A stretch of DNA of 64,000 nt, from contig NC_057718.1 in assembly GCF_004010195.1 (NCBI RefSeq), positions 39,860,579 to 39,924,578 of the forward strand. The letters run 5' to 3'. The notes below the pieces were generated by a model, which saw nothing but the letters and a program-made list of their open reading frames with translations, was not told the DNA's origin and did not search any database. The position numbers were made by a program, and so were the translations under genes. Positions 1 through 64,000 of the stretch are shown here, in pieces (the first letter of the stretch is position 1; the number at the start of each line of letters is the position of its first letter). The stretch comes from Chiloscyllium plagiosum. Lineage: Eukaryota.

Positions 1-1450
1 GGAACCATCCTTGGAGCATCGACCCTGTCAGATCCTCTCAAAAACATGCATTTCTAAAAGATCACCCCTCATTCGTCTAAACTCCAAAACAGGCCCAACT
101 TGTCCAAACTACCCTCACAAGATAACACCCTCCTTTGGGAATCAGTCAAGTGAACCTTCTCTGAACAGCTTGTAATGTAATTTTACTCTTTCTTAAGGAA
201 GGAGTCAAAAATGTTTCACAGTAATTCAAATGTGTTCTCACCAATGCTCTATACAACTGTAGCAAAATGTCCCTACATCTGCTCAATTCCTTTTGCAATA
301 AACTACATCATCGCATTTGCTTTCCTAATCACTTGCTATATCTATAAAGCAAAATTTTGATTTCTGTAGCAGGGCTAACATTCTCTCTAGGTTGTCCCCC
401 ACCACACCCTAATCAAAGGGCCTGTGCCTGTGCCCGTGCCCCCAACCCTGCCATTTGTGTGTCCCCAGCATTGACTTCTGGTTTCAGAAACTGCTGCCAA
501 CACATGGACCTCAGGAGTCTGTACAGAAGAAAACTGACTTAGAGGAAACATTAACCATGATACCCAAGTCTGTCTGTACATTCCAGGTTCTGCAATTTCA
601 CTTCATGCAAATCTTATGCTCGTTTTTATTATTTTTACTCAATTGGACAATTTCAGATTTTCCCATATTATACTCCAGCTGCCAAATTTTGCCAACTCGC
701 TGAACTATCTAAATCCTTTTGCAAACTCCTTCTGTCCTCTTCCTGCAAACTTAGTAACCATACATTTGGTCCCATCATTCAAGTCTTTCAGAGATCGTAA
801 ATGGCTGAGACCCCAGAAGCACTCTCTGAGGCACTCCACTCGTCACATTTTGCCAACCCAAAATTGACCCATTTATGTTTACTGTTTACTGTTAACTGCC
901 CAATACTTTACCCACTTAATATGTTACACCAAATGCAGAGAGCTCTTATTTGGTGATGTAATCTTTCATGTGGCACCTTGTCAAATGCAATCTGGAAATT
1001 TAAGTAAAGTATGCCAAAAAGTTCCCCTTTAACGAAGCTACTTGCTACTTCCTTAAATAAATTAGTCAAATATAATTTCCTCTTCACAACGCCATTCTGA
1101 TTGTGCCAAACCGCATTGAAATTTTAAAAACACCCCACTATAACCTTTTTACTCATGCATTCTAGCATTTTCTCTTTAACAAATATTAAGCTAAATGGCC
1201 CATAGCTTTCAGCTTTCTGACTCCACAGTTGCTTGGAAGAAGAGTTACACTGGCTAGTTTTCAATCTGATGATACCTTGCCAGATATCTAAGGTTTCTTT
1301 TGGAAAATTAAAATCAATTTACCCACAACATCAGAAGCCACACCTGTTAGTATCAGAGATGAAGGCATTCAGGAGCTGGGGACTCATCAGCTAACAGTTG
1401 CAATAATCTTCTCATTACCTTTCCTGAAGGAATGTGATTATTTTAAGTTC
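1..1450 (-). mobile_element. Degenerate CR1-clade LINE fragment(s), ORF2 3' half
   Basis: Minus strand near 970-1000 encodes an FQ.AFDKVPH-like RT motif; resembles other CR1 copies in the window. Boundaries approximate. Confidence 0.65.
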
Positions 1451-1499
1451 CTTCCTTGCTGTCACCTTTTAATGCACACTAAGAAGCCCTAGGAAGACT

Positions 1500-2470
1500 G
1501 AGATCAATGGGAAATCGGGGGAAAATCTGCCACTGGTTCAAATCATACCGAGCACAAAAGGAAATTGGTTGTAGATTTTGGGGCCAATCACCTCAGCTCC
1601 AGCACACTGTTGCAAGAATTCCTCAGGATAGAATCTCAGGAGAAACCATCTACATTGTTTCAATGCTCTTCCCACATTAAGACCAGAAGTGAGGATGGTC
1701 ATTGGTGCTGGCACAGCACCATTTTCAACTGCTCAGATATTGAAGCAGTCCTTGACTGCATGCAAGACCTGGGCAGCATTGATGCTCAGGCTGATTTTTG
1801 ACAAGCTGTTTTCAGACCACACGTGTTTGAAACTGACTATTTTCATCAGGAGAGAGTCTCATCACCTCTCTTTGACATTAATTGTCAAATCCCATGCTAT
1901 CAACATCCTGGGGGTCAACACTAACCAGAAGCCTAACTGGACCAACAACACAATGACTGGTCACAGAAGCAGGTTAGGTGCTGGATATTCTGCAGTGAAT
2001 AACCTGTGTCCCAACTCCCCAAAGCCACAAATCCAAAAGCGTGAATCAAGAGCAGAATGAAACATTTTCACTTGCCTGGATGAATGCAGCTCTGACAACA
2101 TTCAAATAGCAGTCGAGCACTATCCAAAGCAAAGTATCCCGCCTGACCAACACCTTTCCTCCATAATTTTAAACATTCATCCTTCCATCACAATGTAGGA
2201 CACAGGGAGGAGTGTACATCAGTTAGACAACGCACTGCAGAAATTCATCAGGTCTTCTTTGACCACACTTCCCAAGCCACTATTGAGAAGAAAAGAAGCA
2301 ACAGACAAAATAACCATTTCTAAGTCCATACTTCTGCTTCACATTATCCTGACTTGGAAAGATGCTCCTCTTCCTTCATTGTTGCTGTGTCAAAATGCCG
2401 GAACTCTCTCATTAACAGCACCGAGAATAGACCTTCGCCAAAAAGGACTGGAGCAGTCCACTGACATCTT
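1500..2470 (+). mobile_element. Old CR1/L2-group LINE 3' fragment (second family)
   Basis: Decayed RT-like sequence; its 3' part (atcctgacttggaaa...gtcaaaatgccggaactc) recurs at about 33700-33830 and 55608-55690. Confidence 0.55.
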
Positions 2471-3899
2471 CACAATTGTCAACTTTCTCAATTTCCAGGG
2501 ACCAAAATTAATTAGAATCCAAGGTGCAAGATTTAATGAAGCACAATTTGTCAAGGCAAATGATCACAGATTTGCTTTCAAATAGAAATTTTTACAGATC
2601 CACTACTACACAATGTTTCAGATATCAAGCAACACCTATCCGTCACCTCTCTCGACTACTCCATTACTTAAATACTATCAGACTGCTTACTTTCTGTAAA
2701 CAAAGTGCAAATTCCACAAACTAAACACTAAGGCAGCCATTGTCTGAGGCCCACACCATGGACTCGTCACTGATTCCATTCTGCTTCCAAACCACTCCCT
2801 CAAACCTGTCCTGAGGTGCCAGTTTGCTGTATATTGTCCCTTTTGTTTTTCACTGCTGCTTTTCTGGCTGCTCAATTGTTATCCCCAAAACAATGTCACG
2901 TCACAGGTCAATTCTCAGAAAATGAATACACATTATTGGGAAATTTCATTACAAATTTCTTTCCCGAAGTAGGTTGGTTTACCTATGGATTAAAAGGGGG
3001 TGTCACAAATGCAAAATTTTTGCAGACAATGGCGTTGGTCACACATCCAACATCACTTGCCTCTCGCATGAATTCAAATCATCTGTCCCCAAATCTCTCA
3101 TCCATACCACTTGGAGATTTGGACTCAATTAATCTTGTGCTACCCAAGCTTGTCTTCCATCTGTCACCCACTGCAAACTTCAGCCAATGAAAGGATGGCA
3201 AATATATCACATCTTGCACCCACAGTGGTTTACCACACTGGTTCAATCTTTATTTTGCTGCATTTGACAACAGAAATCTCAAATTCTCACCCTCATTTTT
3301 TAAATCCATCCATGAGCTCACTCCTCTCTATCTCTCTCCGACTTATGCAATTCTACAATCCTCTGGAATACAAAAGTCAATTTCTCCAATTTTGACAGTT
3401 TGCACACTTACTCTTCTGCTCCACTGCCATACGTGAAATTGTAAATATGTCACTCAACTCATTTATGAAGATATTCTGATGAATATGTTGCGTGCATTAC
3501 TTATGGAGAAGTCCTGATTGTAATTGTAGGCGATTCACTGTTCATAGCTCTGAGTAAGCAAAAGGATTCATGATGGTTTAAAAAAGTGCTCTTGCAATTA
3601 AAGGATGTTTTGCCATTTGTCTTTAGCATTTAATATGGGCCTCAGTGTCCGATGGAAAGCTCACAGATAAGGGGTCAGGTTGGCAGTTTGCATACAGCCA
3701 TGTGCCTGTGTGCAGAACCGTGCATAGGCAGACCTAAGGACGGTAAAAAAAAAGTCAGGACCATGGCATATGGGAGCAGCAGGGAAAATAAGATATTGGA
3801 GAGAATGTGAGGCATCATCACCACATCCAGGCAGCTCCAAGAGACAAGGATCTGGAGCAGCTTGTCTATGATGGCCTAATTTCTAAAGTTTCCATTGGT

Positions 3900-4585
3900 C
3901 TAATAAGAGGACATTGGTAAGGCCACTATTGGAATACTGTGTCCAATTCTGGTCTCCCTGCTATAGGAGGGATGATATGAAATCTGAAAGGGTTCAGAAA
4001 AGATTTACAAAGATCTTACCGGGGCTGGAAGGTTTGAGCTATAGGGAGAGGTTCAATTTCTCTAGAGCGTCGGATGCAGAGGGGTGAACAGGAAGAAGTC
4101 TATAAATTCATGAGGGGCACAGATAGGGTGAATAGCCAAGGTCTTTCCCCTAGGGTAGTGGAATCCAGAAATAGAGAACATAGGCTTAGGGTAAGAAGTG
4201 AAAGATTTAGAAGGGACCTAAGGAGCAACTTTTTCCACACATAGGGTGGTGCGAGTACAGAATGAGCTGCCAGAGGAATTAGTGGAGGCTGTTACAATTA
4301 CAACATTTAAAAGGTGTTTGGATGGTTATATGAGTAGTGTTTAGAGGCATATGGGCCAAATGCTGGCAAATGGGACTAGATTAATTTAGAGAGAAAATGA
4401 GGTCTGCAGATGCTGGAGATCAGAGATGGAAATGTGTTGCTGGAAATGCGCAGCAGGTCAGACAGCATCTAGGGAACAGAAGAATTGACGTTTCGGGCAT
4501 TAGCCCTTCTTCAGCCCTTCTAGATTAATTTAGGATATTTGGTCAGCATGGACGAGTTGGACCAAAGGGTCTATTTCCATGCTGT
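3900..4585 (+). mobile_element. CR1 LINE 3' end, interrupted by a hammerhead-bearing insert
   Basis: LVRPLLEYCVQFWSP-coding stretch and a CR1 3' UTR (ggtcagcatggacgagttggaccaaaggg) shared with 19570-20045 and, inverted, 28812-28920. Confidence 0.85.
4390..4519 (-). mobile_element. Short Penelope-LTR-derived element, family A, with intact minimal hammerhead core
   Basis: 14 bp direct duplication ctagattaatttag at 4376-4389 and 4520-4533. Minus strand 4487-4514 = CTGAAGA-A-GGGC-TAAT-GCCC-GAAA-CG-TC. Confidence 0.8.
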
Positions 4586-5229
4586 GCAGCTCCATGATTC
4601 TATTAATGCATGGCACCAAAATCATTGTCTGTTACCTTTTAGCCTTATTGCAAGAACTCAGTTAAGATCAGGGACCCCGCCTTCTAGAATTTGTAAGCGA
4701 AAGCTGCCAATCACTCCCTCTCCCCTTACTCTTTAAAACTCTCCTTAAAAATCAACTACATGATATAAGTGCCTTAACCTTTACTTGTTCAGCTCAGCAT
4801 CTGTTTTCCTCATACCTCTGTGCCCAGAAACATTTTTCTATTTGAAGGATGTCATATAATTGAAGGTTATTTCATTAATACTCCATTTCATACAAAGAGG
4901 AGCCAGTTATTCTGCTTGTAAAGCCTGTTTCACATTCAATTTGATCATGACTAAAGTCTACCTCAACTATATTTACTCACATTGTTCCATCTCCCTTGAT
5001 ACCCTTATCTAACAAAACTGACTGATACCAGTCTTCAACATTTCAACTGATTCAGCATTCACAGCTTCTATGTTATGCAATTGCATGTTTGCATTGCTTT
5101 TGTATGGGGGAGAAGAGCTTTAGATTTCATTTCTAAATGGTCTGACGCAAATTTTATTTTTATCCACTTCTGGATGTTCTACAAGATGCAATAGTTTCTT
5201 TGTATGAATCATTTTAAAATTTCTCATTA

Positions 5230-6410
5230 GTTTGTGTGTTGATTGAAGTTATGAATTTGGCAACTCACGCAGCCAAGTTCAGCTTTAACGTTGCCATTAC
5301 ACACAAATAGATAGCGTTTCTCTAAGCCCAGCTCTCAAAAACATTGTAGGGTCATGGTTACTCTGATCAGATTTTTGATGCTGCACATGGGGCAAATTCA
5401 CAAAAACACTTTTGGAATGAGCAAAGATTATTCCAAATCACTGTGATGGGCAGGGGATCTCAAAACATTTGGCAGGTGAAGCTAGCCGTTTCATGCTGCT
5501 ACTTGTAACTGCAATACATACTGGTATTCTCCCCTAACGAGATGCTGCTCTGTAGCCAAAGGGATGTTCTAGCCATCACACGAATGGGTACTATGGTACT
5601 AGGAATTTCAGTGCTGATGCATTGCCAGATATGTAATCTGTACATCCCAATGACTGGCAGATCATGTCAAATGGTGCATTCCTTTGTAAGTTTGAAATAG
5701 GCAAAGTATTGACTGTACTCAACCAAGGAATCTGTGTTTGCAAAACTCAAAACATAATGCTCAACATTAGATATGATTCTGTGATTGGGCAGCACTTACT
5801 GAATAATCTCAATTGTGTCAAGAATTACACTAACAACTAACTTAAAGTAATCACTCAGGCTCACAATGCAGCTTACTTACACTTGCTAGAGACTGCATTG
5901 ATTCACAAACAGGGCCAATTCCGCTGAAGGCAAAACAAATTTGTCTAGACATTGCTCATTTCCAACTAAATAAAAGCTTAGCACATAATGTTCCCTGGTG
6001 CATTCTCCTAGCACATTTCAACCAAACTCAACTTGCCACTTTTGAATGTAAACAAGAGGTAACTGGTTCCTCAGACATTTCCACAGCAATGCCTTAATCA
6101 GAATCCACTTGCCAATCAATCACCACCTTATTTCTCATACTATATACAATGTTGTTCCCTTTGAAAAGTTTCAACAGCAAATTTATTTTTTATCAGCAAT
6201 ACCTGCAGATGCTCAATATCTGAAACAAAAACAGAAAGTACTGGGAACACTCAGCTGGTCTGGCACCATCTGTGGATAGAAAAACAGAGTTAGTGTTTAA
6301 GGTCAATGATCCTTCATCAAAATATTCTGATACAGGGTCACTCACCTGAAACATGACCTCTATTTCAGGCCTGGCAACAGACCTGCAGAGCATCTCCATC
6401 ACTTTCTGTC
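5230..6410 (+). mobile_element. Decayed Penelope-like retroelement (RT remnant, GIY-YIG endonuclease remnant, inverted pLTR)
   Basis: Translated remnants IEVMNLATHAAKFSFN...TQID...LSPAL (RT) at about 5240-5345, and EFQC..ARY / DSVIGQHLLNN..CVKNYT...LHLLETA (GIY-YIG-type C-terminus) at about 5600-5945. Followed by a degenerate fold-back LTR-like segment at 6195-6410. Confidence 0.65.
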
Positions 6411-7529
6411 CATAATGGATTGTTGGCATGTATATGAATAAGGTTATTAAAAATAAACAAGGAAGTTATCAGTTGAAACACCCAAAATATATTTTAATCT
6501 CAACTACAGCAACTGTTATATCCTTCTTTGAACAAAAACATTTAAGGTAAATTTTATAAATCAAAAATGAAAGACTTGTACCAAGAATCTCTGTCCATGT
6601 AATGTATTATTTTCATAGTTCCAGGAACTCTCCCTTACAACTTCTCTCCAGGAGCAATCAAATAATTCTCAACGAAAACACAGACAGCACGACATGATTG
6701 CAAAACACTTCTGGTTTAACCTTAATTTGCCATTAGATAAAATTAACAAAACCTCTGTTGTTAAAAGCATGAGTAAACACATACTGTATCGCAGAATTGG
6801 CAAGAACAGCATTTTTATGACACACAGCAAACTTACAGGAAGGTTGTTACACAAACCTGTGCACCACATTTAATGTTAACACATCAATTATGGTATACAA
6901 ACTTCATATTAGAAGGCATTTGGCATAAATGTGAATCAATTATTTTGAACACTGTGTACATAGATTACATGCCATTCATCATGTGCATTTCAAGGTGAAA
7001 ACCAGTCGCATTTTCACTTGATCATCCAAGTAGATATTTCACTAATTTCGTCCTCACATCTGTAGCATCTGACAATCAATGCAGTATGATTCCACGGACT
7101 CTAGTATCTCACTCTAGTAATTCTTACACTCATTTAAGGACAAGTGGTGAATGTATTAGCAGATCTAAAGACTGAGGGGAATAGAAGTTAAGATAGATTT
7201 TGTTTTTGACTGACACATATCCAGTAAGCAAGATTCCTAGCTGAATTTTACTTATCTGTTGGGAGATTTTAAGCCAAGCCAGAGCACTCCATTTGATGCC
7301 TTGCCTGGCATCAGCCAAATAAACAGTAACCTCAGCTTGCGTACTAATACAGATTACACATTTACCAACCACCAGGAAACTTGTGCTACAAATTCAATAG
7401 ACAACCTGGACGTTAAGAGAACCTGAGTGATCCTGGAAAGCAGTGTCCAACTGTTATAAATGCTCATCATGTGTTTGTGTGATAGCCACTTCCCATTGTT
7501 TACCACTGTCGGACTAGTTATTATTTGAA

Positions 7530-7720
7530 ATTGAAGCAGAAAATGCTGAAGACACTTTTCAGTCAAACGAAGGGTTCAGTTGTAGGCACTTTATCAAAAA
7601 TCTTCTCACTACTTGAAATATTAATTAATTTGCTCGCTTACCAGATGCCAACTGACCTATAAAAGATTCTCCAGTATTTTCTGTCTTTGATTCAGAAGCT
7701 CAGAATGTGCATTTTTCTCT
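7530..7720. mobile_element. Very old Penelope-LTR-like fold-back remnant
   Basis: gcagaaaatgctgaagacact...cagatgccaactgacct...ctccagtattttctgt resembles 6195-6410 and 26015-26190. Confidence 0.4.
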
Positions 7721-7776
7721 TTTTGGTAATTATTTGTCTTTAGTCCTTTGAATAGTGATGACCTTTACTCAGTAAA

Positions 7777-8089
7777 GGGCGGCACGGCGGCACAGTGGTT
7801 AGCACTGCTGCCTCACAGCGCCAGAGACCCGGGTTCAATTCCCGACTCAGGCGACTGACTGTGTGGAGTTTGCACGTTCTCCCCGTGTCTGCGTGGGTTT
7901 GCTCCGGGTGCTCCGGTTTCCTCCCACAGTCCAAAGATGTGCAGGTTAGGTGAATTGGCCATGCTAAATTGCCCTTAGTGTTAGGTAATAAGGGGTAAAT
8001 GTAGGGGTATGGGTGGGTTGCGCTTCGGCGGGTCGGTGTGTTTCCACGCTGTAAGTAATCTAATCTAATCTAATCTAATCTAAAAAAAA
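7777..8089 (+). mobile_element. HE1-type tRNA-derived SINE, young copy
   Basis: Box A-like GGCACAGTGGTTAGC, box B GGTTCAATTCC, V-SINE-like central domain (gtgtggagtttgcacgttctccccgtg), (TAATC)n plus A tail; many CpGs retained. Confidence 0.93.
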
Positions 8090-9707
8090 GTCTCATTGTT
8101 CAATGGTCAAATATCATTTGGATTCTAAACATCTAAAACAATAGTGCATAGAGCTTTATAAACACTGATGTTAATTGGTTTCCTTTCCTCTCTGACATCC
8201 CTGGGAAGGTTTTCAGCTCCAAGCCGATTCCTCTCCCAATTTTTAACTATAGAATTATTGCTCACTTGCAGAACTAATTCCATCCCTACAGATAGGACTC
8301 TCCAGCACTGGCTTCTCCTTCTTGTTCTGCACTGTCAACGAAGTCCTCTGTCCCACACTTTAACCCTCGAATTGTTGTCATTTATTTGACTAGGTCATTT
8401 TCATATGTTTAGGAAATCTAGTTTGCTCAATGACTTCTTCCCAATATTACATTTACCTTTGTACTCTCTGCCTCCCCTGGGAATTTGCAATTTCCTTCAA
8501 GTGCATATTGGAAAGACTGAAGTCCATCGATTACGCACCATACCACTAACGCCATCGCTATCCCTGACCAGTCCTTTCAATTTAAATCTAATCAGAAACT
8601 CAGTGTCATGTTCAACCATGAAGCACACTTCAAACTCAACACTCTCTGCCATTACCAATGCGCTCATTTTCACCAATTCAGTCTCACATTAACCACAAAC
8701 ACTCCCTGCGCTACCTCTTATTTTTTTTTCCCATTCTTGGCATCAAAAATAGTACCAAGAGGAGGTCAGGGAGAAAAAAAAACGAGCAGAAATAGTGAAA
8801 TCTGTTGGATAAACAGAATCTAATATCTAAACTGCTTCAGAGCAAACAGGAACTATAGAAAAACCTGAACCCTGCAGAAATCTTACTAAGGCTGCACAGT
8901 CATGATTTTGAGCAACGTGATTTTTGAAATCATTCCAACTGCGAACAGGCATGAGTCAGCTAATTTTGAAAGCAAATGCCACAGCCTAGAAGTTATTGGT
9001 ATAATCCAAGCTCTCATCTTGGCAATTGGGCACTGCTGTCAGAAAAGCAACCAATCTCATAGTAGTCAGGTTTAAATACATTTTAGGCACAACAGTGATC
9101 AAGAAGTCTTCAACACAAGGAGCTGTGTTTTACTTTTGAGAGTGACGTGAGAAAATACAACTTTTTAAAGAAACAAATGGCTTGATTGCCACTTCCAACA
9201 ACTGAGACTCTGCAGGCGTTTTCACTGTAGAAATATTTCCACAACATGTATTTTTAGTGCATTGTGGCCACATTTAGCTTATTATTTACTTGACAAAGGT
9301 GTCCAAACACCATCGACATTCCTATTTTAATGCAATATGACCCGACCTAATTTAAACGCCGTGCTCTCTGCAACCCAAAATCGACAGTTAATTTTCTTTC
9401 AAAACTTGACAGAAGTCTGGAAAGGCTATATCAGATTGGAAATTGGCAAATGTGATTCCGCTATTGAAGGAAGGAGGGTTACAGAAAGAAGTACAGGTTG
9501 TTAACTCATCGTATCTTCAAAGAGTCAATGCTGGAATCGATTATTGAGGAGGTTATAGGTGGGGAAAAACCTCAAAATAATCAGGTTGAGTGTATATGAT
9601 TTTGTTAAACCAAAATCACATTTCATAATGTCTTGGAATTCTTGAGAATATAAACATCAATGTGGAAATGGGAAACTATGAATACTTAGATTTCCAGAAG
9701 ACATTTG

Positions 9708-10283
9708 GAATCATTGAGATGTACAGCACGAAAACAGAACCTTCGGTCCAACTTGTCCATGCCTACCAGATATCCTAAATTAATTTGCCAGCACTTGGCT
9801 CATATCCTTCTAACCCTTCCTCTTCATATACCCATCCAGATGTCTTTTAAACGTTGTAACTATACCAGCCTCCACCACTTCCTCTGGCAGCTCATTCCAT
9901 ATGCATCACCTGTTGCGTGAAAACGTTACCCCTGAGGTCCCTTTTAAATTTTTCCCTTCTCACCCTAAACCTATGCCCTCTAGTTCTGGACTCCCCCACC
10001 CCAGGGAAAAGATCTTGTCTATTTACCCTATCCATGCCCCTCTATCAGGTCACCCCTCAGCTTCTGATGCTCCAGGGAAAACGGCCCCAACCTGTTCAGT
10101 CTTTTCCTGTAGCTCAAATCCTCCAACCCTGGCAACATCCTTGGAGATCTTTTCTGAACCCTTTCAAAAGTTTCACAACATCCTTCCAATAGGAGGGAGA
10201 CCAGAATTGCATACAATATTCCAACAGTGGCCTAACCAATGTCCTGTACAGCCGCAACATGACCTCCCAACTCCTATACTCAA
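9708..10283 (-). mobile_element. CR1 LINE 3' end
   Basis: Reverse complement of the same 3' end seen at 3900-4585; ORF fragment RVQKR..RMLPGLEDLSYRKRLNRLG.FSLE. Confidence 0.88.
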
Positions 10284-10314
10284 CAACCTATATTAATGTC
10301 TTGGAGGAAATGAT

Positions 10315-10405
10315 TACATATAGATCTAATTAACCTATTCAGTGATGTTATTACACACTTCTGGGATAGGTGGGACTTAAATCTGAGCCTCCTGACCCAC
10401 GGGAT
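10315..10405 (-). mobile_element. Short SINE-like fragment (second SINE family)
   Basis: Reverse-complement similarity to 58155-58256 (gaggtgtgtaataacatctctgaac..gttgattaga). Confidence 0.5.
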
Positions 10406-11313
10406 TGCATATATAGTTCTAAATTTGCTGATGACAAAGATATATAGGAAAGCAAACTGAGAGGAAAACAAAAGCAATCTTCAAAAGGGATATTGACAGC
10501 TTAAGTCAGTAGTCAAAAATTTGGAGATGGAGCATGACGTGGATAAAGTGTAAATTTATCTACCCTGGTAGGAAGAATAGAAAGGCAGCATACTATTCAA
10601 AGAGAAAGAGATTGCAGAGCTTGGAAGTACAGAAGGATCTGGGTGCCCTAGTTCACGATTCACAAAAAAAGGTGATATATGGCTACAGAGGGAGATTAGG
10701 AAGAAAATGAATATTGTTGATAGTGAGTGGAATGATATATAAAAGTAGGAATGTTATGTTGCAGTTGTACAATGAGTTGGTGAAAACTCTTTACCATTAC
10801 TTAAACAAGGATAGAAATACAATAGAAGCTAGTCAGAGAGGTTTAAATGAGCTAAAGTGACATGAGGAAAGTTATCTTCTAAGAAAAGATTGGACAGCTA
10901 GGTTTATATCCATTACAGTTTCGAAGACCGAGAAGTGACTTTATAAAAACATACAAGTTCCAGAGGATACATGATAGGGTGGATGCTCCAAAGATGTTAT
11001 CCTTGTGGGGCAGACTAGAATTGGGGCACCCAGTTTAAAAATGAGGTCTAATCTCCATTTCAAATGAGAAGAAATCTTCTCTCTCATTTAAAATGGAGAT
11101 TAGACCTCATTTTTCAAGAGTTCTAAAGAGTCTCAAACTTCTGAGAGAAAGAAGATTTCTTCTCTCTCAGAGGTTTGAGATTCTTTAGAACTCTCTTCCC
11201 AAGAAAGATATGGGGGGCAAGGTATTGAATATTTTCAGGCAGAGGTCGAGATTCTTGACTAACATGGGAGTCAAAGGTTATCTTGGGGTTAGGCAGGAAC
11301 ATGTGGTTGGAGC

Positions 11314-11402
11314 TGAAAATGTGTTGCTGGAAAAGCGCAGGTCAGGCAGCATCCAGGGAACAGGAGAATCGACGTTTCGGGCATAAGCCCTTCTTCAGGA
11401 AG
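11314..11402 (-). mobile_element. Family A hammerhead-bearing short element, intact core
   Basis: 14 bp duplication catgtggttggagc at 11300-11313 and 11403-11416. Minus strand 11371-11398 = CTGAAGA-A-GGGC-TTAT-GCCC-GAAA-CG-TC. Confidence 0.8.
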
Positions 11403-12189
11403 CATGTGGTTGGAGCCATGGTCAGATCAACTGTGAATTTACTGAATTTTCAAGCGACCAAATAGCCAACTGGTGTATGCAATTTGCATACTCACTTCTC
11501 TAAATTATGAACTCATTCGTGTAATTTTGATACTCACTTCGCAACATGCACGCACACACTTCAAGAAGTTAGTACTGCCTACATAATGCAGAACCGCAAA
11601 GCACACACACTCCCTATTAAACATATTGGGAAATGATGTACTGAGGAAAATAAGTCTCAAAACTTGATTAGAATAAAGCACATTGATCCTTCTAACCATC
11701 ACCAGTCTTACATGACCGCATATATGCACTAAAATGTTCTCTGATAACATCACTTTTCTGAGAAAGGCTTTGCTGCAGACCTATATCTAATATCTTGTCC
11801 ATTAGATCTATATTTACCTATCTTTGAACAGAATTCTGAAAGTAGAACATCCACAGCTCCTACAATCGCATGATGATTTGATTGCACGTTCAGAAACTTG
11901 TGCATATATAAAGAAGTTGGCATAAATAAGCTGTAGCAATTGTACAAGAAGTCTGTACAATGTATTGGCATGAATATATGAAAAATATATACTTTTGCTC
12001 AAAAAAACACCCATAGTGTTGACAGCAAGAAAGCTCACTCTGACAACTAATTGCAAAATATCAATTATAACAAAAAAAAAAGGTGCCAGGATTAGCAGCC
12101 TAACTTGATACAACAACTCCTAAAATGTATTATTTACCCTTAACTGATTTGCTCACAATCACTGTGATCTTTTGCATAGAGTGATACAA

Positions 12190-12732
12190 AGTGTTTTGAG
12201 GAAGTAATCAAAAAGATTGATAAGGACAGAGCAGGAGATGTTATTGACTTGGACTTTAGTAAAGCCTTTGATATGGTTCCACATTGTAGACTAGTTAGTG
12301 AAGTTAGATCACATGGGATTTAGGGTGACCCACAAAATTGGCTTAATGGGAGGAGATAGAGGGTGCATGTGGAGGGCTGTTTTTCGGACTGTACATCAGT
12401 GTTTCACAGGGATCGGTACTGGGTCTACTTTAGTTTGTCATTTGTATAATTGATTTGAGTGAGAATATAGGATGTATGGTAAGTAAGTTTGCAGACAACA
12501 CTAAAATTGGTGGTACGAGACAGTGAAGAAGGTTATGTAAGATTTCAAATAGAACTTCAACTGACTCAATGAGGAGTAGCAGATGGAGTTTAATTTGGAG
12601 AACAAACAAAGGCAGGATTTATACAATTAATGGTGGGGCCCTGGGTAATGTTGTAGAATAGAGACACCTAGGGCTTCAGGTATATAATTCTTTGAAATTT
12701 GCATCACAGGTAGACAGGGTGGTTAAGAAGGC
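12190..12732 (+). mobile_element. CR1 ORF2 fragment, left part (host of the L1 insertion)
   Basis: LDFSKAFDMVPH and VSKFADNTKIGG motifs; the sequence continues after the L1 at 18421. Confidence 0.85.
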
Positions 12733-12899
12733 GGCGATCTGAGAAGATCACACTGCAGAGCTTCGCATCGCAGCAGGAGCAGGACGGTTCTTTAACCCAC
12801 CCAACCCAGGTCATCAGGATTTCTTGGGGCGTTGGAAAGATTGTGCAGCCCCAAGAAACATTTAAAAATTGACTTTCCTGTATTTTCAGCTGTTCAGAA

Positions 12900-13693
12900 A
12901 TGCCTATAAAGGGAGGAGGAGCATCGGAGGCCAGGCCTGCAGCTCAGCCTGCAGCAGCCTCAGAGCAGATTACTCTCCAGAACCTGGTGAACCAGCTTTT
13001 GAAATCTCGCAAGATGTTGGGGAAACAGATTGAAGAGAAGCTGGCTCCAGTCTCTCTCATGCTGCAGAAGCATGAGCAGCAGCTGGGAGACCTGGAGAAG
13101 AAGACGGATGAGGTGGAGCACAGGGTCACAGTGGTGGAAGCTGATGCCAGTTCATTCAAGGAAGAGATCCAAGCCCTGAAGATGCAGTTCGTAATTTGCG
13201 TGACCAAGTGGATGATCTTGAAAACAGTGGCAGGAGAAAAAACATTCGGATCATCGGTCTGCCTGAGGGTAAGGAAGGTGAGCAGCCTGCGGAATTTGTT
13301 GAAGATTGGCTTCCGAAATTCCTTAACTTGGAGACTGACATGAGAGGATTGAAGATAGAGAGGCCTCACCGGATCACAGCACGGAGGTCGGGTCTCGGTC
13401 AACGCCCTCATCATTACCGGGATAAGGAGAGAGTCATGGAGGCTTCCAGACTCCAGGGGAAGGATCCAAAGGCCCTAATTTACTAGGGATCTAAGATCAT
13501 GTTTTTTCAGGACTTTTCAGCGGCGGTGATCCAGAAACGAAAATCGTATGATGGTGTCAAGAGAAAATTGAAGGAGCTTGGGATTCAGTACTCCCTGAGA
13601 TATCCGACAGTGCTTCGGATCATCTTAGGTGGATCCATGCATCTCTTTGACACATCGGAGAAGGTAAGAGACTTTGTAGACAAACTAACCTAA
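12900..13693 (+). pseudogene. L1 ORF1 (coiled coil + RRM + CTD), frameshifted
   Basis: Heptad-rich N-terminus, DLENSGRRKNIRIIGLPEG, IERPHR, FFQDFS...KRK, YSLRYP. Split across ORFs 12900-13343, 13196-13486 and 13499-13693. Confidence 0.9.
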
Positions 13694-14297
13694 GTTAAAC
13701 AATTGTAGTATGTATAAATATTGTTGCTTGGGTATGCGTTTATCATTCTGTAGAAGAAATGGAGGAAATCTGGTTGGAGCTTTGTTTTTCCCTTTTTTTT
13801 CCCTCTATTGATAATAATTTGGTGCAAACTATGTCTGGTGGTGGTTAAGATGTACATTTTTAATTTCTAAATTAGGACATACCAAAGGATGGGTGGGGTA
13901 TTTATTCCCTTTTTTTTAATAAAATAATTTTTTTTTATTCATATTGATATTCTATGGGGTGTTTATTCTTTTTAGCTTGTGTTTGCGATGCGGCTCTAGC
14001 TGGGAGAAGTCAAGGTGGTTGAGATGGTTAGATGCTTATTTATGGGCAGTTCGGGACGGGTAGTTGCCCCTTCCGGGCAGGGGGTGAGTTCCCCTACTCA
14101 GCGCTATTGGTGCTTTATATGTTGGTTTGTTTTCTGGTTTTTGTTGTTCTTTATTTTTAATAATTTTGTATGTTTGTTAAATTTAGTGGTTTTAGTTTAT
14201 GTAGTTTTTATATTTGGTGGACCATGCCACACTAAGGCTCAGCAATTTGTGGTTCGGGTTCCTCCTCTCTGGAATTTAAATGTAATTGCAGAAGATT

Positions 14298-17200
14298 ATG
14301 GCTAATGATTTGATTAAATGGTATATCTGGAATATCAAGGGAAGTCACTCACCAATTAAGAGGAAGAAGGTACTCTTGAGTCTTAGAAAGGAGAAGGTGG
14401 ATATTGCTTTGTTACAGGAGACACATTTGGATGACAAGGAGCATCTGAAATTACAGCAGAATGGCTTTGACCAAGTTTATTTTTCATCATTTAATACCAG
14501 AAGTAGAGGAGTGGCTATATTGGTAAAGAAAAATCTCTCATTTAAATTGTTGGAATGTGTTAAAGACACATATGGGAGGCTTGTAATTCTTAAAGCCTTG
14601 ATAAATGGGGAAGAATATGGCATTTTAAATGTTTATTGTCCCCCAGCTCATCCTCTTAAATTCTTGGTAGATGCTTTTTCTAAACTGATAAGTCTCAAGT
14701 CTCGGCACATCATTATAGGGGGAGATTTTAACTGCCTTATGGACCCCACAGTAGACAGGTTGCCTAAAGATCTCTCAATACCCTCTGCACAAACTAAACA
14801 GTTATTGGGTCTGTGTGGGGAATTAGGATTGGTGGACGTCTGGAGGTGTCTCCACCCTACAGGTAGGGATTTCACGTTTTTCTCCAATTCGCATAGATGT
14901 CACACAAGGATTGATTTTTTTCTGACCCCTGCGGTAACCCTGGATCTGGTGGCATCCTGTACGATTGGTAATATTGCTCCAATGTACCTCATGGTTAAAA
15001 TTGCTCTGATCATGCTCCAGTGTACCTCATGGTTAAAATTAAGGATGTTACAGTGGATTCAAGGTACTGGCGAATGGACCCCTTTATTCTCATGGACAGC
15101 AAGTTTGTGGAGTATTTCTCTAAGGAATTTTGGGCATTCCTAGACATCAACATAGGCTCAGTTGATAGCTCATCTGTTCTCTGGGAAACTGCCAAAGCTT
15201 ATGCCAGAGGGTTAGTTATTTCATATTCCACAAGTAGGAAGCGGCAGAAGGGTGGGCAGCAACGTCTCCTTGAAGCACGGTTGAAGGCAGCCGAGAAGGC
15301 CTATTTTGACAGACCCTCATTGGTCAAACTACAGAGGATTACGGCACTGCGGTCTGCACTAAATTCCGTGCTTATGCAGATGGCAAAGAAGGAGCTGGCT
15401 TTTGCAAAGCAAAGGTTATAAGAGCATGGTGACAAGCCAAGCAAATACTTAGCATACCTTGCCAGAAAGAGAAGTGCCCCACAAACCATTACAGCGATTA
15501 GGGAAAGGTCTGGGAACCTAACATGTGATTTAAAAAGATTAATGTGGCATTCCAGAGATTCTACTCTAAGTTATATCAGTCTGAGAATTGTGAGGAGGGG
15601 CAGGCCAAAATGGAATCCTTTTTTAGGGATCTGAAGCTCCCGGGTGTGACTCCCAAACAACAGTCCTTTCTCAATGCCCCATTATCAGAGCAAGAAGTGC
15701 AGGAAGCTGTGAGGCAGCTTCAGAGTGGAATGGCGCCCGGTCCTGATGGACTTCCCAGTGAATTCTATAAGGAATTTATAAGTATACTGTCAGGCCGGAT
15801 GCTGAATATGTTTAATGATTCATAAGTCATCTTTGTCTCCCACCATCTCTGAGAGAGGCCAATGTTTCATTTATCCTTAAAAAAGGGAAGGATCCGGAAG
15901 ACTGTGCTTCATACAGGCCCATCTCGCTCTTAAATGTGGACTTTAAGATCCTCTCTAAGGCACTTGCATTAAGGCTGGAGACTGTGTTACCCTCTATTAT
16001 TAAAGAGGATCAGACGGGCTTCATAAAGGATCGCAGATCCTCCAATAACGTTAGGAGGCTGCTTAACGTAATTCAAGCATGCCAACAGCAGTCAATACAG
16101 GGATTGGTGATTTCTTTAGATGCAGAGAAGGCATTTGACCAAGTTGAGTGGCCGTACCTTTTCTATACTCTAGACTGGTTTGGTCTGAGCGAAGTTTTCA
16201 CAAGATGGGTAAAGGTTCTCTACAGTGTACCTCTCGCTGCAGTCATTATCAAGTAATTTTAATATTTCTAGGGGCAGCCGGCAAGGCTGTCCCCTTTCAC
16301 CATTACTTTTTATGTTGGTGATTGAACCGTTGGCAGAGGCCATTCGTGGGGATCTCAATATATCAGCTAAGATCTCGCTGTATGCAGATGATGTTCTAAT
16401 TTTCTTGACAAATCCAGCAGTCTCAGTGCCTTGCCTGATACAATGCATTCACGCATTTGGTGCTTTTTCAGGGTATAAGATCAATTTTGCTAAATCAGAG
16501 GCTATGCCTATGGGTGGTCTTATGAAAGAGTTGGCTCTTGAGAGTGACTACAGATTCCCATTTAGGTGGTTACAGGGGGGTTTTGTTATTTGGGCACATT
16601 CATTACTCCAGTTCTGGATTGGCTGTTCAAAGCCAATTTTACTCAATTACTTGAAAAATTAAACAAGATCTCCAAAGATGGGAGGCACTTCCAGTCTCAT
16701 GGTTGGGTCGGTTAGCGCTTAAGATGAATATTCTCCCTCGTTTGCTATACCCTATACAGATGCTCCCCTGATTTCCAATAAACAAACACTCAGGAGACTG
16801 AACAGTTGGTTCAGCTCCTTTATCCGGCAACGTAAACGGTTCCTCATTAAATTAGCCAAACTGCAGTTGCCTCACAGATTGAGGGGAGTAGACCTTCCAG
16901 ACATTAAAAATTACCAATTAAGCTCGCTTTTGGCCTACGTAAGTGATTGGGTTTGTGGGGACCCTCTTTCAATATGGCTAGATATCGAAGTCTCCCAGGC
17001 AAGGTGCCCCCTTACCAGTTTGCTGTTTTTGGACAAGGTGAGGACAGTTAGGGAATATTGCCATAACCCAATAGTCATCAATACTGTTAAAGCATGGAGG
17101 GCAATTCGGCAGAGGGAAGGTAATATTGGCAAAACATCTTTGTTTACACCTTTAGTGGGTATGCCGAGTTTTCAACCACGTATGATAGATTCAGGATTTA

Positions 17201-18080
17201 AACTTTGGGCAGCTAGGGGTGTATCTTGCATGGGTGATTTATTTGAGGAAGATATAATGATGTCCTTCGATCAGTTAGTACGGAAGTACAAGTTACCTAA
17301 TAGAGACCTCTTTCGTTTTTTTCAAGTTAGGAATTTTATTCAAAAAAAGACCACACTTTTGACTGATCCCTACAAATCTTGCATAGAAAGAGGGTACTAA
17401 GGGCTAAGAGTACCCTCTCTGTCAGTACTCTATATCATCAATTGGGGGGTGCCACCTCAAATGAGTCTGATCGACTCTGCAAGATGTGGGAGAGAGATCT
17501 GGGTGTTGAAGTTTCATCAGACACATGGGAGGATATTTGGGAGAATGCAAGGAAGATATCAATTTGCAATAGGACCCATGCTTTACAGTTGAAGATTCTC
17601 CACAGGGTCCACTTAGCCCTAGACCGTTTGTCAAAATTTAAACCAGGGGTATCTTCAGCATGTCCCAAGTGCAAGGTCTGTACGGGTACTCTTACCCATT
17701 GTCTTTGGTCTTGTGACACGCTTCAAACATATTGGAGTGCTGTGGTGGGTGCAATGGAGAGGATTTTAGGTGTAAGGGTGAAGAAGGACCCTATTTCCCT
17801 CCTTTTGGGCCTACCCATTGTATTTCCTGCAGACTCGCATAAGGAAAAACTTTTCAATATTCTTACATTCTGTGCAAGGAAGAATATCTTGCTAGGTTGG
17901 ATATCAGAAAACCCCCCAGGCCTATCGGGTTGGCGGAAGATTGTTATGGAGCATTTTCCCCCGAATTTTCTCACAAATATGGTACACCACAAAACTGAGA
18001 ATTTTTACAAGACATGGCAACCCTTTTTGAAATACCTGGACACAGATTTATCTGCCACACTAACAAGGGCTTTTATATAG
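14298..18080 (+). pseudogene. L1 ORF2 (APE endonuclease, reverse transcriptase, C-terminal CCHC), multiply disabled
   Basis: WNIKG, LQETH, GGDFN, RIDFF, SDH (EN); PGPDG, YRPISLLN.D.KI, LDAEKAFD, RQGCPLSP, YADD (RT); CPKC-x8-H-x4-C. Several frameshifts and stops. Confidence 0.93.
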
Positions 18081-18420
18081 CCGTAACGATTGTGTTTCAT
18101 GAGTCCAATATCCAGGGAGGAGGAACTGTGAATGTATGACTGTTTTGTGTTGGCTGGGCTGAGTTATTACTATTTATTTGTTTGTTGTTAGGTATTTATT
18201 TAGTTAGTTAAATAGCTAGTTTAGGTATTTTTTATTTTATACTTCTCTATATATGTTTATACATTCATATAGGAAGGTGGGCTGGGGAATTTTTTTATTA
18301 TTTGGGTTTAGTTTTGTACTATTTTTGTACTGTTTTGAATTGCATTGTTTGTATTTGTTGTAAGATTTAAAAATCTATTTTTTCTTAATAAAAATATATT
18401 ATATAAAAATCAGGAAAAAA

Positions 18421-18680
18421 AAAGGCATTTAGCACATTAGCCTTCATTGCTCAGACCTTTGAGTATAGGAGTTGGGATCGAGAGTGTGGTGCTGGAAAAG
18501 CACAGCAGGTCAAGCAGCAGAGGAGCAGGCAATTCGACGTTTCGAGCAAAAGCCTTTCGAGCAAAATCTGGAATCAGCACCACAACTTTTGACTTTGATC
18601 TCCAGCATCTGCAGTCCTCACTTTCGCCTATAGGAGTTGGAATGTCATGTTGAGGTTACGCAGGACATTGGTGAGGCACA
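18421..18680 (+). mobile_element. CR1 fragment, right part, interrupted by a family A insert
   Basis: aaggcatttagcacattagccttcatt...gtcatgttgagg...ggacattggtgagg continues the CR1 ORF2 broken at 12732. Confidence 0.8.
18476..18628. mobile_element. Family A short element, inverted pair, internally deleted
   Basis: 12 bp duplication tataggagttgg at 18464-18475 and 18629-18640; carries the family terminus ctccagcatctgcagtcctcacttt. Confidence 0.78.
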
Positions 18681-18995
18681 CAGTTGTTTCAGGACTTTTA
18701 AAATCCAAGCTTACCATCACCAAATCAATCAAAATCACCAAAACTACTGTTTTCATGTTTGGGAATACTGCACCTAGGGACTATAACCAGGAGCCTTGGT
18801 TCCTGAATAGACAAAGTTAAAGTCAAGTTCAAGTTGTCTGACAATTCAACAAAGGTTCAAAGTGAACTGTGTCTGCTCACTATGACAAGTGAATTGAATT
18901 CAATTACATCCAAAAGGAAAATAATATGCAATGAGAAAACGTGCTCAGTCAGCAGGACTAGACACATAACTAAATAAGCTGTACTTGAACATATC

Positions 18996-19131
18996 ATGAT
19001 TTGGAGGTGCCGGTTTGGGCTGGGGTGTACAAAATTAAAAATCGCACAACATCAGGTTATAGTCCAACAGGTTTATTTGGAAGCACTAGCTTTCGGAGCG
19101 CTGCTCCTTCATCACCACCTGATTTTTAACT
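18996..19131 (-). mobile_element. Family B hammerhead-bearing short element (core damaged)
   Basis: atgatttggaggtgccgg...aagcactagctttcggagcgctgctccttcatca; flanking near-duplication ttgaacatatc / ttgaatatatc. Minus strand TGATGA-A-GGAGC-AGC-GCTCC-GAAA-GC-TA lacks C3. Confidence 0.78.
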
Positions 19132-19144
19132 TTGAATATATCAA

Positions 19145-20045
19145 ATCAAGTATAGTTAGTAAGTTTGCAGATGACACCAAATTTGGCAATCCTTCCTATA
19201 GGAGAGACCAAAATTGCATACAATGTTCCAAAAGTGGCCTAACCAATGTCCTAAAAATGTGGAACATGACCTCTCAATGCTTATACTCAATACTCTGACC
19301 AACAGAGGAAAGCATACCAAATGCCTTCTTCACTATCCTATCCACCTGTGACTCCACTTTCAAGGAACTATGAACCTGCACTCCAAGGTCTCTTGTTCAG
19401 CAACACAGCCCAGGACCTTTACCACTAAGTGTATAAGTCATGCCCTGATTTGCCTTTCCAAAATGCAACACTGCACCTTTATCTAAATTAAACTTCATCT
19501 GCCACTCTTTGGCCCATTGGCCCATCTGATCAAGATCCCATTGTACTCTGAGGTAACCTTCTTCACTGTGATCAGAAGAGATTTCCAAGAATGTTGCCAG
19601 GGTTGGAGGGTTTGAGCTATAGGGAGAAGATGAATTGGTTGGGGTTGTTTTCCCTGGAGTGTCAGAGGCCGAGGGGTGAGCGTATAGAGGTATATAAAAC
19701 TATGAGGGGCATGGATAGGATGAATAGACAAGGTCTTTTCCCTGGGGTGAGGGAGTCCAGAATTAGAGGGCATAGGTTTAGGGTGAGGGGGATAAATTTA
19801 AAAGGGACCTCAGGGGTAACTTTTTCACGCAGAGGGTGGTGCACGTATGGAATGAACTACCATAGGAAGTAATGGAGGTGGTACAATTACAACTTTTAAA
19901 AGCATCTGGATGAGTATATGAATAGGAAGAGTTTAGAGGGATATGGGCCAAGTGCTGGCAGGTGAGACTACATTAATTTAGGATGTCTAGTTGGCATGAT
20001 CAAGTTGGACCAAAGGTTTCTGTGCTGTACATCTCTAGGACTCTA
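19145..20045. mobile_element. CR1 3' portion with internal inversion (+ 19145-19186, - 19187-19568, + 19569-20045)
   Basis: VSKFADDTK on +, then SEEGYLRVQWDLDQMGQWA on -, then QKRF.RMLPGLEGLSYRE and 3' UTR on +. Confidence 0.85.
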
Positions 20046-20729
20046 AATGTGGATTAGTTTCAATACATGACACCTTCATATCTTTGCACACAGAAATGCA
20101 CTCATTCCTTTATTAATCCCAGTAAAAGCAGACTACTCTGACAAAATAGAACTGCGCAACTAATTAAATATCCAAATATTAACATTGGAAGGCAAAGGTC
20201 CCTAATTTTTGAAATTATTTTTCCAGATGGTCCGAGAATTGGGAGTCAACAATTGAAATTCCTCTCAAACAAGCAGTCTCTATTAATCTCCAGGCATTAT
20301 GGTGTAGTCTCAGATAGGAATGGAAAACGTAGCTGGAATTAGAGATAGGAAACCTTCCCTGAACACTCATATTGCTCAATCATTTGTGCAACCTGTGGCT
20401 CTGAGAGTCAGAACAAATCAACACACACAAAGCAGCATCCACTGGGGCATGTAGGGTTCATTATGTAAGTAATCACTTCCTATATTTCACTGCATAGTTA
20501 ATGATTGCTGTAAAAACAACATATATCATGCAGAATGCTGTAAGACATTGACACCATAATAACAGAATAAAAATAGTTTTTTGACAATCAAAATTTAACT
20601 AAAAACAGTTCAATATTTTACATTCTAAGCAACTTAAATGGCAAATGATCTAGCGCAGGGTTTTAAAAAGATTATTGCCAGTGGGAATTGTCTTTTCCTT
20701 TTCTCATCATGTACGGTCCCTGATCAATA

Positions 20730-21075
20730 AGGGACAGCGCGGTGGCTCAGTGGTTAGCACTGCTGCCTCAGAGCACAAGGGACCAAGGTTCTTTTTCAGC
20801 CTCAGGCAACTATTTGTGTGGAACTTGTACATCCACCCCATTTCTGTGTGGGTTTCCTCCTGGTGCTCTGGTTTCCTTCCACAATCCAAAGATGTGCAGG
20901 TTAGGTGGATTGGCCAGGCTAAATTGCCAACAGTGTCTGGGGATGTGTAGGTTGGGTAAATCGGCCATGGTGGGGTAGTGACAGGATTACAGGGATAGGA
21001 TGAGATGCTCTTTTGAAAGTCAGTGTGGACTTGTTGGGCCAAATGGCCTGTTTGCACACTGTAGGGATTCTATGG
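20730..21075 (+). mobile_element. HE1-type SINE
   Basis: GGTGGCTCAGTGGTTAGC head, central domain, ...ctgtagggattctat tail. Confidence 0.88.
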
Positions 21076-21175
21076 AATAAGCTGTACCTGATCTGCATTA
21101 TTGCACTCCTAACCTTAGTCATTTCCATCCATTCCTCACCTACCAATTGTAAGTGCACCTATGATCAGAAACTTA

Positions 21176-21390
21176 CATTAGATTCCCTACAGTATGGAAA
21201 CAGGCCCTTTGGCCCAACAAGTCCACACTGTTCCTCCAAACAGTAACCCACCCAGACCCATTGTCCGACCCTATATTTACCCCTGATGAATGCACCTATC
21301 ACTATGGGAAATTTAGCGTAGCCAGTTCACCTAAACTGCACATCTTTGGATTGTGGGGGGAAACCAGAACTGACAAGGGGAGAATTTAAT
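21176..21390 (-). mobile_element. HE1-type SINE, partial
   Basis: Reverse complement of the 3' half of 24870-25182. Lies tail-to-tail with the preceding SINE. Confidence 0.82.
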
Positions 21391-21399
21391 AGTATTGGA

Positions 21400-23400
21400 A
21401 TGCTACGATAGTGCCTTTACTATGAAAACTGAAGCAAAGTGTTTCTTCAACTCCTCTGCCATTTTCTGGTTTCCTGTTAGTATTAGTTCCTCAGACTCAT
21501 TCACTTTGACTTCTCTTTTCCTTTTTATTTATTTAAAGAAGCTCTTGTTATCCATCTTGATATTACTTGCAGGTTTAATTTCTAAGTTTGCATAAGAACT
21601 AGAAACTGAAGTAGGCAATTCAGTCACTTGAGCCTGCTCTGTCATTGAATATTATCATGACTGATCTTATCTGTCTCAACTCCACTTTTCTGTCTGGTCT
21701 TCCTAAACCTTCAAATCATCACTAACTAAAAATGTTTCTGTCTATCTCGTCCTTAAATTTACTCGAGGTCCCGATATTGACTGCACTCTGGGGTATCTGG
21801 GGAATTCACTACACCGCCCTTTGGGAGAAGTAATGCCTCTGCTCTGTTTTACGTCTGCTACCCATTAAACTAAAACTATGACCACTCATTGTAATAGCCT
21901 CCCAAGTGGAAACATCAGCTTTACTTAAATTTGTCAACCCCCTTTAATATCTTAGATACTTCAATTAGATCTTGCACTCTTCTAAACTCTAGGGAGTATA
22001 GGTCAAAACTGCTCAATCTCTCTTTATAAGACAAACCCCTTATCTCTGGAATCAATCTACTGAACTTCTTCTGAGCAACCTCCAATGCAACTACATCACT
22101 TCTCAAGTAAAGGGTCCAAAACTGTGTGTATTGTTTTGGTCATCTTTTGTGGTTTTTAAAACTTTCCCAGTCCTCTAGTTTACTACCAGTCTTTGCCATA
22201 TTTTATGCTTTTTTTCTTTCAATTTGATGCTATCTTTAACTTCACAGTTAACCACAGTTGGGTTATCCCCTTCCTAAAATCCTCCTTCCTCACTGGAATA
22301 TTTCTTTGCTGTGAGCCATGAACTATTTTATTAAATGTTTACCATTGTTACTCAAGCACCTTCTCTGCAAAACTCCTTTCCCAGTCCGCTCCAGCCAGCT
22401 CTGCCCTTATTCCTTTGTAATTACCCCGTTTTACGTTTAGTACAGCTGGTTCTGACTCAAGTTCTTCCCTCTCAAACTGAATGCGAAATTCACTTAAGTT
22501 AGTCACTGTTTCTAAGATCTTTTACTCTGACATCATTTATTAAAACTGTTTCATTACGCATCACCACATCCAAAATAGCCTATTGCCTGGTTAGATCCAA
22601 AACATATTTTGTGGCTTGGTGGCTCAGAGTGCCAGGGACCTGGGTTTGATTCTACCCTCAGGCAATGTCTGCAGATTGCACATTCTCCCATGGTCTGCAT
22701 CACTCCAAAGGTGTGCAGGTTAGGTGTAACTGGCCATGCTAAATTGTCTAGGGATATGCAGGCTTGGTGGATTAGCCATGGGAAATGCAGGGTTACAGGG
22801 ATAAGTTGGGGAGGGTGGATCTGGGTGGGATGCTCTTCGGAGAGTCAGTGTGGACCCAATGGGCCCAACTGCCTGCTTCAATTCTGTCGGGATTCTATGT
22901 ACTTCTGGGAAACAGTCTGAGTTCTCATGGCTTCTTCTGCAAATCTGACTATCCCAACCTCCATGAAGATTAAAGTCATCCATGATTAATGTTCTGCCTT
23001 TGTTACAAGCCCTCATTATCTCCTCTTTTATTCTCTGTCGCACTGCATAGGGAGCTTTTAAACTATTCCTACCAACGTCTTGTTTCCCTTTTAATTGCTT
23101 CCTTCCACCCTTACTTATTCCAGCCCATACCAACAATGCTAGCCCACCACCCTTTCCTTCAAAAAGTCACATACTACTGAATATTTAGTACCCAGATTGA
23201 TCTCCATAATGGCTGGAAGATCATACCCGTTGACTTGAAAAATAATGCTAGTAATTCATTTATTTTAAAATTACTTTCATTCAAGAAAGAGACACTTATC
23301 TTTTTACCATTTTCTCCCCCTTTTGACCATATTTACTGCTGTCTTTCTATGTTTGTATACTTTGTCCCTTTTTGTCCTGCTCTGGGTATCTATATCCCGA
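21400..23400 (-). mobile_element. Fragmented CR1 LINE(s) (3' end, ORF2 and EN pieces) with an internal SINE
   Basis: ALEVAQKKFSRLIPEIRGLSYKERL on -; EN motif IMDDFNLH at about 22960-22990. Confidence 0.7.
22610..22898 (+). mobile_element. HE1-type SINE, degenerate
   Basis: cagagtgccagggacctgggtttgattc...gtgcaggttagg..tggccatgctaaattg...gggattctat. Confidence 0.78.
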
Positions 23401-23953
23401 TACGAGAATTAAAAAAAAATGAAAGAAGACAAAGACTACAACTGCAACTAATTTTAAATTTTGATTTCAGAAAATAAATCTAAACCAAGCATAGGTTTGG
23501 GGTTTATAAACAAGGCTCCGGCTGTTATTACTTTTAGAACAATGACTACAGTAAGTGGTGTCAGTGGGAATTTCTAGCCAGTATGTTGCAATCTTGTTAA
23601 GGACTGTTAAAGTTTATAGACAAATCCAAACACCCAATGATTAATGAAAAGAACTATGCCACAAGATTTAAAGTCTTTAAACAAAAACAAAGTTTACACT
23701 AGATAAAAATTAAAACAAAGCAAGCATTATAAATGGAATGCTGTAGTTTGTAACAACATATACTATGACCTCAGATCTACATCTAAATACCGCCTCTCCG
23801 GAAATGTTTCCTCTCACATTACAAGAATCTTGAAAGCTCATTCACTTTTGCTGGGTCAAACTCAAAGTTATGACACAGCTGTGCAGATGTCAGTTTGGTT
23901 TCTCTTCAGTGTTTCAATTAATCTACAAGGTGTGAAATATCACGATAGTCCTT

Positions 23954-24152
23954 ATGATTTGGAGATGCCGGTGTTGGACTGTGGTGGACAAAGTTAAAAA
24001 TCACACAACACCAGGTTATAGTCCAACAGGTTTAATTGGAAGCACTACTTCGGAGCACTGCTCCTTCATCAGGAACCTGATGCTAGTGCTTCTCAAAGCT
24101 AGTGCTTCCAATTAAACCTTTTGGACTATAACCTGGTTTTGTGCGATTTTTA
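23954..24152. mobile_element. Family B short element, head-to-head inverted pair
   Basis: Long inverted repeat centred near 24075; flanking duplication acgatagtcctt (23942-23953) / acgatagttctt (24153-24164); degenerate CTGATGA...GAA cores. Confidence 0.82.
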
Positions 24153-24869
24153 ACGATAGTTCTTCTTCTTCAAAGACTTTACGATTGTGGATTTTTCAAT
24201 TCAAGCATGGGCAGAAGGGATTTAAACATTAGGAACACCCATGATTCCTAAGAACCCTCAAACACTTCCCCAGCTTCAATCACTTCCCAGTACAGTTGCT
24301 GGCCTGGATTTCCCTGTGCATTATATGCTGACTGCTTGTGGCTGTGCACTTTTGTGAGCAAATACATACATATAATAATAGGAGCCCTCCAACCTCCACA
24401 TACCATCTCCATGACAGCATGGCATTCCCAGGATGTTCCAAATAGAAAAATAAACAAAATATCTTTTCTTTAATTCGGTAATCAACGGGAACAATTTTTA
24501 CCTCTCATGGATACAAATTGCCCTCTCTTCAAACTTGCTGATTCCTATTAAGGAACTCCCTTGATTTACAAGCTGAGGACCTATACACATTATTTAAATC
24601 TTTTCCTGAAGCAAGAGCAGATCTTCTAGTCCCAATAGAAGCAAAGAAAATGATCTTGTTCATTGCAATCAAGCCTCTACCTCTAATCTTGTAAAATGAG
24701 CACAGATTAGCTTGTAACTATTAATTTACTCCAAGTTTGTTTGGTGTGCATTCACAATCAGTTGTTTAAAAACTAAAAAGTTACATTCTAAAAAAATATG
24801 AAATATGAATTGGATATTCACAACAAGCAATATAACAGAGGTTAATAAAATGTTACCGGTTACAAGACA

Positions 24870-25182
24870 CGGGGCGGCACAGTGGTTAGCACTGCTGCCT
24901 CACAGCACCAGGGACCCAGATTCAATTCCTGCCTTGGGCAACTGTCTGTGTGGAGTTTGCACATTCTCCCCATGTCTGCGTGGGTTTCCTCCGGGTGCTT
25001 TGATTTCATCCCACAGTCCAAAGATGTGCAGGTTGGGTGAATTGGCCATGCTAAATTGCCCATAGTGTTAAGTGAAAGGGTAAATGTAGGGAAATGGGTC
25101 TGGGCGGGTTGCTCTTCGGAGGGTCAGTGTGGACTTGTTGGGCCGAAGGGCCTGTTTCCACACTGTAAGTAATCTAATCTAA
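24870..25182 (+). mobile_element. HE1-type SINE, full length
   Basis: Box A/B head, central domain, gtaagtaatctaatctaa tail. Confidence 0.92.
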
Positions 25183-25221
25183 AACTGAACTGGTGTGTTC
25201 CGAAGGAGCATCACACCTGGA

Positions 25222-25612
25222 TATCATGTTGTGGTTGTACAGGACATTGATGAGGCCAATTTGGAGCACTGTTTTGGTTGCTCTACTATAATAAGGATAT
25301 TATTAAATTGGTAAGTGTGCAGAAAAGATTTACAAGGATGTTATCAGGACTAGATGGTTTGAGTTATAAAGGAGACGCTGGATATACTGGGACTTTTTTC
25401 AATGGAGCATAGGATGTTGAGGGGTGACCTTATACAGATTTATAAAATCATGAGGGGCATTAGTAAGGTGGTCTTTTCCCTAGGGTAGGGGTATTCAAAA
25501 CTAGAGAGCATAGTTGTAAGGTGAGAGGAGAAAGATTTAAAAGGGATGCGAGGGGCAATTTTTTCACATACAGGGTGGTTCTTGTACGAACTGAACTGTC
25601 AGAGGAAGTAAT
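25222..25612 (+). mobile_element. CR1 ORF2 3' fragment
   Basis: LYRTLMRP.LEH...VQKRFTRML..L...VRGERFKRD.RGNFFT.RVV. Confidence 0.8.
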
Positions 25613-26014
25613 AGATAAACTGCTAGGCTACCTTCATATCCAAAGTTCAAGGTCTTGCTGCTCTGGTACCCCCTTTACAATTGGCTTTCCTCATGTTTGC
25701 AATAAAGAGACATCGCTTCACATTACTCAGCATTAAACTTCATCTACCATGTGTCTGTTCCACTAAGCTATCTCTTCTTGAAGTCTATAACTATCCTTCT
25801 TACAGCTCACTATTTGTATATTCAGTAGCATCCTCAGATTTTGAAATTATGCATCACATTTAAGAGGAGGTGATAAATGGAGACCGAGAAACGTAGCGAG
25901 TTTAGCACCAGTTCCGGATTAACCCCACTCTATGTCGCCCTCCAGTCTGAAAATCAAGCAAACATTCACCACTACTCTGTCTCCTGTCATCCAGCTAACA
26001 TTATATACTTGCTA

Positions 26015-26190
26015 AATAAAAACTAAAGAACTGTGGATGCTGTAAATCAGAAACAAAAACAGATGTTGCTGGGAAAGCTCAGCAGGTCTGGCAGCATCTG
26101 TGAAGAGAAATCAGTCAGTCTTTCAGGTCTGGTGACCATTCCTCAGATGTCAACAAGGGTCAACAGACTCAAAACACTGACTCGCATTTC
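26015..26190. mobile_element. Older Penelope-LTR-like fold-back remnant
   Basis: aagaactgtggatgctgtaaatcagaaacaaaaacagatgttgctgggaaagctcagcaggtctggcagcatctg is related to family A. Confidence 0.55.
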
Positions 26191-26677
26191 TCTTGACAGA
26201 TTATATCCATGCTGCCACTTTCCTTTTATTCAATGACTTTCAACTCTGCAAACATAGTTGCTGCATGACATTTAATCAAACGCCTCTTCAAAGTAGATGC
26301 ATACCAAATCAACCACACTTCCTTCATCAAAAAAACTCAGTTAAATCAACTCGTTTTAACAAATCTGTACTTTCCTTAATTAAACCACACTTTTCTCAGT
26401 GATTAAACAAGTCATTTAATTCCTGATCAAATGCAGTACTGCACAGCAAGAATGAAGAAGTATTGTAAAAGAATGAAAAAACTGAAAAAAAAACTACTGC
26501 ATTAAAAATAATCTACATATTTTTGGAAGCTGATAAATAACAGTAGTAGCAAAACTTTCAAAGGTTAAAAACAAAAAAAAGTGTGAAATTTAACCAAACT
26601 TTTCTGAAAGCTGTAAATACAACCTCAACTTCTGTAAGCTTAAGAACAATTGTTCTTCGATAATTAACAATTGTCAA

Positions 26678-26905
26678 GGGGAGACTGTTAGCTCAGTTGG
26701 CTGGATGACTGGCTTGCGATGCAGAATGCCAATTCAATTCCTGTCCTGGCTGGACTCACCCTGAAAGTCAGATGTTCTCAAATTCACCCATTCAAGAGGC
26801 AGAGTGACCCTCGTGTTAAACTCACTGTCAGTCGTCTCTCTCTCTCTCTATCACGACAAAGAGCAACCCTATGGCCTTCAGAGATTATGGTGACTTTATC
26901 TTTTC
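26678..26905 (+). mobile_element. tRNA-derived SINE-like element (third family)
   Basis: Box A-like TTAGCTCAGTTGGC, degenerate box B (ttcaattcc), (CT)n internal tract. Confidence 0.55.
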
Positions 26906-27083
26906 TTTACCTAGTAGCTATACAGTGAAAGATTTAAGTACATATATTTTAGCTACAAGCCATGCCTTATACACTCATGATTAAAAGATAATAGAATATG
27001 GATTGTTACATTGTTAGCGTATCAACTAAACTGAATGGCAGTAACCAACCTGCTATTACAGGCATGCTTAATTTTTATTTACT

Positions 27084-27265
27084 TTGATTTGGAGATGCCG
27101 GTGTTGGACTGGGGTGTACAAAGTTAAAAATCACACAACACCAGGTTATAGTCCAACAGGTTTAATTGGAAGCACACTAGCTTTTGGAGCGCTGCTCCTT
27201 CATCAGGTGATTGTCCAATTAAACCTGTTGGACTATAACCTGGAGTTGTGTGATTTTTAACTTTG
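27084..27265. mobile_element. Family B short element, inverted pair
   Basis: Inverted arms acaaagttaaaaatcacacaac...ttaattgga / tccaattaa...ttaactttgt; duplication tatttact at 27076-27083 and 27266-27273. Minus-strand core CTGATGA-A-GGAGCAGCGCTCC-AAAA-GCTA (G12->A). Confidence 0.85.
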
Positions 27266-28347
27266 TATTTACTATCAGAGCCTTTGTTGTAGTTGTACTT
27301 TGCTACACAAAGAGGAATGCAGCTTCCCTCCTCCATTAAATCTTAGTGGTGTCCCTTCTAACTAACCACACGGTATATTTACAAAACCCAGATATCTTAA
27401 AACACCACATAGGGTTTTGTTAAGAAACTGGCATTCAGCACGTTTTAAGATATTGGGGAATGAAAAACAATTCATTTTAGGCATCACAATCTCTCCCAGG
27501 CTTGATTTACATGTTTAGACAAAAAAAAGCCTTCTTTTACTTGATCCAAAACACATGCCTCAATCCCACAATACTGGAGTTGGGCATTTTCCAATATCCA
27601 ATCATGCAGCTCGCAAGTATCTACCATGGCTCAGATTGTAGAGCACTCTCAGAAGACAGGATGTTCAAATCTGACTCAAGAAGAAAATTCAAACAGTTTG
27701 CAGAGCAAGACCATCAAGTTAGGGCCAAATTCTGAAGCAGTTTATATTGTGAGAGTCCACACCCACCTGTTGAAACTGTCCAAAATAAACTGTTCATTAA
27801 ATCCAAGTACGACTCAGTGATTGTAAATTGAGTAAGAGAAGAAGAGGTCTAACTCACGATATTTTCCCTGTATGAGCAAGCTATTACAGAGATGGTGTTG
27901 AATGAGATGGAAACAGATTTAGAGAAAATCATACTGGCCATCATTCACATACATCTACCAGCAATATAAAACTGGCATTGGCAGTCATTAATCACCAAAG
28001 CAAAACCATAATTAAAAAAAACTTCATACAGTTCTTCAAATATAACACACCATCATCTTAAAGTGAATCTACAGTGAGACCGACTTCAAAGTTGGCAACT
28101 AATAACCATTGTTTTCTGACCAGATCAGATTGTTAGGAACAACACCAGAAAAAAGCCAGCAAATCTCCACAGCAGCTCGGATGCTTGCATTTAGCTTCCC
28201 AACTCAAGATTTCATTGAGTTGACAGATGCAAATCTGAGATGAACTTGATTTCTCATTTTGCATGTATATTTTGGAATTTCAAATAAAAGGCAAATGTGA
28301 ATTGATCCTAAAACTATATTTCTTTGAACTATGCCCCACTCTCTGCT

Positions 28348-28531
28348 CCAGGTTATAGTCCAACAGTTTTATTTGAAAGCACTAGCTTCCGAGATGTTGC
28401 CTCTTCATCAGGTGGTGAAGAGGTAGCGCTCCGAAAGCTAGTGCTTCCAAATAAGCCAGTTGGACTGTAAACTGGTGTTGTGTGATTTTTAACTTTGGAC
28501 ATCCCAGCCCACCACCAGCATCTCCACATCA
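28348..28531. mobile_element. Family B short element, inverted pair (opposite orientation)
   Basis: Fixed family end at the right (ccagcatctccacatca); near-duplication ccactctctgct (28336-28347) / ccactttttgct (28532-28543). Confidence 0.8.
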
Positions 28532-28811
28532 CCACTTTTTGCTGGAGGAATTAAACAGCAGAAACCTCAGTTAATTGTATGTCAGAGCCAGTGACATTAG
28601 ATGAACACACTCACCAGCACACACTTGTCAATATTAGATCTAGTAGCTTCCCCACTCCACATAGTATTTTGAATAGGGACGTCAGGCATTCTCTTTGGGA
28701 TTGACCTCCAGGACTGATTAGGATCATTATCCATTATGCAAAATGAGAAACACTAATGTGGCAGCAATATGGCCATCTTTGCTCTTTTTGTATTAAATGA
28801 ATAATACAAGA

Positions 28812-31800
28812 AAGACTCAGAGAGATGCATAGCACGGAAACAGAACCTTCAGTCCAACTCGTCCATGCCGACCAGATATCCCAACCCAATCTAGTCCCTT
28901 TTGCCAGCACTTGGCCCACGTCCCTCTAAACCCTTCCTATTCATATAGCCATCCCCCGATAGCTTTTAAATGCTGTAATTGTACTAGCCCCCACCACTTC
29001 CTCTGGCAGCTCATTCTAAACACACACCATCCTCTGTTTGAAAAAGCTGCCCCTTAGGTCCCTTTTCTATCTTTCCCCTCTCATCCTAAACCTATGCCCT
29101 CTAGTTCTGGACTCCCTCATCCCAGAGAAAGGACCTTGTCTATTTATCCTACCTATGCCCCCCCATGATTTTATAAACCTCTATAAGGTTACCCCTCAGC
29201 TTCCAACGGTCCAGGGACAATAGCCCCAGCCTATTCAACCTCTCCTTATAGATCAAATCCTTCAACATTGGCAACATCCTTGTAAATCTTTTCTGAACCC
29301 AGAGCTGCATGCAATATTCCAAAAGTGGCCTAACCAATGTCCTGTACAGCCGCAACATACCTCCCAACCCTTGATCAATGAAGGAAAGCAATACCCAACG
29401 CCTTCTTCACTATCCTATCTACCTGTGACTCCACTTTCAAGAAACTATGAACCTGCACTCCAAAGTCTTTGTTCAGCAACACTCCCCAGGACCTGGCCAT
29501 GAAGTCTAGAAGTTCTGCTAAGATTTGCTTTCCCAAAACACAGCACCTTGCATTTATCTAAATTAAACTCCATCTGCTATTCCTCAGCTCATTAGCCCAT
29601 CTGATCACTAATTTGAGGTAACCTTCTTCGTTGTCCACTACACCTCCAATTTTGGTGTCATCTGCAAACTTACTAACTATACCTCCTATGTTCACATCCA
29701 AATAATTTATATAAATGACAAAAAGTGGTGGACCCAGCACTAATCCTTGTGGTACACCACTGGTCACGGGCCTCCAGTCTGAAAAGCAACCCTCCACCAC
29801 CACCCTCTGTCTTCTACCTTTGAGCCAGTTCTATATCCAAATGGCTAGTTCTCCCTGTATTCCGTGAGATCTAACCTTGCTAACCAGTCTCTCGTGGGGA
29901 ACTTTGTTGAACACCTTGCAGAAGTCCACATACATCACATCCATTGTTCTGTCCTCATCAATCCTCTTTGTTACTTCTTCAAAAAACTCAATCAAGTTCG
30001 TGAGACATGATTTCACATGCACAAAGCCATGCTGATTATCCCTAATCAGTCCTTGCCATTCCAAATACATGTAAATCTTGTCCCTCAGGATTCCCTCCAA
30101 TAACTTGCCCAACACCGATGTCAGGCTCAGCGGTCTATAGTTCCCTGGCTTTCACCTTACCACTTTTCTTCAATAGTGGCATCACATTAGCCACCTCCAG
30201 TCTTCCAGCACCTCCCATGTGACTATTGATGATACAAATATCTCAGCCATTGGCCCAGCAATCATTTCCCTAGCTTCCCACAGTGTACACCTGATCAGGT
30301 CCTGGGGATTTATCCAATTTTATATGTTTAAAGACATCCAACACCACCCCCTCTGCAAGATGGACATTTTTCAAGATGTCACCATCAATTTCCCCACATT
30401 CTATATCTTCCATGTTCTTCTCCACAGCAAATACTGATGCAAAATACTCTTTTACTATCTCCCCAACCTCCTGTGGCTCCACACAAAAGCTGCATTGCTG
30501 ATATTTGAAGGGCTCTATTCGCTCCCTAGTTAACCTTTTGCCCTTAATGTATTTGTAACATCCCTTTGGATTCTCCTTAACTCTATTTGCCAAAGCTATC
30601 TCATGTCCCCTTTTTGCCCTCCTGATTTCCCTCCTAAATATACTCTAACTGCCTTTATACTCTAAGGATTCACTCGATCTATCATGTCTATACTCAACAT
30701 ATGCTTGCTTCTTTTTCTTAACCAAACCCTCAATTTCTCTGGTCATCCAGCATTCCCTACACCTACTAGTCTTTTCTCTCACCTTAACAGAAATATGCTG
30801 TCTCTGGACTCTTGTTATTTCATATTTGAAGGCTTCCCATTTTCCAATCTCCCTTTACCTGCAAACATCTGCCCCAATCAGCTTTTGAACGTTTTTGCCC
30901 CATACTGTCAAAATTAGCCTTCCTCCAATTTAGACCTTCAACTGTTAGATTGCATATCCTTTTCCATCACTATTTTAAAACTAATAGAATTATGGTTGCT
31001 GGCCCCAAAGTGCTTCCCCACTGACACTTCACTTACCCATTCTGCCGTATTTCCCAAGGGTAGGTCAAGCTCTGCACTTTCTCTAGTAGGTACATCCACA
31101 TACTGAATCAGAAAATTTTCTTGTACACACTTAACAAATCCTTCTCCATCTAAACTCTTAACACTATGGCAGTCCTAGTCTATGCTTGGAAAGTTAAAAT
31201 CCCCTACTGTAACCACCTTATTATTCTTACAGATAACTGAGATCTCCTTACAAATTTGTTTCTCAATTTCCCTCTGACTATTAGGGGGCCCATAATACAA
31301 TCCCAATAAGGTGATCATCCCTTTCTCATTTCTCAGTTCCACCCAAATAACTTCCCTGGATATATTCCCAGGAATAGCCTCCCTCAGTACAGTTGTAATG
31401 CTATACCTTATCAAAAATGCCATTACCCCTCCTCTTTTGCCTCCCTTTCTGTCCTTCCTGTAACATTTGTATCCTGGAACATTAAGCTGCCAGTCCTGTC
31501 CATCTCTGAGCCAAGTTTCTGTAATTGCTATGATATCAGAATGCCATGTTTCTAACCATGCCCTGAGTTCATCTGCCTTCCCCGTTAGGCCTCTTGCACT
31601 GACAGTTTAATTTGTCAGTCCTACCTTGTTCTCTGCTTTATTCCTGCCTGCCCTGACTGTTTGACTCACTCTTTTCCCCCAAATGTACCAGTCTCAGATT
31701 GATCTCTTTCCTCACTCTTTCCCTGGATGCTCCCACCTCCAGTATATTAGTCCCCTTCCAATTCAGGTCCAATCCGTCCTTCTTATACAGGTCACTTCTA

Positions 31801-33200
31801 CCCCAAAAGAGATTCCAATGATCCAAAAATGCGAATCCTTCTACCCTACACCAGCGCCTCAGTCACGCATTCATCTGCACTATCCTCCTATTCCAAACCT
31901 CATAGCACTGGAAGTAATCCAGATATTACTACCCTCAAGAACCTCCTTTTTAAATTTCTGCCTAACTTTCTATATTTTCCCTTCAGAATCTCATCCTTGT
32001 CCCTTCCTATGTAATTGGTTTGAATGTGTACAATGACTTACTGTGGCCCCTCTCTCCTTTGAGAGCATTCTGCAAGCTTTCTGAGATATCCTTGATCCTG
32101 GCACCATGGCGGCGACATACCATTCTGATTTTTCACTGCTGGCTCAAGCTGTCTGTGCCTCGGACTAGAGACCCCCTTCTAATACAATTGATCGCTTGGA
32201 TTCTGACGTACCCTTCGTTACATTAGAGCCAGTCTTGATACAAGAAATTTGACTGTTTGTGCTACATTTGCCTGAGAGTCCATTGCCCCCTACATTTTCT
32301 AAAACAGCATTCTTGTTTCAGATGGGGATAGCCACAGAAGATCCAGCACTACCTGGCTACCCCTCCTACATTTTCTGGAGTTAACCCTTCTTGTACCTGC
32401 GGCTTTTCTCCCTTCCTATAACTGCCACCCAACAAACCCCCTAGCTCTTGCCTCTAACTGCCACTCCAACAGATTCATGTGATCTGATAGATTTCACAAC
32501 CAAAGACACTTCCTGCAGACATAATCATCAGTAACATAGAAACTCTCCCTAATTCTCCCATATCCAACAGGAAGAGCATATCACTCTATTAAAGGCCATC
32601 TTTGTTCCTTCACAAGCAACAGACCCGAAAAAAAAGCACCATCGTTTTGCTCTAAAAAAAGTGCTCCAGGATAAATTTTAAAAATATAAACTGTAAGTAT
32701 TAAGAAATCAACAGAGAGATCTCAACAAAACATATAATCAAGAAAGAACCCACTCTACTCACTACAGTAGACTTACAGCAAGGTTACACATTACAAACTA
32801 TGCACTCATCTGTTCCCGTGCTGTGAGCTCACCCACACCAGTTCCTCCAAGGTCAGGTGTGAATTTCACTGTTTGTTAATTATTCGTAGACGCACTCTGG
32901 TGCAGTAACCCAGCAAAGGCAGTAACTGTGCAGACTCACTACTGTGTCAGTTAGCTGGGTGGATTTTTTATTGTCTCTCGCTCACCGACCATATCTTGCT
33001 GCCTTTTGTCTGTCTTCCTCCTTTTAAAAGTTCCAATGCTTTGATCTTTTTCCCCCAAAGTTCCAAAACAATGCAACAACTTATAGAACTGTAATTGCTG
33101 TTCCTGGAATTTGAGGAAATCACCTTCAACACCTAAAAGGTGCAGCTCTTACAGCCACAACAGTTTTTCCCCATCCTCCATCTTGGATTACCCAGAATTT
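28812..33200 (-). mobile_element. Near full-length, disabled CR1 LINE (5' UTR, ORF1 with esterase-like domain, ORF2 EN+RT, 3' UTR)
   Basis: Minus-strand ORF pieces: LYKKDGLDLN (ORF1 SGNH-like), VGDFNFP (EN), KSPGPD, SCLTNLIEFFEEVT, SGVPQG.VLGP, SKFADDTKIGG (RT), LVRPLLEYC. 5' boundary approximate. Confidence 0.9.
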
Positions 33201-34016
33201 CCACTTCCATTCCCGTTTTTAGTTTCCTCTTAAAATAAATCAGAATGCTTGGGAGGGATTGAGTTAGTGTGATTGCCCTTCCCTCATTCAAGCTAATTTA
33301 AAGTTGGATCATCGCGACAGTAAGCATAATAAAGAATTCATGCAGCAGTTTTAGTCAAATCCTCAGGACAATGACAAGTTGGAGAAGCCGCAATACATTT
33401 CTATTCAAACTAACACCGAAAAAGGTAGCATATTCGTTTTTTGCAATTGCAATCATTAGGCTGAATTTTCTTTACAAAAAACACCAAAGCTACTAATCAC
33501 CAAATTAATCTGTTTAGAGGGAACATGACTTGTCCAATTTCACTGCCATCCTAAATAAATTTCAATATCCAATCTAAGTTTAAGCCTTGTAAATTTGCTG
33601 AACAACAACCAGAGATACCACTGAACATTTTATAGCTTTAAACTTTGGTTTGGTAGGGAGGGAAATGTTTGCAAGGGTGCATTACTATACATAACACATA
33701 ATATTATAAAATACTGTTTCTTCACTGTCACCGGGTCAAAATCCTGGAACTCCCTCTCTAACTGAATTGGGGGTACCCTAAACCATATGGACTGCAGGAA
33801 GAGGCAACTCACCACCACCTCAGCAAAGTGAGCAACACACACATCCTGTGAACAATTTGTTTTACAAAGTAAATTTCTACCGAAGACAAGCACTGGTAAC
33901 ATAAGGGCAGTAAGTTCACTGCAATTTTCTCCCTGCTTCAAACTGTGATCACAATTATTTCTTCAGATCTGAACTGAGATTCATGAGGCACTAAAATTTG
34001 GTAGCCATTTTAATAT

Positions 34017-34248
34017 GGGAGAAAGTGACGACTGCAGATGCTGGAGGTCAGAGCTGAAAATGTGTTGCTGGAAAAGCGCAGCAGGTCAGGCAGCATCCAA
34101 GGAGCAAGAGAATCGACGTTTCGGGCATGAGCCCGAAGAAGCCCGAAAAAATGCTGCATTCCTGAAGAAGGGCTCATGCCCGAAACGTCGATTCTCCTGC
34201 TCCTTGGATGCTGCCTGACCTGCTGCGCTTTTCCAGCAACACATTTTC
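34017..34248. mobile_element. Family A short element, young head-to-head inverted pair with one intact hammerhead core
   Basis: Near-perfect inverted arms of about 80 bp; 14 bp duplication agccattttaatat at 34003-34016 and 34249-34262. Plus strand 34162-34189 = CTGAAGA-A-GGGC-TCAT-GCCC-GAAA-CG-TC. Confidence 0.88.
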
Positions 34249-34407
34249 AGCCATTTTAATATCCCAATTCTAATAAAAATAATTCCATTCAGAGAGATAT
34301 TTTATTGAATTAATGACAATTTTTTTAAAACTTGCTTGTCTTTTTCAATCTGAAGCAGAAGACCAGTAGACACTAAGAGAAATCTTCTAAATGATACTGA
34401 TAGTCAT

Positions 34408-34470
34408 GGTAAAGTAATGACCAAGTGAAGGGGAAGGTAGGGTGACTCTTCACCTGGTCATTACTTTACC
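34408..34470. repeat. Isolated 23 bp inverted repeat with 17 nt spacer
   Basis: GGTAAAGTAATGACCAAGTGAAG (34408-34430) / CTTCACCTGGTCATTACTTTACC (34448-34470), one mismatch. Confidence 0.9.
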
Positions 34471-34489
34471 TCTTCCTCAAAGCTCACAA

Positions 34490-35392
34490 GTATAGAAACA
34501 TAGAAAACAGGAGCAGGGGTTAAGTGTTCAGCCCTCCAAGCCTGTTCTATCATTCAATGCAATCATGGATGATCAATCAACTTGGTACCCTGTTCCCATC
34601 TTCTTTCCTTATCCTTTGATTCTTTTAGCTATAATAACTATACCTAACACCTTCTTGAAAACATTTAATGTTGTGGCCTCAACTGCTCTCTATGGCAGAG
34701 AATTCCACAGGCTCACCACTCTGAGTGAAGAAACTTCTCATTTCAGTCCTAAATTACCTACCCTTGATCTTTAAATTGTGATCCCTCGTTCTGGACTCCC
34801 CAGACAGAGGAAACATCTTTTCAGCGTTTACTCTGCCTAGTCCTGTTAGAATTTTATAGGTTTCTCTGAGATGCTCACTCATTCTTCAAAGCTTCAGTGA
34901 ATATCATCCTAAATGATTTCACATGTCAGTCCTACCTTCACAAAAATTACTCTTCACTGCATTTTCACAATAGCCAGAACAATTTTCCTCATTTGAAAGG
35001 AGGCCAGAAATGGACTCAAAACTCCAGAGGTGGTCTCACCAGTAACTTGTCCAACTGCAGAAAGACATCCCTGCTCCTATACTGTCACGGCAAAGGCCAG
35101 CATACTGTTTGCCTTCTTCAGTACACACTGGACCTACATGCTTACTTTCAGTGACTGGTGTACAAAGCCACCAAGTCCTTGTACCTCCCCTTTCCCCGAT
35201 CTATCACCATTTAAATAGTAACCTGCCTTCTTGTTCTTGCTACCAAAGTAAATGACCTCACATTTATCCACATTATACTTCATCTGCCACACGTGCCCAC
35301 TCGCTCAACTTATTCAAATCACACTGAAGCAACTCTGCATCCTCCTTACAATTCATCGCTCCACCTAGCTCGGTGTCATCTGCAAATTTGGA
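34490..35392 (-). mobile_element. CR1 LINE 3' fragment
   Basis: tagaaacatagaaa tail repeat at the left end; gtgtcatctgcaaatttgga (SKFADDT) at the right end. Confidence 0.8.
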
Positions 35393-36969
35393 GGTAAGGA
35401 GGCTTGAAGATGGTCAGCTAAACAAAGATTTTAATTTCCTTAGCGCATAGCAATATCACACAGCAAATAAAACAAACTCTGTGCAAGTCAAAATTAAGGA
35501 ATGAATTATAAAAGGTTTTAAGTGAAGAAAGAGTAATGAGCAAAATTTCTAACCCTAAGATAACTAATAAAATGTGACAGTAAACACTTATGAAAAAATG
35601 ATATATATGCAGTTTAAGTGGCTGTTAAGCTTTGAAATTGTTATAGTTGGAAAAGAAACCACAGCTGTTTAGTTACAGTCTTGTATCCTCAACAATAGTG
35701 AAATTTGCAGAATCCTAGAGTTCTTGGTGAATGACTGTTGCTCCTCTTTGCTTTATTATTTGTGCTAGTTTAAGAGTGAGCATGTAAAAGAGAACATGAA
35801 TGTGAGAGAGTGCACAAGTGAGAGTCTGAGTTCCAGTCCTTGCTGTTACCTACATATTTTCTTTCTCTGTGCGCTGCCCTGCCAAACAGTTACTCAAACT
35901 TGGTTCATTAGTGTATTTTCCAAGTCTGGCACCAGTCTAAACAATTGCAGGCAACCCTATCATATACAAGAATTTGCACATTTTGGACAAGTGTAAATTA
36001 AAACAGGAGATTGAGAATTTGTTGATGCCTGATTTAATTGATCAGTTTCAATATCTTTAGATAAATAATTATTTCAGTTGAGACAATTTTGTTCATGCTA
36101 CATTGGTTTCGAGAACTGGTTTTAATCTCTGACCGGGGGTCACTGCAGTGCTTTTACATCCATGCTTCTTCCTTGTTTTCTCCTCAAATTAGTTTAGTTG
36201 ATAAAAGTCTCCAGTATTAAAATCTGATGTCAGAAGTTGAAAATTGATAGTCCATATCTTATCAGCATTGTCCCAGTGTGCTCTAGACCTCAAATAGAAA
36301 TTGCTATTCCATTTTAATAATTACACGTAATCAGGCCAAATATCTTACAAATGCAAGTACAAAAAGAATTTAATACTATATAGAATCAAATCTAAATCAG
36401 TATTCAATTGAAATACCTGTTTAACAGCTATAAAATGTGGCAAACTATCTAAGTCCTCCTAAAATTATCGATTAACATTCTAATTCACAATTACTGCACT
36501 TAGGTTATTTAAGGGCAACAATACAGCTTGTGATCACAGCAGCAATTTATCTATTCTACTTTTTAAAATAATTCTATATTTTATCAACCTAAATGGACAG
36601 CCAACTGAAAACCTATCGCATCGGGTATCACAGCTGAGACAGGATATACAACATGGTAACTCCTTGAGCAAGCAACTGTGTTTTGGGTTATGGATCAGCG
36701 TCCTTGCAGATAATTTTTCTCCCTTCCTCTAATGCAATAGCTGAATCATTGTTCATTCTTGTTCTTGACAGTGCAAGGTTAATTGCAGTCCAGCACATCA
36801 CCCAATTGTTCCCTACTTGTGATCCTTAACAGGATGTTGCTTAAAATTGTGAAACAAGTCTTGCTGTAATCTTCACACAGCAGGGAGCCTGAAACCCCAT
36901 ACTCAGTATACAAAGTCCACATGATCAACTATAGGAGTTGGAGGGGAATCCTGAAATGTTCAAGATCAC

Positions 36970-39762
36970 TTTCATTGGAAGGCGGTTGTGAGAAGTGACT
37001 AAGGAAGATTCTGGGAGAAGTCAGCTTGCTGACAACAACTGAGAAGGGGTTCAAGGAGGATCCAGTGCTCAAAAGAAGAGCATCCAATAGAGAGAGCAGT
37101 GAGAAGTGACAAGAGGGGGATTCTGGGATAAGTTATTTTTCCTACGGGTAGCCTATTAAAGGGAGGTAAGCTCTAGTAGTTGCAGCCATTTTGACAACAG
37201 TTGCGAGATCAAAGTGGGGGCTTTGCTGAGGAGGGCAGGCAGCATTAAGCTACAGGTCTTTCTTTCTCTTTTAATCAAATATTGCTCGAGTAATGGCAGT
37301 TCATGGAGTTTATGCTCCTCCTGTGAGATGAGGGAAATCAGGGAAGTAAGTCAAATATTCCTGACAACTATGTCTGCAGGAAGTGTGTCCACTGCAGCTC
37401 CCCTCAGACTGGGCTGGTTGGTGTGGCAGGTGGACTCACTGAGGAGCATAAAGGAGGCAGAATGTTTTAGAGATAGAAGTTTCAGGGATGTGGTCACACC
37501 AAAGGTTCAGCCAGGTAGATGGGTAACCTCCAGGAAGGGCAGGTAGGCAGTGCAGGAGTATCCCGTAGCTAATCCCCTCTCAGACAGATATACCATTTTG
37601 GATACTATTTGTGGAGGAATTGCTTCTCAGGGGAAAGCAGCAGCCAGATCAGTGGTACCCTGCCTGGCATTGTTGTACAGCAGGGAGGATCAAAGTGTAG
37701 GCGAGCTGTCATGATAGGGGACTCAGTAGTCATGACCACGGAGAGGCATTTCTGTGGCCACAAATGAGATTCCACAATGCTGTGTTGCCTCCATAGTGCC
37801 AGGGTCAAGGATGTCTCTGAGCAGGCACAGGATATTCTTAAAGGCAGAGAGTGAGCAGCTAAAGGTTGTGATCCATGTTGGTAAAGATGTCACAGGGAGG
37901 AAGAGAGACAAGGTCTTGCAAAGGGAATTTAAGGAGTTTGGCAAAAACTTAAAAAGCAGGGCCTCACGTGTTGTAATCTTGGGATTACTTCCTGTGCCAC
38001 GTGCGAGTAAGGCCAAAAGTAGGAGGATAATACAGTTGAAATGTGACAAAGAACTGGTGTCGGAGGAAGAGTTTAAAATACCTGATCTCTGGGGTCTCTT
38101 CCAGTGCAGGAGCGATCTGTGCAAGAAGGATGGGCTGCACCTAAACTGAAGGAGCACCAATATCCTTGCAGGGAGGTTTGCTGTACCACTCGGGAGGGTT
38201 TAAATTTGTGTTGCTGGTGGGTGGGAACCAGAGCAGCAGGTGGAGTGATTGAGAAGAAGGTAGAGGTTAAGTCAAGTCAGTCTATTACGAAGATTAGGCA
38301 GGACTAGGATAATGAACATGGCAGTCTGAAGCATATTTACTTTAATGCAACATATATAACAGAAAAGACAGATGAGCTTAGAACCTGAATGGAGCTATGA
38401 TGTTGTAGCCATTACAGAAACTTGGTTGAGAAGAGGACAGGTCTGGCAGCCCAATATTCCAGGGTTTAGCTATTCCAGGTGAGCTATAAAGGGGTGTATG
38501 AGGGTGGGGAAGTTGCATTATTGATTAAGGAGCATGTCACAGCTGCACTAAGAGAGGACATCCTGCAGAGCTCATCCAGCGAGGTGACGTGTGTAGAACT
38601 TAGGAATGAGAAAGGTGCAATCACTATGATGTGGTTACACAATCAGCTTCCCAATAGCCAGCAAGAAGATAGAGGAACAGATAAGTAAGCACACCACAGA
38701 AAGTAACTGGAGAAATTAGATTGGAGGTGGCTGTTTGAAGGTAAATCCACATCTGACATGTGGGAGTCTTTTAAAGGCCAGCTGATCAGAGTTCAAACCA
38801 GTATGACCCTGTGGTGATGAAAGATAAGGATTGCAAGATTTGCAAACCCTGGATGACAAGAGATATTGAAAGTTTAGTCCAAAAGAAAAAAGGAAGCTTT
38901 TGTAATGTTTAGAAAACTGAAATCAGATAAGGTCTTTGAGGAACGTAAAGGAAGCAGGAAATAATTTATACAAGGAATTAGGAGGGCTGAAAGGAGCTAT
39001 GAAAAATCCTTGGCAAGAAGGATAAAGGAGATAAAGGGGAGGTAGGTAAACAGTAGTTCTACTCATGGACAAAGGAGGCAGAATTTATGTAAGGAGTCAG
39101 AGGAAGTGGGTGAGGTTCATAATGAGTACTGTACGTTGATGATCACCAAAGAGAAGGACATGGACGATGCTATGATTTGGGAGGGGTATGCTGATATTCT
39201 AAGGCACATCAATATTACGCAGGAGGTGACATTGGATATCCTGAAAAACCTTAAGATAAGTAGGTCCCCAGGGCCAGTTGGGATCTATTCCAGGATACTC
39301 AGGGAGGCATGGCAGGAGATTGTTGAGACCTTGACAGAATCTCTGTATTTTCTTTGGCCACAGGCAAGATCCCAGAAGACTGAAGAACAGTCAGTATTAT
39401 TCCTTTATTTAAGAAGGGCAATGGGGATAATCCAGGAAATTATAGGTCGGTGAGCCTTACATTAAATTTTAAATACTAGGAAGCACTGGTTTAAGGTGAG
39501 GGGAGCAAGTTGAAAGGAGATGCGTGAGGCCTTTTTTTATAACTCAGAGGGTGGTAGATGCCTGGAATGCACTACCAGAGAGGTGGCATAAGCATATGCG
39601 ATAGCAATGTTTAGGCATGTGGTCAGACACATGAACAGGCAGGGAACAGAGGAATATGAACCACCTGCAAGCAGAGGGGATTAGTTTAGAATGGAATCAT
39701 GGTTGGCCTACATGTAGTGGGCCAAAGGTCCTGTTCCTGTGCTGTACTGTTCGATGTTCTAT
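36970..39762 (+). mobile_element. CR1 LINE, 5' part (ORF1 zinc finger + SGNH-esterase-like domain, EN, start of RT) joined by deletion to its 3' end
   Basis: CSSC...CRKC zinc-finger-like motif, VIHVGKDV, LLPVPRA, KKDGLHLN, VVAITETWL, SPGPVGIYSRILREA; 3' UTR ends ...gtgctgtactgttcgatgttcta. Confidence 0.85.
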
Positions 39763-40910
39763 CACAGCAAATTGGATGATTACGGTACATCAAATCTAGC
39801 AAGCTCAAATGAAACCATTCAATTGGATGGAAAACCAACGTTGAAAGCATCCTCAGGAACATCTACTTACTGTCTTTCGCAACGTTTACTTCATTTTAAA
39901 CCTGTCTTGTTCACTACAATCTTCTTTTCACTTCCTCCCTCTCCCCTACAGCTCCCATTTGTCTTCCATTCATTTTTGCCAATTGTTTTTTTGGCTGGAT
40001 TGAAACACAGCAACTCCCAAGTATCTCTATAATCATTAGGCCTTCTTTTACTGCCAACCCTATCATTAACAAAAAAACACTAACACTGAAAAAGCTGAAC
40101 TGAAAAAAAAAATGCAGGCGATGTAGAAGAACTGACGAAAGACTGTAATTGGACTCAGAAAGCACCTCGTCAGGTGTGTCACTGATGCATGGAAGGGACT
40201 TAACTTGCAACTGCATTTCAGCAAATGCAGTTTCTGGTTTCTGATTGAAGGCCACTGCAGTCCACTTAATTGCTGCCCTCCAAGTAATTGATGAGATATC
40301 AAGGTATTGCAGATAGAAGCCCCACTGGAGAGAGCTGGGCTTTACAATGACAAGAAGAGGAAAAGCAAATAAAGCATCATAGGCATTGATATACAGCAGC
40401 ACTGAAGAGAGACCTACATGTCAGTTGCCTCCCTGGCTCCTCAATTTAAAAGTTGTGTAAGGTAATGGCAAAGTTGCAACTCAGCAACAAAAGCAAACTT
40501 GTCACACTAATGCCAAAAGACCCGTGTTGAAATTAAAGCATCAAACTTTAGTAATCTCATGTGAAGAGGTACTGAAGCTGCAGGTGGAATGACTGACAGG
40601 ATGGTGCATTTAGTACATTAGCCGACTGACATGGAGTAGGAATTTGAAATAAATATGTTTTTGACAATAAGTTGTGACACAGAGCAGAGTTGAATGCATC
40701 TGAGTGGGCATAACCATTCTCTACTGGTCAGAAAGATGAAGTACTCACAGGTTATGAAATTTAAAAAGCAAAAAAATGAAAATAAAATGATTTTAAAAAG
40801 GTTATGTTTTTACATGGCTAGTAGCACAACTCACTAACAAGTTCAGCAAACAATGCAGAAATGTCAGAAAAAAAGTCTTCCTAAAACAGTGCAGCACTTC
40901 TACTTGTTAA

Positions 40911-41120
40911 GATCAGTGTGGTGCTGAAAAAGCACAGCAGGTCTGGCAGCAACTGAGGACCAGGAAAATCAACATTTTGGGCGAAAGCATTCCTGATGAA
41001 GGGCTTTTGCCCAAAACATCGATTTTCCTGCTCCTCGGATGCTGCCTGACCTACTGAGCTTTTCCAGCACCACTCTGATCTAACTCTGGTTTCCAGCATC
41101 TGCAGTCCTCACTTTTATCT
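40911..41120. mobile_element. Family A short element, inverted pair, CpG-decayed core
   Basis: 15 bp duplication acttctacttgttaa at 40896-40910 and 41121-41135. Plus strand CTGATGA-A-GGGC-TTTT-GCCC-AAAA-CA-TC at 40993-41020. Confidence 0.85.
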
Positions 41121-44100
41121 ACTTCTACTTGTTAACTCAGGTGAAATATTGGATATCCTGTACAATTTAATGGACCACTATAGATTCACGCAGATGATAA
41201 TATTATCTGTCTACTCCCCTTCAACAATTAGCCATAGCCAACAGGTGAGGGGAAGAGGAGATACAAAACAGGACATCGTGTGCCAATGTGTCTGGTGAAA
41301 TTCCAAGTTAACACAAAGAAACAAAAGATAGCTACGTTACAGATCACATAAGCGGACTGACTGGGTAAGAATAATTAGAAATCAAGAACTGGTCATCAGT
41401 GGTCCCATATCCCAACTTTAACCAAAGCTGGAACTTAATGACTACTAAAGTGAATAAACAGTTCAGTAGAAAACATCTTGCTGCTGCATGGTTGAGTTTT
41501 TGCACCTATCCTCAAATTCAACACTGCTGTACAAAGGCATGATTGTTTATTTGATTCACTAATCCAAGTAAACTCATTAAAAATGCATTCTGTATGTCTT
41601 TAAGGTATTGGCTAGTGGATGGATTTCACCATTATATGTCTTGTATTGTGACTGACCGAATGCTTAAGACAACCTACATCTCAATAGTCATACAGCAATA
41701 TTGCCTTCAAGAATGAAAATGGATTCACGTTGTGAGTTTTATAAATAACCAGAAAAATCATTTTTTCTTGCTGATGTGCTGTAAAATGAATGCTGCAGTA
41801 TATTGGACAAAATAGGTTTCTTCCCCCCCCGCCTCTACCCCCTCCCGAAGAAGTTAATCACACTTACATTGAATAAATTTGGCAACAGAAATACAGATAC
41901 GCTGTTGCTATTATTAAAATAGGTCTTTTACAGTTGAGAATTACACGCAAGAACAGTTTGAAAAAAATTATTATTCACAAGCTTTCTCAATGGAAAATGT
42001 CAGAAAAGAATTACTAACAATGTTTATTTTCCTAATCCGAGGCTGTGAATTTACAAACACCTGCAAACCTGAAAACATCCCTCATTAAATGGCAATTAAA
42101 TTATGACTGGTCTCAAAATACACTTTAAATATTCCCTCAATTGGATGACTGAATGTTAAGTGACCAGCTAAATAACAGTTGTTTTCACAAGCCTAACTCG
42201 CTCTGTTAATTAGAAGAAAAATCACAAGACATAAGCAAGTTTTCAAACAGTGGGACAAAGATTTCTAAAAAAAACTAAGTTCATTACATTTTTTATTCCA
42301 AACCTTTGAACATAATCAAAAGCCTACTTAACAAAAAAGTTCTTGCTACTATCAATAGTCTTCTCTCACTGAAAGCACAGAGAAGTAACACTTGTACTTG
42401 TTTCACTACAAGTTTACTTGTTGTATTTTGCAGATCTGAAATGTTGCAACATTCTAAAGTATTGTTGCTTGCTTAATCACAGTCACCCGAGAATCACCAA
42501 CTAGATGTACAATATTTACCACTATACCTATCAGCAAAAAAAAGCAAGTTTTCTTTTCCTCCTGAATACTCAGTTTGCTTTTTTTAAAAAGAAAATCACT
42601 AGACCACTAATAAGATTTTACCCAAATGTGACTGGGAAATCTGTTAACAATTTAGCATTAGAAGTAAAAAATAAGATACAAAAAAAAAGCAATAAGACAC
42701 AAATTATTATGTTTAGGCCATATCAGAGCATAATTCTGAAGGTGTCCAAGCAATTCACTAGCTTAAAGATTCTTTTAATGTATCCTTTTTTATACAGTAA
42801 AGGAGCAATATAATTTTAGGAGGAGGACAGCTTCTTCACTTAGTTAGATGTAATTTTTAATTAAAGAGAATAGGTGAATCTTAGCAGTCATGATAATCTT
42901 CAGGTCATAAAATGGTATTCATTGACAGTGACTGGATCCTACATACTTGGAGGGGTGAGGGAATTCTGTGGAAAAACTCCTCAAACTCAGAATTTTAAAA
43001 TTTCCTTTTTGGGCCATTAAAACAATAACAAAAACCATTAATTCATTTTATAATATTACACCCTCTTTGGGGAAAAAAAGCGCTAGAAATATAGAGTGTT
43101 CCACAGTGGTTTTTTTGGCTTTATGTCCCAACCCAGATAGTTCTTTCATTAAAAAAACGGTTCTTTCCACCCCACCCAAGGAAAGGTTTCCATCATCTTG
43201 TAAAAAAAAATCTTTGAGGTTAATGCGTGCTGATATGGAGGAACAAGCATAACTTGGCTACTTTAACTTAATATGTAAGTATCAATTTTGTGTCCTTCAC
43301 TTATACAGTTTGAGTTGCATTCATTAGAATTTGTTCTTTTTGAAAACAAAAAACAAGCTCACCAGTGGAATATTCTGCCCGTTTTATGAACATGTGTCTC
43401 TCAATAGTTGTGAAATATCCAATTTGTTGCTGACAGCTGTTACATAATCAATCATTCTTCTGTACGAGGACCAATAATAATTCAAACATGAATTATTCTT
43501 TCATTGGACTGTGAAATGATCAGTCATACTCTCAGTGATAAAAGAACAACTGCAAGCTGTTCATATTTTACAACTGCAGGCCTGCAGTTTATTGTAAATT
43601 ATCTTGTAAAATGAAAAATTTGAAAAGAAAAAAAAAAATCAGTGAACCATGCATTGCACGATTTATGACTTTAATATTTGACATGAAAGAAAGATATAAA
43701 TAGCAATAAAAAGTAAAATGCTACTTTTAGGAAACATGTATGCCATATTTAAAAGTACAAAAAAAATTCAAAAAAGAAATTTAGATTCCTCAACTAAATC
43801 CCAAAAATCATAATCCAAATGGAGAGAGAGGAAAATAGACAACATCACATATGATTTTGCTGAGAATTATAAAATGACTCTGTATAAATAAATTGATCGA
43901 CAAAAAGGGATTCACAGATATTATATTACAAAATGTTCTCATATACTGGTTTAAGCATTTGGTACAGCAACACTTATACACAAAATAACTGGTTAAGTCC
44001 AAAAAAGTAAACTGAATCTTTCTGTTATGATATTGTAAGCCTCTGAAGCTTCACTCACCTACCCTTTAACATGATGTGGCTGAGTATTTTTGTCCCTTCT

Positions 44101-45526
44101 TCCCCCTTCCTCTTCCTGTCAGGCTACACAAGAAGTCTTTGCAAGACCAGAATGGCAGATTCCACAGATCAGCAAAAAGAAAACTGTGCAAAGTACATCT
44201 CATGGTTTCAATCATTTTAAGTTTCATTCTTACAATACATATCAGACCCCTGAAAACATGATGCAATTTTGTTTCAAATAACTTCATTCCAAGACACAAA
44301 AACAAGCCACTTTGCCCATCTGGTTTATGGCTGTGTTTCTACTCCACATCAATCTCTTCCCACTCTTCTGAACTATGAAAAATTGAAACGAGAAAGGGTT
44401 TGCCCTCATGCTAGCTGCAATAATTTGAAAACTGACTCTCTTTAAATGAATCAAAATAGTAATGAATTGGGTAATGGGAGATTTGGTCTTCACATCTCTA
44501 TTTGGTTATAGATTGCATCACTGACATATTACTGAAATAGTTTATGCTTCATTTAATTCTACATAATTATCCATAATAAAGTGCTTTAAACTATCTTTTA
44601 TTGACAGATAGGTCACATATGTATTGTGTTAACATAAATCTTGTTAGTTTTTAATTATGTAATGGTGAAAATGTTGCTCTGATCCTTTCACAAAATGATT
44701 TACCAAAGATACCTTCATATTTTCCTCACCTTTTGAAGCTCAGCATAAGCAATGTTGGCTACAATTTCAATTTTTACAAAAGCACTAATGTCTACCTTCC
44801 ATATATTATTCCCTTTTGCACAACCACAACCAAACTCAACTATTCAGCAATCCTCAACATAGACACAAAAAGAAGGAAAAGTGTTTCCATAATTTTTGAA
44901 ACCGAATTGTTTTTCAACTTAAAATCAACAATTGTTTTCTTTCTGATCACTGAATTTTCTAGTTAGTTTTCAGAGCATTCTGTAATAAAAATGTGCTTTT
45001 GTTATGAACTTAGCATTTGCCTCACAACAAAGGACAGGAAAGAATTTGGTATAATATTCAGTGACTGAAATCATTAATGACTTGTGATTTTGTCTTCTGG
45101 CTTAAATTTTATAGTGATCACATTCACAAATATATTTTGTGTTTACAACAGCTAAAGGACAACAATAAATAGCATCTTCACAATCATCTAAAGTAGTACT
45201 GACTCACAGTCAAAAGGTTAATAGCCAATACAACTCTTGCGAAAAACACTAAATATGATGGGAGATGAAAAACAAATGAGAATATTCTCGGCACCCAGCC
45301 AGCTACTCTTCTTGCCTTGAAACACAAGATTTATACAGTATTACTGCTTCAGGCCTACGCTGCTTGGTTTACACATGAATGCCAAGCTCACAAAAGCGCA
45401 AATCCTTTTTTCACTAAACAGTAATATTTCTGTGCATACAAATAGAAAACAAGCTAACTTGCATTTTCTTCATTGTTTCAATTATAAAGCTGCAAAATGA
45501 GTTTGTAATTGGAGATAAAACTTTAC

Positions 45527-45580
45527 CTTTTGTAGACTGGTAGGATTCAGCTGTGTTTTGTCAATTATTTTAACAGCAAC
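45527..45580 (-). CDS. MARK1: MARK1 coding exon 3 (VAVKIIDKTQLNPTSLQK)
   Basis: 54 bp, tttcag|GTT GCT GTT AAA ATA ATT GAC AAA ... CAA AAG|gtaaag. Contains the catalytic lysine motif VAVK and is in frame with exon 2. Confidence 0.95.
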
Positions 45581-46432
45581 CTGAAAATGATGTAAAGAGG
45601 AATCAGATTATTTATGAAAATATTTTCAATACTGAAATATTTTATTTCAAATGCACAATTTTATAACCAGATGTTCATAGGTATGAGACCCAAGATTGCC
45701 TGACATCCAAATCTGCTCCCTTCTTGTTCCGGCCAATGTCTTACTAAAGTATGCATTTTGTACACATAGGAGCCTGAGTGGGTGCAAGACCTGAAATCTA
45801 TTTAGGTACAGAGTCTTAAATAAAACTAATAATGCCTCTTGAAATATCAGGTGTAAAACTTTCAAGAGAAATCATAAAAATTCTGTGCAGTAATGAAATG
45901 GCTCAGTTTTCAACAAAATTGCTATCGACAAAATCTAACAGAGAAATAAAGAGAATACTGATGATACAACACACACAACCTTGGGTTACAATTCAACTAA
46001 CATAATTAAGAGTTACAACAGGATGTAAAGTGAAAAATTGGTTTTGATGGCATCACAGAACCAAAGCAAAAAACAGCTACATCCAGCAGTGTTAGACACA
46101 CGAGAGAGAAAGAGCAGAATATTGGAATAGTTGCTGCACTGTCCTGCATATTCTACCTGTAGGCTACATGCCTGTTTTGTTCTGCGACAGCCAGCACAAA
46201 ACAGAATGTGTGAACCAGCCATGAGTAGGTCAGCCTTCCAGGATAGTGGAAGGTGCATAGAAACAATAGTCCATGTGGAAATGAAATCAGAATTAAATAG
46301 GAATGTAAAAAAGAATAGAACATTTAAAACATATTTAAAAACAAAAATGAGTAAATAAAATTTCAATAGCAGTACCAATACAGCAGTGGTTGATAAAAAT
46401 GCTTTTAATATGAAGAAAACAATAAAACTCAC

Positions 46433-46636
46433 TTCTCTCCCAGTCAAAACATGTCGTGCTAATTTTACTTTTGCAAAGTTTCCTTTGCCTATAGTCTTCA
46501 GCAGCCTATAATTTCCAATGTGGGGTTGCTCTTCAGTCGTAGATGCCACTGAATTCCTGCATCGTGGTAAGTTTTGTCTGCTACTCGACTTGGAAGGCTG
46601 GATTTGTGAGTCACCATATCCATCAAGAGACGTGTG
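46433..46636 (-). CDS. MARK1: MARK1 coding exon 2 ([68 protein letters not shown]), start of the kinase domain
   Basis: 204 bp, phase 0, acceptor ttctgcag| and donor |gtgagt. Contains the Gly-rich loop IGKGNFAKV. The DGY...IQP.KSSSRQN.PRCRNS linker and ARHVL are MARK1-type rather than MARK3-type. Confidence 0.96.
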
Positions 46637-47806
46637 CTGCAGAAGTGGTCATGTACAATTTATATGGATTATTTCACAATAATTGATATCAGACTCTACA
46701 TTTTTAGTCACATACAACAACTTAAAATTTACAATATTTAAAGCTTTAAATACTTTCCATAGGAATTCTTGGACAAGACAGAAGGCAAATAAGTGTGCTG
46801 TCTCTACTTGATTGTCTTCAGCCTTATTGGTCACCCACATCAAAGCACCCTGACTGAAAACTTCAAAATATAAAACCAGATTCCTTCTCAAATTAACACG
46901 TGCAAAACTAAAATTCCTTACAATGCCCCCAATAGTACCTGTCAATGTTCCTCTGAATAAAAAGAGGGGGCAGTTGAGAGGAAAAGCATCAGCATTGAGA
47001 AGGCTCAGGCTAGGAAGGGGGTAAAATATACACTGCAACTAAATAATCAGTCGTCATAGAAAGAAAATTTGCACTAGCAATATTTTGATTTTGATGTAAG
47101 TTGCCGGATGGTGTGGCTGACCTTTAACCCTGCCAATGAGACGTCAGTTTTCATATGCCTTGCATCAACACATTTTCCTCTTCCAGATATACGGGGAGTG
47201 AAAGAATTGTGAAGGAAACACGTATAATAAGGCAGATGATGGTTTTATGTGTTGACAATCCAAGGGAAAGGGAGAAAAACTCCCACAATAATTGATCAAA
47301 CTGAAAAATACTGCGCCAGACGAAAAGTCTGCATTGAGCGACACTCAATAGGGACGGTGTTCTTTTGTGGTCCAGTAAACAACTCCTTGTCATTGAGCTG
47401 TTCCCTCCAGGCAAAGACAGCCTTAAATGGATATTCCCGAGCTGAAGGATATGGAGGAGGAGGAGGGGGGCAAAAAGCAGCAAACCAAAGGCAGAATTTT
47501 GAAATTAAGGCCGAAGGAAATAATCTGTCTTCAGAAAAGAATCCTTCCAGATTATACAGTGAGAGAGAGGGAGGCCTGTGTGATCGATGAAGCAGGCGAG
47601 TCAATGTCTCTGCTGCTTTCCAAGAGATTTCTTGTTTTTTTTTACAATAAAAAAATGCTGTAACCATCTCCCCGAGCACTCACACAGCCCTCCTTAACAA
47701 GAAACACACTCATTCTTTCAGCGAACGCCTTTTAAACCCCGCGTTCCCGACTAAAGCATTCACATAAAAGTAGCGAGAATAAAAAATGAAACATTGTCTC
47801 ACTTAC

Positions 47807-47857
47807 ATTTTCTGTGTCGCGCTCATTCACTGTAGGCAATGGCGTTCTCGTCGACAT
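47807..47857 (-). CDS. MARK1: MARK1 coding exon 1 (MSTRTPLPTVNERDTEN)
   Basis: Reverse complement reads aaaATG TCG ACG AGA ACG CCA TTG CCT ACA GTG AAT GAG CGC GAC ACA GAA AAT|gtaagt: 17 codons, A at -3, canonical donor. Matches the MARK1/MARK3 N-terminus from memory. Confidence 0.95.
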
Positions 47858-48330
47858 TTTGGCTTCACACTCAGTACTTAGGCCGAATTATTTCCTCTCC
47901 AATTATTCCTATCCACTTCCACCTCTCTCTTTTGTTTTGTCCTTTTTCCCCCCTTCAACATAAAAGAAGTCTCCACCGGAGGAGGGAACGCTCGCCTACA
48001 TGTTTGATAGGAAATCCTCCATTACTGACCGGGCATCTATTGGTTAGTCAGAAGGTGGGGAGGGGAGGAAGACTAGAGAGAGAGAGAGAGAGAGAAAATC
48101 AGTATGAATTGAAAGAGGACAGGCAGACAAGGGGAGAGAGAGAAAGAGAAAATGGGAGGGAAGGAAGTGAGGGAGGGGGGTAGAAAGCCGCCAGAGCTCA
48201 GGTGTAGTTGTCACTACAAGCAGTCAGGGACCGAGGGAGTTTGTGAGCATTTTGAGACAGTGCCCAAGATAGCGAGAGAGCGAACCCAGCGGCGGCCACT
48301 TCCAGCACTGAGTGATTGCAGTTATCCAGC
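47858..48330 (-). promoter_or_regulatory. Putative MARK1 5' UTR / proximal promoter
   Basis: Immediately upstream of the ATG, with locally elevated CpG, a CCAAT box on the minus strand (AACCAATAG, core 48039-48043) and a purine/pyrimidine-skewed (GA)n tract at about 48055-48180. TSS not determinable from sequence. Confidence 0.55.
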
Positions 48331-49007
48331 AGACACACTCTCTTTCCTGGACTTTGAGCAAAAAGGGCTCCAAGAAGTATTTAATCTGCCATCCTCCAAT
48401 ACAAATCAATACTTCAGCAGAATGACATTGACATGATCTCTTGTATCATAGTCCTTCAGTGAATACCATTTTATGGCTGAATATTATTCTTTTTCATCCA
48501 CCCATGCACAAAATGAAATGATTTTCTTTTTAAAAACAAAATTCGTATTCCTTGGAAGTTAAGGACAATTTATTCAGGCAATTTTATAACAAGGACAAAA
48601 CAACTGGTGGGCGTAAAGCAACCATGGCAGATAATAATTCAGAAGCTTTTGTGATTACAGAACGGATTATATCCTTTCGCCTGGTGATTATGTGCACGAA
48701 TTAATTCATGGAAATAATATCATATGGTCCCTCATCAGGTAATTGCCACCAAATTCCTTCTCACCTTCCAGTTGGATACAATGAAATCTGAACGACTTCA
48801 GTAAACTTCATTATGGCCAGCATGACTTCCAGTCACTATTGTGACTATAATCTTAATGATTGTAAACCAGCAATAACAAAGGCAAAACACTGCCGATGCT
48901 GAAGATCTAAAGTTAAAAACAAAAAAAACCTGGAAATACTTAGCAGTTGAGTCAGCATCTTTGAAAAGAGAAACAGAGGCTAGAATGGGACAGGCCTTGA
49001 ATGATGA

Positions 49008-49180
49008 GCAGGTTAAGTAGATTGGCCATGCTAAATTGCCCCGTAGTGTCCAGGGATGTGCAGTCTAAATGGATTAGCCATGGTAAATATGGATTTACAG
49101 AGATTGGGTGGGATGCTGTTTAGAGGGTTGGTGCAGATCTGATGGGCCAAATGGCCTCCATCTGCACTGTAGGGATTTGA
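49008..49180 (+). mobile_element. HE1-type SINE 3' fragment (preceded by an old pLTR-like remnant at about 48880-48980)
   Basis: gcaggttaagtagattggccatgctaaattgcccc...cactgtagggatt. Confidence 0.75.
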
Positions 49181-50895
49181 TATTGCCTGTGGGCTGCAAT
49201 GCGAAATCTGAGAATTGCAAGCAAAGTTCAGTAAATTCAGTTGCATTTTCCAACAGTGTTCTCTTGAAAGTGGTAAAAGTATATTAAGTTGTTATTACCC
49301 TCATTAACACCACACCTCATAAGACCATAAAATATAGGAGCAGAATTTGGCCCATCAAGTGTACCCCACCATTTAATCATGGCTGATATGTGTCTCGACC
49401 TTATTCTTCTGCCTTCTCCCTGTAACCCTTGATCCTCTTACCAATCAAGAACCTACCTATCTTAAATACACTCAATGACTCCAAAGCCTTCTGTGGCAAT
49501 GAGTTCCACAGATTCACCACCCTGTGGCTGAAGAGATTCCTCCTCATCTCATTTCTCAAGGATTGTCCATTTACTATGAGACTGTGGCCTTGGGTCCTCA
49601 GCTCCCTAATAGTGGAAACATCTCTCTATTGAGGCCACTCAGTATTTTGTAAGTTCCACTGAGATCCCTCCCTCATCATTCTAAATGCCATTGAGTACAG
49701 ACCTGGAGCCCTCAACTGCTCTCACATGACAAGCTCTTCATCCCCAGATCATTGTTGTAAACCTCCTCTGGACCCCCTCCAACACCAGCACATCCTTCCT
49801 TAGATACGTGGCCCAAAACTGCTCACAATGTTCCAGAAGAAGTCCAACCAGAACCTTACACAGCCCCAGCAGTACATTTTTACTCTTGTAATCTAAATTT
49901 CTTGAAATGAGTGCTAATATTGCATTTGCCTTCTCGACTGTCAAATAAACTTGAGTGTTAACCTTAAGAGAATCTTAAACTAGGACTCCTAAGTCCTTTT
50001 GCGTTTTAAATTTCCGAAGCCTTCCCCCCCATTTAGAAAATAGTCTACATCTCTACACTTCCTCCCAAAATGCATAACCCTACACTTTCCCACATCATAT
50101 TTCATCTGCCACTTCTTTGCCCACTCTCCGAGCTTGTCCAAGTCCTTCTACAGCCTCCCCACTTACTCCACACTACCTGTCACTCAACTATTTTTGTGTC
50201 AGCTGCAAACTTAGCATCAGTGTCGTCCATTCAGATTATTAAGATATAAAGTGAATAGTTGTGGTCCCAACACTGAGCCCTGAAAACTCAGAAAATCCCG
50301 CCATTGCTGCTCCACCGTCTTCTCTGACAGGCTCCCCTTCCAATCAACTCTGGCCAGTCGTTCCCGCATGTCTTTGTAATTAACTTTACTCAATTCTAAT
50401 ATTGTTACATCTGATTCCAGCTTCTCGTTCTCAAACTACAGGGTGAACTCTATCACATTATGGCCTCTCCCTCCTGGGGGTTCCTTCACCATTAACTACC
50501 TAATCAGGTCTGCTTCATTACACATCACCAAATCCATAATTCCCTGTTTCATCGTGGGGTCCACCATAAACTGCTCCAAAAAAACCCCTAGATATTCCAC
50601 AAATTCCTTTCGTTAGGATCCACTACCAACCTGATTTTACCAGTCCATCTGCATACAGGAGTTCCCCATGATTATTTAGCATTGTTTTGCTTACATGCCT
50701 TTCCTATTTCCTGATTTATTTTCTATTCCATATTCTAAGCTTAAAAATGTGTTGCTGGAAAAGTGCAGCAGGTCAGGCAGCGTCAAAGGAGAAGGAGAAT
50801 CGACGTTTCGGGCATAAGCCCTTCTTCAGGAATCCCGAAACGTCGATTCTCCTTCTCCTTTGATGCTGCCTGACCTGCTGCACTTTTCCAGCAAC

Positions 50896-52350
50896 ACATA
50901 GAACATAGAACAATACAGCACAGAACAGGCCCTTCGGCCCATGATGTTGTGCCGAACATTTGTCCTAGCTTAAGCACCCATCCATGTACCTATCCAATTG
51001 CCACTTAAAGTTCGCCAATGATTCTGACTCTGCCACTCCCACAGGCAGCGCATTCCATGCCCCCACCACTCATTATTGGCCAGTTAACCTTCATATCTCA
51101 TTTTTCCTCTGCGTATTTCCTTCTTAGTAATCCTCTGTTGCTCTTTAAAAGCTTCCCAGTCCTCAGTTTTCCTAATTATCTTTGCTATGTTCTCCCTTTT
51201 CTCTTTTAACTTTATATGTTTCTTAACTTCCCTCGTCAGCCACGGCCGCCCATGCCTCCTCCTGGGATCTTTCTTCCTTTTAGGAATGAACTGATCCTGC
51301 AACTTCTGCATTATACACAGAAATATCCGCCATTGTTCCTCCACGGTCATCCCTGCTAAGGTATTGCACAATTGAACTTTGGCCAGCTCCTCCCTCATAG
51401 CTCCATAATTCCCTTTATTCAACAGAAATGCTGTCACTTCCGACTGTACCCTCTCCCTCTCAAATTGCAGATAGAAGCTTATTGNNNNNNNNNNNNNNNN
51501 NNNNNNNNNNNNNNNNNNNNNNNNNNNNNNNNNNNNNNNNNNNNNNNNNNNNNNNNNNNNNNNNNNNNNNNNNNNNNNNNNNNNNNNNNNNNNNNNNNNN
51601 NNNNNNNNNNNNNNNNNNNNNNNNNNNNNNNNNNNNNNNNNNNNNNNNNNNNNNNNNNNNNNNNNNNNNNNNNNNNNNNNNNNNNNNNNNNNNNNNNNNN
51701 NNNNNNNNNNNNNNNNNNNNNNNNNNNNNNNNNNNNNNNNNNNNNNNNNNNNNNNNNNNNNNNNNNNNNNNNNNNNNNNNNNNNNNNNNNNNNNNNNNNN
51801 NNNNNNNNNNNNNNNNNNNNNNNNNNNNNNNNNNNNNNNNNNNNNNNNNNNNNNNNNNNNNNNNNNNNNNNNNNNNNNNNNNNNNNNNNNNNNNNNNNNN
51901 NNNNNNNNNNNNNNNNNNNNNNNNNNNNNNNNNNNNNNNNNNNNNNNNNNNNNNNNNNNNNNNNNNNNNNNNNNNNNNNNNNNNNNNNNNNNNNNNNNNN
52001 NNNNNNNNNNNNNNNNNNNNNNNNNNNNNNNACCACCGAAGTAAGATTAACTGGCCTGTAATTCCCGGGGTTATCCCTATTCCTTTTTTTGAACAGGGGC
52101 ACAACATTCGCCCTCTCCAGTCCCCTGGTACCACCCCCGTTGACAGTGAAGATGAAAAGATCATTGCCAACGGTACTGCAATTTCCTCTCTTGCTACCCA
52201 CATAATCCTAGGATATATCCCATCAGGCCCGGGCGACTTGTCTATCCTCAAGTTGTTCAAAATATCCAACACATCTTCCTTCCTAACATGTATCTCCTCT
52301 AGCTTACCAGTCCGTTTCACACTCTCCTCTTCAACAATACGGTTCCTCTC
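50896..52350 (-). mobile_element. Younger CR1 insertion, internally deleted and spanning the assembly gap
   Basis: catagaacatagaacaatacagcacag tail; KSPGPDGIYPRI and ANVVPLFKK..RDNPGNYRPVNLTSV on -. Confidence 0.85.
51485..52030. other. Assembly gap (546 N)
   Basis: Run of n characters. Confidence 1.
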
Positions 52351-52542
52351 TCTCTCTCTATATCACATTTTTAAGCTCTGATCTCCAGCATCTGCAGTCC
52401 TCACTTTCTCCTATCCCATATCCTGACAACTGCTAGGAAGCCTGAATACAACTTCCATCAGGGTTTCTTTCCTTTGTAGTTCCTTAACTCTATCTGCACA
52501 AATTCTATACTTTCCAACTCTATATCACTTTTTGCTATTGAT

Positions 52543-52832
52543 TTAGATTAGATTACTTACAGTGTGGAAACAGGCCCTTCGGCCCAACAAGTCCACACTG
52601 ACCCGCCGAAGCGCAACCCGCCCAGACCCATTCCCCTACATTTACCCCTTCACCTAACACTATGGGCAATTTAGCATGGCCAATTCACCTAACCTGCACA
52701 TTTTTGGACTGTAGGAGGAAACCGGAGCACCCAAAGGAAACCCACGCAGACACGGGGAGAATGTGCAAACTCCACACAATAAGTCGCCTGAGGTGGGAAT
52801 TGAACCCAGATCTCTGGCGCTGTGAGGCAGCA
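52543..52832 (-). mobile_element. HE1-type SINE
   Basis: Reverse complement of 7777-8089 including the (TAATC)n tail; 5' box A truncated. Confidence 0.9.
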
Positions 52833-53212
52833 TTTCTTCTTTAAAAGGCAACCTTGTCCCAGCTGCCCACCTGCATGTCCTTTTGAAAGGATGTGTATCC
52901 TTGGATATTTAGTTCCCAACCCTGATTCCCTTACAGTTATGTCTCTGTGATGACTACAACATTGTACCAACCAACTTTACTCTGTGCTACAAGCTCATTT
53001 ATCTTGTTTCGTATATTGCACACATTTAAGTACACCTTCAGTTCTGCATTGACTGCCCCCTTAAGTGCTGTGCCTGAAGTTAGATTTCATACTCTCTGTC
53101 AAATAACTTGGTCTGAAAACTTTAACAACCTCTGATGAGCCCTCTCCCCTTTACAATTTTCAATAATTTTCCATGCCTGACACACCCCTTCTCCCCCACT
53201 ATTTACTGTCAA

Positions 53213-53499
53213 GCACGGTGGCACAGTGGTTAGCACTGCTGCCTCACAGCACGAGAGACTCAGGTTCAATTCCCGCCTCAGGCAACTGTCTGTGTGGAGT
53301 TTGCACATCCTCCCCGTGTCTGCATGGGTTTCGTCCGGGTGCTCCAGTTTCCTCTCACAGTCCAAAAATATGCAGGTTAGGTGAATTGGCCATGCTAAAT
53401 TACCTGTAGTGTTAGGTATAGGGGAATGGGTCTGGGTGGGTTGCTCTTCGGAGTGTCGGTGTGGCCGAAGGGCCTGTTTCCACACTGTAAGTAATCTAA
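53213..53499 (+). mobile_element. HE1-type SINE
   Basis: GCACGGTGGCACAGTGGTTAGC head, GGTTCAATTCC, gtaagtaatctaa tail. Confidence 0.92.
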
Positions 53500-55829
53500 A
53501 GCTAAACATCAACTGCCTTAGTAATGCAATTTGCCAGGACTCTAGTCTCAGCATGATTCAGTAGAGCCTGACCCATTGGAACAGTTCCCATCTCCCCCAG
53601 TACTGGTGCCAAGGTCCCATGGCCTTTTTCTCCCACATCAATCTTTGAACCATATGTTTACTTTTTTAATCTTGTTGGCCCTATACCAATTTTCTCATTG
53701 CTCAGGTAGTAATCCAAAGATTATTACTTTTGTCGATTCTGCTTTTTAAGTTAGTCCCGAACTGCTCACATTCCTCAGCAGAAACTCTTTCCTCTTTCTC
53801 CTATATCACTGGTACCTATGAGAACTATGACAACTACATTTTTCCCCTTCCACTCCAAGTTTGTCTGCAGCCTAGATGAGGTACCCTGAACTTGGGCACC
53901 AGTCAGGCAACACAGCTTTTAGGACTTTTGATCCTGACCACAGAGACCAGTGTCTATTCCGCTGACTATATTATCCCCGATTACAACTATGTTTCTCTTT
54001 CCTCTTCCCAGTACCATGGTGCTGAGGTCAGTTTGCTCATCCTCCCTACAGCCCCCCGCTCTCATCCACACAAGGTGCAAGAATCTCAAACCTGTTAGAC
54101 AAACTCAACAGCAGATGCTCATTCAGCATTACCACCTGGATCCCCCTACCATCTCGCTCTTAGTCACAGCCTCCTGTCCTTGGCCACTAAGTGCATTTGA
54201 GGTAGTTAATCTCAGGAGTGTGACTGCATCCTGAAACACAGCATCCAGGTAACTGTCCCTCTCCCTGATGTGTTGCAGTGTTTGAAGCTCTGACATCAGC
54301 TCATTAAGTCTGAGCTGAAGTTCCTCAAGCAACCACCTCAATAACACACAGGCTCTTGTTCTCCCACGCACTGAATAGAAAGTAGATGCCACTAATTACT
54401 GTTGACAAGGGTACCTGGTACCTTCAACTTGCTCCTCTGGACACCTGGTACCAACATCTCAGGGCACAGGCTATGGGCAGTGGCTGAATGCATCGCATAT
54501 CCATGGGCCTTGATATTGAACACATGTTCACCTCTCCATGCTACCATGTCTCATCTCCAAATTCTACACCATATTGCTGCACATGCAAGCACCCTGGCAA
54601 CTCTTATTGTAATGCTTCTGCTTGGACAGGTACACAGTAAATGGACTGAACCAAAGTATATCTCAGGCCTGCCCACTCCCTCCCTGTTCACTCATCCTGC
54701 CGCTCATGGCATCTCTGCCTTGCCCTGTTTTGCCTTTATTTTTGCGCAGACACTAAACCTAGCAATTTTCACGGTTGTCAGCAATCATCAGTCAACAGCT
54801 GGACATGTTGCTGTACGGTGACTTGCTACAACAATGTTACACGTGCAGCATATGCCCGCAACTGATGCAGCAGATACACTTCATGTTCTTCAAGCAAATA
54901 GTCATGTCCGAGCGGAGTAGTGCTTAGCCCTTCAGTCAGGTTTCCTGGTACATTAAGTCAAGGACTGCCTATGATATTAGTCCAGGAGCTTGGACACAAT
55001 CAGTCAACCATTTTGGGTGGTCAAGGCCAAGACCCTCTCCTCATAGAAGGTAAGACACCGTATGTCGAGCATATCAATGCAAGGTCATCTTAACCTGATG
55101 CAGTGTTTCTTTTTTCAAGGATGTTACCTGACTTGCTGAGTATTTCCAGTGTTTTTTTTTTGTTTTTATTTCTGAAATGACAGACCTTCAATTCAAAATG
55201 GAAAGCAATCAGCTATTTTCACTGAAAATTATGCAATGATATATTCAATTAGACCATTGTAGCATTTCCAGTTAGGCAAGGGAAGAGGCATTAAAGCAAG
55301 TTGGTGCTCTTCAAGTTTTCATGCCAAAAGCATTTATGAATGCAGAGTTGCCTACTTTAAAAGACTTCCAGAAAGTAGTTCATTAGTTTATGAAATATTC
55401 TGCAATTAAAATCTTGAATTTTTTCTTTATTTTAATATTCATGGACCTTACAATGCTTGGAAAAATAATAATCACTGATGAAAATAGTAACAGATTTTAG
55501 GACAGGACAAACTGAACAAATGAAGTGTGAATGGCTGCAATTTGGAAGAAAAAATGATAAGCTGTAACATAAATCAAATGGTACAATTTAACATGAGCAT
55601 TAAGACCTCCTTCACTGTCATTGGGTCAAAATCCCATCCTAAAAGCACCACACATTGGATGCACTATTTAAGAAAGAATATGCTAACATCCCACAAATGC
55701 ATTCCTTGAAAAGTAGTGGAAGCAGATTCAATTGTAGCTTTCAAAAGGAAATATGATTGATCCTCGTAAAAGATTTCTAGAACTATGGAGATAGAGCAGG
55801 GAATTGAAACTCATCTAAAGAGCTAACAT

Positions 55830-56550
55830 GGACATATGAACAAGGAACAAGAGTAGGGCACTCAGCCCTTTCAGCCTGCTCCATCACTCAATAAGATCAT
55901 GGCTAATCTGATTTTAACCTCAACGGTATCCCTGTACAGTATATCCCCAATAATCTTTCATTCCCTTGCCCATCAAGTATCTATCCATTTCTGCCCAGAT
56001 TCTGCATCCACTGCCTTTTGAGGAACAGAATTCCAAAGACTCACAATCCTCTGAGAGTAACAATGTCTCCTGATCTCTGTTTTAAATGGGCACCCCTAAT
56101 TTTCAAACTTTGGTGCCAGTTCTAGATACTTGTAAAAGAGGAAACATCCTTTTATCATCTACCTGCTCAAGTCTCTTCAAGTTTCAATTAAGTCAGCTCT
56201 GACTCTTCTAAGTTCCAGAAAATACATGTCTACCCTGTCCAGCCTTTCCTCATAAGACAATCTGCTCATTCCAAGTATTAGTCTAATAAATATTCTCAAA
56301 ACTGCTTCCAACACATTAATATCCTTCTGTAAGTACAGTGATCAGTATTATATGCAATACTGCAAAATGGTCTCACCAATGCCTTGCATAACTGAAACAT
56401 AACCTCCCTACTGTTACACACAATTCCATTCACAGTAAAACATAATATTCTATTCGCTTTCCTGATTACTTGCTTTACCTGCATACAGCGATTAATGCAC
56501 TAGGACAACTCGATCTCTCTGCACCCTAGAGCTCTGCAACATCTCACTAT
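55830..56550 (-). mobile_element. CR1 3' fragment
   Basis: QVKQVIRKANRILCF...LCKALVRP on -; CR1 3' UTR similarity. Confidence 0.75.
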
Positions 56551-56552
56551 TA

Positions 56553-56875
56553 AGCACAGTGACTCAGTGGTTAGCACTGCTGACTCACAGCACCAGGGAC
56601 TTGGCTTCAATTCAACCCTCACGCGATTATCTGTGTGGTGTTTGCACAGACTCCCCATGTCTGCATAGCTTTCCTCTGGGTGCTCTGGTTTCCTGCCACA
56701 GTCCGTAGATAGGCAGGTTGGGTGGATTGGCTGTGCTAAATTACCCAGGCTTAGCAGGTTAGGTGGATCAGCCATGGGAAATGCAAGGTCACAGGAATGG
56801 GGTAGGTCTGGGTGAGATGATCTTCAGAGGATTGGTGAGCAGAATGGCCTACATCCATATTGTAGGGATTCTATG
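56553..56875 (+). mobile_element. HE1-type SINE, diverged
   Basis: GTGACTCAGTGGTTAGCACTGCTG head, central domain, gtagggattctat tail. Confidence 0.82.
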
Positions 56876-59324
56876 AAATTGCTTTTTTATTCTTTCTGCC
56901 AAAATGAACAGGTTAATAATTTTGCATGATAAAATGGGCCAACTAGCCTCCTTCAGTGCTTTATAATTATATCATGGTTAAATCAAAAGAAGAATTGTTG
57001 AAGCTTAGAAAATAGAACCCTGATATACCCATCATAACATTTATAATTTATAATAATTACAAAAATGATGTATCAGTCAAACAGCAATTGCTTTGCCTGT
57101 TGCATCACTACAATTCAATTGAGGAGGTCCTCACAAGTCTAAACTATAAAGTTTTTTGAACATGACGCTGATTGACAATAAAGCAAGACATTCACTTCTA
57201 CCAGTTCTTAGAGTAGAATTGTCTAGTCCCTTGATTGGCATGAGCAATGACAAGAAATGTGAGAAAACACAGCAAAACTGAAAATCAGAACCTCTAAGTA
57301 AAGAAATAAATATCTGATCTTTCTCTTAAGGTTTAACAGCAAGTGCAGAACCTTGATAATGAGTAGCAACCATCCTTTTACATGCTTTTAATTAATAGCC
57401 CTCTCCTTCCCTGTGAAAATAGACAGTGCCAATTTCCATCATGAAATTCCAAGCAGTAACCTGGCAGCAGAACTCATCGCTTGCTTCTCAGGTCCTTCCT
57501 CCAACTCTGTCTTCATCATAATGCCCCTGCATGCTCCATGACATCGTCCTCCTCCACCCTCGTCCAAGCAGGTCGGCAACAGCAAACTTCCAGTCTCACC
57601 AAATGATCGTGCCTGCTGTCAGTCCAATTCACACATCACTCCAACATTTTTTTTGGAGTCTGGGGACACCCACAACTTGCACGTTCCTGTCAGGTCACTT
57701 TACACACAGAGAAACACATGCACCTCATTCAACTGCACAGGATGCAGGATTAGCTTTTCGGTTCATTTTTCAGTGTTCATTCACTTTGTGCTTGCTTGGA
57801 AGCTGCCAGCCTCTGTGGCTTGCATTACATTTTAGTGCAAAGGAGAGGCAGGCAGCTTGTAATGATGCAGTGCACTGAACAGTCAAGGAGGTGGACATAT
57901 TGCTGTACAGCATAATGCTATGTCAATGTCAGACCGATAGCATATGTCAGCAGCATATGCAGCAAACACACTATATGTGCTTCAAGCAAATAGCACTGTC
58001 TGAAAGTGAAAGGATTCCAGTCCTTAGTGGAGTCAGTCAAGGATTACTGTCACAGTTAATCAAGCAGCTCATCTAATTCCATTCCAAGGTTTGGCCACAA
58101 TCAGTCCTGCACCCAGCCCAGAGATTACAGATAGGTCAACTATTGTGGGCTCTTGGGGCACAGTGGTAATGTTTGTACTTCTGAGCTAGGGGACATGTGT
58201 TCATATATAGAGGTGTGTAATAACATCTCTGAACATGTTGATTAGAAACTATCTAGGTCAATTGTTCTGCTGTGGAGACTTCAGTCCAGCAGGTAGGCCA
58301 ATTCTTGGGAAAAATGGGAAAATTAGGCCCCAAATCTCCAAGAAACCCCTCTATTTTCTTTACAAGTAACATTACAACTCTTTATATTAAAGGTGGAGTA
58401 CTTCAAATCCGGCAACCTTGGGACTGAGACCATAACCATATTTAGGAATTTCCAGATTTCAGGAAAATAATTGGAGCACTTTAATTCAAATTAAAAACAT
58501 CAAAATACACAAAGCCCTGTCTGCCTTATCAAGCCAATCAAATCAGAAATTCCTACTGCCTCGGAAAAAGAATAACTTTTGCTGGGCTTTGTGTTTCCAT
58601 TTGATTGCATTGAGTTTTCTGCAGAATTCTGACACTATAAGTGCAACTGCCATAAAATGTCTCAGAATGTTAAACACAATTTATATTCAGTGCAACATGA
58701 TCTTTCTGTAGCTCCAAGCATTTATTTTAACAACAACACACATGAATACCATGAAATTAACCATGTCCTAGGATGAATTTGTCACCATTATGTGTTTCTA
58801 TTAATTGCATTTGTTTGCAGACTTTGGATATGATTTCAAAATTCATTACCATGACTCAGTAACTCACGGAACTTAACTTGGCAGCTCCACTAACCTTTAT
58901 GAACTGATCAAATGAATAAAGGTTCATTGCGTTGCAAGGAAAAGCAAATGCCATTCTTTGGAGAAGTCTAGTTTTTGCCCATCTGAATCTGAGGTAATCT
59001 ACCTGTACATTACTGTAAAAGCAACATAAACAGAGCTTCTGAATAAAATTATTTTCCTGATGCACATTTGTGAAACATTCAACTTTTCTCCTTGAGAGGT
59101 GTGGGGTTGAGAATAATATTGGATGATGAGACACCTCTTCACTTCCAACAATGGGGAGCTCAAAGTCAAAAATACCACTGTAAGTGCATCATTTCCTACA
59201 CTGACTATCTTTATGATGTATAGGAACATTGCATTTTTACTATGAACCCATGCTGATCAGAAACCTGGTCAGGATGACGCAATACACATAGAAATCCTCT
59301 CAACAATTTCACCAAAAGAGGTAA

Positions 59325-59923
59325 TGTGAGAGGTGCTTGCAAATGTTGTTGTTTTTGCAAAAATCACAAAGCTGAATCATGGGGGAGGGGAGGGGGGGGG
59401 CGCGGTGTTGTATGTTAAGCTAGATATGCTTGCACAAACAACTACAAGTAGCTGCGTCTTGCTTCTACAGAAATCACAAGGAGGAATCATGAGGGTGTAT
59501 ACCAAGAAATAACTAACCGAAAAGGGAGGTGGTCGACTGGTAGAATCAGATGTATTGACATGACAGTTGCAATTGTCACGCACATAGGGAATTAGTTTGA
59601 ACAAGATAACCAAATATGACCCAATGTTTCATCAGCAAAAGTAATAAGACTCAGCTATCAAGGGGGTGGGGGGGTGTGTGGGGGTTTGCACACAGACAGA
59701 TGTGGTAAGACAATTAGATTAGCAGCTGCACAGAGCAATACAACTATCAGATATGAAGTAAAAGGGGAGTACCGAGAGACTCAACTGAATTGCATTAATT
59801 GTAATGGAACCTCCTGATCGGTGTGCCTACTTTGTGGTCACCCGGGCTTGCAAAAGGGTATGAATTTGACTTCAGAATTTGACTCAGACTGAAATTATTG
59901 AACAGTGAGCTTCGTTTCTCACA
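59325..59923 (+). repeat. Putative 5' LTR (599 bp)
   Basis: Ends TCTCACA two bases before the PBS and begins with the inverted TGTGAGA. The left boundary is inferred only from this terminal inverted repeat; no 3' LTR in the window to confirm. Confidence 0.7.
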
Positions 59924-59925
59924 AC

Positions 59926-59943
59926 TGGGGGCTCGTCCAGGAT
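59926..59943 (+). promoter_or_regulatory. Primer-binding site, tRNA-Pro
   Basis: TGGGGGCTCGTCCAGGAT, a 17/18 match to the MLV-type PBS-Pro TGGGGGCTCGTCCGGGAT. Confidence 0.93.
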
Positions 59944-60245
59944 CCTGTCATCACCGGCGGAGTAGGCACTGTCGACGGCTCGGAAGACACGTCCTGTTCC
60001 CTTTTAGAATGGTCCTGTGTTTCTCGACGGTGGGTGCTCCTCCCGGTAGACAGTCCAGAATCCTCAGGGAGTCATTCTGAACGGGAAAAGAGTTCAGTGG
60101 TAATACTTGAACGGTAGGCACAGGGAGATGTTGAGCCAGGCAACTCTGTGCCTGGACCAATGTAAGAAAATTGACTTTTAAGTACTGCCTTGGTGGCTGG
60201 GATTGAGTTCTAGTAGTTAATAAGGGACTAACGAAGGAACTCAAT

Positions 60246-60711
60246 ATGGGCTGTGCCGAGGGTAAAGAAAAAGCCTCCAGGGAAAAAGGAAATGGAAATG
60301 GAGGTGGGGTCACTGACAACATACCTCCAGAAAATCCGTTGGGCAGGATGTTGTGGAATTGGAAAAATAATACTTGTACAAGGGAAAAAGATAGGAAAAA
60401 GATAATTAAATATTGTTGCTTTGTATGGACTAAGGAATCCATTCTTCGTCCCGCCGTCTTCTGGCCAAAGTACGGGTTGGACGAAGACTGGGTTTGTAAA
60501 TATTTGAATTTATATGTCAACAGAAAACAGCCTTTCAGTCAGGAGGAATCAGATTATGTTTCGTGTCGGAAGGGCTAGTAGCTGAGGGGCTACTGAGGGT
60601 ACACTTTGTAACTAAATTATGGCCAGACATCCAGAAAAATATTCAAAAGATGGAGGGGTGGAGTGAGAAGCCTCGAGAGGAGTTGTTGCGGGAAGCTCAG
60701 AAAGTTTTTGA
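60246..60711 (+). pseudogene. gag: ERV gag remnant (matrix fused by deletion to capsid C-terminus)
   Basis: MG start; IPPENPLGRML..W...IIKYCCFVW...FWPKYG..EDWVC (matrix), then in another frame GLLRVHFVTKLWPDIQK...ELLREAQKVF. Confidence 0.85.
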
Positions 60712-61921
60712 GAGATATGGTGTGTGTGTGTGTGTGCGTGCGAGAGAGAGAAAAGAGCTGTACAGCTAGTAGAAAGTTTAACCCTTTGTGATTCGGTTTG
60801 AATGCACATTTGTTTGTTGGTGATTGAATGTTTGTGCTTTGTTCCCTTGAGCTTGAGATCCAGGACTGTTTTGAATCTGATTTCTATTATGGGAATTTAA
60901 CATGATTTCTTTTAAAGCTAAGGATTTTCTAGTGATTATGAAATAAAATATTAACTCCTCTTCTTTTTACAGGTCATGACTGCCTTACTATCAGTTTCTA
61001 AATAATCTCTTTTATCCTTACATAATAGCCAACCTTATTCGATTTCAAATCAGCTTAATACGGAGGAAAACAACATCATAACCTTTTTTTTGTATTTCAG
61101 ACTCATTTGTTTCCACTTAATTTTAAGATTGATGTGTTTCATTGTTGATTTTGATGTGCCAACCATAGCTTTATTCAGAAAGTCCCTTCCCTCAATGACA
61201 GTTGAAGTTTCAGTTAAATCAAAAAAATCCTATGGTTAATATCTGTGACCTTGGGTTCGGCCATTATTCATGCATTAGAAGTTTTTTTTTAACTTGAATA
61301 GATAAATCCTTTTAAGGTAGCTCTGGTTATTTCATGACCTATAGCATTGTAATTGAGCAATGACTGGTCAGGACTACTTAAGAAAACTAATTTTGGATTT
61401 AAATTAAGGGATTAAAACCAGGTAAATGTAGTGGATTTCAAAGTTGGGAACTGTATGCATTTTGCATTTTAAATATTAAATACTGAATAAATGAATTTAT
61501 AATACATAAATATATTTACAAGTAAGATTCCAAAATGTATGGTTAGGAACAGGCTTTAAAGTTAGACAAGCATAAATTGATAAATTGGTTAAATGAGATT
61601 AAAATGAAAATAAAGGCAAAGAGATCAACAGAAGGGAAGAGAATGATGCAATAAGAAGGATAAAGCAGAAGAGTACAGTTTTTAAAATGTTTTAATCACT
61701 TGTTGCGTTTCCACCCTGAGTTACAGATAATGATTATTTTATTTATATAATATATAATTAATAAGTAATATTTATAATAAATCAATTGTACTAGCCTGAA
61801 TCAATATTAATTGGCTGGATTCCTTCACACATTCTCAGTGACCTGTCATATTGATTCATAGCTAATTTAAAACATGACAGCACTAATTCATTGTTAATTA
61901 AAGAATGGAAAGCTACATTAC

Positions 61922-63915
61922 TGGCCAGAGTGTGTGCTGGCAGTGGCAGCAACAGCCTTATTGGTAGAGGAAAGTCAGAAACTTACTTTTGGGGGAGCCT
62001 TAATAGTCAGCACCCCACATCGGTACGGACCATATTAAATCAGAAAGCAGGACAATGGCTCACAGGCTCTAGGATCTTGAAATATGAGGCAATTTTAATA
62101 GAGAAGGATGACCTTGTGTTAGTCACAGACAGTTGCTTAAATCCAGCTGCATTCCTGTGGCATGGAGACGGGGAGGCCCCTGGTAATCCAGAACACGACT
62201 GCCTCGATATTATTGAATATCAGGCAAAAGTATGGATGGACTTAAGGGACATCTCGCTGCATGCGGGAGCTCAGTTGTTTATCGACGGGTCCTCCTGGAT
62301 GATTGAGGGTAAAAGGCACAATGGATATGTAGTAGACGGGATAGAGGGAAGCGTTATTGAGGCTGAAAGACTGCCTAATGGCTGGTCAGCCCAAACTTGT
62401 GAACTCCATGCCCTAGAAAGAGCTCTCAGAGCCTTAGAAAACAAGGAAGGAACGGTGTATACAGACTCCAAATATGCATTTGGAGTGGTAACACTTTCGG
62501 AAAAATTTGGCAAGAAAGAGGACTAATAAATAGTCGAGGAAACAAACTAGCACATGAAGAATTGATAGAATGAATACTAGAATCCCTGTTACTCCCGAGG
62601 GAAATAGCGATAGTTCATATAAATGGACATCAAAAGAGGAATTATCCGGAAGTAAGAGGAAATAGACTGGCCGATGAGGTAGCTAAAGAAGCGGCCCTGA
62701 ATCTATAAGGAGCCACAATATACTCCATAATACCAGTAATTCCGGATCCTCAGGGTACCCCATTGTTTACTGCAAAGGAGGAAAAGGAACTAAAAGTCTT
62801 AGGGGCAACAAAGACAGTGGTTGGGCACTGGATGTTACCCGATGGGAGAGAGATGTTGAATAAAATGATGATGCGAGAGATTATGGCTGTCCTATATCAG
62901 GGGAGTCATTGGGGAGTGCAAGCAATGTGTGATTTAGTCTTAAGGAAATATGGATGCAAAGGGATATATACGATAGCCAAACAGATATGTGTGGGATGTA
63001 TAACATGCATGAAGGTAAACAAGAAGGTGCTAAGGAAACAAGTCCCAGGAGGGAGAGAGCCTGGGCTAAGACCATTCCAGAGCATCCAGGTAGATTATAC
63101 CGAATTACCCAGAGTGGGAAGACTGAGATATGTTGGTAATAGTTGATCATTTATCTGGATGGGCGGAGGCGTATCCTCTGGCCACTGCCACTGCAAGTGG
63201 GGTGTCCAAGATAATACTTGAACACATAGTTCCCAGATATGGGATAGTGGGGTGTATAAATTCGGATCAGGCAACTCACTTTACCTCCAGGGTACTCCAG
63301 GGAACGATGAAGGGGTTAGGGATCTCCTGGGAGTTCCACACCCCTTGGCACCCACCCTCATCAGGAAAGGTTGAGAGAATGAACCAGACACTCAAGAGGC
63401 AGTTATCTAAATTAATAATAGAAACCAGACTCCCTTGGACTAAGTGTTTACCTTTAGCCCTCTTGCGAGTGCGGACGGCCCCAAGGAAAGATTTGGGGCT
63501 GTCCCCTTATGAAATATTGTTTAGCTTGCCCTACTTGGGAACAAAAGGGGAACTGCCAATCCCAGAAACTAAAGATTTGTTCTTAAAGAAGTGTATACTG
63601 GGCTTGACCTCCTCTTTGTCTTTCCTCAGGAAACAGGGTTTATTGGCACAGACTCCGCCCCTTATATTCACCGTTCATCCCATCTGGTCGGGAGATTGGG
63701 TCCTGATTAAGTCATAGACAGAAACTAAATTGCAACTGGATTGGGAGGGACCATACCAGGATCTTTTGACTACCAAAACGGAGATAAGAACGGCGGAGAA
63801 AGGATGGACTCACTACACCAGGATTAAGGGACCAGTGGAATCCCTGGTTGAGAAAGAAGTCTGGACAAACGAATCAACGCAAGAACCACTGAAGCTCAGG
63901 CTAAAAAGACTTTAA
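61922..63915 (+). pseudogene. pol: ERV pol remnant (RT tether, RNase H, integrase), frameshifted
   Basis: WPECVLAVAATALLVEESQKLT; LFIDGS, SAQTCELHAL, YTDSKYAFG, HINGHQ, GNRLAD (RNase H); SHWG...CITC, IQVDYTE, INSDQATHF, SSGKVERMN, WEGPY (integrase). Confidence 0.93.
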
Positions 63916-64000
63916 GTGACTGATTATACTGTGACGACGTGAGCACTGGATGTTTTTTTTAATAGATTGGATGTAAAGTCTCTCAGCGCTTCAATACTAC

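Follow-up and report, generated by a model that had tools for sequence, protein, structure and literature searches.

Dispersed repeats with a minimal hammerhead motif in Chiloscyllium plagiosum, probable end segments of a Penelope-like retrotransposon

Results

Six related insertions at a MARK-family locus

The window, which is the whole 64-kb stretch of DNA analyzed here, contains two exons of a host MARK-family kinase gene and, by sequence comparison, six short repeats of 89–232 bp each that form one family (family A) and account for 1.6% of the window (Table 1). This agrees with an earlier note on the same DNA, which had described six related insertions of 90–230 bp at about one copy per 10 kb (6 per 64 kb). 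All six appear to be intronic in the MARK gene, whose sense is that of three intact cores (4487, 11371, and 50802) of the hammerhead motif considered below. The repeats at 50737 and 52410 are a single element that was later split by a LINE fragment, which we take to be CR1-like. A second family, family B, has the same hammerhead plan with other stems.

A target-site duplication (TSD) of 14–15 bp flanks each of the six insertions. Their TSD scores are 14, 14, 12, 14, 15, and 8, where 395 random sites gave a 99th percentile of 8 and a maximum of 10, and the score is 8 in two copies of family B. The comparison with reads and contigs took in one of the six sites (11314), and at the matching site a second species (run X12) is without the insertion (one contig; 1/1 sites tested). 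This contig aligns to 11213–11287 and 11403–11700, so that a single copy of the TSD is present.

Table 1. Features of the window, with the target-site duplication (TSD) of each insertion.
Feature	Position	Strand	Remarks
Single-arm copy, long tail	4390..4519	-	Core 4487-4514; begins at C3; helix I 5' strand missing; G1.1>A
TSD of 4390 copy	4376-4389 + 4520-4533		14 bp, exact
Single-arm copy, short end	11314..11402	-	Core 11371-11398; begins 3 nt before C3
TSD of 11314 copy	11300-11313 + 11403-11416		14 bp, exact
18476 element, older fold-back	18479..18628	.	Boundaries approximate; short-ended left arm with damaged core; right arm is long tail only
TSD of 18479..18628 fold-back	18464 + 18629		14/15 letters
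Fold-back	34017..34248	.	Left arm with long tail, 5' end +8; right arm with short end, 5' end -4, core 34162-34189 (+)
TSD of 34017 fold-back	34003 + 34249		14 bp, exact
Fold-back, second subfamily (N7=U, loop UUUU)	40911..41120	.	Short left arm, long right arm; G12>A in both
TSD of 40911 fold-back	40896 + 41121		15 bp, exact
Two exons of host MARK-family kinase gene	45520..46648	-	Ends near 46430 and near 45574; MARK3/1/4/2 chains, E 4e-19 to 2e-13
Fold-back, main part	50737..50899	.	Left arm short-ended, core 50802-50829 (-); right arm broken off at 50899
LINE fragment	50900..52363	-	Later insertion into right arm of 50737 element; 5-bp duplication; contains assembly gap 51485-52031
Long tail of 50737 element	52364..52410	+	TSD 12/14 letters at 50723 + 52411

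The hammerhead motif

In four family A copies the minimal type I hammerhead is preserved exactly, as 28-nt strings for which the coordinates and strands given in the earlier note (4487, 11371, 34162, and 50802) are all correct. The same four were recovered by a minimal-hammerhead descriptor, which gave five hits in the window, four of them with four or more base pairs in stem II and with a palindromic stub, while in 100 dinucleotide shuffles this strict class occurred at a mean of 0.03 per window with a maximum of 1. The fifth hit (46510–46536) has a 3-bp stem, lies inside a MARK exon, and was treated as chance. The core published for Penelope-like elements (PLEs) is present, namely CUGANGA-H, G10.1-C11.1 closing stem II, GAAA, the palindromic stub, and NUH. 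The assignment to the Penelope type in the earlier note stands, and the motif fits the consensus in Fig. S3 of Cervera and De la Pena (2014; PMC4209133), who described such minimal ribozymes (min-HHRs) in metazoan PLEs, in the extra nucleotide after A9, the G10.1-C11.1 pair, the palindromic stub, and a putative short helix I. No hammerhead family was among the 12 Rfam matches in the window at E up to 5, and the microRNA-like matches on the fold-backs were all under their gathering scores.

The helix II loops of the four exact copies are UAAU, UUAU, UCAU, and UUAU, so that the variation described in the earlier note was seen but UUUU is not part of it, being confined to 40911 and 18476, neither of which has an intact core. 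The constancy of stem and core that had also been claimed holds for the four selected copies but not across the family, where G12 is changed to A in both arms of 40911, G1.1 to A in 4390, and CUGA is lost from 18476.

Helix I, which in PLE hammerheads comprises 2–5 bp around the cleavage site, has three of four standard pairs in 34162 and 40993, two in 11371, and none in 4487. Upstream of C3, four letters common to three copies give just three of four standard pairs. In 50802 the pairing arithmetic of the earlier note was right (6/7 pairs), but the pairs form only via a junction, because the GGG belongs to the terminus of the inverted arm, and a native seven-pair helix I was rejected.

Predicted inactivity of the motif in place

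In their present positions the ribozyme motifs are predicted to lack activity, either because they are buried in a hairpin (P < 1e-10) or because helix I is lost. For the three fold-backs that contain a core, equilibrium prediction gave probabilities of 5e-20, 8e-16, and 1e-11 for a hammerhead-compatible fold. Dimer cleavage of PLE hammerheads was reportedly described by Lunse et al. in 2017. For family A the intermolecular stub is predicted to be worth only about -3 kcal/mol, and a modeled co-fold of two copies did not adopt the active form.

The working ribozymes envisaged in the earlier note would also be expected to show excess conservation of the core, and no protection over neutral sites was found among genomic copies, the core apparently decaying neutrally. 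The change G12>A amounts to 9.7, 13.7, and 14.7% in runs X1, X12, and X21, and the tolerated change C11.1>U to 9.4, 12.7, and 15.7%, so that family-wide the catalytic G12 decays at the pace of its CpG neighbor, and G16.2>A is no rarer than C15.2>U. The CpG at C17/G1.1 decayed less than other core CpGs in X1 (1.8 and 3.7%) but not in X12 (7.7 and 6.5%). The comparators are paired core positions, the tail CpGs at 11337 and 11354 being left out as they coincide with subfamily differences. Changes at the subfamily level are located in loop II and N7, a placement that fits constraint on the source elements only.

Among 2050 RNA reads there was no pile-up of ends or starts, in a poly(A) single-cell library of which about 2% was read and which is ill-suited to cleaved ends. 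Self-cleavage of the copies, as monomers or dimers, in host MARK pre-mRNA is very improbable: the cores at 4487, 11371, and 50802 lie in the host sense as it requires, but helix I is buried or lost, the stub is weak and the co-fold inactive, G12 is unprotected, the 11314 copy is absent from the related species, and monomers were without cleavage in the experiments given in PMC4209133.

Fold-backs, tails, and 5' ends

Four of the six insertions are head-to-head fold-backs and the other two are one arm with a full TSD. The arms are 82 nt and 99% alike in 34017, where about 23 nt of filler lie between them, and 66 nt and 98% alike in 50737, and each fold-back in the window has a different centre. 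There are two classes of 3' end, 35–40 nt apart, and the extension is present on one arm only of each fold-back; exactly one arm is long-tailed in all four fold-backs of family A and in all four of family B. The outer ends coincide with two tail positions that adjoin the TSD. Among the matches listed, the loose ends in RNA agree at 0.84 for the long class (344 reads) and at 0.55 for the short class (131 reads).

That these are MITEs with a hammerhead-like string by chance is scarcely credible. Palindromic structure (4/6), with arms up to 99% complementary, would suit it, but symmetric terminal inverted repeats and a fixed unit were not found: the ends are unequal, the tail is one-sided, and the centres differ. 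Cut-and-paste superfamilies are not known to have TSDs as long as the 14–15 bp seen here. In addition, family B repeats the hammerhead plan with different stems, and the single-arm copies with full TSD (2/6) largely refute the MITE reading. Two other candidates were rejected. For a tRNA-derived SINE, ARAGORN found 0 genes (a weak result for decayed heads) and what occupies the 5' end is the hammerhead; for a non-LTR retrozyme, head-to-tail tandems are 0/6 in the window, with single contigs that go back in X1 and X9 among the matches listed.

Five of the six insertions begin at -4 to 0 relative to C3. Among the matches listed, loose ends past 11401 agree at only 0.34 in both DNA runs, which indicates that most copies stop there, and a common upstream continuation in the DNA and RNA loose ends (agreement 0.34–0.47 among the matches listed) indicates that longer copies exist as well; a 22-base motif of this continuation was matched 0 times within the window. 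Copies of the family are very numerous, with 34,309 contig records in X1, contig depths not being copy counts.

These 5' ends bear on a true non-autonomous family, in which one or a few short master loci would give an RNA starting at the helix I edge for a Penelope protein to copy in trans. This is unlikely, although the clustered starts, the stop at 11401 and the great abundance are all in keeping with it, and both trans-mobilization of pLTR sequence (PMC3846280) and PLE-derived retrozymes (Li 2026, 10.64898/2026.07.22.740005) are reported in the literature. Against it, the unit is not constant (one or two arms, differing centres), the longer copies exist, there is no tRNA head and no tandem array among the six insertions, and the same stubs would be expected in cis from an RNA that carries an ORF and has its start at the edge of helix I. 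Of the ribozyme-bearing mini-elements moved in trans that the earlier note proposed, the Penelope hallmarks of the insertions stood, and the discrete unit, given the variable centres, the longer copies, the outer ends at the two tail positions, and the neutral decay of the core, was not supported.

Discussion

Origin of the repeats

The repeats are probably TSD-flanked insertions of one end of a Penelope-like retrotransposon, the segment from hammerhead to tail, and were likely put in place by the RT/GIY-YIG protein of that element; their motifs are predicted to be inactive in place. The six copies are best read as end stubs made at insertion rather than as a self-propagating family of mini-elements, because the one-sided tail with an inverted copy is the published Penelope-like signature. 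A point against this is the tight clustering of the 5' ends, which is unlike random truncation and also fits a short master RNA. The link to the enzyme is drawn from the architecture. The autonomous Penelope partner suggested by the earlier note, or its ORF, was not found in the window, as a GIY-YIG model had no match among the 141 window ORFs of at least 75 aa, and the four RVT_1 hits in the window ORFs are two in an L1 copy and two at about 29.6–30.2 kb. By pattern scan, copies of the family were absent from viral contigs (0 and 0), metagenome sequence (0), and prokaryote genomes (0); the 48 metagenome loci for a 19-base tail motif were attributed to chance, their best alignments to the element being at most 34 bases.

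Endonuclease-positive PLEs insert as a unit of a pLTR, an adjacent inverted 5'-truncated copy, and a 30–40 bp tail (Craig, 2021, 10.1101/2021.04.23.441226; Arkhipova, 2013, PMC3846280). Family A is like these units, as those two papers describe them, in its head-to-head arms, tail at one end, TSD, and strong 5' truncation, but it is reduced to the end segment, and its TSD of 14–15 bp compares with 8–10 bp in rotifers. The min-HHR copies of PMC4209133 were likewise mostly solo, with additional opposite-strand pairs 100–700 bp apart, and were interpreted as truncated PLEs; the family A sequence is missing from the 56 examples listed there, and no ORF-linked copy of family A was seen here.

Non-LTR retrozymes, which are reported from a cartilaginous fish (Cervera, 2020, PMC7229834; 10.64898/2026.07.22.740005), share with family A a non-coding, PLE-related sequence with a type I hammerhead. 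As presented in these sources, however, they are head-to-tail tandems with canonical hammerheads and circular RNA, whereas family A is single or head-to-head with the minimal motif.

A putative insertion mechanism

The Penelope protein would nick both strands of the target about 14–15 nt apart, and reverse transcription would begin inside the uncleaved RNA, either about 90 or about 130 nt downstream of C3. Synthesis would mostly stop at the edge of helix I, a limit probably set by the start of the RNA or by stalling of the enzyme. One priming would give a single arm, while priming of both strands would give two cDNAs joined head to head, the fold-back arising afresh at every insertion. The copies would then decay neutrally and ride as passengers in host RNA, their hairpins probably undergoing A-to-I editing.

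Parts of this scheme have a precedent in PAc, a Poseidon element of the green anole, in which both strands are cleaved and extended, hammerhead cleavage is dispensable in vitro, and two internal RT starts bound the tail (Frangieh, 2024, PMC11167929). Family A resembles PAc, so far as that paper describes it, in two putative sites of RT initiation that lie downstream of the hammerhead and delimit the tail, in the proposed use of uncleaved RNA as template, and in having no RNA-seq ends at the cleavage site. They differ in that the PAc ORF begins in stem II, whereas the ATG in the stem II loop of family A, read from the sequence, reaches a stop after about 26 codons, and in that PAc showed no difference in start site between the strands, whereas exactly one arm is long in 8/8 fold-backs here.

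The joining of two cDNAs has a rival in self-priming, in which the Penelope origin is kept and a single strand, cDNA or antisense template, would fold onto itself and be extended along its own sequence. This is rather unlikely. Arms are closer within an insertion (99% in 34017, 98% in 50737) than to other copies (≤97%), up to three letters fit either side of the joint at 11390–11401 in X12, and such junctions of rotifer elements were so interpreted in PMC3846280. But both arms have arm-private sequence in three of the four fold-backs (34017, 50737, and 18476), which self-copying cannot yield and which favors two priming events; only 40911 (1/4) is compatible with it, and the distinction could be obscured if the centre of the palindrome later underwent deletion.

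A more specific version of two priming events can be put forward tentatively. The insertions might be an in vivo record of the Penelope reaction, in which a dimer of the protein, bound to a single uncleaved RNA, would prime synthesis on each of the two nicked strands, one always from the far tail site and the other from the near one. Synthesis would run off where the RNA ends, its 5' terminus being fixed at the edge of helix I; the motif would then be hidden in the resulting hairpins, with ADAR editing the catalytic A13-A15.1. If true, this would explain the strict rule of one long and one short arm and replace the self-priming view of Penelope inversions. Among the papers listed by a literature search, none had "Penelope" together with "twin priming," and the idea may still be in print.

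A-to-I editing has been described for repeats such as Penelope in a lizard and palindromic Harbinger in a frog (PMC5625713) and for Penelope in Xenopus tropicalis (PMC10636886). Like those repeats, as these papers portray them, family A is self-folding and transcribed within host RNA, and its hairpins may be edited as well, as is suggested by a single RNA run that was not matched with DNA from that individual.

Relation to known families

Scattered minimal hammerheads from truncated PLEs, the architecture of inverted copy plus tail, and Penelope editing are all already published. Family A is hence a further case of a known pattern, and the supplements of two bioRxiv preprints may list the family. 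Such copies risk being wrongly annotated, as MITEs or as microRNA hairpins, or being included in counts of active ribozymes. Being so abundant, family A also offers a large natural sample for the study of how inversions form and of what determines the position of the 5' end near the ribozyme. Among the matches listed, opposite-strand joints were found in runs X1, X12, and X21, and the inversion joint at 11390–11401 recurs in at least 10 contigs of X1 and at least seven of X12; such recurrent joints could be hot spots or re-amplified hairpins.

Family A Carries a Hammerhead Motif in Penelope-Like Architecture

Family A is real, comprising ten arms in six insertions as defined by self-BLAST and alignment, and the earlier note was right as to its hammerhead motif and Penelope origin. 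The four 28-nt hammerhead strings described in the 4390, 11314, 34017 and 50737 insertions lie exactly at the positions given. A minimal-hammerhead descriptor gave five matches in the window. Four of them combine a palindromic stub with a stem II of 4 bp or more, a class that averages 0.03 per shuffled window and never exceeds one in any of 100 shuffles. The motif agrees with the minimal-hammerhead consensus in a published supplement (Cervera and De la Pena, 2014; PMC4209133), and this agreement extends to features that its authors list as occurring outside their descriptor. An Rfam search with E up to 5 returned no matching hammerhead model. The core, described as constant, is not so over all six insertions: G12 is changed to A in both 40911 arms, CUGA is lost in 18476 and G1.1 is changed to A in 4390, while the UUUU loop assigned to intact-core copies lies in the two whose core is not preserved.

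Four of the six insertions are head-to-head fold-backs with their 3′ ends outward. The 3′ ends fall into two classes 35-40 nt apart, and every fold-back has exactly one long arm. At RNA loose ends, 344 reads of the long-tail class carry on into the tail (agreement 0.84) and 131 of the short class depart near the short end (agreement 0.55). A second family, B, is built to that plan as well: its hammerhead is different (5-bp stem II, AGCU stub, 3-bp helix I), but each of its four fold-backs has one long arm and hence a one-sided tail; two of the three copies tested have 14-bp imperfect target-site duplications (TSDs). The plan of both families is that described for Penelope-like elements, in which a 5′-truncated copy lies in inverted orientation beside the 5′ end and a tail of 30-40 bp is confined to one end (Craig, 2021; 10.1101/2021.04.23.441226). 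No GIY-YIG match was found among the 141 window ORFs of at least 75 aa, and hence Penelope membership rests on architecture and motif, with no linked ORF. Family A copies were absent from the viral, metagenome and prokaryote collections searched. Three relatives that share a similar tail are older and more decayed.

Features in the window (positions in nt)
Feature	Position	Strand	Remarks
Family A insertion	4390		core at 4487
Family A insertion	11314		core at 11371
Family A insertion	18476		
Family A insertion	34017		core at 34162
Family A insertion	40911		core at 40993
Family A insertion	50737/52410		core at 50802
Family B fold-back	18997-19135		
Family B fold-back	23956-24154		
Family B fold-back	27086-27265		
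Family B fold-back	28348-28531		
Older relative	6208-6409		inverted ends at 6231-6409
Older relative	26015-26140		
Older relative	48875-48980		
MARK-family kinase exon	46427-46648	minus	MARK3/1/4/2 chains, E 4e-19 to 2e-13
Second MARK-family kinase exon	near 45574	minus	
L1-like LINE, long copy	12873-18080	plus	broken frames; endonuclease and RT matches
Endogenous-retrovirus-like stretch	60500-64000	plus	Gag p30 (weak), RNase H and integrase matches
Pair of near-perfect hairpins	11034-11194		arms 36 nt and 32 nt (94%), loops alike

Copies Are Insertions and Are Abundant

Direct repeats of 14-15 bp flank all six insertions, with scores of 14, 14, 12, 14, 15 and 8; at 395 random sites the 99th percentile is 8 and no score exceeds 10. 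Published examples of the Penelope-like plan have duplications of 8-10 bp (Arkhipova, 2013; PMC3846280). The sequences at 50737 and 52410 are a single element with a common duplication, split by a later LINE piece. Four read runs were aligned to 11200-11700. Two contigs from organism A span both junctions of the 11314 copy without difference and the copy is therefore no assembly error, although this run and the assembly may derive from one and the same sample. One contig from organism B aligns to 11213-11287 and, 11 letters further along, to 11403-11700; this is an empty site with a single duplication copy. Family A copies are thus insertions. They are also very abundant in both species, given 34,309 and 30,179 contig records on the 89-bp 11314 element in DNA runs X1 and X12 against flanks at a single-copy depth of ~17, these records not being copy counts. 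The 4390 copy is nested in another dispersed repeat (3908-4389 and 4520-4601), and uninterrupted relatives of that repeat at ~9700-10245, 19570-20045 and 28813-29300 are the in-window equivalent of an empty site.

Fold-Backs as Probable Products of Insertion

Family A is probably not the self-contained family of ribozyme-bearing mini-elements that had been proposed, as every fold-back centre differs and both outer ends are tail positions abutting the duplication, as would follow were the fold-back to arise in the course of insertion. Measured from C3, the first core nucleotide, the arms begin at 0, -3, +5, +72, +8, -4, +16, -4, -4 and +17. The short-tailed arm extends further 5′ in 34017, 50737 and 18476, so that each arm holds sequence absent from the other; this is impossible for cDNA self-copying and possible with two priming events, though later deletions could blur the test, and 40911 is compatible with either. 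Arms within one insertion are 99% and 98% identical, versus at most 97% to other copies, as could result from a single RNA template or from subsequent homogenisation. In vitro, a Poseidon protein cuts the two DNA strands and extends each of them, begins synthesis at two sites within the RNA that delimit the tail, and does not require hammerhead cleavage (Frangieh, 2024; PMC11167929).

Five of the six insertions start within 4 nt before C3. The largest loose-end class among those listed lies at 11401 (682 X1 contigs and 667 X12 contigs) and pools all copies reaching -4 or beyond, since the next base of the reference is a private mismatch. Agreement past this point is 0.34 in DNA and 0.47 in RNA, indicating that most copies end at this position and that only a minority runs on into shared upstream sequence. 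Such clustering fits an RNA start or enzyme stalling at helix I, and is also compatible with copying of a short master RNA in trans, which we consider unlikely. The first 1-4 TSD letters often equal the element's own next letters (arm ends 4390, 18628, 34017, 41120, 52410, 11314 and 34248), which suggests, by a partly circular argument, that primer and template pair over a few bases as reverse transcription begins.

Ribozyme Activity in Place

When each motif is folded with its native flanks, the predicted probability of a structure with stem II present and an unpaired core is 5e-20 for 34162, 8e-16 for 50802 and 1e-11 for 40993, the motif being paired with the antisense arm. In the two single arms it is ~1e-4, helix I being absent (4487) or of two pairs (11371). 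The long helix I proposed for 50802 takes its GGG from the inverted arm. Family-wide, CpG decay is as frequent at the catalytic G12 as at its tolerated neighbour C11.1 (9.7% vs 9.4% in X1, 13.7% vs 12.7% in X12, 14.7% vs 15.7% in RNA reads). Common subfamily differences are located at N7 and in loop II, a pattern that fits constraint acting on the source elements and not on copies. As counter-evidence, decay of the C17/G1.1 CpG is lower in X1 (1.8% and 3.7%), but this does not hold in X12. Of 2050 RNA reads on both strands, 99% continue into unrelated sequence, and the absence of a listed end pile-up among them is weak evidence given the library type and 2% sampling.

Possible A-to-I Editing

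Family A RNA reads of run X21 have an excess of A>G and T>C at 11322-11386, including GAAA of the core. These changes make up 22 of 53 variable places in X21, and the DNA runs give 6 of 27 and 4 of 30, a comparison in which reads are not independent and RNA and DNA are not from the same animal. At each of the six T>C places listed, the change is more frequent in RNA (4-18%) than in DNA (0.03-4.3%), and five of these places, A13, A14 and A15.1 among them, are skewed to the hammerhead-sense mate direction under the usual library convention. Of five listed A>G places, one has the expected skew, one the opposite and three none, and some non-editing changes are likewise raised in RNA. On balance we lean towards A-to-I editing of family A RNA. 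It would be no novelty, as Penelope repeats are heavily edited in a lizard (PMC5625713) and in Xenopus tropicalis (PMC10636886).

Genomic Setting

The window is vertebrate DNA of 40% GC in which no tRNA was found, and its SINE and LINE sequences suggest a shark-like fish as host. No later MARK exon motif was found in it after the two minus-strand exons, from which we infer that the family A insertions are intronic within a MARK-family gene. The retrovirus-like matches lie in separate frames, so that this stretch is broken. The adjoining hairpins at 11034-11194, 120 bp from the 11314 copy, are unrelated to the hammerhead families.

Follow-up and report, generated by a model that had tools for sequence, protein, structure and literature searches.

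A high-copy repeat family with a minimal type I hammerhead and a poly(A) signal in use, and its four inverted insertions in Chiloscyllium plagiosum

Four inverted insertions, probably in an intron of a MARK-family kinase gene

The window considered here is a stretch of 64,000 nucleotides (64 kb) of the C. plagiosum contig NC_057718.1, and all positions are counted from its first letter. Its minus strand carries a 54-nt exon of a MARK-family kinase (45527..45580) and part of the preceding MARK exon (46433..46546), whose matches to MARK3 (E 5e-18) and MARK1 (E 1e-17) set both the gene family and the strand. No MARK exon later in the gene was found within the window, and for this reason the four insertions described below, referred to as family B, probably lie in the long intron that follows the 54-nt exon.

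The four insertions are present where the original prediction had placed them (18996, 23954, 27084 and 28348) and are mutually homologous, copy 1 being 91.7% identical to copy 3 over 121 nt, 87.7% to copy 2 over 130 nt and 84.4% to copy 4 over 128 nt; the 64-kb window holds no fifth copy. Each of them is an inverted unit bounded by a target duplication (TSD), in which a long arm is followed by an inverted second arm that the prediction had not noticed, full in copies 2, 3 and 4 and reduced to a 17-nt remnant in copy 1. With its 12-bp TSD (18985-18996 and 19132-19143), copy 1 spans 18985..19143 on the minus strand and comprises a long arm with a tail (18997-19114), cut at C3 of the hammerhead by the inversion junction, and the remnant (19115-19131). 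Copy 2 (23942..24164, minus strand; TSD 23942-23953 and 24153-24164) has a long arm with a tail (23954-24073), then a short palindromic centre and a scrambled, tail-less inverted arm (approximately 24076-24152), and copy 3 (27072..27273, minus strand; TSD 27072-27083 and 27262-27273) has its long arm at 27085-27214 and a tail-less inverted arm at 27214-27261. Copy 4 (28336..28543; TSD 28336-28347 and 28532-28543) is oriented opposite to the other three, with its long, tailed arm on the plus strand (28409-28531) and a shorter arm (28348-28414) whose motif lies on the minus strand; a rare helix II variant is common to both arms. The duplications match at 11, 11, 11 and 10 of 12 positions in copies 1 to 4, values that 0 (for 11) and 10 (for 10) of 2000 random flank pairs reach.

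The family at large was read from public-run contigs aligned to copy 3 in three organisms (A, B and C), together with one raw RNA run; the contig fractions given below are depth-weighted, and in runs X1 and X12 some differences are uncounted. The contigs aligning to copy 3 number 72,573 in organism A, 90,935 in B and 14,750 in C. Loose contig ends gather at two sites, an outer one at 27085 (1,435, 2,718 and 373 ends, respectively) and an inner one at 27120/27123 (355 and 360 in A, 701 and 531 in B) or 27118/27123 (49 and 63 in C), beyond both of which the sequence passes into unrelated AT-rich flanks. Between them lies an optional tail of 35-38 nt (27085..27122, minus strand), and in copies that extend a few bases further a candidate ATG may start at 27085. 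All four long arms stop at family positions 27206-27214; the second arms of copies 1 to 3 end at the inner site, and that of copy 4 about 20 nt earlier. The left junction of copy 3 is also found in organism B.

This architecture could be read as that of a palindromic, non-autonomous element of MITE-like or retrozyme-like kind whose entire hairpin is the unit of amplification, since all four copies are short inverted units with TSDs, the junctions of copies 1 and 4 are nearly identical and some opposite-strand joints recur across contigs. We consider such an origin very unlikely. The four copies have four different centres, unequal arms and a tail on a single side, the opposite-strand joints are hundreds of different ones (15 listed and 224 more), and many contigs and RNA reads run past 27214 into element sequence that is not inverted. 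Nor does the window contain a tandem array of the non-LTR retrozyme type: these non-coding elements, derived from the pLTRs of Penelope-like elements (PLEs) and reported with a type I hammerhead and from one chondrichthyan (bioRxiv 10.64898/2026.07.22.740005; PMC7229834), resemble family B in being non-coding and in their ribozyme type, but form head-to-tail arrays with at least two ribozymes, whereas the four family B units are dispersed at distances of 1.1-4.8 kb, inverted and TSD-bounded.

A closer likeness is offered by insertions of endonuclease-positive (EN+) PLEs, which consist of a 5'-truncated copy, an adjacent inverted copy, a 30-40-bp tail at one end and a TSD (PMC3846280; PMC8557442), and for which a 34-bp repeat has also been reported (Schostak et al. 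2008, PMC2377424). Family B shares with them the head-to-head arms, the palindromic centres, the tail on one arm and the TSD; it differs in that its units are cut down to 135-200 bp and contain no ORF, and in that its TSD measures 12 bp vs 8-10 bp in the rotifer examples. In the Anolis element Poseidon_Ac (PAc; Frangieh et al. 2024, PMC11167929), the tail is delimited by the two sites at which the RT starts. Like PAc, family B has two tail-bounding end sites, AT-rich targets and a hammerhead some 55-95 nt upstream, whereas the ORF start lies inside the ribozyme in PAc and the only candidate ATG of family B at the outer tail end.

The hammerhead motif in single copies and in the family

The minus-strand majority of the aligned copies agrees with the predicted consensus, CAC-CUGAUGA-A-GGAGC-AGC-GCUCC-GAAA-GC-UA-GUG. 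In copy 3 this minimal type I hammerhead occupies 27175..27209 on the minus strand, with a 3-bp helix I, a 5-bp helix II and an AGCU stub, its core at 27206-27200, the extra A at 27199, the G12 position at 27185 and the predicted cut at 27178/27177. Among the five ribozyme-bearing arms, the extra A between 9 and 10.1 and the G10.1-C11.1 pair are found in all, and the palindromic AGCU at 15.2/16.2 with no loop 3 in four, being deleted in copy 2; helix I as CAC/GUG, part of the predicted fold, holds in two and fails in the other three. Each individual copy does carry a core lesion, as had been claimed: C3 is replaced in copy 1, two bases are missing at 15.2/16.2 and A15.1 is altered in copy 2, G12 is changed to A in copy 3 (though it is kept in most of the family), and in copy 4 A13 is changed to G in the minus-strand arm and C3 and A6 are altered in the plus-strand arm. 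Changes on both sides of a helix within the family amount to two, both in helix II of the minus-strand arm of copy 4, a number equalled in 139 of 500 shuffles and thus not significant.

Taken singly, the motif in these copies is not above chance, and its support comes from the family-wide reading. A strict hammerhead descriptor gives no perfect and two one-mismatch matches in the window, compared with zero to two one-mismatch matches in each of ten Markov controls, four of which have at least one. Rfam returned no hammerhead family among its 12 matches in the window at E<=5, for family A (the other family of the original prediction) as well as for B, and the miRNA-like matches in that scan were rejected, as they correspond to the fold-back arms. 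Cofolding of two copies pairs helix II in trans and yields no active dimer, an outcome that is uninformative. Across the family, by contrast, the CUGANGA core and GAAA are kept, G12 being retained in 75% (A), 67% (B) and 79% (C) of contig depth and, in the RNA run, in 80% of all reads or 81% of those on the main strand, which gives 67-80% over the four runs, and the loss of G12 where it occurs is CpG decay. Changes of at least 5% inside the 35-nt motif in run X1 concern CpG sites at two places and loop II at two others, and no other core change of that size appears among the 18 of 19 changes listed along the whole stretch, the nineteenth being a G>A. One further CpG change, C11.1 to U, is present in 11-21% family-wide and leaves a G-U pair. 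Loose ends and opposite-strand joints at 27175/27176 were examined as possible ribozyme-cut ends and set aside, because they coincide with a 2-nt insertion of copy 3.

Each of the ribozyme features on which the original prediction relied was already published in 2014. The definition that Cervera & De la Pena (2014, PMC4209133) give of the minimal hammerhead (min-HHR) of metazoan PLEs includes the extra nucleotide, G10.1-C11.1, a palindromic 15.2/16.2 and the presence of several divergent families in one genome. Family B agrees with it in the core, the unpaired nucleotide between 9 and 10.1, G10.1-C11.1, the palindrome without loop 3 and the 3-bp helix I, as well as in occurring as thousands of mostly single copies alongside other divergent families of its genome. 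In the published alignment, CAC/GUG is found as helix I in a limpet row and, in a longer form, in lamprey and sea urchin; one turtle row and one schistosome row have AGCU as their palindrome, and AAUAAA stands just 3' of helix I in that turtle row and in one Xenopus row. The text of the supplement has no match for shark, Callorhinchus or the motif, and content present only in its figures could be missed by such a search.

From the lesions the original prediction had concluded that inactive copies may be preferentially retained in the intron, that is, working sense-strand ribozymes would cut the MARK pre-mRNA and be purged, leaving the dead copies behind. A perfect core is indeed found in none of the four minus-strand arms, an outcome with a probability of 0.014-0.129 over nine parameter sets if the average family divergence is used, and Xenopus tandem retrozymes are depleted from introns (bioRxiv 2026.07.22.740005). 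When each arm is given its own divergence, however, the core is expected to be intact with probabilities of 0.31, 0.41, 0.52 and 0.21, so that P(none) is approximately 0.15, a value that assumes independence and rests on 34-84 columns per arm. Moreover, two of the lesions belong to junctions (that of copy 1 was made by the insertion, and the plus-strand arm of copy 4 is lesioned as well), polyadenylated RNA reads are not depleted in G12 (81% on the main strand and 80% in all, against 75% by contig depth for that organism), and at 4514 and 11398 the same presumed intron contains, on the same strand, arms of family A in which every core letter is kept, albeit with a weak helix I. Single min-HHRs showed no cleavage in vitro (PMC4209133), and introns with slow hammerhead cutting are still spliced (reviewed in PMC2995048). 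Preferential retention is therefore not upheld by these data, and purging is judged highly improbable.

A poly(A) signal behind the predicted cut

A poly(A) hexamer lies just 3' of the hammerhead on the same strand (27161..27166, minus), AUUAAA in copy 3 and AAUAAA in 27-41% of the family, at 11 nt past the predicted cut in copy 3 and at 9 nt where the 2-nt insertion of that copy is absent. The RNA reads show that this signal is in use in vivo: 1,032 of 3,168 are polyadenylated, with the poly(A) beginning 12-15 nt after AAUAAA or AUUAAA, at 27149 (470 reads) and 27146 (562 reads), so that addition falls at 27146..27149 on the minus strand. The polyadenylated reads derive from loci other than copy 3. 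In three of the four copies, the hexamer is predicted to be masked within the fold-back stem. The use of such a signal distinguishes family B from the min-HHRs as treated in the available passages of PMC4209133, where it is undiscussed, and no report of poly(A) use beside a PLE hammerhead was found by full-text searches, which is weak evidence given that subscription papers lie outside this coverage. A-to-I editing in fold-back copies was also considered and is not claimed: RNA-only differences are G>A at 15 places and C>T at 11 vs A>G at 11 and T>C at 6, and because G>A and C>T are as common, a few dominant loci explain them equally well.

A possible but less likely reading takes the motif for a relic with the shape of a hammerhead, or for a fold dependent on protein, in which cutting in vivo is rare, the poly(A) signal being what acts on the RNA of the stubs. 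Both sides of the predicted cut are covered by approximately 1,550-1,600 RNA reads without a drop, and no pile of RNA ends is listed there; the library is a poly(A) single-cell one, from which the 3' product of about 30 nt plus tail would be lost, and the missing cut ends therefore say little. Cleavage in the anole element is protein-dependent and dispensable for insertion, with no RNA-seq ends at the cut (PMC11167929), and family B insertions end upstream of the motif and not at the cut. Against a relic stand the core kept in three organisms and in unrelated families, and the slow cutting of min-HHR dimers in vitro (PMC4209133; Lunse et al. 2017, as cited in the review PMC6765202). This possibility is compatible with an origin of the stubs from a PLE, and both can hold.

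Probable origin and significance of the stubs

Taken together, the findings make it very probable that family B is the pseudo-LTR, the end that bears the hammerhead, of an EN+ Penelope-like element present at very high copy number in a shark-like genome, and that the four insertions are its dead-on-arrival stubs. The proposal of a second Penelope-like lineage with a minimal type I hammerhead is supported, the core being intact family-wide, with the CUGANGA and GAAA whose absence would have spoken against it. So is the claim that B is unrelated in sequence to family A, which holds pairwise outside the ribozyme (in four comparisons, the B-vs-A score is attained by 62-307 of 500 shuffles); an apparent colinear homology there was not significant and was rejected. 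A third family is present within the same interval. No RT or GIY-YIG ORF was found inside the TSD-bounded stubs, and the upstream continuation of the element has no match in the window at <=3 mismatches. Elsewhere, a metagenome scan with a 17-mer gave 33 loci, all of them chance (best match 17-23 nt), and scans of viral and prokaryote collections with a 21-mer gave 0 and 0.

In the mechanism that we propose, the RT of the element would start within the RNA at either of the two end sites, as the anole Poseidon does in vitro, and would stop at the 5' edge of the ribozyme, after copying no more than 90-130 nt. The cDNA may then fold back or meet a second cDNA, which would generate an inverted unit with its tail on one side. 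The ribozyme itself would serve the RNA cycle of the parent element, and cutting would need either a second copy, through AGCU pairing in trans, or a protein of the element. The core lesions would be of two kinds, made by the insertion junction (copy 1 and the plus-strand arm of copy 4) or by ordinary decay (copies 2 and 3 and the minus-strand arm of copy 4), with no host selection involved.

In a more speculative and rather unlikely extension, the ribozyme would work together with the poly(A) signal, located 9-11 nt past its cut, as a single switch of the pLTR. Transcripts polyadenylated at the hexamer would end upstream of both RT start sites and could therefore act only as mRNA, read-through RNA or RNA starting in the pLTR would be the template for insertion, and a cut would deprive the RNA upstream of it of the poly(A) signal.

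The four repeats are degraded ends of an element that is very common; except for the working poly(A) signal there is nothing unusual about them, and on the ribozyme side they add one more shark family to the class described in 2014. Family B amounts to tens of thousands of copies common to at least three organisms, and its fixed landmarks (the ribozyme, the poly(A) site and the two end sites) suit the counting of starts and stops of Penelope cDNA. It also provides material for asking whether it is the poly(A) signal or the ribozyme that filters intronic copies. If the ribozyme and the poly(A) signal did form a switch, live poly(A) signals would be spread over shark genes by a family of this size, and host selection in introns would act on the masking of the hexamer within the fold-back stem and not on the loss of the ribozyme.

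Structure and setting of the insertions

Family B, a hammerhead-bearing, probably Penelope-like repeat, is represented in the window by four insertions, at 18996, 23954, 27084 and 28348 (copies 1-4). The homology claimed for them in the original prediction was recovered by BLAST of each copy against the window, which returned exactly four loci, with 84-92% identity over 121-130 nt (the long arms), and alignment reproduced both the predicted minus-strand consensus and the core lesions of the copies. A feature overlooked there is that every insertion is an inverted unit, made of a long arm and a second arm placed head-to-head, and flanked by a 12-bp target-site duplication (TSD). The duplications agree at 11, 11, 11 and 10 of 12 positions, while 2000 random flank pairs gave none at 11 matches and 10 at 10 matches. 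Long hairpins of -84 to -105 kcal/mol are predicted for copies 2-4, the second arm of copy 1 is reduced to a 17-nt remnant, and copy 4 lies in the opposite orientation to copies 1-3. All four long arms terminate at family positions 27206-27214, on the 5' boundary of the ribozyme rather than at the predicted cut.

The window is repeat-rich, with a GC content of about 40%, and its SINEs point to a shark as host. Two minus-strand exons, at 46433-46546 (matching MARK3 and MARK1 chains, E 5e-18 and 1e-17) and at 45580-45527 (54 nt), encode by similarity the first part of a MARK-family kinase. Since a loose motif search of the window found no convincing later MARK exon, 18996-28531 is probably part of one long minus-strand intron of this gene. 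Other elements include a broken, near full-length L1/Tx1-like LINE on the plus strand (12873-18080, with APE endonuclease and RVT_1 matches), a 547-N assembly gap within a LINE-like stretch (51485-52031) and a disrupted pol from either an endogenous retrovirus or an LTR retroelement (61855-63717; RNase H plus the zinc-binding and core domains of integrase, spread over three frames). An adjacent pair of near-perfect, mutually alike hairpins of about 75 nt each (11034-11194) matches none of the families identified in the window, and two two-copy repeats belong to no assigned family (32506-32599/37293-37386 and 54781-54901/57872-57993).

The family-wide consensus and its published relatives

Four of 24 listed public runs were aligned to copy 3 and its flanks at 80% likeness: contig runs of organisms A, B and C (X1, X12 and X16, whose library kinds are guesses or without record) and a raw poly(A) single-cell RNA run of organism A. 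The 183-nt insertion gathered 72,573, 90,935 and 14,750 contigs in A, B and C, whereas its flanks gathered single contigs only; the copy number of the repeat is therefore at least in the tens of thousands. One contig of organism B crosses the left junction of copy 3 (26900-27131, with 9 other letters and 5 gaps), so this insertion predates the A/B split.

Contigs exit into unrelated AT-rich flanks at 27085 (at least 1,435, 2,718 and 373 records in A, B and C) and at 27118-27123 (at least 715, 1,232 and 112), two end sites separated by a tail of 35-38 nt. Each of the four copies in the window has a long arm ending at the outer site, and copies 1-3 have a second arm that stops at the inner one. 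Published Penelope-like insertions, as described in passages of PMC8557442 and PMC3846280, combine a 5'-truncated inverted copy with a tail of 30-40 bp on one side, and family B shares the inverted arms and the one-sided tail; for an anole element, PMC11167929 places the tail between two internal RT start sites. The five letters adjoining 27085 are identical in all four runs and would complete a candidate ATG, and no ORF linked to family B was found in a metagenome collection (33 loci, all chance) or in viral and prokaryote scans (0 each). Tail-to-tail units, joining sites 27083-27086 and 27115-27121 on opposite strands, were also seen (at least 12 and at least 6 contigs in B, at least 3 in A).

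Single copies match a hammerhead descriptor only at chance level (2 one-mismatch matches against 0-2 in 10 controls), and an Rfam search of the window gave no hammerhead match. The letter giving G12 at 27185, lost in copy 3, holds 75%, 67% and 79% of depth in A, B and C (weighted by contigs, not copy counts) and occurs in 1,531 of 1,925 RNA reads. X1 has 19 changes at 5% or more over the stretch, 18 at known positions and the other a G>A (differences in X1 and X12 were counted in part, and the tallies are lower bounds); among the 18, those inside the 35-nt motif fall at the CpG sites 27185/86 and 27190/91 (13-25%) and at loop II positions 27192 and 27193 (27% and 35%). The hammerhead core, including the CUGANGA and GAAA on which the original prediction staked its reading, is thus present in the consensus. 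The observation is real, and the hammerhead is correctly folded on paper. The two arms of copy 4 carry the same helix II variant, which stays below 5% in X1; this is consistent with one arm having served as template for the other.

The features listed in the original prediction are exactly those defining min-HHRs in the consulted sections of Cervera and De la Pena (2014, PMC4209133), which also describe several consensus families per genome with covariation, copies that are single or lie on opposite strands, motif numbers of about 4,000 for coelacanth and 9,000 for Xenopus, and no cleavage by monomers but weak cleavage by multimers. Their alignment, in the rows consulted, has CAC/GUG helix I and AGCU palindromes as in family B, and a turtle row with AAUAAA directly after helix I; on these grounds family B may be related to the turtle family. 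Sharks are absent from the portion of the supplement text consulted, a literature search of titles and abstract openings found no paper on hammerheads in shark retrotransposons, and a retrozyme preprint (bioRxiv 10.64898/2026.07.22.740005) includes, in the part consulted, one chondrichthyan but concerns tandem arrays.

Other hammerhead families and the damaged copies

Family A, another hammerhead-bearing repeat, occurs at 4375-4517, 11310-11401, 18485-18632, 34010-34251, 40915-41120, 50744-50899 and 52364-52414, with exact 14-bp TSDs at the 34-kb and 40-kb copies, complete core letters at 4514, 11398, 50829 (minus) and 34162 (plus), and only 0-4 bp of helix I in its stubs. Outside the ribozyme, B resembles A no better than shuffles do (82, 206, 307 and 62 of 500 reach the score), although ribozyme, inner site and tail appear similarly spaced in the two. 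A third family, at 26030-26200 (inverted, with a 13-bp TSD candidate, 11/13) and 6208-6304, is clearly related to A outside the ribozyme (0/500 shuffles) yet has other helices, so the A/B contrast is one more instance of published between-family variation. Within B, a single arm accounts for the two both-side changes, a number that lacks significance (139/500 shuffles reach as many).

The suggestion that inactive copies are preferentially retained in the intron found no support. The lesions have ordinary causes: the junction (copy 1 and the plus arm of copy 4), CpG decay (copy 3), a small deletion (copy 2) and a point change (minus arm of copy 4, which is 12% diverged). Under average family divergence the probability of none intact among four is 0.014-0.129; when the divergence of every arm beyond the ribozyme is used individually (7/84, 5/84, 3/84 and 4/34), a core is expected to be intact with probabilities of 0.31, 0.41, 0.52 and 0.21, which multiply out to about 0.15 for none. 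G12 is equally frequent in RNA reads and contigs. At 4514 and 11398, presumably within this intron too, family A has sense-strand arms with a complete set of core letters but a weak helix I, and intronic slow hammerheads leave splicing unblocked, according to a passage of PMC2995048. Selection cannot be shown from four copies, and nothing observed calls for it.

A poly(A) site beside the ribozyme

In the RNA run, of which about 2% was read, poly(T) is joined at 27146 in 562 and at 27149 in 470 of 3,168 aligned reads, counts in which mates are perhaps included twice and few loci may dominate. Read on the minus strand, these are RNAs polyadenylated 15 and 12 nt past the hexamer 27166-27161, and the minus strand is therefore the sense strand of the element. 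Genomic sequence past these sites is not A-rich. The hexamer, which starts 9-11 nt past the predicted cut, alternates between two standard forms (AAUAAA in 27-41%). Reads that run upstream of the ribozyme are about as numerous and enter three sequence variants (196, 343 and 523 reads), the largest resembling the continuation in contigs, so these RNAs derive from several longer copies; the flanks of copy 3 have zero RNA depth. As the RNAs end before both end sites, they cannot be templates of the insertions. Reads are uncut at position 17, and a cut product would be too short to appear in such data. At family positions 27122-27149, several A>G/T>C differences reach 10-20% of RNA reads against 1-4% of contig depth, a pattern that could come from editing of fold-back copies or from the dominance of a few loci.

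Our full-text literature searches found no poly(A) use adjoining a Penelope hammerhead, and the consulted portion of PMC2377424 does not mention the point. Family B adds one member to an already described hammerhead class. It is improbable that the poly(A) signal and the ribozyme act as one arrangement, a single switch in the Penelope pLTR, and this arrangement is the sole lead that deserves pursuit.
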